A DNA stretch of 64,000 nucleotides, taken from assembly GCF_000150275.1 (NCBI RefSeq), contig NW_002060952.1, positions 1,672,313-1,736,312 on the forward strand, read 5' to 3'. This document shows, piece by piece, positions 1 to 64,000 of the stretch. The position numbers and the translations under genes were made by a program. Source of the stretch: Trichoplax adhaerens. Taxonomy: Eukaryota; Animalia; Placozoa. A model generated the notes under the pieces. It was given only the letters and a program-made list of their open reading frames with translations, did no database searches and had not been told where the DNA came from. Within the stretch, counting starts at the first letter, position 1. Every line of letters begins with the position of its first letter.

Positions 1-347
1 TTACGATTTATATACGATTAGTTACAGAATGCTTTTACTGTAACAAATCTTATCTTGCCCATTAAGTCGCAAGATCAGATCTAAATTTACTATCGCGCAA
101 TCTATTCATAATTCGCGCGTCTATTTAAAGCATCACAATACAATACTTACAGTACTAGCATACTTTGCGCAAATCTATTTATATCTCAGATCTTTATATA
201 AACATCTTAATAGATTCGCTACAATACGTACTGTAACCATCTTCTACAAATAGACTCTTACACAATCTTACACTCTAGCTTACAAGTTAAGTTATTCTCG
301 TACAGTCTTATAATAGTAATCTAAGCTATATTTGGGGCTGCACTACA
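1..347. mobile_element. Right end of a probable TG...CA (solo-LTR-like) element truncated by the window edge
   Basis: Ends in CACTACA (341-347), the same terminus as the TSD-flanked element at 10939-11391; TA-rich repeat-like composition. The left end and TSD are outside the window. Confidence 0.35.
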
Positions 348-1358
348 TGCAGACAACAGTATTTACGAACATAGACATCTGATGACTAATACAGAATAGT
401 CAGATTACGATATGTCTTATCACGGAACATTTCCACGATAATTTACAATCTATCATGAGTAAGTTACAATTCACAATGATTCGAAATATAAGTAGACGAT
501 TTGCATTCCCTATTATAACTATTAATTTCAGTATGTGTATATGTGTCACTTTCATAAAAAGTCAGTGCTATATTAAAACACAATATATCCAAATTAGAAG
601 TTAACTAAATAAAGGATAAGCTAACAGAATTATCCTAACATAGATATTTCTACTCTAATACAGTAAATAATATTGTCACAGCATCTAAATTCTTGTGAGA
701 TATTTAAGGGATACTGAATCCCGGAGACTAAAGTAATTTAGAGATTTGTTTTATGTTATCTTTGTTATGAAGCTGGTTTATGACAAATATTTTTCTGCGA
801 TAGATTAGATACTGTATAATTATGATTTCATGTATCAAACAACTCTGGCTGTAGATGAAAGTGCTTTATAGAATCCTATAATTTACCTTTTATAACCTAC
901 AGCTTCAACTTAGGAAACATTGAGTTATTAAAATATAAGAATTTAGCAATTTTTACATCGCTATTATTACCAGTAAATAGTAAATTATAAAAAATAGATA
1001 TATGCAATAGAATGAATTATTTAGCAGGGCTATCTAGTTAAAAAGTGTATTACCTTGAAGATAAAACATTCTTTGTTATGGATAGTAGATGAATTCGTAG
1101 AAGTAGTATAAAATTTTTAGGCAGCAGCTATCTCATGTGCTATTCTAGAGTGTTATGTAAGCCGTTATAATTGTCATAAATAAAACTAGTCGATTAACCA
1201 GTACTAAATATACTGGAAATTTATTCATAAATCTATTTTAAATATTTCATCAGTTACTCTGAAAATGTAAATATGAAATGATGTATCGTAGACGAATAAT
1301 ATGAATGTACACTGCAATCTACATCTGATGCTTATTGTAAATATTTTTGAATAAATAG

Positions 1359-1748
1359 ATGATTTTTGGTTTAATCATAACCTCAAGCGCTATTTTATAA
1401 GCCAGACAAAGCTTTCATTCCATGCAGCTTTAAATTATTGCCAAGGTGTATATGGCGGTGATCTGGTAGAGATTATGGATCCATCAGAAAATGCAGTAAT
1501 TTTAAAGATGGTAATTTCACTACATACAAATACCTCCATTTACTGGATTGGTCTGAATGACACATCTGGAACATTTCTTCATGCATCATGGATTAGTAGC
1601 AATCATGCTATCGGTAACTGGATTCCTTGGGTGCCTAACTTCGTAGTTGATACAACAAAATTATGCGCTGGAAGCATACCAACACCATCTACATTAAATT
1701 GGCTTAATTTAAATTGCTCCGATCAGCACTTTTTCATTTGTCAGCTAG
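1359..1748 (+). CDS. Gene A exon: C-type lectin domain 1
   Basis: A..YC..YGGDLVEI...YWIGL...C...W..LNC...FICQ; AG/GT boundaries, phase 1-1. Confidence 0.88.
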
Positions 1749-4700
1749 GTAATTTTGTCTTGTTATTCATGATATTGTTTTACTTCGTAATTATATTTTC
1801 TATTATACACAAATTTCAAGTATTGCAGTAAAGAAAGCTGTAATCAGATAAATTAACGGTCATTATCTGAGTAGAACGTAAGTATCATTTCTTCCGCTAA
1901 TGCTATTTGATTTTCTTCAATTTTCCAATTATACACTCGTTCGTGACCATACTAGCAGAATCAGTCTTAATCGTTATTTCCGTAGCTACCAGTAATATGT
2001 GGGACTCTCCTCAAGTTTTTATTTTATATTTTTTACGTTTGTTTGCCATGAGCACATAAGTATATGCCAGACATATTTTTTCAGCTAAAACGATTAATTA
2101 GCTACATTATTCCTTATCGTATTTGCTAAAAAATATCCGCAATACATCTTATACATAGATTTAAGCACTCCCAACGATTTGTCCAATTCTACGTTTGCAT
2201 CCTATATTATGTGGGGCTATCCATTACCTCCAGGTTTGTGAAATATATCACTTTAATAGCTGGATTTTTCATTTTATTAACATTGATTTAAAGGTCTCAG
2301 GTATTTCGACTTCTTGGCTGGAAAATATTCAATTTTTTCTTTTCAGATGAGAATACTTGCAAACCACCCGATTCTAGATTTAGCAATACCTGCTTCAGCT
2401 TTCATAAGCATTTGCTTACATGGTCATTATCCAGGGATTATTGTGCCCTTGCTGGAAAGCAATTAGTTCAATTTGAATCAATGGAGAAATTGCAAGCAAT
2501 AAAATCACTTATAACTTTCCATACTGAAACATGGATAGGATTAATAAGCACTATAGGATATCCAGTGCAAACAGATGATTTTTCCTGGATATTTCGAGAT
2601 CCCTATAATCCTTATCCAACATTTTCTAACTGGGAAAAATTCGTTCCTGTCGACATATATAATCCCCAAACTGGTCTATGTGTAACCATGAAAAGTGATT
2701 CCTTGAAATGGAATAACAGAAGATGCACATCTCTGTATCCATTCATTTGTCAACAAGGTAAGTCAAATTCCAAAATTGATTACAAATATCCCGTACGCAT
2801 ATGTTCCAGTATACTGCACTAATCAATGATAAAGCAATATTAGGAAATATGACATGAAATATTCAATTTATCTAGAATTGGCATGCCCTACTGGCTGGAG
2901 ACAATTTGAAGGAAAATGCTATATGATCGTTGATACAGCATATTCTTCTTGGCAAGACGCGTTTGCTCATTGCCAGCAATATAGTAGCGGTTTAGCTATT
3001 ATAAGAAACAAAAATGAACTGAAACTTATCGAAAACTTTACTCTATCAGTCAACAAGTCCATATGGATAGCTTTAAAAGCAAATCGTAGTAGTTTGCAAT
3101 GGATCGATAGGCATACTCTATTTATTGATAGGATCCCAAGTCTACTAGAACTGTGCCTTGTGGGTTGTATTGTTAATGGAAATATTTCCTGGCGTCTAGA
3201 GGAATGTTATTTTGCTTATAATTATTACCCATTATGTCAAAAAGGTAACGAGGGACTAATTAAATGGTAACAACTAAATGGATAGAGGACTTACTAGTTT
3301 ACATACTTGTAAATTAATTATCATTTTCTTTTATTTCTTTTCGTAAGCGGCAAAGACAATACCCGCTCCTATTCCCCAGGTAAAGCAAGTAACAGTGCAT
3401 TTTGTTTTAACATATTGCTGTAAGGTTTGAACTGAGTTTTAGTGATTGCAAGAGTGCACATTTTAAGCGATTGTTCGAAAATGGGTTAAGTAGATAATTG
3501 CTGATGCTCGATGCTAATTCTAACATGAGACAATGGATACACGCTTTCGACGTTATCTTTCAAAATAAATTTAATAAAATTGAATGAAGATAATGTTCAT
3601 ACAAGTCAAAACCACTTGGTATTTGATTTAAATCGATGCTTATTATAGCATTAGGTAATGAATTACATCCTTGCGATATTTTCTTCAGCAAAAACAAAAT
3701 TTCATTAGACTAAGATGAAAAAAATATTCGTACAGATGAATACCACTTAATTTTCTGGATTTAAGTTTTTTGCCACTGTATCTCTGTATTAACAATCATT
3801 TTAAGTCAAAGTAATTTACATTCTTCTTGAATCTAGGCGCTGCAGAATTTGACAGCTGATAATATCACCGAATCCATCGGGAAATATTATTTTCGTAAGA
3901 TAAATAGCACCAGTTTTATTCCTTACTCTAAAGTAACCTGTAACTATAAAGCGTCTTATTTTCATGCACTGTTTCACTGAAAATATATTTTCTCGAATCA
4001 TATTACAGCTACATGTCCTTACAATTGGATGTACCACAATAAGCATTGCTACCGCCTGACTACTACCATTGGTACCTATTCACAAGGAGAAACTGAATGT
4101 CATAAAGGTATATTAGCCTATCCGGCTATTATGAGCATGATTGAAACTGAATTAGTTGTCAGCTCATTGCTGCACGACGGAAATGAAGCTTGGATAGGAT
4201 TGCAATTTCAGTCAAACACTTTTAAATGGTATGGAAATAAAGCAGCTTATAATTATAGCAACTGGGATCTTAGCCAACCTAATTTATTACAAGAACAAAA
4301 CTGTGCCGTTTTAAAGAGAACCGGTGCAGATTCAGCTTACTGGTACCGCCGGCAGTGTAATTCCACATCTGCCACTCTATGCGAAAAAGGTAAAGCAAAA
4401 AATTATCATTCCAAATTTTAAAGTAAAGCGTAAATATATCAATAATAAGCCTTTGTAGATCCTATGAGTAGCCTGTAGAAAGCAAACAGTTCCAATATTT
4501 TATGGCATTGGTCGATTTCGGTCTAAAATGCTAAATTTTAACGGTTATACATTTTGTACGATATAATACCTAAAAAAAATCAGTTTTCGTGGATTTTAAT
4601 TTCAACGGTTATCCATCCTGTGCGATACAGAAGCCAAAAAAGTCTTTTATGGATATATTAATTTATTACAGCCATATTTCACTTATCAATTGTATCTAGC

Positions 4701-7700
4701 ATCAATTCTATCTATAGTGAAGTGCTTTATGTGAATAGTTTAACCATAACGTTAGCCGGATAAAATTTTAGATTGTCTATTCGATTTATTTGAACAAAAT
4801 TCTTCAAGTATTATTGAGATGCCATTAAGATCAAAAGCGTGTTAGAGTTTAAAAATTCTTTCCATATATTTTATACGTAACCGGATTTAGCTGCCACTGG
4901 AACAACCAATGAATTAATCATGTATAGTGATATTTTCCGTAAGTTTCGATAAAATATACGGTAGAGTACTGAAAAATTTGTATTGATCAAGTAAGCTATC
5001 CCATCAAACCGGCATTACCTGCAAATCTAGTCGGAACGCTATCTTGCTTACATACTCTGTTGGCTAGAAGCGTCAGTTTTTACTTTTTCTATTTTTGATC
5101 ATTCTAAGGCTGACTATTTACTTTTATGTAGGTACTGTTCATCTCTATTGCCCAAAATACTGGACTCTCAATGGCTCTAGTTGTGTTAAAGTAACCTATC
5201 TGTCCATGAGTTTCTATGAAGCACGTGGATTATGTGGCTATCATCGATCAGATCTGATTACGCTAGCCTCTGCGTCTACGGAAAATTTTATCCTAGATTT
5301 TTTATCAGATAAAGCTAGCCGTAATTCGCTCGGATTATCTGATCAATCATTTTGGATTGGTTTATATAAATCGAATAACATATTTCGATGGCTGCAAGAT
5401 GTTTCTGTACTGGAAAACTATGAAAAATTGGACAATAACCCTGGTAATTACTATTATCGATGTGTTGCATTGAAGTTTAGCTCTGTGAATAAGACATGGA
5501 TTTGGGCTAGAGTGGACTGCTTGAGCCATCGAGCTTATCCGATATGCAGAAAGATCATAGGTAGTTAACTCTTTATTTTTATGAAGTAAAATAAATTTAT
5601 TTCATACATTTTATACATTCTGGATATTACCACATATGGAGGTTCTGTATATGAGTACTTAATGATACCTAATTGACAAGTATGGTATACAAGTATGTAG
5701 ATACCGAGCTAATCCTATATGCAAAGAGATAATTATTTAATACCAGTGGGAATCAACTCTTCACTGCCATGAACCTAAATGAATTTATTTTGTACGTTTA
5801 ATACACTCTGTGTAAAATTCTGGATTTAGTGGCATAAGGAGGTTATTCACGAAAATGCTTAATGATGATTAACTCATAAGTATGGTATTTGATATTATGA
5901 TTTTCTTTATTCCCAATGCTATTAACTGTTTAGGCTCGCCAGCACAGCTAGCTGCAACAAGTTCATTAGCCGCATCAACTTCTAAATTTTTCTCTTCTTA
6001 TTCCAATACTATAAACGATTATTATGCTGATTCCTACTCCCTAAATGCAAAGTTTGATGCTATGATAGATAATTATGATTATAGTGACTATGGCTACGAT
6101 GACTATGATGATGTGGTTGATAATACTGGACTCTATCTAGCACAAGCGTTAAAGCCAAATCAGAGTTCTATCCTAGTCTCCTATTACAATAAAAGATTAG
6201 GTAAAATTTTCAGGAATTTGCCCAACATTCGCCAGTCCAAGAGGAGACTTAATAAAATGTTCTGTTCAATTAAACTGTTCACATAGGTATAAACTACGCC
6301 CTTATGAATGCTAATATAGAAAGGCTTTCTGATGACGATATTTACGTTGATATGAGAAGTAAACTGCAAGATGCGCCTTTTATGGATGACTTTGATTACC
6401 CTTTGAGTGTTAATGTTCCTACATCAGCAATATCCAAGGAATTAAATGGTTAATATAAACTTGAATAAATGTACACTTTTCCCTTCATAACAACTAGTAG
6501 TAACTAGCACTAAACGATTTTGCTACTGATACAAATTATCTTTATTCAGGAAAATTCCGCATGGCGGTGGGAATATATGAGACTAGATCGAATCAGAAGG
6601 CAAATAGGTAATTTACTGTGACTATTTAAATGCTATGTGTAGTCCATGGAGATTACTTATGCTCTACTTCCAATTTAAAATTGCTTTCAGAGAATGATGA
6701 TAAACTTGGCATTTTGATCACGGTTTTTACATACCTATACAATTTCTACGGCAATTGCATATTTAGTGATAGATTCAAGCACAGTTTCTTGAAGCAGAAT
6801 TCAAAAATTAAATTTACATTTCCTCCTTAAAATAATAATAAATCTATAGTAATACTAGCTTTTACGATTCATTTTCCAATAGTTATTTTAGTATTATGAT
6901 AACTTATACGTGTACTAGTACTAGTTAAAATATAAACAGGATTGAGATAGTGTTAATATGAACATTTACATTTAGCTTTTGATAATGCATTTTCTTTTGT
7001 AACTCAAACAAGTTTTATTACGTTTTTAGCTTACAACAGCAGCCATTAAAGTATACTATTTCATGCAGTATCCGACCTCTCATGAAAGGAAAGCTTAAGA
7101 ATCCCGTTGTTTTCAATTTTAAAATTAATCAGGTAATGAAATTGTAGAAATGTACTGCCGTTCTATTATGGTGGTATAGTAACTTTTATTGGCAGGTCTT
7201 TTTGTGAATTTGCTTAAATTAAAATTTAGCGGATAATTTAGTAGATTAAGGAAATAAATTTTAAAACAATATAAAATATTTCTGTTTATAAATTTTTACG
7301 GAAAATTTAAAGAAGGTGGTTTTACCATATTTATACTATCGGAGCTTTTTATCCGATCTTCTTAAAATAATTAGCGGTAATACTTTGCAAAAGGTGATCA
7401 AATATACATTGAACACAACAGTCTCACATAATCAGTTAATGTCTAAGGGAATAGCTTCCTAATTTATTTATTCATCTTAGCGTAGCACACTATTCGAGCT
7501 TGTACTTAAAACAGTAAACATGAAATAACGATCATATCAGTCGAAAAACTAATACAGTTATAGCATAATTATCAATATTAAATAATTTAAATTAAACACT
7601 TTAGCCTTTATAGAATAACTTCTTCAAGAATTTATTTCCTATTGTATTAATGTGATTATCATTTTAGAATGATAATGCAAAACCAACATGTGCCTACTGG

Positions 7701-10382
7701 AAAAAGAGGTAATACTAAGCGTGAATAGATATTATGAGAAAATTGGAAGAATACATAAATTTTAGGATTCATAGATTAATAAACGTACCATATCGACATA
7801 TTTCGCTGTAAAGATCATTAAAGATCTTTGTTTATAAATCATTTCTAGTTTTTGGGCAACCGATGGATTAGAAATGAAAATACCTAATGAGACAATCGTG
7901 CAGTGTCTATCTTATCATTTAACCAGTTTCTCTGTTCTGTTACAATTTAATAACTTTACGGTAAGTCCAAGGTATGAGTAGGAGTAGATAGAGAGCTAAA
8001 TATAACTTAAGTATGCATAGGTGATTAAATAATCATATTATCATGCATTTGAGATCCCAATATTCCATCAGAAAATTTTAAGTATGATGACCTACACTGG
8101 TTTATCAATGTCTTTGATCTGTCTTATGGTTACATTTATCACCTTCACTGCTTTTGGGTAAGCTAAAATTACCCTGATTTTAAAACTAATATTTAAATCT
8201 AGTTCGTATACCATGAACTAAGTATGTTTAGTCTGATGTTATGCTTAATATAATATATTTGAAAGGCGATTTCACAGCATACGTGGTCTTGTACATGCCA
8301 ACTTGTCAGCATCAATGATTATTTCCACCATTATATTTATTATTGGTATTCAGTGGACAGAGCATCGGGTAATAGTTTATAAATAGGATCATCTGATTAA
8401 AAAAATACTTTATCTAATCGTATTTTTACTTTGTATAACTTTAATGAATAGTAAAAAACAATTTTAGATTCATTTATAGTCTTAGAGCTTCGGTTTATTA
8501 TTTTATTATATAGAAAACAACGTGTATGGTTTCATCCATGATCGAGTAATTTCGCTTAATCAAACACCAGAATTGAGTTTTAATGATTTCTAACTTTTCC
8601 ATTACCATACTATTAAATCATGATTCGCGATAAAATGCAATTGAGTAAACTGCCTAGCCATCTAAAATAAAATCAGACATATAAAAGCTATAAAAAGCAA
8701 TATTGCTAATAAGTAACAATTTAATAAACTATTTTTAATAAAAAAGTAGGTTTCGCTATGTGGTCTGTCCTTAATTCGAAAATTCCATTGAATTAGCAAC
8801 GCAATAATGATTTTAGTAAAACTAACAGTAAATCAATATAATGCTTTCGTATTTGTTGCAGATATTATGCCAGTTTATAGCAATTATCCTTCAATTTTCG
8901 CTTCTGGCATCTTTCACTTGGATGTTAATTGAAGGCATAGTAACATTTAAAATGTCCGTCAACTGGCTAGAAAAACAATCTTCCGTAGTTGCCTACATAA
9001 TGATTGGATGGGGTCTGTAGCAAAAATACTAGATTTATTCGATATATTCATTAAATATACATGATCATATTTATCATCAATTTATGTTTTGTTAGGTATA
9101 CCATGTGTTATTGTTCTGAGCACTTTTCTTACTAAAAGCGAGTATTATGGGTCATCGAAATAGTACGCTTCAATCAGAGTTTTAGAACGATAAATGATAT
9201 GATTTCAATGACAATATATAGATTATTTTTGATTAAAGTCGGAGTGATATTGACCGTAATATACATATTTATTTTATTATTAATTTACTATGGTCATGCA
9301 AAAAATTAGTTGCTGGATTGAACCTGGCAATCATCTATTCTTGATTTTTGGAATTCCTGTTCTGGTCATTATAGGTGTAAGTTGAGAGTACGTTAGGATA
9401 ATTTATGAATTATTGTTCTCATCAAGACTAAAACACGCGCGTAATTTTATCACCTTGAAAAATCGTTCTGACTAGATGAACCTAATCCTAATGGCCCTAA
9501 TTACTAAATCGTTAATTGGAATTCGTGCTGTTGCTAACATGTCTAACTTACAGAAAGTTAGGTAAATGAATTAATGGAAAATTAAATTTATAACTATATT
9601 TAGATTCATTCTATTGCTACTAAATAATATTAGCAAAATATTTTTATTAGACAGAAAATTAGCCGTATTTATATATAAAATTAGAATTGATTAGTGTCTG
9701 ATAGTTTTAAAACTTTATACTTTTGCTAAACATAGAGTATCATTTCGTGCCTCTGTCGCTTTGGTACCCTTACTAGGAATTACTTGGACCTTGGGCTTTC
9801 TATCATTGAATAACACCACACTTGTATTTTCTTATCTGTTTGTAATCTTAAATTCCTTACAGGTAAGCTTGTAAATACCTTAAAAAGCAGTATTACCGCA
9901 TTATAAAGTCATTAGTAGTTTTTGCTTGTTTATTTCTTATTTCAAACATTCGTTTGATAAATAAGTTTGATTTATTTACTTATTTGATGTAGGGTGTTTC
10001 CTTATTTTACTTTCACTGCTATAATTACAAGGGAGTAAGTAAAAGAATTTATGACTTAATATATCACATGCTTATAAAACCTAGCTTTCATGTACCAATT
10101 GCTGTATTTTTTATATTGTGATACGTTTACGTTTCTTACGAAATTCATAGGTTAAAAAATTTTATCTGAGTTGGTTTAAGCTAAGTAAATTTCCAACATC
10201 TTCCGTAAAGGTTTCAGATACCGCTAGTAGAGGAAATTTTAAGGTAATGTTTGAGCTTTAAGGCATGTAACTCTAGTTGCAGATATGCATTTATTTCCCA
10301 ATACAGAAATATTAGACTACTTTCTTAAGACAAGCTATGAATCTTTAATTTCTAGCGAGCAAAATCTGCGTGGTCAAATTAA
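1359..10382 (+). CDS. Gene A: adhesion GPCR with 5 C-type lectin domains + GAIN/GPS + 7TM (signal-peptide exon not found)
   Basis: Phase-consistent exons: 1359-1748 (CTLD1), 2159-2233, 2347-2757 (CTLD2), 2876-3244 (CTLD3), 3348-3379, 3837-3894, 4009-4389 (CTLD4), 4891-4938, 5132-5560 (CTLD5), 5934-6200, 6287-6448, 6550-6607, 7030-7132, 7668-7708 (CAYW), 7849-7960 (WATDG..CLSYHL|TSFSVLL), 8054-8157 (TM1), 8266-8368 (VHANL, TM2), 8862-9012 (WMLIEG..GWG), 9096-9162, 9310-9376 (CW), 9476-9561, 9736-9862 (LLGITW..NSLQ), 9993-10034 (G..FHC), 10151-10243, 10356-10382 (RAKSAWSN*). AATAAA follows at about 10398. Confidence 0.9.
2347..2757 (+). CDS. Gene A exon: C-type lectin domain 2
   Basis: W..SRDYC..L...WIGL...CV.M...WNNRRC...PFICQ. 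Confidence 0.9.
2876..3244 (+). CDS. Gene A exon: C-type lectin domain 3
   Basis: CPTGWRQFEGKCY...W.DA..HC...WIAL...C...W...C...PLCQK. Confidence 0.9.
4009..4389 (+). CDS. Gene A exon: C-type lectin domain 4
   Basis: CPYNW..HNKHCY...WIGL...NW..SQPN...NCAVL...WYRRQC...LCEK. Confidence 0.9.
5132..5560 (+). CDS. Gene A exon: C-type lectin domain 5
   Basis: CPKYWTLNGSSC...FYEARGLC...FWIGL...CVAL...W.RVDC...PICRK. Confidence 0.9.
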
Positions 10383-10610
10383 AATCTTAGAAGCATTAAT
10401 AAACAGCGCCAAAAATCGGCTTCAAGAGGTATGGTGGGATTATGGACAAATTATTTGATTAATTTGCTAATTTCGCTATCGGTAAAAAAATCTAATTTTG
10501 CCTAGCGACACATATTAACTTCATAAATATTGGAATAACAGCTGATTAATTTGTTTAATCGTGACCAATAAATATATAAATTATTTATCGTCAGGTCATA
10601 CCTATAGATA

Positions 10611-10660
10611 NNNNNNNNNNNNNNNNNNNNNNNNNNNNNNNNNNNNNNNNNNNNNNNNNN
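10611..10660. other. Assembly gap (50 N)
   Basis: Run of N. Confidence 1.
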
Positions 10661-10938
10661 AAGATATGAGCTCTATAAAGTTTAATTTTTACTGATAATT
10701 AGCTTGCTATAAGTGGCTTGGTCCTTAGACTAAAAATTAATCTGGTAAACATTTTAGCAGTATTCAGTTTCTGCTTCAGTTTCGAATATTTAAACGTATT
10801 ATAAATATCATCAAAATTTTCGTTTATCTTTCTTTTACTCAATAAAGCTTTTAAAAATGCTAGAAATCTAATTCGCTATCACTATTGTAGCATTCGCTTA
10901 AAATATGTTCAATTCTTAATATTAATTATATTAAGAAA

Positions 10939-11391
10939 TGTAGTGTACGGATTATTAGCCCTAGGTTCGTAATCCGTCAACTCAAAATTCTGAGTTGTTA
11001 AAATCGAGCAAATCCCTAATGTGACACAAAATAGTCTACATCGTATCATTGACTTATAACAGTTAAGTTTATTAACGACTGTGAGTCATCCGTCGGAGAA
11101 GAATTCCAATTTCTTCCCCTTATAATAATAGTCGAAAAGTGGCTAAGATAAACCGTATAATCGACTTAGCCTCCACGATAATAATTCTATGCAATTTATA
11201 CAAATTATCATCAATTGCTCCTCTACGTAGGAATCATCAATCGCATTAGTACATTGCTTAATAACATTACTTAATATGGCTATCAGCTACGCCCTTATAT
11301 AACACATACTTTATTAAGACATACAGTTCTATACTACATACTATCACTGTATTGCCTATACAAACTACTGTAATTAGCTGAAATCACTACA
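10939..11391. mobile_element. Solo-LTR-like element, family 3 (453 bp)
   Basis: Perfect 7-bp inverted termini TGTAGTG...CACTACA flanked by the 5-bp direct repeat AGAAA (10934-10938 and 11392-11396). Confidence 0.7.
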
Positions 11392-11999
11392 AGAAAAGAT
11401 TCGAGTAATTTATTATTTACGGAATGTATTTGTAGATCTACCTAACTATTTAAACCTTAGATGACAATATTAATTTCCAAGAGTTATTTCTTATGTGGGC
11501 GTCGGATACTAAATTCTCTTATTAGAAATTAGTATACTGTATGCTATAGCTGGGATATCTGTTTTGAAATTTTAAAATTTGCTTTTATGATTACAAGTCT
11601 TAAGTGTATGTAACTTATATATATATAACTACACTAGAGTTCTTTACTTTCCTTTGCCACAAGTGAGGGTTGTGACACACGTACTTTGAAGAATTAAAAT
11701 AGTAATGTCTAGATATAACAATTAAAAGCAATCAAAATGATACAAAAAGTTTTAGTGGCAAGCGCGCACTATCAAACAGTTAACGTAAGACAAACATAAT
11801 CAAAGCCTTCAATAAAAATAAGTCTTAACTTACTGATCTCAAATATGGTCTTTTGATTATATCCTGTAATCTTAAGTTTTAATCCCTTTGATGTAATCAT
11901 ATGAGATAAAATGGCAGACATACTAATCTTAAATCATAGCCTTCTGTAAAAACTAGCTGTTTGAAGTCAAACTCTAATCCGAAAATTGCTTTTATTACA

Positions 12000-12558
12000 T
12001 TTGATATAAACGATCATGAAAATCCAAAATTTATAGAAAATTGGAACTTTATTAGATCTTATACGAAGATAATGTTTGCACAGCTCTATGCTAGCCGAAT
12101 ACAACTACTAAACACTTCTAGAAAGAACTACTAGAATAATTTTAGTTGCCAGCCTATATACTTTTCGGAGCATTCGAAGCTACACTCAGCATAGTAAGTA
12201 ACATTCTAACATATNTACACGATCAGATATTATTACTAGTATTAGCCTTTTACAGCGGACCATCATTAATCCAATTTGGAAAACTACAACAGTATTCACG
12301 TAGACATTGTTTCTACCAGTCAAAGTATGGTGAACTAATCATAACCTAAAATATGATTTGCGGCTTTACTTTTACTTCTAAAGGCTTAATAGTAACTCGA
12401 TGCCGTATTGTAGTCATCTGTACTCTAACATAGAATCTTCCATTATTGTCCATGGTCATATGCTATAAAATATGTCTTAAGATAAATATAGAAAGTCGCG
12501 TTGGCGTACATCCTACTAAATATGGCTAATAGTCTACAATCCTAATACCAAGTTACGT
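12000..12558 (-). mobile_element. Older, diverged copy of solo-LTR-like family 1
   Basis: Collinear similarity to 54579-55134 (e.g. CAGCTCTA..CTAGCCGAATAC, GGACCATCATTAATCCAAT, GTAGACATT, ATGGCTAATAGTCTACAATC); termini degraded. Confidence 0.75.
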
Positions 12559-12843
12559 AGTATTGGATGCTTCTGATCTGATCTAGTCATTAGCGTGTGT
12601 TAACTAGGGTCTATATAATCTTGACTATATAGATTCTTACTGTAATTATAAAACTTCAATTATTATAACTTAAGTAGGCTAAGGTGTGCTACTCACATTA
12701 TAATTAGGGTTAAACTACGGTTATTCATGTTTTATAAGACTAGTCTTTATATTCACTGGTGTTCTAGAGTAAGACCTCTTGTTACACTCAAACCCAGCTT
12801 ATGACAGTCAATGCTTACACCTAATTTAGGAACTTTAGGGGTC

Positions 12844-13394
12844 TGTAATGTAACTAGTATTGTAATTGTAGACTGTTAGCCATGTGTAGTATAATGTACG
12901 GTAGATATTTATCCTAAGAGATATTTGGTAGCTATAACTATAGATTGTAGTGGTAGAGACTCTATGCTAGAGTACAGATGACTATATACAGTAAGCTGTT
13001 GAGTTACTAATAAGGCTATAGGTAAAAATAGAACTGTAAATCATATATTAGGATATGGTTAATTCACTGTACTTTGGCTGGTGTGAATAATGTCTACGTA
13101 AGTACTGTAGTCGTATCCATATTGGATTAATGATGGTCCGCAGTAGAATAGCCTTACTAAGAATAATTTAACTATGTGTAAAATAAGGTAAAAGGTTGCC
13201 ATGCGGATTGTAGCTGCGAATGCTACGGAAAGTATAACAGCATGCAACTTTAGATTATTCTGCTAGTTCGTTGTAGAAGTCTTTAGTAGTAGTATTCGGC
13301 TAGAGTAGAGCTGTGTGTAGTTAATCTTTGTATAAGATTCAATAAAGCCCTTATTTTTCTAAAATTTGGAATCTCGTGATTGGTACATATCACA
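12844..13394 (+). mobile_element. Solo-LTR-like element, family 1 (551 bp)
   Basis: TGTAAT...ATCACA termini, TSD GGGTC/GGGTT, AATAAA near the 3' end; near-identical to 20686-21236. Confidence 0.85.
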
Positions 13395-13674
13395 GGGTTG
13401 TAAAACCAACGATTTTGGACTCAATTTATCAGTGCCGGTTCGGTAAATTAGCATCCCCATAGTCAAAAGACCTTCATGTGTTTTGCTGTACATTAATTTC
13501 GGAATTTTAAGAGAAAAGATACAGTGCATAACCGTATGTATTCTTATTTATTTAAAACCAATCGGTTACTATAGATTGTGTGGGTATTACATTTATATAG
13601 CATATTTCGGACTCATTTACCTTAGAAAATGCTATAGCTTTATAGTTACCGTAACTTATCAAATATAGTCATTA

Positions 13675-13696
13675 ATATATATATATATATATATAT
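13675..13696. repeat. (TA)n microsatellite
   Basis: About 11 uninterrupted TA units. Confidence 0.9.
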
Positions 13697-14089
13697 ACAT
13701 AAGATCGCTTAACACCTCATTACGAAAGTGCCTACTTATAATTACAATCCCTTTTTAAACTAGCGAAATGTGGTAACTATTTAAAGTCAGATTTATTTAC
13801 ATTGGAGAATCCTGCAAATTTACTGGTTTATTTATTGTGCTTAATGATTTTTGGTTTATCCCATTGCTATTCATAAATCATAATTGGTCATAGAGTGCAA
13901 TCCAGTAAACTATCTAGTTATACAAAAATTAAATTTAGACGTATAAAAGCTATAGACAGCAATTATGCTAATGAATAAATAGATTTAATTAATAACATTT
14001 TTTCATATTAACAAAGTCCGATTCACTGTACGGTGTGTCTTACATTCGAAAACTGCTTTCAACAAGCAGTACAAACATGGTTCGAGCCA

Positions 14090-15140
14090 AACTATCAGTA
14101 TTTCAATGTGTCGTCTTCGTAATTGTTGCTGACTTTATACCAGTGTTAAGCAATTATTCTTCAATTTTCGCCTGTGGTATCTGCTACTTGGCTTTTAATA
14201 AGAGGCTTAGTAACATTCACAATATCCGCCAGCTGGCTAGAAAAGCGATCTTGCATAGTTGCCTCATTGATGATTGGATGGACTTAACAGTGCAAATACT
14301 AGATTTATTCAATATACAAATTAAATGTTATCACATTTATTATCAATTTTTATTTCGTTAGGTATACCATGTGCTATTTTGCCGAGCACTTCTTTGGCTG
14401 AAAATGATTATGGCCATACCAAGGTATCAGTTGCTGGTTTAAACTTGTTCTTAAGAACAAAGTTATGAGGCAAGGAGATAGTATAAAATGGGTATTCTTT
14501 ATCTCATCGATCTACCAAAACTACTTCATAACTTGATATAAAATGGAATTTCTGTTCTAGTTTTTATCTCTGCACTGATATAATCGGTACTAGTCTGCCT
14601 CTTATCCTTCGGACAATATTTTGATCAATAAATTTATTATTCTACTATACTGTTAGCTATTTAGCTTAACTCAGCACCATACATCGAATCTGCTACTCAA
14701 ATCACATTTTATTTATGGCAATCCTCTTTACAGTATCGAGATTGTTTTTAATCGTTTGATAAATAAATTAATAGTTTTAGCAACAATAACTCTATAGCAC
14801 CTCCGAAAATCTGTTAATAAACAAAGTAATTGTATATTAATTAATATTTTTCAACAGTCACAACAGTACATATTCATAATCATTAATATAATTATGCACA
14901 GTATACTTTTATAAATTAATTAGTAAATTTTACGCTTTGAGTTCGCTATTATCACACCTGGTAACTATCTATTCCCGACTATGGAATTCCTGTTACAGTT
15001 ATTATAAGTGTAAGTTGGAAGTATATTGGTATAACTACTAAATTATTATTATTATCCGGACTAAAATATGGGGATAATTTTATCACTTTACTAATTGAAA
15101 TAACTATATAAATCCAATCTTAATGATCCTAGCATTTCAA
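14090..15140 (+). pseudogene. Degenerate partial duplicate of gene A TM3-TM5 exons with their introns
   Basis: 14125-14420 aligns to 8855-9160, including the intron (AAATACTAGATTTATTC...GTTAG|GTATACCATGTG). 14940-15130 aligns to 9310-9500 (GGAATTCCTGTT...GTGTAAGTT). The acceptor is mutated (TTGCAG to TTGCTG), motifs are eroded and indels are present. Confidence 0.8.
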
Positions 15141-18100
15141 GATCATCAAATAAAATTAATTGATTTATTAAAATATTATCTTCTGGTATATGGAGTGAAA
15201 TGTGTACCGCAGATCACAAATAACCAGTCAACTAAAATATCAGCCATGAGTTATTGGTAATAGATAATCTGAATAAGGAATAGTAATAATATAAATTACA
15301 TAAGAAACTAAATATAAGTTTGGCTACTTGTGTAGTAAGTTCACCTTACTGCAATTGCTTAATATTCTTTTACTGTTACATGTTTATCCTATATAAATTG
15401 ATGTCTGCCATACTACAATGGCAATTAATCTATCCATATCTCTACAAAAATTTAGTAACTTAATTAATTAAGTCTTTACATTAGTAAGTGATTATGTTAT
15501 CAACAAATCAATCATAGAACGGTACAGAAACTTCGTTTCTTAGTTCATTATATTCGATAAGAACTTAATTGAAGATACACCCATTCATGTTCATTCGGTT
15601 CCATAAGAATTATAAGCAATAACTTTGTTCCTTAAATTTATGCTACTTGTTAGCGTATATTATAATTAACAGGAGTTGCGTATTAAATGGAATGAAATTG
15701 AATTTGTGCCACAGGTAAAATTGTTTAAAGTGAATCATTCATAAATTTCCTGATTCGATTAATAAGCTGATTAAAATTCCATGCTAATATATATACAGAG
15801 CTGATCGAAGGGCTCTAGATCGCACATGACGAAGCTAAGACGCTGTCATTTTGATATCTTATTCGTTTTATTTGATAATACAACAAATAGATTTTCAAGA
15901 AGTTTTACGTAAACCGAAAACAGCTGCTACAACGTAATCAGAGCAGATGTTGTTTGTAAATATCAATACCTTTCTTAAACGACAATTAATTCAAAAGCTT
16001 CTATTAAGTTTGGCTATTGCTACTAATTAATGAATTCTTAGCAGATAAATAATTAAAACATTTACGCATTCTACTACTGCTATACTTTGTATCAGAAATA
16101 ATTTAATACCTATATAATTAAGAATAAATAAGATATGATTTAGTCATAAAATAAAATTTCTTTGACATTTATATGTAAATGAACGTCTTTGTAAAATTAA
16201 TAAGTAGTTCGGTATTGAATGTAGACGCATCTCTTTATTTACTTATTATGCTGATATAGGAAATATATTTTATGCATTTATTAGATCTGCAATAAAATAA
16301 AAAGATACACTGATTCATTATCATTATCAAAATATTATTAAAGGTTGCCAATGGTTAGCACAAACTTGGTGAGAAGAAATTTTGTATTTCTATTTATTTT
16401 ACGTCTACATGATACATTAAAAAAATTTTTTAATCGGATAAGTTGATCCATGCCCATTAGAAATCCTAATAGAAGGCAACATAAATTCAATATTTAATAA
16501 ATTTTTAAAATTTTGCTAAGTTTACATCTGGTAGCTATAAACTTTTCAATTATCTAACTTGAAAAATCTGTTTACTCGATATCTTAACAGATTATGAAAT
16601 AAAAGCCTCTGAATATGTTAGGTTGTAGATATCAATCGGTAAGTAACTTTGGAAAATATCTATATACATTAACCAAAACTAAACAATATCTTGTATGCTA
16701 GATCATTCTTAAATAATATACGAGCGAATGAGTAGTATTTTTGATCATTTCAGTTTACACCTATTATGAGCTGCATAACATCGGTAATAATCCTTGGCAA
16801 TATCTTTTGGCATATCTAACGCTATCTTTATTTGAATAGTACTGTACTGTTATTATGCGACATAATTTTGGAATGCTAAGCATCAATGATGTTAATATTA
16901 CGAAATAGCAGAGTTAAAAGATATCGACAAATTAACGTTGTCAAGTAGGAACGAAATATAGCTATTACGGATCGATGCATGACTAAACGATTAATGATAT
17001 TCCAGCGTTATAAATATAATTTGTTTTGCCTCGGAATGAAAGAGACAAAAAAATATCCATCAACGCCTTAACCAAGATTACTTAGTCTTGCTACCACAAA
17101 TAAATATAGATCCTTATAGTTGATTTGGTACAGAAAATTTTATTTTGAGCGTAAACTTAGTCCAACAGTTATATCATTTGCGGGACATTTTCGATAGTAA
17201 ATTAGTTGCATTACGAAGATTAAGGATTGATAACTATAATCAAAGACTGAAGCAATCGAATGTTATTGGTTCTTACGAGCTCAAGGAAATCATTTTCATT
17301 TAGCAAAATGTTAATTTGGTTCTAGCATCGTAAATACAATAATATTGATCATATAAGATAAATGACTTAAACTTTACTGCAATATTTTCCTAAGCAATCT
17401 GTCATCTTGAAATCTAAATAAAAGCAAATTATTTTGATTGTAAATATATCATAATGGAAATTATTTATTTATATAGTAAAGCGTAGCATAAATTAATGCC
17501 GTACTTACCTAGCGTACGTTTAAAATTGCGCTAACAAACATCCTCGCAGAATAGACGTATAAAAGATACCAATTGAATTCTCACGAGATTCTCAAGTGTA
17601 CCTTATTCATTAGCTCTTGTTTTCGATCCCACTACATCTGTATATCTATAATACAGAAACAGCGTCCAAGAATATCCTTCACTTGGCTTACACATGGTTT
17701 ATCAATTTACCCATATTTTAAAATTAGTACAGTATCTAATGTTAATGAGAACGAAAGCAGTTAAAAGGTATATGCTAATTGAATCCATTTAATTTCGATA
17801 TTCTACCAACGACGTTGATTTCTATGCGTGCTTCCATTTTAATTTTAAAAATCTTAATAATGGATTTATTTAAAAATCATTTTTATATCTATAACATAAG
17901 GAAGGAATAGACCATTATTCATATATTTTATTTTATTATCTTACAATTTAAATATACTGGCTTTCTAATAGTGCCCTTAATCTAAAATTACACATGCCAT
18001 AAAATCAATGAGAATATATTTTTTTAGCAACGGATTAAAGAAGTAGTTACATTGAAACATTTTATTTCTATTTAATGTTGATGTATTTCATATATATATA

Positions 18101-18642
18101 TAAATTTCTAAGATTGCTTTTTTCTTGGATTACTATGAGATCTATAAGAAGACATGAAAAAAAACTTAATGATGCTCTTTATATTATGGAGTTTGTTTTT
18201 GCCTTTATAAAGATAAATTTCCATTTCCCTCTATGTCTTTATTAGTCACGTAATTAATTGCTTATACTTGCAACTCACGAACTTAATCCTTAATGATTAA
18301 TATTTTTTAAAATAATTAGCCGTCGTAACGAAATTAGTAAACAAAGCGATAGAGATCATAACCTACAAAAATGCAAACTAAGTAACATGTGAAGCGATAT
18401 AAACTGATATTTCTCATTTAACAACAGCAAAATCGAAAAATTTTTTAAAGATTTTTACAGAAATAAGAGACTATTGATATAAAATATCATCATTATGAAC
18501 ATATTGCTAACGACTAACATTATTTGATTCAATCAAGTATGAAGAATGTTAATAAAATAATTAAATTAATATTTATCATTATTTACATCTACTAAGGAAT
18601 CTAATCGTTCTATTACAGATTTTCACTCATCCATTAATTTTA

Positions 18643-21600
18643 ATGGGTAGCTGTATTTTATTCTTGGCCATAATTACTTGCAAGCAGGTATCAACAGCAG
18701 GTACAGTTTAATTTCAAACTTGAAGTGAGTTTAAGTTTTCCATTAATAAATATCTCAAAATTAATAGAATATGGCTTTGTATTACATTAATGATGAAATT
18801 AGGCCAGGCTTATTGGTTTTTTCAGTACAGCATCAAAATTTACGAAATAGTTTTGCAAAGATTCGACGCTTTGCCTTTTTTAGCCTCGAGCATGTGAATA
18901 ATTGACTATAACTGAAAAAAAATGTTTACAAAGAAAGGTTATAGTACATCCATTTTCTAGACAAAACTTCTAATATCGGCAGCGATATAAAGTTATCTAA
19001 TAATTAGTTGGAAAATATACCTATACATCAATTAATAACACTGGAATAATATTCATAGTAATCTAAACGTTGTTAGATAACAATAGGCTATTTTATTACG
19101 TTTGTTGGGCGATCAGTGTCAAGACCAGAGATTGAGGAACTAAACTATAATAAGTAAAAACTTGGTTTATATACAGCGATATTATGCATTAGTGATTCAC
19201 ACTATACATTGCATATTACACATTACTAATGATTTTATTAGATAAGGTTGATGACATTAACACAATTAAGATAAGGTCTCTGTACTGATATAAATCCTTC
19301 TGTATTGATGTGAGTAACTCTTCTTATCAATTAATGTTATAAATACATAAAATTAGATCCCCAAAAATTGAAATTTAAGTGTATACTAGTAGCAACAGTG
19401 CATAGCTTTGTATTTACTTTATGATTTTGAGGTTGGTTAATTATATAAATTCTTTCTATTACCCTTAATGACTATTTCATTCATATTCTAAAGGCAAGAG
19501 TAAAATTTTAATATCTTATTTAGCTCCTATGTATCATTGGATACTGTTCCTGTTTTCTATATACGATGACACTTGAATAAGATTAAAATCTATATTCCTT
19601 CCTATATATGTATATGAATCCGGTTAATTCAAGTAAACATTACTATACGCCATACGCTAAAGACTCCATTCTTTCTCTTTGTAGACGACCTATGGTACAG
19701 TCATAACTCCAAACGTTATTTCTTTAGTCAGACTACTCTAACATTCCAAGCTGCAGTCAATTACTGTCGAGATACCTACGGCGGTAGTTTACTTGAAATC
19801 AGTGGACATAATGAAAATACTGTTATAAGAAATATGCTGATCTCAGAAAATGCTCCATCAGCGATATTCTGGATTGGAATACAAGATTCTAGTGGTTTTT
19901 TTGCCAATGCTGTATGGCATCATAGCAATGCGAGCGTTGGTGACTGGAATCTATGGTATCAGGATATCGTTGTTGATCCATCAAAGTTATGTACTGGAGT
20001 TTTCGAGATATTTGGTACATTTTTCTGGAAGAATTTGAGATGTTCTGATCCTTACCGATTCATTTGCCAAATAGGTTTGTTGAATTTGATTTTTTAAAGC
20101 CAACAGTTTAATTTAATTCTTTAGTGCTTTGACAGATTGACAAATTGCCCTAGCATTATGTATTTCAAAGGTTGTTTGATTAAAAGATACTTAAGATTTC
20201 AATGCATTGAATTTCATGTTTCTTACTTGGGTAATATGTACAATACGTTTATATATAAAATGCTTAATGTTTATAGTCTTATAGTCTTCATTAATTGAAC
20301 TTCACATTACAATTATAACAATATTTTTTTAGTAGTGATATGCTTTAGTAGTAGCTTAAATTTAGATAATGCTAACAATTAAGCATATTATAAATTTGAA
20401 ACAGTAATTTGTGTTGTTTGGCTATATAAATTCACGAGTATTATTCCATTTCAATCTATCTGGACATATCGTGATCAAGCATTTGCTATTTTAAATCTAC
20501 AAATACATCATAGGTGCCAGTTGTAGTGAAAAATAGGATTTACTAGAGGATAAAATATACGAGTATTACGATATAAGCCCTTTATGGAGTGTTATTTTGC
20601 TTAGATTAGTTTCAGTCTAGATCTCCAAGAGTCTTTGTAGTTACTGTCCTGCCTTAATAGTAAGTTTAATAAAGGTATATCCTGTTGTAATATAACTAGT
20701 ATTGTGATTGTAGGCTGTTAGCCATGTTTAGTATAATGTACGGTAGATATTTATCCTAAGAGATATTTGGTAGCTATAACTATAGACTGTAGTGGTAGAG
20801 ACTCTATGCTAGAGTACAGGTGACTATATACAGTAAGGTGGTGAGTTACTAATAAGGCTATAGGTAAAAATAGAACTGTAAATCATATATTAGGATATGG
20901 TTAATTCACTGTACTTTGGCTGGTGTGAATAATGTCTACGTAAGTACTGTAGTCGTATCCATATTGGATTAATGATGGTCCGCAGTAGAATAGCCTTACT
21001 AAGAATAATTTAACTATGTGTAAAATAAGGTAAAAGGTTGCCATGCAGATTGTAGCTGCGAATGCTACGAAAAGTATAAAATCAAGCTACTTTAGATTAT
21101 TCTGTTAGTTCGTTGTAGAAGTCTTTAGAAGTAGTATTCGGCTAGAGTAGAACTGTGTGTAGTTAATCTTTGTATAAGATTCAATAAAGCCCTTATTTTT
21201 CTAAAATTTGGAATCTCGTGATTGGTATATATCACACCTGTTCTTGGTGCATCATATTTAAATTATCGAGCTTAGATAAAGGTAGCCAGCACTTTCACAC
21301 TATAAAACGTGCGAAATGTTAATTATTACTGGCTATCGTTATTTCAAAGGCCATTGATACCCATCAGACACTTTGCGAAAAACTCTTGTCTAATCTTTTA
21401 GATAAAAGTGTATTTTATCAATATCGTGTAAAATTTATACGTAACACGATTAAGCTGGATTCTTATTAATCATAAACTGCGATCTAATCGAGCATATTAA
21501 TTTCAGGAAATATTGTCGTTATGCTTATTTTTAGATTTAAATACAACAACATCGAATTCCATATTAGCTTCCTATCTCTTTGCTAGCTACCCGCGACCTC

Positions 21601-24600
21601 CGCGTAAGCGTTTAGTTGGATAATTTATATTTTATCGCTTATGAACGTTAGCAATACTAATATAAATAAATCAGCTAATTTTATTAAATGATCTCATTCT
21701 AATATATTAGATGAAAATGTTTGCAAAGCACCAAATATCGTATTTAATAATACTTGCTTAAGTCCTCATAATACTTTACTGCCGTTTAATTTATCAATTA
21801 ATTACTGCAAAGCCATTGGTAAACGCTTACTTCAAGTAGAATCTCAAGCGAAATCACAAGTTTTAAATTCAATAATATCCTCAACTATGGAAGTCTGGAT
21901 AGGACTACGTAGTCATTTATCTAAAAGTGTTAGTAAGAAAGATTTTACATGGTTGTATGATGATCCTAATCTGCTTGCATCTAACTTTACTGCTTGGGAA
22001 AAATTTACTCCTATTACTATAAATAATCCAATATCGGGTAAATGTGCTACGATAAAGAGGGATTCATTGCTATGGAAAAACAGACCTTGCCAATCCTTTT
22101 ATCCATTTATTTGTCAGCAAGGTACTGTAATATTTGAAAAGTTATTCAACTTCTTGTGCATTGCTTACGATCACTGATATGCTTGATTTCTAATAGAAAT
22201 GACTTGTCCAGCTGGTTGGTTGCAATTTAGAGATAGCTGCTATCAAGTTATGAATCCATACGGTGTTGGTACATACTGGCTTGGAGCTTTTTTATCTTGC
22301 AAGTTTTCTTATTCTAGCGGTTTAGCAATCATTGCCAGTAAAGACGAAATGAAATTTATCGAAAGCGTAGCTTTATCACTCAATCGCCCACTATGGATTG
22401 CTATGAAAGCTGATGGAAAAGGGCTTCGATGGAATAGTAAAGAGAACATTACTAACCACTACCAGATACCACCAAATGCGTATTGTATGTTAGTGAAACC
22501 TACTGGAAATCGAGTCACTTGGGAATTTTCTTCTTGTAGCACTGGGATCGGTGCTTATCCATTGTGTCAAAAAGGTACATTAGCCAAGGGAATAACTGAT
22601 AACTTATAAAAAGACATAGAATTAATGCGCTAGATCATTAATCTTCCTGAAGTAATTTAAACTAACATTTCTTTTATTCTGATTAGCTGCAACACCTATT
22701 ACTTTAAATAATTCTGAGGTAATCTATCGGATATTTATATGGAATGGTTTAAAGTATCATAATTGTTTGAGAAAATATTTATATTTAATCATTTTATTTA
22801 CAAGCATACCCGAATTAAATTATTGCAGACAAGTTTAAGTAGCTTCCAGTTTCTAAAATTCTAGCGATTAACTAATACTACACGATTTAAGCAGGTTCAA
22901 TTAATCAAATATAGCTACAAATAAGCGGTAAAACCATGCTGTATTCAAGCAAGAAGTCCTTCTTTTTCTTTATTTGATAAATTAAAATTTATGATTACTT
23001 AATTTGTCACGGTACCCTAAAGCGACTTTTAATAAGCATAAATAATTTCAGGATATTATTTCCTGTAACTTCTTATAAAAAATGAAGTAATAACTCAGCA
23101 ATTACTGTTACTAGATTATCGAATATTTATTTACTGACACACTATCATAAATCTTTTCTTCTCTAAGTTCGATGCAAAAATCACCTTGACTTAGTGCAGC
23201 CAGGTTCGCTATGCTATATTGATTGATGTATCTACCGTCTTTATAGGGTTTGACAACAGCTGCTATTGTTGACTCCATCGGGAAGGATATTTTCCGTAAG
23301 TAATATGAATTCTTATGACAAACTACAATAATATAAGCTGCAATCTTCATTTCTAAATATATACACAACTTTGATTAGCTACTTGTCCAGATAATTGGTT
23401 GCGATATAGAAACTATTGCTACTACCTTGAAACTACGACTGGCAATTACTTACAAGGAAAAAATCGATGTAAGAATAATTTGGAAGCCTATCCAGCAATT
23501 ATTAATGACGCCGAGAAGGAAATGATAATAAGATCTATTCTTGGCATCGATGATGAGGTATGGATAGGATTAGAAGGTACATCGAACAACTTCACGTGGT
23601 ACGAGAATTTGGCAAGCATCAACTATACCAATTTAGTTGCTCATGCCTGTTATCCAGAAAATTCATGTAATTGTACGGTGTTAAAAAAATCAAATGAATT
23701 TTTAAGCTCTTGGTATGTTCGAGACTGCAATCTTAATGCTTCTATTCTTTGCCAAAGGAGTAAGTAACACCTATTTTATTTACTTTTTAAAATTTCATAC
23801 AAATTTTATCGTTTATGGTAACAAGTAGATGTTGCATGTCACTTCTTAAGACCTTGCTTTAACTATTACTGTACTATGCTGCTAATAGAAATTTGTAACG
23901 AGAAAAATAAACCACGTCTAAAGCATAACTCTAAATACCGACGATTCCTCATCGTCGAGAGATCACAGTAACCAGCAAGTGTCTCCCAGATAATACTGTA
24001 AATCTTAACTGCTTCATTTTTAAATCATTTAATTTATAGTCACATAAACATTAATTAAAGCACATAGATATTATCAAGTATCCAGTTATCTAGTAAAGCA
24101 TGCAAGATATCATAAATAATTCCATATCAGTAAGTTCCTGTTTAAGTTATCATATGAAATTGATCTAACAGCTATTGTACGCCTATAAAGCTACTCCGTA
24201 ACAATGATCGCTATCCTTGGCTAGATTGAATAAATAAACTGAAGTACAGATTAATAGTAGTATAATAAGATACTCTTGGTAGATACTAAATATCTAATTA
24301 TTCAAATATATAGTTATCATGTAAACTAAATACTATTTTTGAATCTTGAACTTTTGATATAGGTGCCATCGGATATACGTCTGAATTGATTCAAAATTTT
24401 AGCAAATTTAGTGAGTTCCAACCAAGCTGTTATTAAGCTACAGTATCAAATCAATTTTGCAGATAGAATGCGTTGTGGAAGTGCATAATTAATTGTAGTA
24501 AATTTTCATTTTCAGTTCTCTTTAATTTATAGAAAATCGCACATTACTATATTTGCGAAGTACCAGTAATGCATACTTTATAGTTGTCGCAATCCAATAG

Positions 24601-27600
24601 CTATGTATAGGATTTTGAAATACTGATGATAACTGTTTTATTTAGGTGAGCTTCAAACCAATTGTCCAACAGATTGGAATATTAACGGTGTTAACTGCAT
24701 CCAAATCACATTTCAGAAACTAAGATTTTACAATGCTCGAGAATTCTGTAGCTATCATAAATCGGATCTTATTTCACTATCATCGATAGATTTAGAACAA
24801 GTAACTCAAAATTTAATTGAGCAGAAAGCAGTAAATCAATTAGTCAACATTACGGGAGTTTCATTTTGGATTGGCTTATATAAGGTAAATAATACTTTCC
24901 AATGGCTCCAAGATTCGACAGCAGTGCAAGAAAATTCCAAATTGGAATTTAGATCGACTGCCGGTACTAGCCAACTTCGATGTGCAGTGATGGAATACAT
25001 GCATTTAAATGGTACTTGGGTTTGGTATACCGTCGATTGTGTAAGCCATCGAGCTTACCTAATATGCAGGAAAACGATAGGTATAATACAGCAATTAATT
25101 CGATTTCTTTTAAAGCTACAATTTAATACTAATCGATTGCAATTTACTGCATTTGTATCATTTTGAGTTGCTTATGGATTTACAGTTATTGCCGTTTTTA
25201 TAATAATTCTTTTAGTCGTTTTACCCCAATTCTTTGTAACTTAATAATTTGATAGCTTATTTTTTATATGATTTTGAGTTGGCTATTGATTCATAAACTA
25301 TTATAGTCTCCACTTTTATTCTAAATCTTTCTCACATTGATAGCTAAGTAGAAGATGGATATCATTTGTAATAGTACCAAAATTTTAACTATAGTAAATT
25401 TTAACAACTTTAAGCTGATATCTATCATAAGTGATAATTCTAAGTTTTAATATTATACTCACGGTATCTAATTGCTTATAAATTTATCGATTCACAGCTA
25501 TTGTTACCTATACCATGCATGATTCATGTATTCATTTTACCGTATATCGTATATTTTTGTGCATTGATATCTACCTTTTGCCTAAGATTAATTTAAGCTG
25601 GCTATTCATTCACAAATTGTATATAATTCGTGAAGTTTCTGCTTCAATTCTTAACTTATTATACGTCAATAGATGTAGATAGGGTGGATATCCTTTACTA
25701 TTATACTAGAATTCTTATTTTAGTAAATCTCAGCTGCTTAATTGCTGATATCATTTATAAGTAATAAATCTAAATTTTAATATTATCCATACGGCTTCTA
25801 ATGTACATTGTGAATATTTCATTGAAAAACGATTGTCTGTTAATGTTTATCTACAGTATAGTAAATGATAAATTTTTTTATTAGATCTAGAAAGCGACAC
25901 CTCAACATTCCCTATGGTTCAATCAACCACCCAGGTTCCAGTCACTACAGAGGATTCTGAAACTGGAGCAATTTCTTTTGCTATTGATGCAGTGATAGCC
26001 AATACGGAAGATTCTTCAACCACAGACATTTCTACTAATACTATTGTAACCACTCCAAACATTTCCACTACTACTACAGAGAATTCTACAACTTCGAATA
26101 TTTTTACTACTACTAGTGCTGTGACAGCTGCTGTGGAGAATTCTACAACCCTGAACGTTTCTGCTACTACCAACGCGGCGACAGCCACTACAGAGAATTC
26201 TATAACTACTAAAATTTCTATTACTACCAGTGCAGCGACAGCTGCTGTAGAAGATTCTACAACCCTAAGCATTCCTGCTGCTACTAACACAGCGACAGCC
26301 ACTACAGAGAATTCTACAACCACAAAAATTTCTACTACTACTAGTGCAGCGACATCTGCTGTAGAAGATTCTACAACCCTAAGCATTCCTGCTGCTACTA
26401 ACACAGCGACAGCCACTACAGAGAATTCTACAACCACAAAAATTTCTACTACTACTAGTGCAGCGACAGCTGCTTTAGGGGATTCTACAACCCCGAACAT
26501 TTCTACTACTACTAACACAGCGACAGTTACCACAGAGAATTCTACAACCAAAAAAATTTCTACTACCACTAACACAACTACAGCCACTATAGAGGATTCT
26601 ACGACTCCAACCATTTCTACTACTACTAACGCAGCGACAGTTACTACGAAGGATTCTAAAACCGTAAATATTTCTATTACTACTGATGCAAAGACAGCCA
26701 CTATAGAGGATTCTCCAATCGTAAACGTTTCTACTACTAAAAACGGAGTGATAGCCACTATAGAGGATTCTACAATCGCAAATATTTCTGTTACTACTAA
26801 CGTAGCGACTACCACTACAGAGGATTCTACAACTTCAAGCTTTTCTACTGCTACTAATAATGCAGTAACAACCAATACAGTTCCCATTACGAAAAGAAAT
26901 CCACGTACTATTGAAGCTTTAACAAACATTGGTTTGTTGCTAGAATTAAATAAAGGATAAGAATATAAATATAATATCAATTTGTCTTTTACGCTCAATA
27001 TTCTGATTTGAATTGGAAATATCCAACAGGTACAACTACGACAACGATGTTATCAACTGTAAGCACTTTGTCCACTAGAGTGGCAACAAATCGAAACCAA
27101 ACCTATGATAATATTGATGAAGTTGTAGATAATGCTGGATTAGAACTAGCGGGAAAGTTATCGCTCTTTGCGAATTCTAACAACTCTCAAGTTTCTTATT
27201 ATTATCAAAAATTAGGTACGTCATTAGTCATATTGAAATTTAATTTAATTTCCTCTTATTTCTATCTGATTTTCGATTTAATAGCAAATTACATAACATT
27301 TTTTAAAGACACATACTACCAGAATTGTTTATAGTGGGGTTATTATCGTCGGAACCTACTGAATTTTAACTCTACTTTCGTTTACAAAAGGTGCTCGGTA
27401 CACCAGTGATATAATTGAGGCATGCTGTCGATCAAACAGTTGTCGTAGGTTTTAAAATAGCTAACCAGATTTTGTTTCTAATCAGCTATTTCCATGTTAA
27501 AATTTTCAAAAATCTCTACATATTGGAAAGTTTTCACTATTTACTGAAGTACGTAAATTTTCACATTCTGATGTGTAGGAAAATCTTTATTTAAGTTAGT

Positions 27601-30600
27601 AATTGAGATTATGCACTATACCACTAATATAATCGGGGTACACTGCTAATGATTATATAGCTATAGTGGTTTTTACTATCGCTTATTAGATTTTTTATAA
27701 TCAGCCATTGCTATATTAAAATATTTAACATCTTCTCACATTAAATTTTTCTACAATTTGCTGAGGTACTGTACGTGAATTTTTTATTTAGAGCTTGGTA
27801 GAATCTTAATCTAAGTTAATAATTGAGATTACTTGTTAGCTTATTACTCTTCGTACCAAGTTTTTACATGTTATACTCTATTGATTTTATCTAAATTCAC
27901 TGATCTGACTTTGTTTTTATTCAGCGATTACTATATTAAAATTTTCAAATTCTCTAGATATTAAATATTCGTATTTTTCGCTATAAGCTGAAGGATGTAA
28001 ATTTTTACTTTTTGAAGTATAGTAGAATGTTAATTTTAGTTAATAATTGAGATAGTTTACCAGCTTATTACTCTCCGTACCAAATTTTTACGCATTGTGC
28101 TCTATCAATTTGTCTAAAAATATGTACAATATTTGCTACTTAAAAGCGATAATGAAGTCATTTTGCATTAATATTGAGCTGTTATACAACAAGGGGTTTG
28201 GTATATTCTCACAAGTACTAATAAAAAAGTGGTAACAGCATACATTGACATCAACATTGAAGAAGAAGTATCAGCTGTACAAGAATCTGACACTGGTCAT
28301 CCATTAAAAGTTAAAGTTCCTACATCTATAATCGATAATAAATATGAAGGTATTCAAATTAATTAGCTAGCATTTATATCACATAACCTGTATTTTATAA
28401 GACGAATCTACTGATTCCGACGTGATTATAATTATAAATCCTACTCGATCTTAATAATATAATTACTTCTACACTCTAAAATACATTCATTACTAGGACA
28501 ATTTCAAATAGCGATTGGAATTTATAAATCTACGCAATTTCAGCAACGTAATAGGTACATCATCAAATCCAGCTATATCTTAATTTATTTTGATATACAG
28601 CATTGGTACCGATGTCATCCTATTTCTATCAATTTGAAAGGAAGTTAAATCTTTAAATCGAAAGATTATAGAAGAATTATTACGATAAGAGATAAACATT
28701 ATATTGACTAATAGTGACAAAATACTTTTCAGTATTTTATGTCATTAGTTTTTAATTTCGCATTAATAAATTCAAATTCAGGGAAAGGGCCCTTTAATTA
28801 ATTAAAATTGCAGCAGTAGTTCTTTTAAATGTGGGTTAAAATAAACTTTATAATGCCAAATGTTAAGCTACATTTCTCGGACAGTCTAACGATAAATGCG
28901 AAAGCACTTCTATTAGTATTTTACTTTTCGTAATTATTAACGACTAAAATCATGATTATCATCTTTCCTTATCTATTGCTTTTGCATAGCTACATTAATA
29001 TCGTGACATATTACAAATTTTTATTGTAAGAGTAAGAACTAATAATTTCTTTGTTTGCGAATTGGAAGACGTTGAAATTATTAATTACTAATTTTGAATC
29101 TTACTTTATTTTTCTATGAATTTTTCTAATCACTAATTTCTTTCTCTTATAGAATACAACAGCCACTAAAATACGCTGTATCGTGTCAAATTCGGCCAAT
29201 AATGAAAGGAACATTAAAAGAGCCGGTTGTATTTTTTTATGAAATTAAGGAGGTAAGGAATCATTCCTCGATATATCAGCCAATTTGAAGCAAAACTTGG
29301 ATCGAACTCTACGATTTATATATTTTACTTTTTATAGCTTATTAAAATGCAACTGTTATGTATATTAGTTAGTATTAAGATTAAGCAAATTAAACTAGAT
29401 TATGTTTCCAAAGCATGTGACCAGAACATTTCCTAATCTGTAAATCTGTAACGATCAAACAGTCTTTTTGCATTCTTGCTGTATAATATCCTTTTACTAC
29501 CAAAATTTTACAAGTTTTAAATTCTAACTACTAAAGTAGTAGATAATCTCACGAGATTGGTATGTAATATATATATATATTGTAGGGGAGTAACAAACAA
29601 CCCAGTTGTGCCTACTGGAAAAAGAAGTAAGATAAAACAATGGATGATAGATTGTGAAATAAATAATGAGTAAATAGATAGGTTTAAGAGAATGAGACAA
29701 TGCATAAATAGCTTTCTGAAGCATTGTTATGCAATGACGTCTGGTTAAATAACGGTATCTGTAGGCCTACATTGCTTGAAATATTCCTTATCTGTATGCT
29801 TATTTTTGAATTCTATTTAGCCATTGGGCTACTGATGGTTTGAAATTGGAAAAGATCAATGCTACAACTATAAAATGTCTATCGTATCATTTAACAAGTT
29901 TCTCCGTTCTGCTTCGTTTCAATAATTACTCGGTAAACCAAAAAAATTAAAGCAATTTGTACGCTAAATGCCATGCACTTAATAATTAAATTTACTGCAT
30001 ACATTAATGTTTTTATATACCTTTCCTCTACTATTGCTAAAGTCGCCGAAAATCCATGATAAAATCCTAAGCATAACAACCTATATCGGGTTATCTATAT
30101 CACTACTTTGTCTTATAGTGACGTTCTTAACTTTTACTGCGATCAGGTAGGCAATTATTGTTTTTATCTAATCGGATTCAAAGAGTAGTTTTCTAAAAAT
30201 CGATGATTTAATGAACACCTTAAAGTAGATCATGTGATGTACAGTAAATCTATCGATACTTCTATATAATAAACATAATAAAAAATTTACATCTTAAACT
30301 TGATAATTAACACTTCTTCTTCTTTTTAGGCAATTTCATAGCATACGCGGCTTGATTCATGCAAATATGGCAGCTTCTATGATAATTTCTACTACGGTAT
30401 TTTTACTTGGTATCCAATGGACAAATTCTCCGGTAGATCATAAGTAGCTATAGATAACTACAGTTTTATGTTTTAAGAGTAATTCAGTTTTATTCTTGAT
30501 TCGTTAAAGTATAAATGATAGTTCAAATTATATTCATGTATTTGTTATTGTACATATCTAGAAAGAGCTAATAAGTCTTACTAAGTATTCAATTCTAAAA

Positions 30601-32455
30601 TGTATTTTATCTTCGTGTCTATCTTACCATCATTTAGACTGTTGCATTAAAGTAAATAAATAAGTAAATTTAATTGCCTAACAGTGAAGGTTACACATTT
30701 GATCAATTCAGAAATTGGAAATTAAAGCATTTTACTCGATGTTCTAATTTTCCTTACCTTAATTGATACGTTATACTGTTTAACGTAGGCTATTTGCAAA
30801 AGTATTGCTGCCATTCTCCATTTCTCGCTTTTGGCTACGTTTTTATGGATGTTAATTGAGGGTATTGCTACTTTCAAAATGTCAACCCACAATCTTGAAA
30901 GTCGAAATTCTTCTATTTCATATTTGCTTCTTGGTTGGGGTTAGTAAAGAAGTTGAGATAGAATAAATACCAAATTATTTATTAAGTCTGAAATGTAATT
31001 ATCAAAATAGGTATTTNNNNNNNNNNNNNNNNNNNNNNNNNNNNNNNNNNNNNNNNNNNNNNNNNNNNNNNNNNNNNNNNNNNNNNNNNNNNNNNNNNNN
31101 NNNNNNNNNNNNNNNNNNNNNNNNNNNNNNNNNNNNNNNNNNNNNNNNNNNNNNNNNNNNNNNNNNNNNNNNNNNNNNNNNNNNNNNNNNNNNNNNNNNN
31201 NNNNNNNNNNNNNNNNNNNNNNNNNNNNNNNNNNNNNNNNNNNNNNNNNNNNNNNNNNNNNNNNNNNNNNNNNNNNNNNNNNNNNNNNNNNNNNNNNNNN
31301 NNNNNNNNNNNNNNNNNNNNNNNNNNNNNNNNNNNNNNNNNNNNNNNNNNNNNNNNNNNNNNNNNNNNNNNNNNNNNNNNNNNNNNNNNNNNNNNNNNNN
31401 NNNNNNNNNNNNNNNNNNNNNNNNNNNNNNNNNNNNNNNNNNNNNNNNNNNNNNNNNNNNNNNNNNNNNNNNNNNNNNNTAATTCCTGAACTTGCACTTC
31501 TGTATTGAAGTTTTCATTTATGACATAAACTGAATAAGGCTGGTAACCTTATCGTGCATTTCAGTACTTGTCTTTTTATTATCTCTTTACTTTTTCGTGG
31601 AAATCAAATCTCTTGTCCTGTTATATCTTTCTTAGTTTAATCTTGATTATTTTAATTTTCAAGCATAAAATGTAGTCGACGAAAATTTCATCAACCATAA
31701 AGTACTTAAATAACAATAATCGTATTGCAATCAGTAATGAAAATCTATATCTTAATAACGTGTACATAGGGCATTACTTCGAGCATCGGCAGCGCTACTA
31801 CCACTACTAGGAATAACTTGGGTAGTTGGCTTTCTAGCGTATAATCATCAAACTCTTATACTTGATTACTTCTTCGTTATCCTCAATTCATTTCAAGTAA
31901 GCTTATTATTCTCACTCTAAATATAAAAAATGTTTTGCTTTTCAATTGCAATTACGGTTTTCTTAACTGAAATGGCTTAACTTTAACTTTGTTCACTTTA
32001 TTACAATAACAGGGTGTATTTATATTTTATTTTCACTGTTACAACTATAAAGGAGTAAGTACGATAGTAGATTTGTCATCGATTACAATCATTACGATAT
32101 AATTGCATGACTTAAAGTATACGATAGTTATTTCACATAATATTTACATAAAATTTGAAAGGCTATATTATAATAAAGCTACAAGAACTATGATGGTATT
32201 TTATATTTTTCCAGGTTAAGAGATATTATGCAAGGAGGTTTATTCATAGCGCTTACAGCCCTCGTAACCAAATTTCAAAAGCCTCAAATACGGACCTTAT
32301 GACACGTTCAAAGGTAATATGGAAGCTTTAAGATTTTGTATGACTAATATAGGGCAAATTTTAACTAACAGTAATGTCTTAATTTTTTCCATTTCGCTAA
32401 TCATTTCTTATATTTATATTCGTTACAGCGTAGAAAGTCGGCCTGGGAAGGATAA
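18643..32455 (+). CDS. Gene B: adhesion GPCR with signal peptide, 5 CTLDs, mucin-like stalk, GAIN/GPS and 7TM
   Basis: Exons: 18643-18700 (MGSCILFLAIITCKQVSTA, signal-like), 19685-20074, 21535-21603, 21711-22121, 22197-22574, 22687-22718, 23248-23295, 23379-23759, 24363-24410, 24646-25080, 25885-26931 (mucin), 27030-27215, 28194-28349, 28497-28554, 29153-29252, 29586-29626 (CAYW), 29821-29932 (CLSYHL|TSFSVLL), 30043-30146 (TM1), 30330-30432 (IHANM), 30789-30939 (WMLIEG..GWG), TM4-TM5 mostly lost in gap 31017-31479, 31770-31896, 32013-32054, 32215-32313, 32429-32455 (RRKSAWEG*). Paralogous to gene A exon for exon. Confidence 0.9.
19685..20074 (+). CDS. Gene B exon: C-type lectin domain 1
   Basis: AA.NYC..YGGSLLEI...FWIGI...C...W.NLRC...FICQ; paralog of 1359-1748. 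Confidence 0.88.
20686..21236 (+). mobile_element. Solo-LTR-like element, family 1 (551 bp), in an intron of gene B
   Basis: TGTAATAT...ATATCACA termini with perfect 5-bp TSD CCTGT (20681-20685 and 21237-21241). Confidence 0.88.
21711..22121 (+). CDS. Gene B exon: C-type lectin domain 2
   Basis: NYC...VWIGL...CATI...WKNRPC..FYPFICQQ. Confidence 0.88.
22197..22574 (+). CDS. Gene B exon: C-type lectin domain 3
   Basis: CPAGWLQFRDSCY...WIAM...C...W...C...PLCQK. Confidence 0.9.
23379..23759 (+). CDS. Gene B exon: C-type lectin domain 4
   Basis: CPDNWLRYRNYCY...VWIGL...NCTVL...WYVRDC...LCQR. Confidence 0.9.
24646..25080 (+). CDS. Gene B exon: C-type lectin domain 5
   Basis: CPTDWNINGVNC...FYNAREFC...FWIGL...CAVM...WYTVDC...LICRK. 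Confidence 0.9.
25277..25803. repeat. Diverged intronic direct duplication (~200-bp homologous blocks, ~320-bp period)
   Basis: TGGCTATT.ATTCA...GGATATC...GCTGATATC...TTTTAATATTAT...ACGG..TCTAAT occurs at about 25280-25473 and about 25599-25803. Confidence 0.65.
25885..26931 (+). CDS. Gene B exon: Thr/Ser-rich mucin-like stalk built from 60-nt (20-aa) tandem repeats
   Basis: 1047-nt phase 1-1 exon; unit E[N/D]STTxxISTTT[N/S]xATA[T/A]x; near-perfect 120-nt higher-order repeat around 26230-26470. Confidence 0.9.
27470..28118. repeat. Three diverged ~220-bp intronic tandem repeats
   Basis: Recurrent TCAGC.ATT...TTAAAAT...CTGA.G...AGTTA.TAATTGAGAT at about 27480, 27700 and 27920; the last two also share AGCTTATTACTCT.CGTACCAA. 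Confidence 0.75.
31017..31479. other. Assembly gap inside gene B 7TM (TM4-TM5 exons)
   Basis: Run of N beginning 6 nt into the TM4 exon (AG|GTATTT). Confidence 1.
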
Positions 32456-34045
32456 TATTATACCAGGTCCACAGTTACTAGTATTATCTTGCATGGATAA
32501 ATTGAACTGATTAGTCAAACTTTCTCATAAATATCTTGAGAATTAGATTTGCTTATACCATTTTTGTCTTCGTAAGTGCAGATTTACCGAGCAATAGTTG
32601 TAGATTGGGTGGTGTGTTTAAAATTGTAAATAAAACAGTTCATAAACATCAATATTTAAATTTGTGGTACACATTATTGTATAACCTAGACACCGTCTTA
32701 TAATGGCATACTTGAACATATTTTGAAAAAATTAAATTAGTAATGATGTGCCTAGCTAAAACATTCAAAAGCAATCAAAATGATACAAAGAAGTTATTGC
32801 ATAAGCCCAAACCATCAAAAAGTTATTATATTACAAATGTAATTGAAGTATTTAAATACTAATTCTGAATGCGTGATCTTAGATATCATTACCTTATTAT
32901 ATTCTGTAACGTTGAATTTTAATTTTAATGATGCCATCATTCATGTGGAAAATCAAGTTAGATAAAATGTCAGACATACGCCTGCAAAACTAATTATTTG
33001 CATTCGAAACCTGATCCAAGAATTGCTTTATTACGGTATTCTAAACCTGAAACTTAAATGGTGCCTTGTAATACGGTATAGCTAGTCTTTGACCCATTTG
33101 GTTTAGAAAACGCTATAGCTCAACATTTAATTTGTTACATATAGACATCAATATATAAAGAGAATCTCTTTGCACGTCATTAGGAATGTAACTACACATA
33201 ATTATAATCATTTATATTAGCCAATGTAATTAAAGGTTAAAGCCAGATTTTGTTACGTTAGATAATCCTGCAAATTTGCTGGTTTATCGTGTTTAAATCA
33301 TGTAGATTACTAACTTTAGGTAGCTACAACTTGTTACGCACGGTACGAACCCGTGACACAACTCTAAAGTAGCTATCAAATAAATTTTATCCGGAAGCTT
33401 TCCTGATGTTGTTTTTATGCTTAAATACTGCCTAAAGTAGCTAAAAATTACAATTAAGAGTTACAGGAAATAGATCAATTGACTGTTTGATTGTAATATT
33501 GTGCTATAGAGTACCTATTTATCGAAGTTAATTACTGAACATATTGCAGCAACTCTATTTGGATTTTTATATTAAGATTCCAAGACATAAATAGATTGCA
33601 ATAAGCACATAAGCACCGTGAAATCTGTATAGTGATCTTTTAATTATAAGCGCAAATGATGAATAGACCACGATAGTAAACTTTGATTTTGCACTTAATT
33701 AGCAAGATATGAAAGTGTGACTAAACGAACCATTTTATAACTGATTGTATTTAAATCATAAATTTTACTGTAATAATTTAAATAGTCTGATTGTAGCTAG
33801 ATAGTCCTTGATCGCTGTTAAATCAACCTAATTTAAGTAATAAATTGAAGTTTAAAAGAAACTCAAATTTTTCTTTATTATTTTGAAGACACTTTGTCAT
33901 ACAGCGCCACGATGAAAAGAACTAAAATTAAGCCACAAGAGAGCTCTAAGCCAAGCAATTCACTTGCATTAGCATCTATGGCAACTAATGCACGTCATTT
34001 CTCATGAGCTAATTTTGATTTCCGATAAGAAATGGTGTCCCACTC

Positions 34046-34604
34046 TCCCACAACTACCCTTGCGACACAAGAAAACAACACAGTACTTATAATTAACTTT
34101 ACATCTATCCACTGAACTACTTCCCTAGCGTACGGTATAGTAACTGGAATCCTTGCGAAGTACTAACTCGCTCATCACAATATAAGATATAAAACTATCA
34201 CACAACCTAGCCTTAACCTGAATCACTTTTTATTGATCATAGTCCTTCTTATATACTCTTTCAGTAGTAATAAACATATTTACTATGCTACCAACATATT
34301 TCAATAACAAACATGTTATTACGATTGAATTGTCAAATACGGACATTCGAGGTAATAAACAATTTCATACTTAAATCTACTTCGACAATAAGCCCTGTCA
34401 AGCTCATATGTTCTCGATACTTATAACATATTACTATATCATCATAATATCATAATAACTTAGGGTATTACTAACAATAACAATAGATAGAGAAGACCTT
34501 CTCTAACAATTCCTTAAGTAGTAGTTCATACTTCTAAAAAGTTCAAAACAAAATGTTATCGTAGACTACATATCCATATCTAAGCTATTCTGATGGCTGT
34601 GACA
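34046..34604. mobile_element. Diverged copy of solo-LTR-like family 2
   Basis: Collinear with 60809-61260 (CACAACTAC, CAGTACTTATAAT, GAACTACTTCCCTAG, TTGCGAAGTA, ATATTTCAATAACAAACAT..TTATTACGAT); ends TGTGACA; left terminus degraded. Confidence 0.7.
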
Positions 34605-34616
34605 TAGTCATTAGGC

Positions 34617-35014
34617 TGTAATGTAACTAGTATTGTGATTGTAGACTGTTAGCCATGTTTAGTATAATGTACGGTAGATATTTATCCTAAGAGATATTTG
34701 GAGCTACAGTATAACTATAGACTGTAGTGGTATAGACTCTATGCTAGAGTACAGGTGACTATATACGGTAAGGTGTTGAGTTACTAATAAGGCTATAGGT
34801 AAAAATAAAAATGTAAATTATATATTAGGATATGGTTAATTCATTGTACTTTGGCTGGTGTGAATAATGTCTACGTAAATACTGCAGTCGTATCCATATC
34901 GGATTAATAGTAGTATTCGGCTAGAGTAGAGCTGTGGTAGTTAATCTTTGTATAAATTTCAATAAAGCCCTTATTTTTCGAAAATCTGGAATTTCGTGAT
35001 TGGTATATATCACA
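34617..35014 (+). mobile_element. Internally deleted solo-LTR-like element, family 1 (398 bp)
   Basis: TGTAATG...ATCACA with perfect TSD TAGGC (34612-34616 and 35015-35019); about 155 bp deleted relative to other copies (junction GGATTAAT|AGTAGTATTCGG). Confidence 0.85.
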
Positions 35015-37170
35015 TAGGCTAATTGTAATATTTAGATAAGAAAAAGCGATTCCTGACGGTACTCGTTACCTTATAAGAAATTTAATGCGTAATTCAAAGC
35101 GCTAGCTAGGAAGCTAAAATTTCTATATATTATTGCCTTGCAAAGATTACAGTTTCAACTCTTTTTATCGTTATTGTGCAAATATCACATCATTAAGAGA
35201 GGCTGCCATTCAGATAATTGGATTAATATAGTATTTTCACAGAGTAACGAATTACAATAAATAACAATAAATAAATTAAATGTTACCTTGAAAAAATTCT
35301 AACTTCACTGGGTTTAAAGCGATAAATACAGAGAACATTTGTGCTCTAGCATCATTATTCATCTATTTTTGGTCTGATTATTTCTGGAGCTAATTAAATT
35401 AGTTTGAGCAAGAGTACACGGAAAGAAGATATATCTAATTTATGAAACTCATGCACTTTAATATATCAAACATTGCTGACACAAATCAATTAATTGCAGT
35501 ATCTTAGGGATTTTATTTAGGCTCATAAGAGAAATGATCCTCATGTAACTTGTAGCATAATAGTTTTTAGTGAAATATGTATATGTTATTATGTTATATA
35601 TACTTAGACATGATATTAAAGCTGGCTTCGTACGCCAAATCAACAATTTAAACAGAGTTTGAATTTCATTAGACCATAAAATCCTAACCCGCAGCAAGTG
35701 TTGCCCACCTTATGTCTAGCAATCACGAGAATGTAGAAGCTTATCCTCAATTAGGAATTCATTCATCTGATACCTCCATAATCATATCTACTGTTGAAGT
35801 CCACTATGTCGACAAATGAAACGACATCGTGCAGTAAATTCAACTGATGGAGATGGCAGAATCTCTATAAGCTGCTCATTAATGATATTAGTAACAGTAC
35901 ACAAGCCTGTCTATCGACTTCATCTCTAATATTAGATGAAAATAAATTAAAATAATAAATCTTTCGAGTGAAAAATACATATCAGTTATTTTCTGCAGCT
36001 GATATAATGTGAGTAGAATAATTATAAGGTAAAAGAAATAAATTTACAGAGATTAAGAGATCTTACTATTTTAAATAATATGCAATATTTGTAACATGTA
36101 AGTCATCTTAATTATTCTGTGAGGCACTGCAATAGAACGCAATTGTAGTAAAGTGAAAATAACATTTGAAAATTGAAAATATGACGGTAATACTTGGTTG
36201 GATTAGAGGAAACATCATTCCTTAATATAACTTCTGAATGAAAGTAGAGTATTCTTATTTCCAATATTGATAATATGTAAGACGCTATCAAAAGAACTAT
36301 TTTTGATTAATTCTCTTCCCGTATTAAAGATAATTGTATCCTAATTGCAAATTTAAGTACTGTACAAGTTTTTATTATCATAATTAATTGAAGCCCACTT
36401 TTATTTAGAAGCAAGGTGGCTCCCGTTGCATCTATTACTGGATATTAATGTTAAAATTTTAATAAAGATCCTTGTTGGATCTATCAGAGTAAGATTTGAC
36501 TGTATTATAAGAATAAAATTATACATCCATTTGCAACTAGTAGCTCCAGAAACAAATAAAATAGAGAATTAAAGTTAAAAGAACATATAGAGTGAGACGA
36601 GATATAATTTTCTGCGACATTCATTAAAATAAGATCAGATTTACGTACGACATGATAATACTGTATAATTTATGTTCCAAATCGACATTTCATGTATGCT
36701 AGAAAATAATTTTAATCTGAACATTGCATCAGTTAAACTGAGCTGGGCGGATTGGCTCGAATCGGCTGCTGATGTGCATAAATAAGTTCAATTGGCTAGA
36801 TTGAACGCTTATGCATCCTGTTTATAAATTTATTTGGATAAATAAATCAATATATCACGAAAAATAGTATTACTGGCTGATTGCATAAGTATAAGATTTG
36901 ATATTGTACGGTTTTTCGATATCAAAGTCTGAGAGTACGATCTGTAGATGGAGGTATTAGTAATGCTGTTATTTAGATAAATGCCTTCTAGCATAAGAAA
37001 GAAATATTCTCATATTTCATTCTTGGGCCATTTTAGAGAGTAATTTTTGATTGCTAGGTAGCAAGCATTGCTGCGAGTTAGTTTAATAGTTTGTTTAAGC
37101 TGCTTAATCTTGCTTCAGATCAATAGTGTAATTAGCTACTCTAGTGTCTTTTGGTTTGGCATTCTTGAGT

Positions 37171-38127
37171 TTACTTTATTTCTGTAATAGCCAAGTCTGT
37201 ATAAAGTAACAGTAATAATAGTTATTAATACGGTGTTGTAACTTATTAGTAGAGCTTTCGAGATTATATTACCAGTTTGCTGAGTGTTTGTATTTACTAT
37301 AGGGCTTGAAAACTTTCCCTGACTGAATGTAGCTTCTCTAGAGCAAGATTTGTTGGACGGTCCAGCAACAGGCTATTTCAAAATAATAGTAAAAGATTCC
37401 ATTAAGCGATATTCACAGTTCTATTTTCCGTACTGTTATGCTAAATTGAAAATTTCCTACCCTTGCTTCTTGTTCTCTATTTGCTGCTAATTGAGAAGCA
37501 ATACTTCCTCTTGTTCTTTTTGTTCGTAAAATCCTTGAGAAATAGCGAACAACCTATGTAACATTAATACCAATTCAATTAGATGTTGATACGAAGTTCT
37601 TAAATTAATGTCTATCTAGCTTATACTTACATCTTTGTTATTCAAGCAGTGGAATTTAAAAATAAAGACACCCTGAATGTTTATAAGTCAATCAATTTTA
37701 ATATTATTTCTGTCTTCGCGATTGATTTACTAGTCTACTCTCAAATCATTCAGAAAATTATCGATACCTGTAAGGAATTGGTGATAACAAAGATATATGA
37801 AAAAATTAGACTTCGATCACCCATAGCTAATAAGCCAAAAAGCCAAGATAAACCGAAGATTGGCATTAAAACAAGAACAGCTCTGGCAGATGTTCTAAGC
37901 AAAGGAAAAGAATTTATTAATTAATTCGTTTTATTTGTTTATTTTTGAAGCTACTTAGGCATCGATTTAAACAAGTTTTACGATAATCAGTTGATGGTAT
38001 TAGTAATAAAATTAACTGATAACGTTCATCATTAGTCTTACTTGATTTTATAAGTATCTGATCTAGATGAGACAGCGCGGATCGATATAAGGGTCTTAAT
38101 CACCATAATCATCAGAATAATATTGAT
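37171..38127 (-). CDS. C-terminal half of an adhesion GPCR (TM5b-TM7 + cytoplasmic tail), probably gene D
   Basis: Minus-strand exons: 38042-38127 (INIILMIMVIKTLISIRAV), 37768-37894 (TSARAVLVLMPIFGLSWLFGLL..FVITNSLQ), 37631-37672 (GVFIFKFHCLNNKD), 37461-37553, 37273-37372, and a tentative last exon 37171-37196 (DLAITEIK*). Same intron positions as gene A. Confidence 0.82.
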
Positions 38128-38242
38128 CTTGTCATATAGAAGTAATTTATTAAAGTTATGTTTGCATCTTTTTACAGCAGACTAGATTATTTAAATCTAA
38201 TTCTTATTCGATAAGTACGGTTAGAAAATTAAAATTGTGTAC

Positions 38243-38292
38243 NNNNNNNNNNNNNNNNNNNNNNNNNNNNNNNNNNNNNNNNNNNNNNNNNN
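38243..38292. other. Assembly gap (50 N)
   Basis: Run of N. Confidence 1.
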
Positions 38293-39720
38293 AGAATATT
38301 GATACTATTACGCTATCAATAGATTATATTTACTATATTTTCAGCTAGTACAATGCAGATTCTCATAGCATAGTTGCTGTGTTTGAAAATTCGTGATACA
38401 CATTGATCACGTTTGTAGGCTTGCTTGCAAGATCACGCAGTACTTGTCTTCGAATACATTTACATTAAGATACTACTAGTAGTACGTAAATTATAGCACT
38501 TTGACGATAGATGTAACAGTTTTACCGGTATAGTTTCGATCTCGACGGGCAAGTTAGCTAGTGAGTTATTAATAGCATAAATTAATTGGTTTAGACCATG
38601 AGAGCATAGTATTATTGAATTAAACGTCTTAGTGGTTGTAAGTACATCGATGTTCTATTGTAGCAAAGTACATACGGTATCACTAATTGGATAGTCCTTA
38701 ATTGAAGATCTGATTTATTGTAAAGTACGATAGCATTTAATAGGAAATTAGAGTAGTTATTGCCATTTTATAATATTAACGTAGTATTGCACAAAGTAGA
38801 TTATATTTGTAAAATAGATAGTAATATATTTATAAACATGCTCTGTTTTCGATTGCACTTTAACAACCATATTTGAAACACATATCACTGCCGTAGGTTT
38901 AGTCACCAATGTAGTTGCATGCCAATCGAAATTTGATATTCGTATAAACGTTAACGAGATGAACTTTTATACTACTGTACAACGACAGAATTATATTGTA
39001 TCATGAAGGTAATCTTCGTGACGTATACTTTATTTGTATGTTAATTTCTATATATGTTTATATCTCAGAAATGTTTTACGGTCTCTTTAATTGTAATTTT
39101 AATAGTTAACAGTTAATATCTTTAATTTGGGATTACATAGACTAAAATAGTAATAGCCAACCAGCTAAATTGGATTATATCTATCACCTCCAAGGTTGAT
39201 AAGGTTCAAAGTACAATTTCTAAGTTTAGAGGAAATGTCTTAGTAGAGTAGCTTTATATGTATCTGTTAAACTGTTAATAAGCATTGTTTATTTTAATAC
39301 TGTTACAGTAAATGTAATAGGATTAGACTGTATCTAATCTGTACAGATAAAATTTCTTTAGGGTATTAATTTGGTTAATTTCCAATAGACGAGATAACTT
39401 ATGTAGCTAAATTGGTTTTAGGTCCGAAACCTATTTAAACGGCAAGTTCGCCGACAATAAATTAGATTGCGATTTTTTAGTAAGTCTTGAAGGTCTCCCT
39501 GTGTTAAACCCTATCTGTTTTGAAATATCATTTGTTTGATATTCGAAATAACAGTGGTAAAGGGTAGAAATCACTCTCTCAATTCTTGTCGCAAGTTAGG
39601 GCTATTCCTAGCTCGTAACATATGCCTAAAAAACTATATAGTTTCATAAAACTAATAATATTAATGTCTTAGCTATTTAAATTCGAATATGCGGCCTTAG
39701 AAACTTCTTTTGTATTTTAG

Positions 39721-41354
39721 GAGTCTATTATTTCTTAATGAAAGCATTTAGAAATGATATTAGTGAATCGATAACTGTTAGCTTGGAGGGAAAAATTCCA
39801 TATTTGCAGTTTACAACCTTTGGTAGTCCAGTAAAGGTTGAAATACCAATATCTGTTGTGCCAAGGGAATCTTCTGGTGAGAGATATATACGTATTCATC
39901 TTCAATAAGTTTATGGTATTAATGCTAGCTGTAATAGTTGATTTTAATAATCCTACAGAGAGATTTCAACTGGTTGTCGGCGTTTATGAAACTTTACCGG
40001 TTCAAATAAGTAGCAGGTTAATAAAACTGCTGAGCCTATTTGTTAATATTTCGTACTGTATGATCGATTTAAAGTAAAATATGCAATGAAAGTACCGCAA
40101 TATCTCTATACTGTAATTAAAATTCTATATTTGACAAGTTTTTAAAGGACTGATCGTTTACACTCTAAATTACAGTATAAATAAGTGACAGTAGAAAAGA
40201 AAATTGGCAAGTTATCGTAATATTAGAATGCTTACAAACTGTTAAAATCGTCTGATGGTAATCTAAAGAAAACTTATGGCACAAATTATGCTATTGAAGA
40301 ATATTAATTCCGTAGCAAAAAATGCTATATTAAATAACTGTATGAATCATGCTTCTGTATTGCACTAGTAAACTTAAACGCGAATACAATCTAAGATCAT
40401 AATTCGCTTCTGGAAAATGTTTTATTTTAAATTTACTGTTCTAGTGCTGTTGCTGCCTAAGTATGGTATTTCGATACTATAGAGAGAGAGAGACTAATAA
40501 TTTGCATCTTAAATCAATTTTCCTTTAATTTTGTAAATGAATATTATTTTGCTACAAAATACGAATGTATTAATTTTTTTAAGACCAAAGGGCTGGTTTT
40601 GCCTGTTAAAATTTTCTTTTCGATTTGCAGTAAATGGCCACCACTTAAACATTCCGTATTATGTAAAATTCAACCTTTAATAACAAAGAAATTTCAAGAT
40701 CCAATTATCTTTTACTTTAAAATCGATGAGGTAGTGAAAGTTGAAAGAACTAAGTTAACAAAATAATTGCATCTGCTATCAATGACGTAATCTTTCGCTT
40801 AATCTATGTGATTATCGCTTATTATAGTTTACTACTTGTAGTTATTAACTTTCTATCGTTTTTAAACTAGAACAGCACGATTCAACCTTTGTGTAGTTAT
40901 TGGAATGGAAAGTAAGTATTCCTACCTTCAAATCTTTACTGCAATAAGACTTATTTCTGCCTTTATTCACTGAAATTTATCTTAAATTAAATACCTAAAC
41001 TGACTTATTCTTATCTTTTCTCGTTAAATATTTATTAGTCAATGGGCTACAGATGGAGTTGAAACTCAGAGATTAAATAGTACAATAGTCAAATGTATTG
41101 CCTATCATTTGACCAGTTTCTCAGTTTTACTCCAATTTGCTCAATATTTGGTAAACTCTAGAGTTTTACATTTATATTTCACTATGAATTGGCTATTTAA
41201 TTAAAAAGTACTAGCTGATAAAACAATCTTTTGCTTTCTTTCCAATAAAGATTGATCCTCTTCATCTGAAGATTTTAAGTATTTTAACATATGTCGGATT
41301 ATCTATTTCGTTATTTTGCCTACTAATAACCCTCTGGACTTTCACTACTGTCAG
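39721..41354 (+). CDS. Fragment C: GAIN/GPS and TM1 exons of a further A/B-like adhesion GPCR
   Basis: Open, phase-consistent exons 39721-39876, 39959-40016, 40631-40730, 40871-40911 (CSYW), 41039-41150 (WATDG..CIAYHL|TSFSVLL), 41251-41354 (KILSILTYVGLSISLFCLLITL); the contig is bounded by gaps on both sides. Confidence 0.82.
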
Positions 41355-41505
41355 GTGTTATTTCTATTAATTTCCAACTAACTGGGCAAATACACAAATT
41401 TATGTTGTTTTTGTTACCTAGATAAGAAATGTACTGTAGAGTTAAATAATTTATTATTATTTTTTATGCTAATATTGAAATTAAACGATTTACTAAAACA
41501 GACGA

Positions 41506-41555
41506 NNNNNNNNNNNNNNNNNNNNNNNNNNNNNNNNNNNNNNNNNNNNNNNNNN
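41506..41555. other. Assembly gap (50 N)
   Basis: Run of N. Confidence 1.
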
Positions 41556-42461
41556 GTACATTAGCAACTATAACATTTTAACTGCAAAATGGACATTCAA
41601 ATTTCAAGTGTAACTAATATTTTAATGTAATTAAGCGAACAATTTTCCAATAAATTAATGTATGTAATGAAATGCAGTAACAACCATGACAATTTTCCGG
41701 CAAGAAGCTCATTCGAATTTCAGTGTTACAGTGTTAAATACTGTATTACAGTAGAAATATCTATGTTAGGATAATTCTATTAGACTATCCTTATTTAGTT
41801 AACGTCTAATTTGGATATACTGTGTTTTAATATAGCACTAACTTTTTATGACAGTGACACTTATACACATACTGAAATTAATAGTTATAATAGGGAATGC
41901 AAATCATCTGCTTACAGTTCGAATCATTGTGATTGTAATTTACTTATGGTAGACTACAAATTATCATGGAAATGTTCCGTGATAGGACATATCGTAATCT
42001 GACTATTCTGTATTAGTCATCACATGTCTATGATCTTAAATACTGTTGTCAGCATTAAGGGAGCAGTAGCTAAAATTAATATCTAATTCAGTAAATGATT
42101 CCAATGTTAATTGTATTAACTATGACTCGTGAACTATTGAGGAGTAGTATATAAATGCAGTATATCGTGAAATAAAGTGGAATTCTCCAACTTAGTGTTT
42201 AACGTAAAATACGAGGCGTTTAAGTCTTTGTGTAGTCTGCTAGTAGAGCAAAAGTGTTCGTGATAGTGCAGATATCGTTCCTTGATACGTGGTTCAAGGA
42301 ATTGACTTATTGATCGTATATTGCGTTATCTTGTTGCAAAGCTGTTTTGTGACATTCAGGTATTATTGATATTGTAATTTAACGTATAAGCTCATTTGTT
42401 AGCCTATACTTCAAATTTTGATAGATTACATGTAGTTAAGAGTTTGATGCCTTAATTCTAC

Positions 42462-45400
42462 CTTAGCTTGTCTCATTCCGACTAATACGGTAAAGCTTGA
42501 TAGATGTTCAGTTTCACAGTAAACCGATGATGTATTGCTGACTTTCGTTTTAACACCTTGAGTCGACCAGTGGCCGGTATTATTGCTACTATAGATATGA
42601 AATTGGCATGGATATGAGAACCACGAAATCGATAAAGAAAGAAATATATTATTTGGCTTTACCTTGCTTTCCAATATACGCATTGGATGTTACTGTTTTT
42701 CTATCGGGTAGAATAAGTAAGCCATATTAGATATTATTTAATTAAAATCTTGCTGTTGATAATTTCAATCCAACTATCAGCTGGACTTATATCCACCTGA
42801 TAACTCTGCCAAGCTAAATGTAGTTGATTTTAAATGCACTCATCAACTGTAGCGATATCAATCTAATGTATTAGCCGTAATTGTTTCAGGTAGTTATAAA
42901 ATATGCTTGTACTTATTGCCTATAACATTATATTGATATACTAGCTATAGTTATCAACTATTCTAATAATTAGTTCAGTTTATAATATACCTCATCCTCT
43001 GTAATATCGAAAACAAGGTGAACAGGTTTAGGAAATTGTTCCGTAATGGTTGGGTAGACATTTAAAGAAACGATTGAATGGTTTAATGCGGTGCCATTAG
43101 CACTATGTAAGAGCAAAATGTAACTTAATATTAGCTTGGTTTAAATAACTGCCTTAAGTAATAAGACTTATGATATAGGAAAGCTTTTAAAGCATCCACT
43201 ATAGCAGTTAGGAGTCTTATTTTGTCATATAGAGTATGATAGCTAAAGGAAGTTGCTGTTCTTACGTAAAATTTCTTTCAGTAGGCTGAAAGGCAATGGA
43301 AACAATTCCAACATAACCTACAGTAAAAGTAAAGCATAAATACTGAAATTCATGGAAGGTATAATCAACAAAGACGTCATCAGCGCTATGTATTAACTAC
43401 AGATCGACAAACTACACCATATTTCACCTTTATATTCTTTAGGAACAATAGCTTTGGGGATTTCTATATGTCGGATCGTGCTTCGAGATAGGTAATTATT
43501 TGCGGAAGTCATATTAATCTTAATTGAGCCAGATTTATCCTCTACAACTTCGGATTTGGATACAATATAAAGTTCTATGAGACAGAAAAATAATGATGTT
43601 TTATTGCATCCCAAATATTAGAATTCTAGTATAGCATATATATACAATAACAAATAATTTGCTGTCAAAATCAGCAAATGATCTTACTAGCAGTTTGACT
43701 AAAAGCAGATGAAGAAATTGGAGATTGAATGGATGCTAAATTCTGCGCCAAAGCAGAGCCAATAGTCTCGCTAGCATTTAATGCTGCACTGGTGCTCTTA
43801 TTTAAATGTTGGAAAAAAAGTTTTAAATTTACTTAATTTATAAGCAGTATATGACATGCCAAAGAAATCTATCAAATTGAATAATTTAAGGTAATACTTA
43901 CCACGTTATAGATATTAGTTTTAGTCAAATTTTGAGTTAAATCCTTATAATTATCTGATGGATAGGAATCATTTAGATCTAAAAAAAGTAATAATCGGAC
44001 CATAGATCAGCTAACATTAGCTTATCTACATACGTTGAACTTAAGTAGATCGATTAAAACTCAAAATGAGGGCAAACTGTTTACTTTTCATGCATAAAAA
44101 TGATGAAAATTTGCCAAGGCAATCTAAAGAGTGCCATTTCCAGTCGACGCCGTTTGGACCAACATTTCGTTTAAGAACAGCACAGTTTCGATCTGGCAAA
44201 GGATGACCTGCAGCCCAATTGAAATATGTGGTTTCTCTGCCATTAACCACCCATTTAAATGGGCTATTATCAACTGATGTATCACGATATAATCCAATCC
44301 AAGTCCACATTAGCCATTCTTTACCGAGAAATTGATCAATTTGCTGCTGAGTATTCATGGAATCGATGACTCCCAAATCTGCTCCATAGTATTGGCAGAT
44401 AGATCTTGCATGGATAAACCATTCTGGGTTGAAGAATCGTCGAAAACAGAGATTACCATGTTGTGTCCAGTTTCCAGGGCAATTTTTATTGACTGTACCT
44501 AAATGAAAAATTCGTAAGTAATACGATTTTATTGTTTGAATCTTTTATTTATTACTTAAAAGCATGATTGTGTCAAAATACTCGGCTAGTAGTTATACCC
44601 TCTTGTGCTGGAGCCATCATTCTGTTAAAAGAACTTCTAATGCCTAGTGAAAAATTTAAAATCAAGGTTAAAATTTTAAGGATTAAATAAAAGATTATCC
44701 AATATCGCTGTGTGTAAGAGTTTAATGTTGAAAAACGATGATAAGGCTATTTAAAATAATTTGACACCAGCAAAATCAATCATACATCTGTATCCATATA
44801 TTCGTAGCTAAGTAGGATTTAAGATTACGATAATTAAACCTAATTAAGCATGAAAGGTGAAGATCTAAAGTTAGAATTACATATCGGATAGAAAAAATAA
44901 GATAATTTTACATTGTTGTGATCGGATGTTTTCGCTAATCAAGTAAGGTATGTTTAATATTTCTACCATTAGATTAAAATTGTTGCAAATTCGAAGCTTG
45001 AATTAGGTTAATTCGTTTATTTATCTTCTATTAGCAATATTATAACTCTGCCTTACACCGTGCTGTATATTAAGATACACGTAACATGGTTAGTGCTGGA
45101 CTATTGAAGTGATTAATGGACTAAAGTTCATTAGAGACTATCCTGTTTTTAATAGTGTCGTAAATTCATAATATTAAATCAGATAATAATATTATAAATT
45201 CGTATTGGTCTAATTCTCACTGTCTAGTTTTGTTTTCTATACATGTAATTATAGTGATTAGTGTCGAATAAAATTATAGCAATATGATACAGTAGAGTTC
45301 AGTCATTAATCAAGTATTAACGCAAACATACAATATTGAGCTAGATAATAATGTAATCAATTCGTAATGGTCTAATTCTATACGCCCAACATTGCCTTAT

Positions 45401-46697
45401 ATGCACATTATCAGAATGAATAGAGGTGAACAAAATTATAGAATAATGATGCAGTATAATTCAGTCATAAATTAAGTAAAGAAAATAATCATATTAATTA
45501 ATCTGATTAGACGATGAAGGCTTTAAGGCTAATTATACTATAAAGATGATAATGCTAGGAAAGATACCGATTACTGTAAAAACTGTTTAATAAAATTTAA
45601 AGATATGCCAATTGCTCGAATAAATATAAACTACCTGCTCCAACAATAATTAACCAAGCGAGTTTAGAAGAACATTCTAACTTGTTAATTACTTTTACAC
45701 TGCGCTAATAACCGAACACTATTTCTATCGCTACATTATCAAACTAAAACAATTTACTTGATAATAGTAAAATCTGCATTTCTAAGTTAGGATCATGATT
45801 TAGTCTGCAAATTCTAGAAGAAGAAAAATGATCGGAAATCTCTTTTACATTGAGTTAATACCATAGATTTTATTCTTACCTTTGCGTTGGCAAATAAACA
45901 AGCGTTGTTCTGAACAGTTGCCAAGTCTCCAAATGCCTGGTTGATCTACCAATTTATCCAGTACACCACATTGATCGGTAGTAATATTGCTGGGTTCATC
46001 GGCTGCCCAGTAGAATTTACCAACTGTTATATGTTTATCAGTAATCCAATGAAATCGTCCATATTGATTTCGTTGCATACCAAACCAATAAGTTTCATTT
46101 ATAGTATCATCATATAAAAGATAGTGATCGATTGCTAATCGTTGTGGATTTGTAGGAATAGTGACAAGATGGGAACTATTTTGTTCACAGAATCTTTGAG
46201 CTGAATCAAAGTCCAGTTTAATGTTCGATCTTTGGATGCATTGTCCATTTCCATAAGGTAGCCAACCTTGTGGACATTCATCTAATCAAAAATTCAACTC
46301 AATCTTGAGAATTGAATATAGATCGGATCACTTCACTATACTTAATTTAGTCTAGGTATTTATTCTAGACAAGATAGAGTAGGATATTTTTTCTGTTGCT
46401 AGTGAACTTACAGTACAAATCATCGAAATTAGCCAAGTATTTGCCAATTGCTGATGACGAGATGGATATCAAAAATAAAAGCTAGAAAATAGAGAAAATA
46501 GGATCGACTTATGAATCTATTAGCAGTGAATGAACTTCTTCGTGAATGTTAAGCAGCGTGGCGCTTATGGAATATTCCAACGAGAATAAGTTTTTAACTC
46601 AGGATTAAGTTTCTAAACGTGTACAGGTAGCAATTTTAAATTTCATGTACTTTTTTACTCTCTTTCGTTCGCTTACCGCACAATAATAGGAGGGCAT
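42462..46697 (-). CDS. Gene D N-terminal part: signal peptide, 2 CTLDs, GAIN/GPS of an adhesion GPCR
   Basis: Exons 46677-46697 + 46412-46481 (MPSYYCALLFLISISSSAIG), 45880-46281 (CTLD, WFGM..EPSN..C..W..C..FICQ), 44599-44643, ~44085-44498 (CTLD, WIGL), ~43902-43978, ~43688-43796, ~43428-43574, ~43266-43317, ~42991-43103, ~42663-42700 (CVYW), 42462-42588 (WSTQG..CETEHL|SSFTVLV). TM1-TM5a exons were not found before the gap. Confidence 0.85.
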
Positions 46698-49600
46698 GTT
46701 GATTTTTTGGATTCAAAAGATTAAATATATATATACCAGTAATTGACGATAAAATAAAAAATAAAGATTTTACTTTACTTTACTCTGAAATAAATTTTTT
46801 TCTCACTAATCCAAGTCGGCTTATGACTCATCATATATAGCCGTTTAACATGTTATGATCAAAGCAGCAGCTGTTCTAGTTGGGAATTAGATATAGTTAA
46901 TTTAATTGTGGATTTGAATAAAAGCCACTCGCTTTTCCTATTAATTTGTTATTAGATATAGATTGGAATTCATCAGGTTAAATTAATAATGATTCTTTCC
47001 TGTTTATTGACCCCTTTTATATGTTTAAAGATTCTAAATCGCTTCTATCTCACTATACTTCATGCAAGGAATGATAAGTAGATTTAAAGGTCGGAATAAT
47101 AATTATTTGGCATTGATGATGATTGAGGTAATTTAATATGTAGGTATTATCGTTACCATCAAGATTATATAATCAATCTATCCATTGCTATTAATAGCAA
47201 TATTGTTAAGATACTATATCGTTGGTTAGCTAATTTTCCACCTACTAATAATGGCTTACTGAACAATTTTAGAACCGGAATATTCTCTTATACTGTACTA
47301 CTTTTAATAATATATCTTTTACTGGTAGCAAAGATATTGATTTGTATCATTATTGAGCTGCTTTATGAAATATGAAGCCTGATAACTTTAATTATAGATA
47401 TTTTCCTGTTGTCTCATGAATTATCTATTCTCGATTTTCATAGCTATATTAGTAATTATAGTAAACACCTTATGTACGGCATAAACAGATTTTAATGCAA
47501 ATTTACGGAGATTAGACGGTTCGAAATTGAAGGAATTCCTTATTTTCAACGGAAACCATTTATCTTCTGCCGTTAACAGTAACATTATAGATTATTCATT
47601 CTAAAATTATATTATTACAGCCCTTCACTCAAAATTGTATTTGCAAAAATCAGTAGATATGATGTCGTAGATCTAGGATTACATTAAAACCAAATATATA
47701 TATGAGTAACCGCGTAAGGATATAATTTACTAGAACAAGTCCTCTAAAATCGTAGATTTAGCTATATGATGCTGTTACAAATCTTTTTTGTAACAAGAAA
47801 CGGGTCTTAAATACTAGGGAAAATTATTAAAATATAAGATCAATTTTTATCAATTGTTAGGATAAAAGACAAAATTACTATCTTCACTAGTACTCATGTT
47901 CCCAACTAACTTAGGGACCTATCGTAGTTGAACTAACTCTCAGCTACACAAATAAGCTACTAATAGCCTAGACATAAGAAATATTAAATTACAATAATTA
48001 ACTACATACTGTGTTACTCTTAATTAGATAATCTCTGAAATATTCTTAGACACTATTATGACAATTATCTATTTCACATTAGCTATTTCACTATAATTAA
48101 TATATAATTCAAGGTGTCATTGCAATTCGATTCTCTTTAAATTTATTTTATTTCAATAAAATTAAATTTTCATTTTTATCGATAATGAGACTAAGTCAAT
48201 CATTTCTAAGAAATTTTATGCTATTTCTGAGACATATTGTTGTCTCTCATAAAAATTGAGACTTTAAGGCTATTACTATCTGCTTTAAGATGCACATTTT
48301 CGGATATCGATGCTTTGTAAGCCGATAAATAGACTCCAACAATCTAAACTATTTCTATTACTACTATTACTATTATCAGTGAGAGAAATATTAGCTTCAA
48401 TTCGAATATTTTGTTACTGATTAATTATCTTCAAATTTCCAAGTTTTGATTGCACTAATAACAGTCCATATTTCTTACCTATCTATGAAACAACAATAAA
48501 TATAATCATAAATCCTGTTATCGATATGTGTTGTATAATTGCATTAAGAGATAATTCGATTTAAAGTAATAGCATTAAGATTAAAATTGCAATGGTATTA
48601 TGTCACATAAAGCATTCTATGTTTTACTACGCCTAATTTCATCTAAATAAAAATAAATAAATAAAATAAAAGTAGATACTATAACCCTTTTGTTGACTAA
48701 TTCTGTATAATAATAAACTTGTTATGCAAGCATTACGGTGATAGAGGGGTATAAGTAATAATAACTAAAATAGTAAATGACTAAAATAAGGTAACGTAAT
48801 TATTTAATGCTATGAAACTGCTGTTCGTGTTGATACTAAGAAAATAAGAAATTCTCAGTTGGCTACGTGAAATGAAGTGTATTATGAACTCTATTGGAAT
48901 AAAGCTCATCTACAGCAGCGATAATTAATCATCCTTCTATAGAAATAATGTTGCAGGAAAGTAGAGATAATTTATTAATATCCATGATTTATAATGGAGA
49001 AAAATTCGATCATCTTTGTAGCTTGATTTTAGAATCTTTTCTGTTAATAAAAAGGCTGAAATTGCCTTAATTAACAGCAAAATTGAAGTCATTGAACTTT
49101 CAATTAATTCATTTCGATTACTGTTAATGATATAATTGACTTTACAAGAAATTTTGCGAATGAAATAACTTATTACAATTCTACTGAATAGTCAACTATA
49201 GCACTTCCATGATTCTGATAATTATTAGCTGATAAATCATGCATAAATATTTCCAAATGCTAAAGACTATTTAATTATTAAAAATGTTTATTTCAAAGAG
49301 AAATATTAGTCGCTGAATTGACTTGAAATTTTAATTTATGAAATTAACTTATTTATGCACTCCAACTACGAAATATTTTGTTATTATTCATCAACGTCTA
49401 ATATAATTTACCAAAATTATATTATATTCAGCAATGCTTTCATGAAGCTCTATGAATAGTTTACAAATTAAAGCTTTTTGTATTAGAGATATTATGAACA
49501 CCTAAGTTATTAAGACAGTACCAAAAGGAACAACTAAGTAAAATTGACTGCCCAATAGTATCATTAGCTACAGTTTCAAGATAAACGATATGAAAATCTA

Positions 49601-52600
49601 ATGTATCTGTCATTAAATCTTAAAAGTTGTCCAATCTCTTTATAGAATTATTAATTTACGCTATAATGAATCTAGTATGATAAATGAAGTCCGAATATTT
49701 CGTGTAATAATGACATGGGTGTTGCTGATATATTATTTGTCACCTTTACTTTAGATGTTAATCATTTTGTTACTGTAGCTGCGATAATTCCTATATAAAG
49801 TTACCAAAGTTTATCAAGCACGTAGCAATTTTGATTAATCATTAGTCTACAACTCTATATTGCTCAATATTATGTACTGAAGTAATACTTGTACTGTATA
49901 TCAAATGCATTCATTCAAAGGCGGTGGAGTTTCGAATAAAGTAAATTTATTATTCTCCATTTGGTAATGACATAACGTGTAACACCATGTATCGGAAGCA
50001 AAACTTAGCTGTGACTTAAAGATAATTGAAAGATTATAGGCTTACATAAAAATTCTAAGAAACCAATATAAATGGATAACAGGAGACATGATATATTATG
50101 TATAGCCACAGAGAATGATTTTGCAACCATAATTTTGCATCTGGATCAAATGCGAGTAAGTCTATATGAAATTGATGACAAGGATTATAATAGTGCCTCG
50201 TAAAGATTTATTTTCACGAATATTGCTATAATAGCTTTGTTGCAGTGAATCTGACAATAATGAATACCGAGTAAATTGATCACAATCTGGGTCTATTTCA
50301 CTCTCAAAATCTTTATTTGAGACTGCTTTAATATCTTACTAACACAATGCCGCCCTGCTATCCACGTTTACACTTAAAAAATATTGTACTTTAATAACTC
50401 ACTTATATAATTTCCGTCATGCGTTTAAATAAAATTAATCTTACAACAAGCCGCTTATTATACTTGTGAGGAAGTTGTTAGTCTTACTTACAGTATCTCT
50501 CCGTAGTTAGTTGGAGTGACTAAGTAGCTAGTAAGTTAGTTGATCACTCACATTAGAAGAGAGTAGACAGCGGGATTACTCCTGTGAATGACATGAAGCC
50601 ATTAATAGATTTAAGTTTAATTAGCAACAGAATAGATTGACCTTTTACTTATTTTAAATCCGATCTATCTAGATATAAATATTCAATTTTGCATTTATAA
50701 TCTTGTGTATTAAAATACCATGTCACAACCGAGATTGTAACACAAGAATTAAACGGGATTCTTTCCTCTAAAGTAGACTTAACTATCTAAGCAACTAACT
50801 CTAAGCACTCTTTAATCAACCAAACTTAGATTCGAGTCTTAGACGATAGATTACTCACGTTAAGGATCAAAACTTTATTCTAGAAGCTATTTTATTAAAA
50901 TGTCCGATTGAACGCACAACTTACAATTACGAGTTCGTCCAATCCGGACGATTGAAATTAAGAGTAGTTATATCACTTATCTCTTTCTGAATTATTTGCC
51001 CTTATAATGACCGAGTAATAGTCTTTTACTATTACTATAGCATAACTATTTATCGACAGAAATTTCTCGTGTAACGGTATATGCCGTATCCGTATGTATT
51101 ATTTTCTTCATTTACCAAATTTGTTGTAATTATGAACTAGTGTTTACGTAAATAAAAGATGTAACTAATGTATTTATATAGTTTTGAACGCTTATTCAAT
51201 TAAAGGACATAAAATTGATTCGCTAAGATACAGGTATAAATTATGGTTTGGCGTCATTCATGATAGTTCAATTGAAGCCTTTAGACATTTTTAGAAACAT
51301 ATCTAGCTTAGCTATAGTCTTAGTAGTTTATAATCATTCAATGAAATTTTAACTTTGTTTAAGCCATCATTCAGTTTCGCTAAAATTACTTTATCGTTGC
51401 AATATCTCATCATAGTTAGTACCTACAGTCAATGTGTTGTAAGTGAATATGTTCCTTCAAAACTATGTAGGAAAGGAAATACCATAATATTTTCATTTTT
51501 TATCAAGGATTGTAGGTAGGTAGGACCATCGACTGCTAAACTTTCTTCTAGAAGTGCATATTAGCACCATTATTTATTATAATGAGTTTTATTGAAGTAT
51601 TTACATTAGAATCTGCTGTATCCGTAGAGGTTAATTATATTTACTATATGTACAATGACAATCTTGAATTTAAGCTCATTAAACTTATAAATAGCAAAAT
51701 TTTAGATCTGCAGTATCTTTTAGAAGAATCTAATACTCCGGAATTAAGAGTGGACAATTGTGGCTGAATATGGATAATCTTGAGATTTTAAGAAAAAAAT
51801 TTCGAAATCGAAATCTATCACGAAATTCTGTTAAGATTTGTGTAGAAGTAATTTAGACTTTCTCGATTGAAATATTGTACATTACATGATCAGACTGGAT
51901 TTCGAAGAGATTCTGAAAGGAACCCTTGGGATGATTTACGAAAATAATAACTCTGCATGAGATCGGATATAAAATACTGTTAAAATTTATTTTAGCTGGT
52001 TCGTCTTGAAATAAATTAGACTTTATAATTTCTAGTAATCTATCGTCTAATTGCTGGCTTCTATAGCTGACTAAAGATCTTACTAGGAATCGTAGTTCCT
52101 ATCTACCAGATTGCTCAGTGACTGTACTCTAGAATAGTTTAGGAAATCTGCATACTAATATAGCGGTATTATTGTAGTAGTTTTCGATGAGAGATTACAT
52201 TCTTCCAATGTGTTACTTTCTTCGACTGGTAATATAAAGATACTGAGAACATATGCTTACGTGAGTATGGAAATAGCTCGATAATGTGTACCTACTATCA
52301 CGGTTGCTTAGAGTTTAAAATCAGTAGAAAGATGCATAAAGTTGTTAGTGCTGAAGATACAGCCTCTCTTATCACTGCCAAATAGTGACTAGATAATATC
52401 TGTGTTTACTACTAGCTCCCTATAGCTACGAGTAAAATTATAATAAAATAATAATGAAATCCTCTTCAATTAAAGTTTACTATATAACAGCCGTTACTTC
52501 TTCAAAATATCGTAAAATTTTATAGGGTCTCTCACTATCTGTAAACGATTACTAGTGACATGTTGACACCTACAAATCCTATTTAATTAGCGTACATGAT

Positions 52601-54578
52601 GTGATGAATGTTCTATTCCACCAAAATAATACGATTGCAATACGACAACGAATCTTTAGCTTAAATGATTTCTAACTTATTGGTGATGATGAGAATTGTA
52701 ACCGCGATTGTGGCAAACATCGTATTAGAAACTGCACTCTAAATTGAAAAATTTTCACGTTTCTTATCCGTTTTGGCTGTTTCTACTCAAGATTTTGACC
52801 GTATACAGTGAATTATAAACTCTATAAAATTACTAGTACTGCTATGATTCCGACGAATCGTTGATCTACATTAATATAAGTTAGATTCGCTCGGTAGAAA
52901 ATTTAAAAATTATTAATATTATTAAATAATATCGTACAGCATGCCATAATTGTGCTGTATTACTTATTCTACAGCACAGATTTGGTAGATTGAAAATCCT
53001 AAGGCTAGGGATCGAAGTTTATCCTAGAATTCTCGCGAACACAAAGATTATATTTAAGAGTAAGTTCTATTCGATGTGGTTGTTCAACTTGCCATTTTCA
53101 AGATTAATTCCAAACTGCGATAAATAAGATAATTTATGTGCAGTAGATGAAAGGTCAACATTAGTATATTACTATGGAATTAGAATAGTAATAAGCTATA
53201 TTAATAAATATTTTTAATTCATATTCCATTTTATAATTTAATCATAGTTGCAGTGGCAGCTTATACATGCTCTTTCTCTCTATGGATAGATGAAAAAGGA
53301 AGCTGATACTCTAGTGATGCGATCAATATCTTACTGTGTTAGTTCGTTATTAGGATTTCAACGGCGATGATCATTCTCCATATATTTATTCTGCTATTTC
53401 TTGTCAGTATCAAAATTTAGAGCAATATTATAAATTAATATTGGACCACACGTTCTCCGCTGCCATATTCTGGTATTCTTTCAAGCTAATAATTTATCGG
53501 CTTATCTTGCAATGGAAAGGCTTAAATTTAACTACAGATTTTGTAATTACGAAATAAAACCATTAACATGCGTCAAATGCACTGAGTTTGTTCAGGATTT
53601 TTATTGAGTAGATCAGCACTTGAAATTCTAATCTTACATGTATTTAAAAGCTACTAGAAAATTTTACCGTGACTATGAATTAATTATCAATTCAATACTT
53701 CCTTTCGAATAAGACGACACTCTATTCGTTGAAAATATTACGAATATCAAATACAATTACAACCTAGTAGTCCAGTTTAAACACGGTAAATTGTTCTATG
53801 TAAAGTTGGCTACTGATCGATATACAGATATATCGCAATACAAGGCAATCTGATGAACAGAGTTACGCTAATATTAAAATGCAAGGAATTAATAATAGCA
53901 GAATAGTACGAACTTTGAAAGTTGATATGATCATCAATTTCCAAAATACCATTTAATTCAAGATAGCACAATTACTTGCTTTCAATCTTAGAAAGAGATC
54001 TACTTGCAATAACATTAGTACAGATGGTGTAAAGAAGAATTATATCTAGCTGTATCGATATAGTATGAGAAGAACTACATCAATAGATAGAGCCTAATGG
54101 CATTACAATATCTCCAACGTCATTTTTATCTTTAATAGACGGATCACGCTTTAAAGTTTTGATCACCAATTCTTTAGTCTAACAAGCAATGATTAAGCAA
54201 AAAATATCCATTTAAATGATTCGGCATATTTTAAGATTTCTTTGCGATATATACGGTAACAAAACAGAAGGTAAAAGAAATTTCCGGTGAACTGGGTAAG
54301 AATTTCAACGCTAAACAACTGTATTTATTTAGAGCTGCTTTCGTTATGTCAATCCACGTAATTTTAAGCAGCTAGAAGATTGATAAGTATAAAATAGTAG
54401 CTACAGATAGCCATAGATAAGATTTCATTCGAATATTATGATAAAATTAAGAGCGTAACTATAGACTAGAGCATTTTTCTATATTCCCATTAATATATTA
54501 CAGATAGGCTTTAATTAAATATATGATAAAACAATACGTCCCTTAAGAAGACAGAAGATGAGAAAAAGGTTGGGTGGG

Positions 54579-55134
54579 TGTGATATATACCAATCACGAG
54601 ATTCCAAATTTTAGAAAAATAAGGGCTTTATTGAATCTTATACAAAGATTAACTACACACAGCTCTACTCTAGCCGAATACTACTTCTAAAGACTTCTAG
54701 AACGAACTAACAGAATAATCTAAAGTTGCATGCTGTTATACTTTCCATAGCATTCGCAGCTACAATCCGCATGGCAACCTTTTACCTTATTTTACACATA
54801 GTTAAATTATTCTTAGTAAGACTATTTTACTACGGACCATCATTAATCCAATATGGATACGACTACAGTGCTTACGTAGACATTATTCACACCAGCCAAA
54901 GTACAATGAATTAACCATATCCTAATATATGATTTACAGTTCTATTTTTACCTTTAGCCTTATTAGTAACTCAACATCTTACTGTATATAGTCATCTGTA
55001 CTCTAGCATAGAGTCTCTACCACTACAGTCTATAGTTATAGCTACCAAATATCTCTTAGGATAAATATCTACCGTACATTATACTAAACATGGCTAATAG
55101 TCTACAATCACAATACTACGGTAGTTACATTACA
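54579..55134 (-). mobile_element. Solo-LTR-like element, family 1 (inverted orientation)
   Basis: Reverse complement of 20686-21236; TGTGATAT...ATTACA termini; TSD GTGGG/GTAGG. Confidence 0.85.
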
Positions 55135-55520
55135 GTAGGTTATAAAAACTTCAACGCTAAACGACCGTAATTACTTATAACTGCATTCATCGTATTGATC
55201 TGAGTAATGTTATGCAGTTAGCATGTTGATTAGTATAATATATTACGCTGTAAGTAGTGATAGATAAAATACCATTCGAATCTTGATAAAATTAAAATCG
55301 GAAAGATAAGAATACATAAGAACGTTTATCTATATTCTTATTGGATATTTCTGATAGGCTTTAAATGAATATAAGGCGAGATATATCATGAACTATACAA
55401 GCGAAATAATAAGTCGAAGAGCCGATAAGCAAGATAAGAATAAATTGAGATAATCGTTTTAACCATATTCAAATCTTTGCATTTAATAGAAATGCACCAG
55501 GATTGCATTGGCAGAAAATA

Positions 55521-58500
55521 TTATTGATTCAGGAAACTGCAAACCTTTGTTTGTGTTTTTTGGCAATAATTTTGCACTTTATAACTTAAACTCCTCTTTC
55601 TAACTCTAATAGTCGTATTTATCGTAAGTGCCACTTAAAACATGAGTTGCAATGTTAAGAATGCAATAAATTTTTATGCTTGTAGTATATTGATTGGTTT
55701 TATTCTTAAAATAACTAGCCGATGAAACTATTTGAATCTAAATATATTGTTACGAAATATTCTGGTAATAATTATTTCGTGATACATATCTGCTATTTCA
55801 ATTGTTTCGTGATCCGATTCATAATGATAGCGCAGATACTCTACTCAGTTAGCTATTTCAACCAACAATTTATTTTCGAAATCAGTCAAAAACTTACCGC
55901 TTTGTCTATTAGGCAAAAGAATGCAAACATTGTCAAGCTCTACCAACAGGAATAATTATGATTAGTTTAAGACCATATTGATAATGTTTATTACTGATTA
56001 GTAGGTCTGCCATTGTATCTCTAGTAAATTATCGAACAGTTGCAAGCTCTTCTCAGTCCAAACATACGTTAATTAATAACAGTAGATAGGAAGATTCTTA
56101 CCTGCAACATGGTTATGGTGAAAAATGGAAACAAAATGCCCATACTGGGCGTCGTAAAAGCTGCATATATGCCTAAAACCATTTTGCAAACGGATAGAAA
56201 GAATAGTCCCACGGATCCTAAAGCTTTTCTTCTGTGGAGGAAGCAATTGATGTACTTATAAAAGTTTGCTTTTGTATACAGAAATCGAGAGAAGTAATTT
56301 TAATGAAAAATAGACTGTAGTTAAATTTCGTTTATCTTTTCCATGATGAAAGCCTACTTGTGGATAGATTGACAGCTATTTTTGCTTTCATTTTCGACTC
56401 CTTCTTGAGATTCCCGGTGTGATGTTGCTTTAACATTTAAGATATTCAAGGCCATACCAATCTTGACGTAAAAATAAACATATATGACACAATCAAATGT
56501 TACTACATCGTAAATAATCCATCCTAATAAATTAATAAATAGATGCAAAGCATTATAGATTCTTGTCGAAAAGTAGCTGGATTACTCAAATTAGAAATTG
56601 AAACATACCATAAATACAATAACGAAGGCGGCAATATAAGGTCCGATAAGGAAGCTATTTTTTGAAAGCAAGCACCTGTATACAGCAAATATGATTTAGT
56701 ACTTTATTTAATTTTAACCAATTTGAATCGAATAGTAATTAAATCTGTATATTTATTCAATTTATAAAATAATTTTTAATACTATTAAATCAAAAGTTGC
56801 AAAAAACTTACAAGTAATAACCGCCAAATTGATTCCTTTCAAATATACTAGCAATTGCAGCCGTGAGTAACGCTGGAAATACTAGACGATAATAAAGATA
56901 TATGTAACAATTAAGGTTTGTTACGAATATCGCAGCTACTTCTTGGCAGGCGGTTAATAAAAATATACTACGACTTATATCTATTACATTTATATTGATA
57001 AATTTTAAAAAATATTTAACACATACCGTATCCGAGGGATAAAAAAATAAACATTATATTTCGTCCAAATTTACGTCCTTTGGTATCGACATATCTAGCT
57101 ATGCAATCAACCAATAACCAGAGAACGGCTGTTAGACCAAGACCAGACGTAAAGATACCAAATTTTTGACATATACTCTATTATTTTAAATCAATGCTAT
57201 ATTTATTAGACTCAAAGAGACCTTTATCAATGTAATTTTTAAACTATATCCTCTAAATTAAATTAAGTAAGTATTACGAAGAGGCCTAAGTAAGCTGAAG
57301 ATGTATTTAATTATATTTACAATCTCAGCTTCATTGATTTTTGGTATATGAAGTCCAATTAGAACAAAGATGATTGATAGAATTTCAGCTAAGCAGCAAT
57401 TACAGCAAATAAATCTTGTCATGGTTTTCAGCTGTCTGAGTACAATAAAAGTATACAGGTTTGTATAATAGCCCGTACATTTCTATACGCCTTAAACTAT
57501 GCTTATAGAAGAAGAATAAAATTTGATGGCTATAATTAGACAATCTACCTAAAAAAAATACCACAAAGGAATGTGATACTTAAAAGTATTATTGATATTC
57601 CTAGCTGTAATGAACCCCATAAATGATAGGTAAATTGGCTGTTAGCCTGCGATATATTGCCCGTTGTGAATGTTATATTTGGCTAAAGTGTTTAAGAAAT
57701 TAAATTCATACTAGAAATTAGCGATGAATTATACAGTTTGAACTTTCAAGTATTGTTTTGGGCACGAAATAATTTCGAAATATGATAGCAAATTACTTCC
57801 TCAGTTGCAATAGGTTTCTGCTGTATCAAAGTGATTGCATAAGAAATTTCTTGAGTTTTATTAAATTGGCATAAAACACTTCTGTCGGAACTATAACTAG
57901 TTTTTATCCCCTTATTAGACCAATATCCATCCTCAGGTTGATGAATACTATCATATGTTGGAATACAAAGAAGAATCTGCTTAGATTGATGATACATGGC
58001 ATATATCGAAAGTATTTTTGCGTACTCGCATTAATGCATAGTTGATTAAATACAATTCTGTCACAGGCATTAATAATTTAATATCGATAATATTATAGCC
58101 GATTTAAGGGCGATAAACTGCTTAAGATAGGAGAGGCTATCAATAATAGCTTTTATATCATTATTCTAATAGCTGATCAATTATACTAGTAAGTAAAAGC
58201 GTAACTGAATGAGCAAGCCAAAGAAATTCTTAAGAATTCTATCGACTGTGAGCCTTACTTTATAACGGTCTCCTTGTAAATTATTAAATTACCTCTGAAT
58301 CCAATAAGCGCACTGTTTATTTCGCACATTATCCTAAAAATAGGTTATTTAGAGAATAAACAGAGCTTAGAAAATATTCTTTATTGCTTATTTGTCATCT
58401 AATTTAAAATACTGTGCACTTCAGAGAACTATTTGCCTTTTTCGGAGCAGTTTCATGACTTACCGTATCTGTAAAAGTGACTCTGATTGGATGTATAAAT

Positions 58501-61500
58501 ATCTGATCACTTGTAGCATTAATAACCAAGAAAACAATAGGTGCCTGTCTAATAGAACTAATTTGCGTAATAAAGTCACATTGGACAATTTTAAAGTTAT
58601 TGTAATCGAAATTTAGGAGCTATAGAAGCTAATCTTATTACATATGAACTGATATTGGGTTGATGGATAATCATTGTTACGTTAAAGAAGCAATATAATA
58701 TGGATAAACGTCATTAAATTTAAATTTACGCTGAGTGGCTATTAAAACCAAATCATAATAAATTGACTGCTTAGCATAGGCAAATAAATCATGTACTGTA
58801 ATACAAATCTTATTCAAGCTATCATTTTTATATCTTATCGTAATTGGTATTTGAAGATGCAAAACGTGATTAATCTGACTATATCAGAATATATGCTAGC
58901 TTGCTAAATAATCACAATTAATGTGAACAGACCGCTGAGTGTCAACGAAAACTGAACATATCGAAAGTTATAATTTAAATTTCGCATGCATCTATACGTA
59001 TAATCTTCGTAAAATTGTAATATTTGATTTCTAGAAATTTAATACAAACAAATTTTCCCATAGTGTTACAGCTAATAGAAATTAGTTGTTGATCTAAGTA
59101 CGCTACTCTTTTATTTCATCCATTCTACGGGATGCTGCAATTACTCATACACATAGATCAAACCTTATATCCACCGGTAGATTAGTTTTGTTGACAATAA
59201 CTGCGATAACTGATATGAAACCTAAGTAATATAATTAACATAAACTATCATTACATATGCGCTACATTTAATGCCTATATTTGAGTATTTAAGAACATTG
59301 AGCAGCATTTAACTAATCATAAAATTATAAAGTGTATAATACCTTCCCGATAATTAACGTTGGTCGCAATAGGAACCTGAATTAATGGTGTTACCGTGTC
59401 AGTTGTATTCTTAATCATCAAATTAATCGTATCACTCTTGTAGTTGTTGTTAAGATGATATAGTTGATATGTTAAGATAGCATAGACACCTATCAGAAAT
59501 TATAAATAAATCCAAATTGTAAAGGATAACCTATTCTAATAAGGAAGATTAAAATTTGATCATATCATAACGAGATAATTGTGATAAATAGGTCGAAATC
59601 CGCAGAGAGCTACCTGGTAATATGATTTGAGTTTGATTATCAATAGCAAAGTTTTCAAGAGCCAGTGTCGCGCTAAATTGTTTCGTTGTATTACTGAAGC
59701 TCGAAATTAAATCATCCATTTTTTGCTAAGAAGAACATAGGAACGAAATTGTTATGTCAGAATCCGTAATGGAGATGGCATTTCCGAGTTTTGCCTGGGA
59801 ATAGCTTTTACGTCGCTTTTATGGACTACTAATAACAGATCTTCCTTAAATTATATTATACCTTAATAAAAGTAATTATAATCAGACTTTTTTTATCTCC
59901 CAATTAATTTCATTTAGCAATTTATATAATCAACAATCTTTATTGACTATAACCGTCTTGTAGATTTCTAATAGTAGTTTGAATTTCTAAATTATCTCTA
60001 CTGCGGTATTGATGATATCAAATAAACATATTATAGGTACCTGATTTTGATGATCCAAGGACGTTAATTCGGAAGTAAAAGATTGCTGTAGTGACTTAAA
60101 AGTAACTTGCTCATTGGTTAAATCTGTTTAAAAATTTTAGGGATTAGATATAGAGTAAAAGAGTAATAACCATTTAATTCTAAAAGTAGGGCTCACTTTT
60201 AGAGCAAATGAACCATGAATGGTAAGAATCACATCCATATGATCTCCATTTCCAAGTCATATTTCGTTCAACTGTTTTATGGCGATGAAGCACAGTGCAA
60301 TTGATACTTTTGCGTGGATTATTAGCATGCCAGTGAAAATAATGGCTTTCTTCTTGCGATTCCATCCACTTAAAATGATTACTTCGACTTTGATATAGAC
60401 CGAAAGAATACCAAAAATAGGATAAACCTTTTGTATTCAAATAGTGATCGACAATGTTTTGTGTTCTTCTAGAAGAAATTTCGGCAAGATCAGCCCTCGC
60501 ATACTGGCAAATTTGGCGTGCTTTGACAACTGGTAAGGCATAGTGGAAAGCTTTAACACAGTAATCTTCAGTTGGTCGATACCAGCCAGTTTGACATTTG
60601 TTATCTTAAGTATAGGCAATTAAAGTATAAAAACATAGTATAGTCAGTATGCCTTACAGCAATCATATGACAAAGATAATGCTTTGTGGATAGATGAGGA
60701 ATCAGTACCACAGATGTCAAAGGTTGCTCAAGATCAATACTGATTCTATTTGTATTTTTAACATTTAAAGCGCTAAAAGGAACTGGCATTTATATTATGA
60801 TTACTTACTGTCACAACTACGTTTACGACATAAGGAAACAACGCAGTACTTATAATACACTTTTCTGTACTTTAATCTGTAGAACTACTTCCCTAGGCTA
60901 CCATATGTATAGTATTTGAATCATTGCGAAGTATACACTAACTCACTTAACATAATATACGGTAAAAAATTCTCACATAACTTATCCTAAACCTGAACCA
61001 CTTTTATTCACGGTATAAAGTTACTGAACCTCTGACAGGTCTACGACAAATGGTAATACTATCTGTTAAATGAGCACATTATCGTAAACCGTCAGCAAAG
61101 CGACGGGAGTTTGTACTAGTATATTTCAATAACAAACATTTTATTACGATTAAATTATCAAATACGGGCATTCGATAGTAGTCCAAACTTCCAACAAGTT
61201 CAAATGAAGTCTTATCTTAAACTACATGTCTATATTTAAATTATTTTGATGACTGTGACACTTACATATATAATTCATATCTAATAATCATATAAGTGAA
61301 ACCTAGACTAAAAATAAAGTATTTAAATGTTTGGTAACGAAATAGAATTTTGGCTAGAAATTTAAGTACGTTGCTTATATCACATATTTATTCGATCGTT
61401 GGTTGACTTGTTCTTGTCTATGGTACATGGTAACTTAAGCCTAAAGCTTGAAGTGTGCAGCATGTGAATGCAGATAAATCATTTAATCCAACGCCGTGTT

Positions 61501-62648
61501 ACTTGTTATAGGTTTTATGTCGGTCCATTATCTTACGGTGTTTAAAATGCCAATACCAACAAAATCTTCATTTTTTTTCAACTATTTAACAGTATGGTAA
61601 AAACCGTAGGTCTTACGGCCGTACTTTGGCTCCACTATACTCATTTGGCGATTTCTCGTTTAACTTTGCATGGAAGTATGAGAGTTACAGAATATTAAGA
61701 CTATTTTAGATAAATTTAGATATCATATTACTAGCACTATTTTATAATTAATCTAATCGATTAGTTATTCTTCCGTAACAATGTTCACACACGAAAAGGA
61801 TGAAAATAAGATAAAAATCTTACACTAAAGTAGATATTTTAAATGTTATAGGGTTATTTTAATTTACTATGATACTTCAGAATTATATCATTTCTGAAGT
61901 CTATTTTATTAGGCCTTTCATTTTTAGTTATGAGCCAAATCTATAATTGTATATTAGTATAATTACGTAAGCTGTAACTATATATATTTATTATCAATAA
62001 GAAATGGTAGGGCAGGACTTTAGTCATACTTTTGAAATCAACTTTAGGCTAGCGAAAACATGAAGCTTACTTACCGGTTTTAAATGGTGCGTTAAGGTAA
62101 GGCACTATCTCTCGTAAAATACCTTATATTGGGGTATAATTAAGAAATAGAAATAGGTCAGATGTTACTTGAAGATCTTCGATGGAAATATCATGCAAAT
62201 GCATTAATTGAATAGCTTTGCTAACCATTGTTTTGGCAAAGAAATGGTAATTCATCGCTACAGTTATGCTCTGCTAAAACCCATCTATCATGATAGAAAG
62301 AATAAGAAAGAGCAACACAAGATGGGATAGTAGAATTACTTAAAGTGTTCGGCGCCAAACTTGTCAGTACTTCAGGAGAGATGTAGGAATTCGGAGTGCT
62401 TATCCAAGAATAAAAGCTACGATGACCGCTGAAAGTAGCCTTTTTCATACCAATCCAATAAGATGGTGAATAATTTTTATCCAATAAAAAGTCTACAGTC
62501 ATCATATAATCTGTATTCCTCCGTAATTCCAGAAGCGTAGCATTATTCATTCCTTGGCAAAATCTCTCACCATTATCAAAATTCATGTACTGTTTAATTC
62601 TTAGGCCGCACGCTTCTTGGAATGGCAGCCAATCATTTTGGCAAAAGT
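55521..62648 (-). CDS. Gene E: divergent adhesion-GPCR-like protein, at least 2 CTLDs + GAIN-like region lacking the GPS cleavage site + atypical 7TM (5' end not found)
   Basis: Exons 62226-62648 (CTLD), ~62076-62122, 60197-60604 (CTLD), 60041-60123, ~59615-59725, ~59343-59489, ~59163-59221, ~58464-58548, ~58292-58333 (CAYW), 57797-57947 (WSNKG..CQFNKTQEISYAITL), ~57549-57682 (TM1), ~57321-57435, ~57027-57177, ~56812-56881, ~56609-56675, ~56358-56461, ~56102-56231, ~55898-55939, and tentative 55521-55544 (VCSFLNQ*). Intron positions and phases match gene A. Confidence 0.8.
60809..61260. mobile_element. Solo-LTR-like element, family 2 (452 bp), in an intron of gene E
   Basis: Perfect inverted termini TGTCACA...TGTGACA with perfect 5-bp TSD CTTAC (60804-60808 and 61261-61265); second copy at about 34046-34604. 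Confidence 0.82.
61089..61120 (+). mobile_element. Helitron-like 3' terminus nested in the family 2 element
   Basis: GC-rich hairpin CCGTCAGC-AAA-GCGACGG followed about 9 nt later by CTAG|T; the segment is absent from the other family 2 copy. Confidence 0.45.
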
Positions 62649-64000
62649 CTAAGCTCAGCATAAAAATAGAATTGAATGTTTTAGTTATTATAGTGTAATT
62701 ATTTTTTGCCCTCGAATCAAAGCCCTGATGATGTTATATTAACTAAAAATAAATCAGATCTGTAGTGAATAAGACGTAATACATTTCCATCGATATTAAC
62801 AATTTCGGATCATATATATGTTAAATAAGTACCAATTTAGGGAGTGTATGGCTGTATTACCAGTTGATTCTATATTAATACACTGGCATCATATTATTAG
62901 ACATCAAATACAATTGTTATAATCCACGATCTAAGATCACATATTATTATGACAAACTAAACGTGATACAGCCTGGTAGCACCATAAAGTTGACTATGTA
63001 ATTAAAAAATTGCTATTTAATGGGCAGTTTGCAAAATGACCGATTTCGTATACGGTCATGTTCTTATATATTACTGGGAACTGGAAAGCATTACAAAATT
63101 GATTCTACAATAAATGTCCTGTACCAAGTGGGCAGGAAATTAATTGCAGCACTAACTGAATTCATTTATACTCGTATCATTTATGATCATGAATAAATTG
63201 ATGGCAAATTATTTATGTAACATGGATTCATTTTTTTGGTTCTTTTTGAATTTTTTAAAATGTATGATGTGACAGTGTATGTTACACATTATCTAACTAC
63301 ATTACATTTATTCAGCTTAGGAATTTATGTTGTAATTAGAGAAAAGAAGCTAATTTATTAGTGAAATAATAATTTGCGTTATTCATGTAAAAATCCTTAA
63401 ATATTTTAACAACACAGCGGCATATTAAGAATGTTCTTCTTAGAACTTTTTATCATACAGCGAGTCACAAATGGGAAATTATTGAAATAACATACCGTAT
63501 ATATGGTTTCTAGCAGGTTAATATAGTGTGGCAACCTTTGATTTTACAGAACTAGTGTTACTATTTAGATAACTTTCAATACCTCTAATATAGGGAATTT
63601 TGATGGCCAATGCGATCATTAATTATAAATTAAAATCCACTAATGCCACTATATCACCGTAAAGATCGTATTTATAACCATGGTATTTACTTTGATCAAA
63701 CCATTATCTAGATTCAATATTTTCATATTTATCAGATGATACAACTTAGCGATAATCTGATAGTCTCAACAATCGATAGTAACATATTAAATGCTACCGC
63801 CATGTCGTTAACGATTTTGTTACATATGGGATACAATATTGATAAAAATAATTGGCTAAATTCAGTATTTACAAACTATTTTGAACAGATGAGGTAGATA
63901 TGCGCGAATGATCAGTTAAATATTAGACCATAACATGATAAGAACCAAATACCATGTTGCTACTATTCATAAATAATCTCGATAGTAAAATTTTATTTTA

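What the first reader, a model, noticed from the sequence alone, without database searches (positions are those of the whole stretch)
1359..62648. Tandem cluster of multi-C-type-lectin adhesion GPCRs with variable ectodomains: a candidate diversified sensing or recognition receptor family
Seen: at least four genes plus one fragment and one pseudogene share identical GAIN-7TM intron positions. Their ectodomains differ: A has 5 CTLDs, B has 5 CTLDs plus a mucin, D has 2, and E has at least 2. A and B are head-to-tail on +, D and E on -, converging at 32-37 kb. Established: adhesion GPCRs couple an ectodomain to a self-cleaving GAIN domain and a tethered agonist, and CTLD arrays (as in mannose-receptor-type proteins) bind glycans or proteins. 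Inference: local birth-and-death expansion of a lectin-array receptor wired directly to G-protein output, e.g. for microbe, food or self recognition. The ORF track shows only isolated lectin exons, so automated annotation is likely to miss the full architecture.
Basis: partly seen in the sequence, partly recalled or inferred. Interest (0 to 1): 0.85.

Follow-up and report, generated by a model that had tools for sequence, protein, structure and literature searches.

The report
Placozoan lectin-domain adhesion GPCR cluster
This stretch of the Trichoplax adhaerens genome holds a real, at least partly transcribed cluster of adhesion-type G-protein-coupled receptors whose outer part is a row of C-type-lectin-like domains, but the receptor family was published for placozoans in 2019, so the finding is sound and not new.

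Summary
The window is Trichoplax adhaerens scaffold C1405:1672313-1736312.

- **Genes:** A and B (+ strand) each have five single-exon C-type-lectin-like domains (CTLDs), then GPS and 7tm_2. B adds a 362-aa Thr/Ser-rich repeat exon. D and E (- strand) each have two CTLDs.
- **Intron structure:** GAIN-7TM intron positions and phases match in A, B and D wherever sequence exists. E matches in phase, and most of its exons also match in length.
- **Transcript evidence:** spliced RNA contigs chain A's fifth CTLD exon through to its 7TM exons.
  - Public gene models already carry the architecture (TRIADDRAFT_59350 and 59352).
  - Kamm et al. 2019 described CTLD-plus-secretin/adhesion GPCRs as a placozoan speciality.
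  - The "pseudogene" at 38293-41505 sits between two gaps. It differs by 0.5% in substitutions from an upstream gene, so it is probably a misplaced haplotype contig that splits gene D.
  - B's TM4-6 exons lie in a gap.
  - The cluster continues upstream with at least three more five-CTLD genes.
  - The paralogs are old (dS saturated) and under purifying selection.
  - No CTLD has the EPN/QPD plus WND sugar-binding signature.
  - E lacks the cleavage motif.

Other windows of this scan reached the same "already published" verdict for sister arrays.

The parts
1355..10382 (+). Gene A = TRIADDRAFT_59350 (public model P0001). CTLD exons at 1355-1748, 2347-2757, 2876-3244, 4009-4389 and 5132-5560. 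Linker mini-exon at 4891-4938. Stalk exons at 5934-6200, 6287-6448 and 6550-6607. GAIN/GPS exons at 7030-7132, 7668-7708 and 7849-7960 (HL|T). 7TM exons run from 8072 to 10034, the tail runs to 10379, and the stop codon is 10380-10382. The 5' signal-peptide exon was not found.
   Evidence: Exact mapping of P0001 with GT/AG boundaries. Pfam hits. Spliced RNA contigs from 4938 to 10356. Stop codon.
13841..14428 (+). Dead fragment: a copy of A's TM3-TM4 exons (e17, intron, e18).
   Evidence: 75% DNA identity to 8580-9125. In-frame stop and no AG/GT at the e17 boundaries.
19618..32452 (+). Gene B = TRIADDRAFT_59352 (partial public model P0002). Five CTLD exons lie at 19618-25163. The Thr/Ser-rich repeat exon is 25872-26957 and a stalk exon is 27068-27217. 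GAIN/GPS exons are 29153-29252, 29586-29626 and 29821-29932 (HL|T). TM1-TM4 exons run 30043-30939. TM4-6 exons are lost in the gap 31017-31479. TM6-7 is 31770-31896, followed by 32013-32054 and the tail.
38293..41505 (+). Contig between two gaps that carries stalk, GAIN, GPS and TM1 exons. It is a near-identical copy of part of the upstream gene that holds TRIADDRAFT_17306. Probably a misplaced haplotype contig and not a pseudogene.
   Evidence: 96-98% identity to C1405:1659299-1662393. 13 substitutions and 5 indels in 2396 bp, none in the three mapped exons. It also spans the upstream copy's own gap.
37631..46285 (-). Gene D. CTLD exons at 46285-45848 and 44544-44044. Stalk/GAIN exons span 43832-42973. 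GPS exons are 42700-42662 and about 42573-42462 (HL|S). TM5/6 to TM7 exons are 38127-38042, 37894-37768 and 37672-37631. TM1-TM5 exons are not in the assembled sequence.
   Evidence: Pfam. Exon HMMs and projections. A repeat copy at 42354-41724 follows the GPS exon.
55898..62733 (-). Gene E, a divergent member. CTLD exons at 62733-62224 and 60605-60183. The GPS-like exon ends at 57797 and has no HL-T/S. 7TM exons are 57646-57549, 57435-57321, 57177-57027, 56881-56812, 56675-56609, 56461-56358, 56228-56102 and 55939-55898.
   Evidence: Pfam Lectin_C; GPS only at E 0.009. Conserved exon phases and lengths. No Pfam or HMM hit for the 7TM exons. No other genome match for the TM3-4 exon.

Best explanation
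The window is the downstream half of a gene cluster of about 160 kb on Trichoplax adhaerens scaffold C1405. The genes encode adhesion-class (B2) GPCRs whose extracellular region is an array of C-type-lectin-like domains.

**Two architectures**
- Five CTLDs: A, B and at least three upstream genes. The order of the five domains was fixed before the genes duplicated.
- Two CTLDs: D and E.

**Likely mechanism (inferred from family knowledge, not shown here)**
1. The CTLD array binds a ligand. Because the sugar and calcium signature is missing, this is probably a protein or particle surface and not a classical calcium-dependent glycan.
2. A compact GAIN domain cleaves itself at HL|T (A, B) or HL|S (D).
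3. Force or ligand-induced loss of the N-terminal fragment exposes the tethered agonist (TSFSVLLQF).
4. The agonist switches on the 7TM domain and G-protein or arrestin signalling.

E has lost the cleavage triad and the TM6 PLLGxTW motif. If it is functional, it must work without cleavage.

**Assembly problems**
- The plus-strand block at 38.3-41.5 kb is probably a misplaced allelic contig.
- D's TM1-5 exons and B's TM4-6 exons are hidden in gaps.
For: - **Identity:** public models are 100% identical to the exons and are named as Trichoplax adhaerens.
- **Domains:**
- **One transcript for A:** GT..AG joints 5560>5934, 6200>6287, 6448>6550, 6607>7030, 7708>7849, 8157>8266 and onward to 10356, seen in contigs from four runs of four studies. 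The 7132>7668 step rests on a 16-base overhang.
- **Shared exon structure:**
- **Array older than the gene duplications:**
- **Old paralogs under constraint:** dN for CTLDs is 0.37-0.61 against 0.19-0.30 for 7TM, with dS saturated.
- **H1 versus H2 ortholog of A:** 9 substitutions in the CTLDs, 7 in stalk/GAIN and 1 in 7TM.
- **Class:** the best solved relatives are ADGRL3 (E 4.5e-49) and ADGRD1.
- **GAIN fold:** the AF2 model has 2 helices and about 12 strands at 710-909 (pLDDT 55-83), followed by 7 helices. The top Foldseek hit is full-length inactive CD97 with 468 columns. VIA gave Z 27.2 for model 748-1166 against chain 298-802.
- **Cluster extent:**
- **Haplotig reading:**
- **Family published:** PMC6321704.
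Against: - No ligand, cleavage or G-protein coupling was tested.
- RNA support exists only for gene A, and only as short contigs chained across runs, not single molecules.
- One low-depth contig uses an out-of-frame donor at 7971.
- The AF2 model is poor overall (mean pLDDT 48), and Pfam's GAIN model does not hit the Trichoplax proteins.
- B and D cannot be shown to be intact because of gaps.
- E's 7TM exons match no profile.
- The block at 38.3-41.5 kb could be a very recent real duplication.
Confidence: 0.85

Rival explanations
1. The receptors act mainly as endocytic scavenger receptors. The CTLD array captures debris, food or microbes, and arrestin-driven internalisation matters more than G-protein output. 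This is the reading of Kamm et al. 2019.
For: PMC6321704 proposes this and reports 23 alpha-arrestins in Trichoplax sp. H2. The CTLD array is most similar to macrophage mannose receptor and PLA2R, which are endocytic receptors.
Against: A, B and D keep the intact cleavage triad, the tethered-agonist sequence and a strongly constrained 7TM (omega about 0.1). This argues that 7TM activation itself is under selection. The two readings are not exclusive.
Confidence: 0.3
2. They are self-adhesion or mechanosensing receptors that bind an endogenous matrix or cell-surface protein, as latrophilins and CD97 do. They are not non-self recognition receptors.
For: No CTLD has the EPN/QPD plus WND sugar site. 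Array positions are conserved as orthologous units and evolve under purifying selection, not diversifying selection. The closest solved 7TMs are ADGRL3, ADGRD1 and ADGRE5.
Against: The family is expanded into many clustered paralogs in the genome, which is more typical of environmental or immune sensing. The ectodomain changes 2 to 7 times faster than the 7TM.
Confidence: 0.3
3. The block at 38293-41505 is a true, very recent segmental duplication inserted into an intron of D. That would make D a disrupted gene and the block a young pseudogene fragment.
For: It is in the scaffold at that place. A real 93% partial tandem duplicate of the same upstream gene exists nearby, so this locus does duplicate.
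Against: Both ends are assembly gaps. Substitution divergence is only 0.5%, with no change in the three mapped exons. It also covers the gap in the upstream copy, as an allelic contig would.
Confidence: 0.2
4. The CTLD exons and the GAIN-7TM exons belong to separate neighbouring genes.
For: None for A. It remains untested for B, D and E.
Against: Spliced contigs link A's CTLD5 exon to the stalk exon and onward to the 7TM. The H2 orthologs P0026 and P0028 are annotated as single proteins. All CTLD exons are phase 1-1 and in frame with the downstream exons.
Confidence: 0.03

Closest known systems
Placozoan CTLD-bearing secretin/adhesion GPCRs (Kamm et al. 2019, BMC Genomics 20:5; 28 of 36 CTLD receptors in Trichoplax sp. 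H2)
   Same: This is the same family. Genes A and the upstream U1 have H2 orthologs at more than 90% to 100% identity (P0026, P0028), each with CTLDs, GPS and 7tm_2 in one protein.
   Different: The text I read (sections 7 and 8 and term searches) gives only domain counts and does not mention their genomic clustering. Worked out here are the C1405 cluster layout, the fixed five-position array, the shared intron phases, the GPS and Stachel state of each gene, the missing sugar-binding motifs and the assembly errors. These are details, not a new kind of system.
Vertebrate adhesion GPCRs ADGRL3 (latrophilin-3), ADGRD1 and ADGRE5 (CD97)
   Same: 7TM identity is about 30%, with E-values of 1e-31 to 1e-49. 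The last GAIN strands, the HL|T site and a TxFxVL tethered agonist are shared. Fold match is Z 27.
   Different: There are no RBL, olfactomedin, HormR, pentraxin or EGF domains. The GPS keeps only two of the four canonical cysteines. The GAIN is compact (about 160 residues, two helices). The NCBI name "ADGRL3" for the H2 proteins reflects similarity, not orthology. In the 7TM tree the Trichoplax genes form their own clade.
Mannose receptor family (MRC1, MRC2/Endo180, PLA2R)
   Same: Tandem arrays of long-form CTLDs, one after another. This is the best non-placozoan match to the ectodomain (PLA2R 7qsr E 1e-21; MRC1 22-24% identity over up to three CTLDs).
   Different: Those proteins have an N-terminal ricin-type domain and an FNII domain, 8 to 10 CTLDs and a single transmembrane helix. 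Here there are 2 or 5 CTLDs on a GAIN-7TM.
Saccoglossus kowalevskii "ADGRL4-like" (P0030)
   Same: Two CTLDs, then GAIN, GPS and 7tm_2. It is the best non-placozoan hit, with 39% identity over GPS-7TM.
   Different: Its 7TM groups with hemichordate ADGRD-like receptors that carry pentraxin or LamG heads. The lectin head was therefore probably gained independently. It does show that the CTLD-plus-aGPCR combination is not strictly unique to placozoans.

Membership tests
Adhesion GPCR (class B2) | Secretin-type seven-helix domain (7tm_2) | tested here: met
   PF00002 at E 2.9e-48 on P0001 (gene A), with exon-level hits in A, B and D. Fold Z 27 to ADGRL3 and CD97. E's exons get no profile hit and are placed only by conserved exon phases.
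Adhesion GPCR (class B2) | GPS motif directly before TM1 | tested here: met
   PF01825 is above its cut-off in A, B and D. In E it is below cut-off (16.9 bits against 22.5). Only two of the four canonical cysteines are kept in A, B and D (alignment).
Adhesion GPCR (class B2) | GAIN domain fold | tested here: inconclusive
   Pfam GAIN does not hit P0001. The AF2 model shows 2 helices and about 12 strands at 710-909 with pLDDT 55-83. Residues 748-1166 align to GAIN plus 7TM of inactive CD97 (8ikj, 381 residues, Z 27.2), but the 7TM drives that score.
Adhesion GPCR (class B2) | Cleavage triad H-L-T/S and tethered agonist TxFxVL | tested here: met
   HLTSFSVLL in A, B and the three upstream genes; HLSSFTVLV in D. 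E reads QEISYAITL at that place, so the feature is not met for E.
Adhesion GPCR (class B2) | Actual autoproteolysis and agonist-driven G-protein activation | not testable with these tools
   This needs expression, a western blot of the two receptor fragments (NTF and CTF) and second-messenger assays.
Calcium-dependent carbohydrate-binding C-type lectin | CTLD fold | tested here: met
   PF00059 is above its cut-off in all 14 window CTLD exons.
Calcium-dependent carbohydrate-binding C-type lectin | EPN or QPD motif together with WND at calcium site 2 | tested here: not met
   In the alignment of 31 CTLDs, the nearest variants are EPR, QPN, QPS, EPS and WNN. No domain has both motifs. They are therefore C-type-lectin-like domains, not shown lectins.
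Placozoan CTLD-GPCR family (Kamm 2019) | CTLD(s) and 7tm_2 in one placozoan protein | tested here: met
   P0001, P0027, P0028 and P0029 carry both. The paper is cited.
Latrophilin (ADGRL), the name given by NCBI to the H2 orthologs | RBL lectin, olfactomedin and HormR domains before the GAIN | tested here: not met
   Pfam finds only Lectin_C, UL45-like CTLD, GPS and 7tm_2.
Mannose receptor family | Ricin-type and FNII domains, 8 to 10 CTLDs, single transmembrane helix | tested here: not met
   There are no such Pfam hits. There are 2 or 5 CTLDs, and the membrane part is a 7TM.

The most novel reading that the evidence does not exclude
The C1405 cluster is a specialised multi-CTLD branch of the placozoan family. 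Its five-domain head is a rigid, position-conserved, non-sugar recognition surface for food or microbial particles. Gene E, which has lost both the cleavage site and the TM6 toggle motif, would act as a non-signalling decoy or co-receptor. An alternative donor after the GPS exon of A would release a soluble ectodomain. Together this would be a small regulated recognition system wired to G proteins in an animal without nerves or immune cells.
Probability: 0.12. Interest if true: 0.55.

Novelty: already known. Interest (0 to 1): 0.25.

Why it matters
CTLD-headed adhesion GPCRs are a placozoan speciality. They may show how a very simple animal couples surface recognition directly to G-protein or arrestin signalling. 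That idea is already in the literature.

This locus adds practical groundwork:
- an RNA-supported gene model for one five-CTLD member;
- the state of the cleavage site in each paralog;
- a warning that the reference scaffold is broken in genes B and D;
- evidence that these domains should not be assumed to bind sugars.

Tried and rejected
- **Profile searches on E's 7TM exons:** Pfam, my own exon HMMs and a whole-genome PF00002 scan all found nothing. Homology rests on exon phases alone.
- **D's TM1-5 exons:** searched for between 42462 and 38127 and not found. Only a repeat copy and the foreign contig lie there.
- **H2 ortholog of B:** sought to see the exons hidden in the gap, but none turned up in the allowed length range.
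- **The look-up of encoding contigs for P0002:** gave no record.
- **Signal-peptide exons:** found only for upstream gene U1. There is none in 1-1354 for A. A candidate for B at 18643 was not verified.
- **dN/dS between paralogs:** largely unusable because dS is saturated.
- **Other genes:** ten intergenic ORFs had no Pfam hit.
- **Papers naming these loci:** none found.
- **Ancient shared architecture with Saccoglossus:** rejected, because that 7TM groups with other hemichordate receptors.
- **Joined gene models:** no self-made spliced protein was sent to any search or folding tool. Whole-protein searches used the public models P0001 and P0002, and my own exons went in one by one by reference. 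The only joins were inside scripts, to read the frame across one junction and to sum per-exon substitution counts.
Full report
**What the window is.** A 62-residue 7TM exon of gene A was searched against 1.84 billion proteins. It found a 1195-aa protein at 96% over the query, and that protein's exons map onto the window at 100%. It is TRIADDRAFT_59350 of Trichoplax adhaerens. Gene B is TRIADDRAFT_59352. The window is scaffold C1405:1672313-1736312, plus strand.

**Checking the observation.** Pfam on single exons, given by reference, confirms the domain counts:
- five Lectin_C exons in A and five in B;
- two in D and two in E;
- GPS motifs before the first membrane exon in A, B and D, and a sub-threshold one in E;
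- 7tm_2 in exons of A, B and D.

A CTLD profile built from the window and run over 164 kb (window plus 70 kb upstream and 30 kb downstream) finds no extra CTLD near D or E. E therefore has exactly two in the assembled sequence. B's additional exon (25872-26957) is 13.8 copies of a 57-bp unit and encodes a Thr/Ser-rich stalk with many N-x-S/T sites.

Mapping P0001 exactly to the DNA gives 24 exons with GT/AG borders. All CTLD exons are phase 1-1.

I projected A's GAIN-to-TM7 exon borders onto the paralogs. They land on AG and GT with no shift in B, in three upstream genes and in the D exons that exist. E is too divergent for sequence profiles. It still offers a complete set of open, phase-compatible exons, and five of them have exactly A's length. 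That is hard to explain except by common descent.

**The gaps, tested first.**
- The gap at 10611 lies 229 bp beyond A's stop codon.
- The 463-N gap in B replaces the exons for TM4-TM6. The flanking exons end and start in phases that cannot be joined directly. The public model P0002, which jumps the gap, is therefore an artefact there.
- The gaps at 38243 and 41506 bracket a 3.2-kb contig on the opposite strand, which carries stalk, GAIN, GPS and TM1 exons. This contig is 96-98% identical to C1405:1659299-1662393, part of the upstream gene that holds TRIADDRAFT_17306.
  - Over 2396 aligned bases there are 13 substitutions and 5 indels, with none in the three mapped exons.
  - It bridges the upstream copy's own gap.
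  - True duplicates at this locus are much more diverged: 93% for a partial tandem copy, and saturated dS for the genes.
  - As a result D's TM1-TM5 exons are simply missing from the assembly. After D's GPS exon come a 630-bp repeat copy, a gap, the foreign contig and another gap. D's TM5/6-TM7 exons follow.
- The fragment at 13841-14428 is a real dead copy of A's TM3-TM4 exons.

**Is it one gene?** Contigs from four public runs of four studies were laid on 4400-10390. They show GT..AG joints that chain the fifth CTLD exon to the stalk, GAIN, GPS and all 7TM exons of A. The 7132>7668 step rests on a 16-base overhang that matches the next exon.

The joints also correct the public model. There is a 48-nt linker exon at 4891-4938, and the acceptor is at 6287, not 6320. 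Both are present in the Trichoplax sp. H2 ortholog P0026. These are short contigs, not single molecules, and only A was tested.

**Extent and history.**
- Upstream of the window lie three more five-CTLD genes: U1 (TRIADDRAFT_59344), U2 (59345) and U3. There is also a partial 93% copy of U3's first two CTLD exons, and another member near C1405:1.573-1.581 Mb.
- Of 78 CTLD exon hits in the genome, 28 lie in this stretch of about 160 kb.
- In a tree of 30 CTLDs, each of the five array positions is a clade (98-100 support). D1/E1 and D2/E2 pair (96), and D2/E2 sit weakly next to position 5. Whole genes were therefore copied after the arrays were built. The "variable ectodomains" are two fixed designs plus B's mucin insert.
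- Among the five-CTLD genes dS is 1.4 to unmeasurable. dN is about twice as high in CTLDs (0.37-0.61) as in the 7TM (0.19-0.30). Where omega can be computed it is about 0.2-0.3 against about 0.1.
- Between the H1 and H2 orthologs of A there are 9 substitutions in the CTLDs, 7 in stalk/GAIN and 1 in the 7TM.
- This is faster ectodomain evolution under constraint, not recent birth-and-death or evident positive selection.
- D's TM6-7 exon matches receptors on C1411 and C1408 (55-60%) at least as well as its neighbours (47-57%). Its CTLD2 is closest to E's, and E's TM3-4 exon matches nothing else. D and E look like an old local pair whose link to the A/B group is unresolved.

**How it probably works.** The 7TM is a clear adhesion-class domain. 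The best solved relatives are ADGRL3 and ADGRD1.

An AlphaFold model of P0001 is poor overall (mean pLDDT 48). It is usable for residues 740-1165, where it shows two helices, about twelve strands and seven membrane helices. Its best Foldseek match is full-length inactive CD97 over 468 columns, and VIA aligns model 748-1166 to CD97 298-802. I take this as moderate support for a compact GAIN domain, although Pfam's GAIN profile does not hit.

A, B and the upstream genes read C-x-S-Y-H-L-T-S-F-S-V-L-L, and D reads H-L-S-S-F-T-V-L-V. The catalytic His, the Thr/Ser nucleophile and the tethered-agonist core are therefore in place. Only two of the four GPS cysteines are kept, and the two lost ones would form one disulfide pair (my own knowledge of GAIN structures). 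E has Q-E-I at the triad and lacks the PLLGxTW motif of TM6.

None of 31 CTLDs combines EPN or QPD with WND, so calcium-dependent sugar binding should not be assumed. The steps from ligand binding through cleavage, agonist exposure and G-protein or arrestin signalling are inferred from the family. None of them is shown here.

**Comparison with what is known.** Kamm et al. 2019 (PMC6321704) report that 28 of 36 CTLD receptors of Trichoplax sp. H2 are secretin/adhesion GPCRs. They call the combination unique and propose pattern recognition coupled to GPCR signalling and endocytosis. In the text I read and term-searched, the paper does not mention clustering of these genes. No paper names these loci.

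One correction to "unique": Saccoglossus has a two-CTLD, GAIN, GPS and 7tm_2 protein, which is the best non-placozoan hit. Its 7TM groups with hemichordate ADGRD-like receptors that bear other heads, so this looks convergent.

Earlier notes of this scan on other windows reached the same verdict for sister arrays. I had already found the paper independently.

**Verdict.** The feature is real, well observed and already known as a family. The new points are local details and assembly corrections. Interest is 0.25.

Noticed in passing
window 12834-13394, 20683-21238, 34617-35014, 54577-55134 (minus strand); older copy at 12002-12489; also upstream at -8174..-7616: A dispersed repeat of about 555 bp, with copies 93-97% identical to one another. 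Two copies sit inside introns of family genes (B, and upstream gene U3). It looks like a young non-autonomous mobile element with no ORF.
   Followed up: partly
window 347-680 and 41724-42354 (minus strand); upstream -50291..-49663: A second repeat family, up to 630 bp and 90-93% identical. One copy lies directly after D's GPS exon, just before the gap.
   Followed up: partly
window 7961-7971: One low-depth RNA contig (run X7) uses a donor 11 nt downstream of the annotated one. The frame then stops after ...FNNFTVSPRKF, which gives an ectodomain without the 7TM. The same contig also keeps 30 nt of the upstream intron, so it may be unprocessed RNA.
   Followed up: partly
window 4891-4938 and 6287-6319: The public model TRIADDRAFT_59350 lacks a 48-nt linker exon and 33 nt at an acceptor. 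Both are supported by RNA joints and are present in the Trichoplax sp. H2 ortholog.
   Followed up: yes
window 5934-6200 (A) and 27068-27217 (B): The stalk exon encodes a Tyr/Asp-rich acidic run (DYYADSY...DNYDYSDYGYDDYDD) next to the GAIN domain. It could be a tyrosine-sulfation or calcium-binding patch. This was not examined.
   Followed up: no
upstream of the window, C1405:1649179-1651734 versus 1652602-1655155: A 2.56-kb tandem duplicate at 93% identity covers the first two CTLD exons of upstream gene U3. It is cut off by an 867-N gap. It is either a young partial duplicate or the start of a further gene.
   Followed up: partly
C1405:1572799-1581305: A further CTLD exon and 7tm_2 exons lie about 92-100 kb upstream of the window. 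The cluster may therefore hold at least eight genes.
   Followed up: no
P0030 (Saccoglossus kowalevskii): A hemichordate protein with two CTLDs, GAIN, GPS and 7tm_2 qualifies the published statement that CTLD-only heads on GPCRs are unique to placozoans.
   Followed up: partly
C1405:1665927-1672312, directly before the window: 6386 N run right up to the window's first base. I cannot tell whether this is a real gap or withheld sequence. The missing first exon of gene A may lie there.
   Followed up: no
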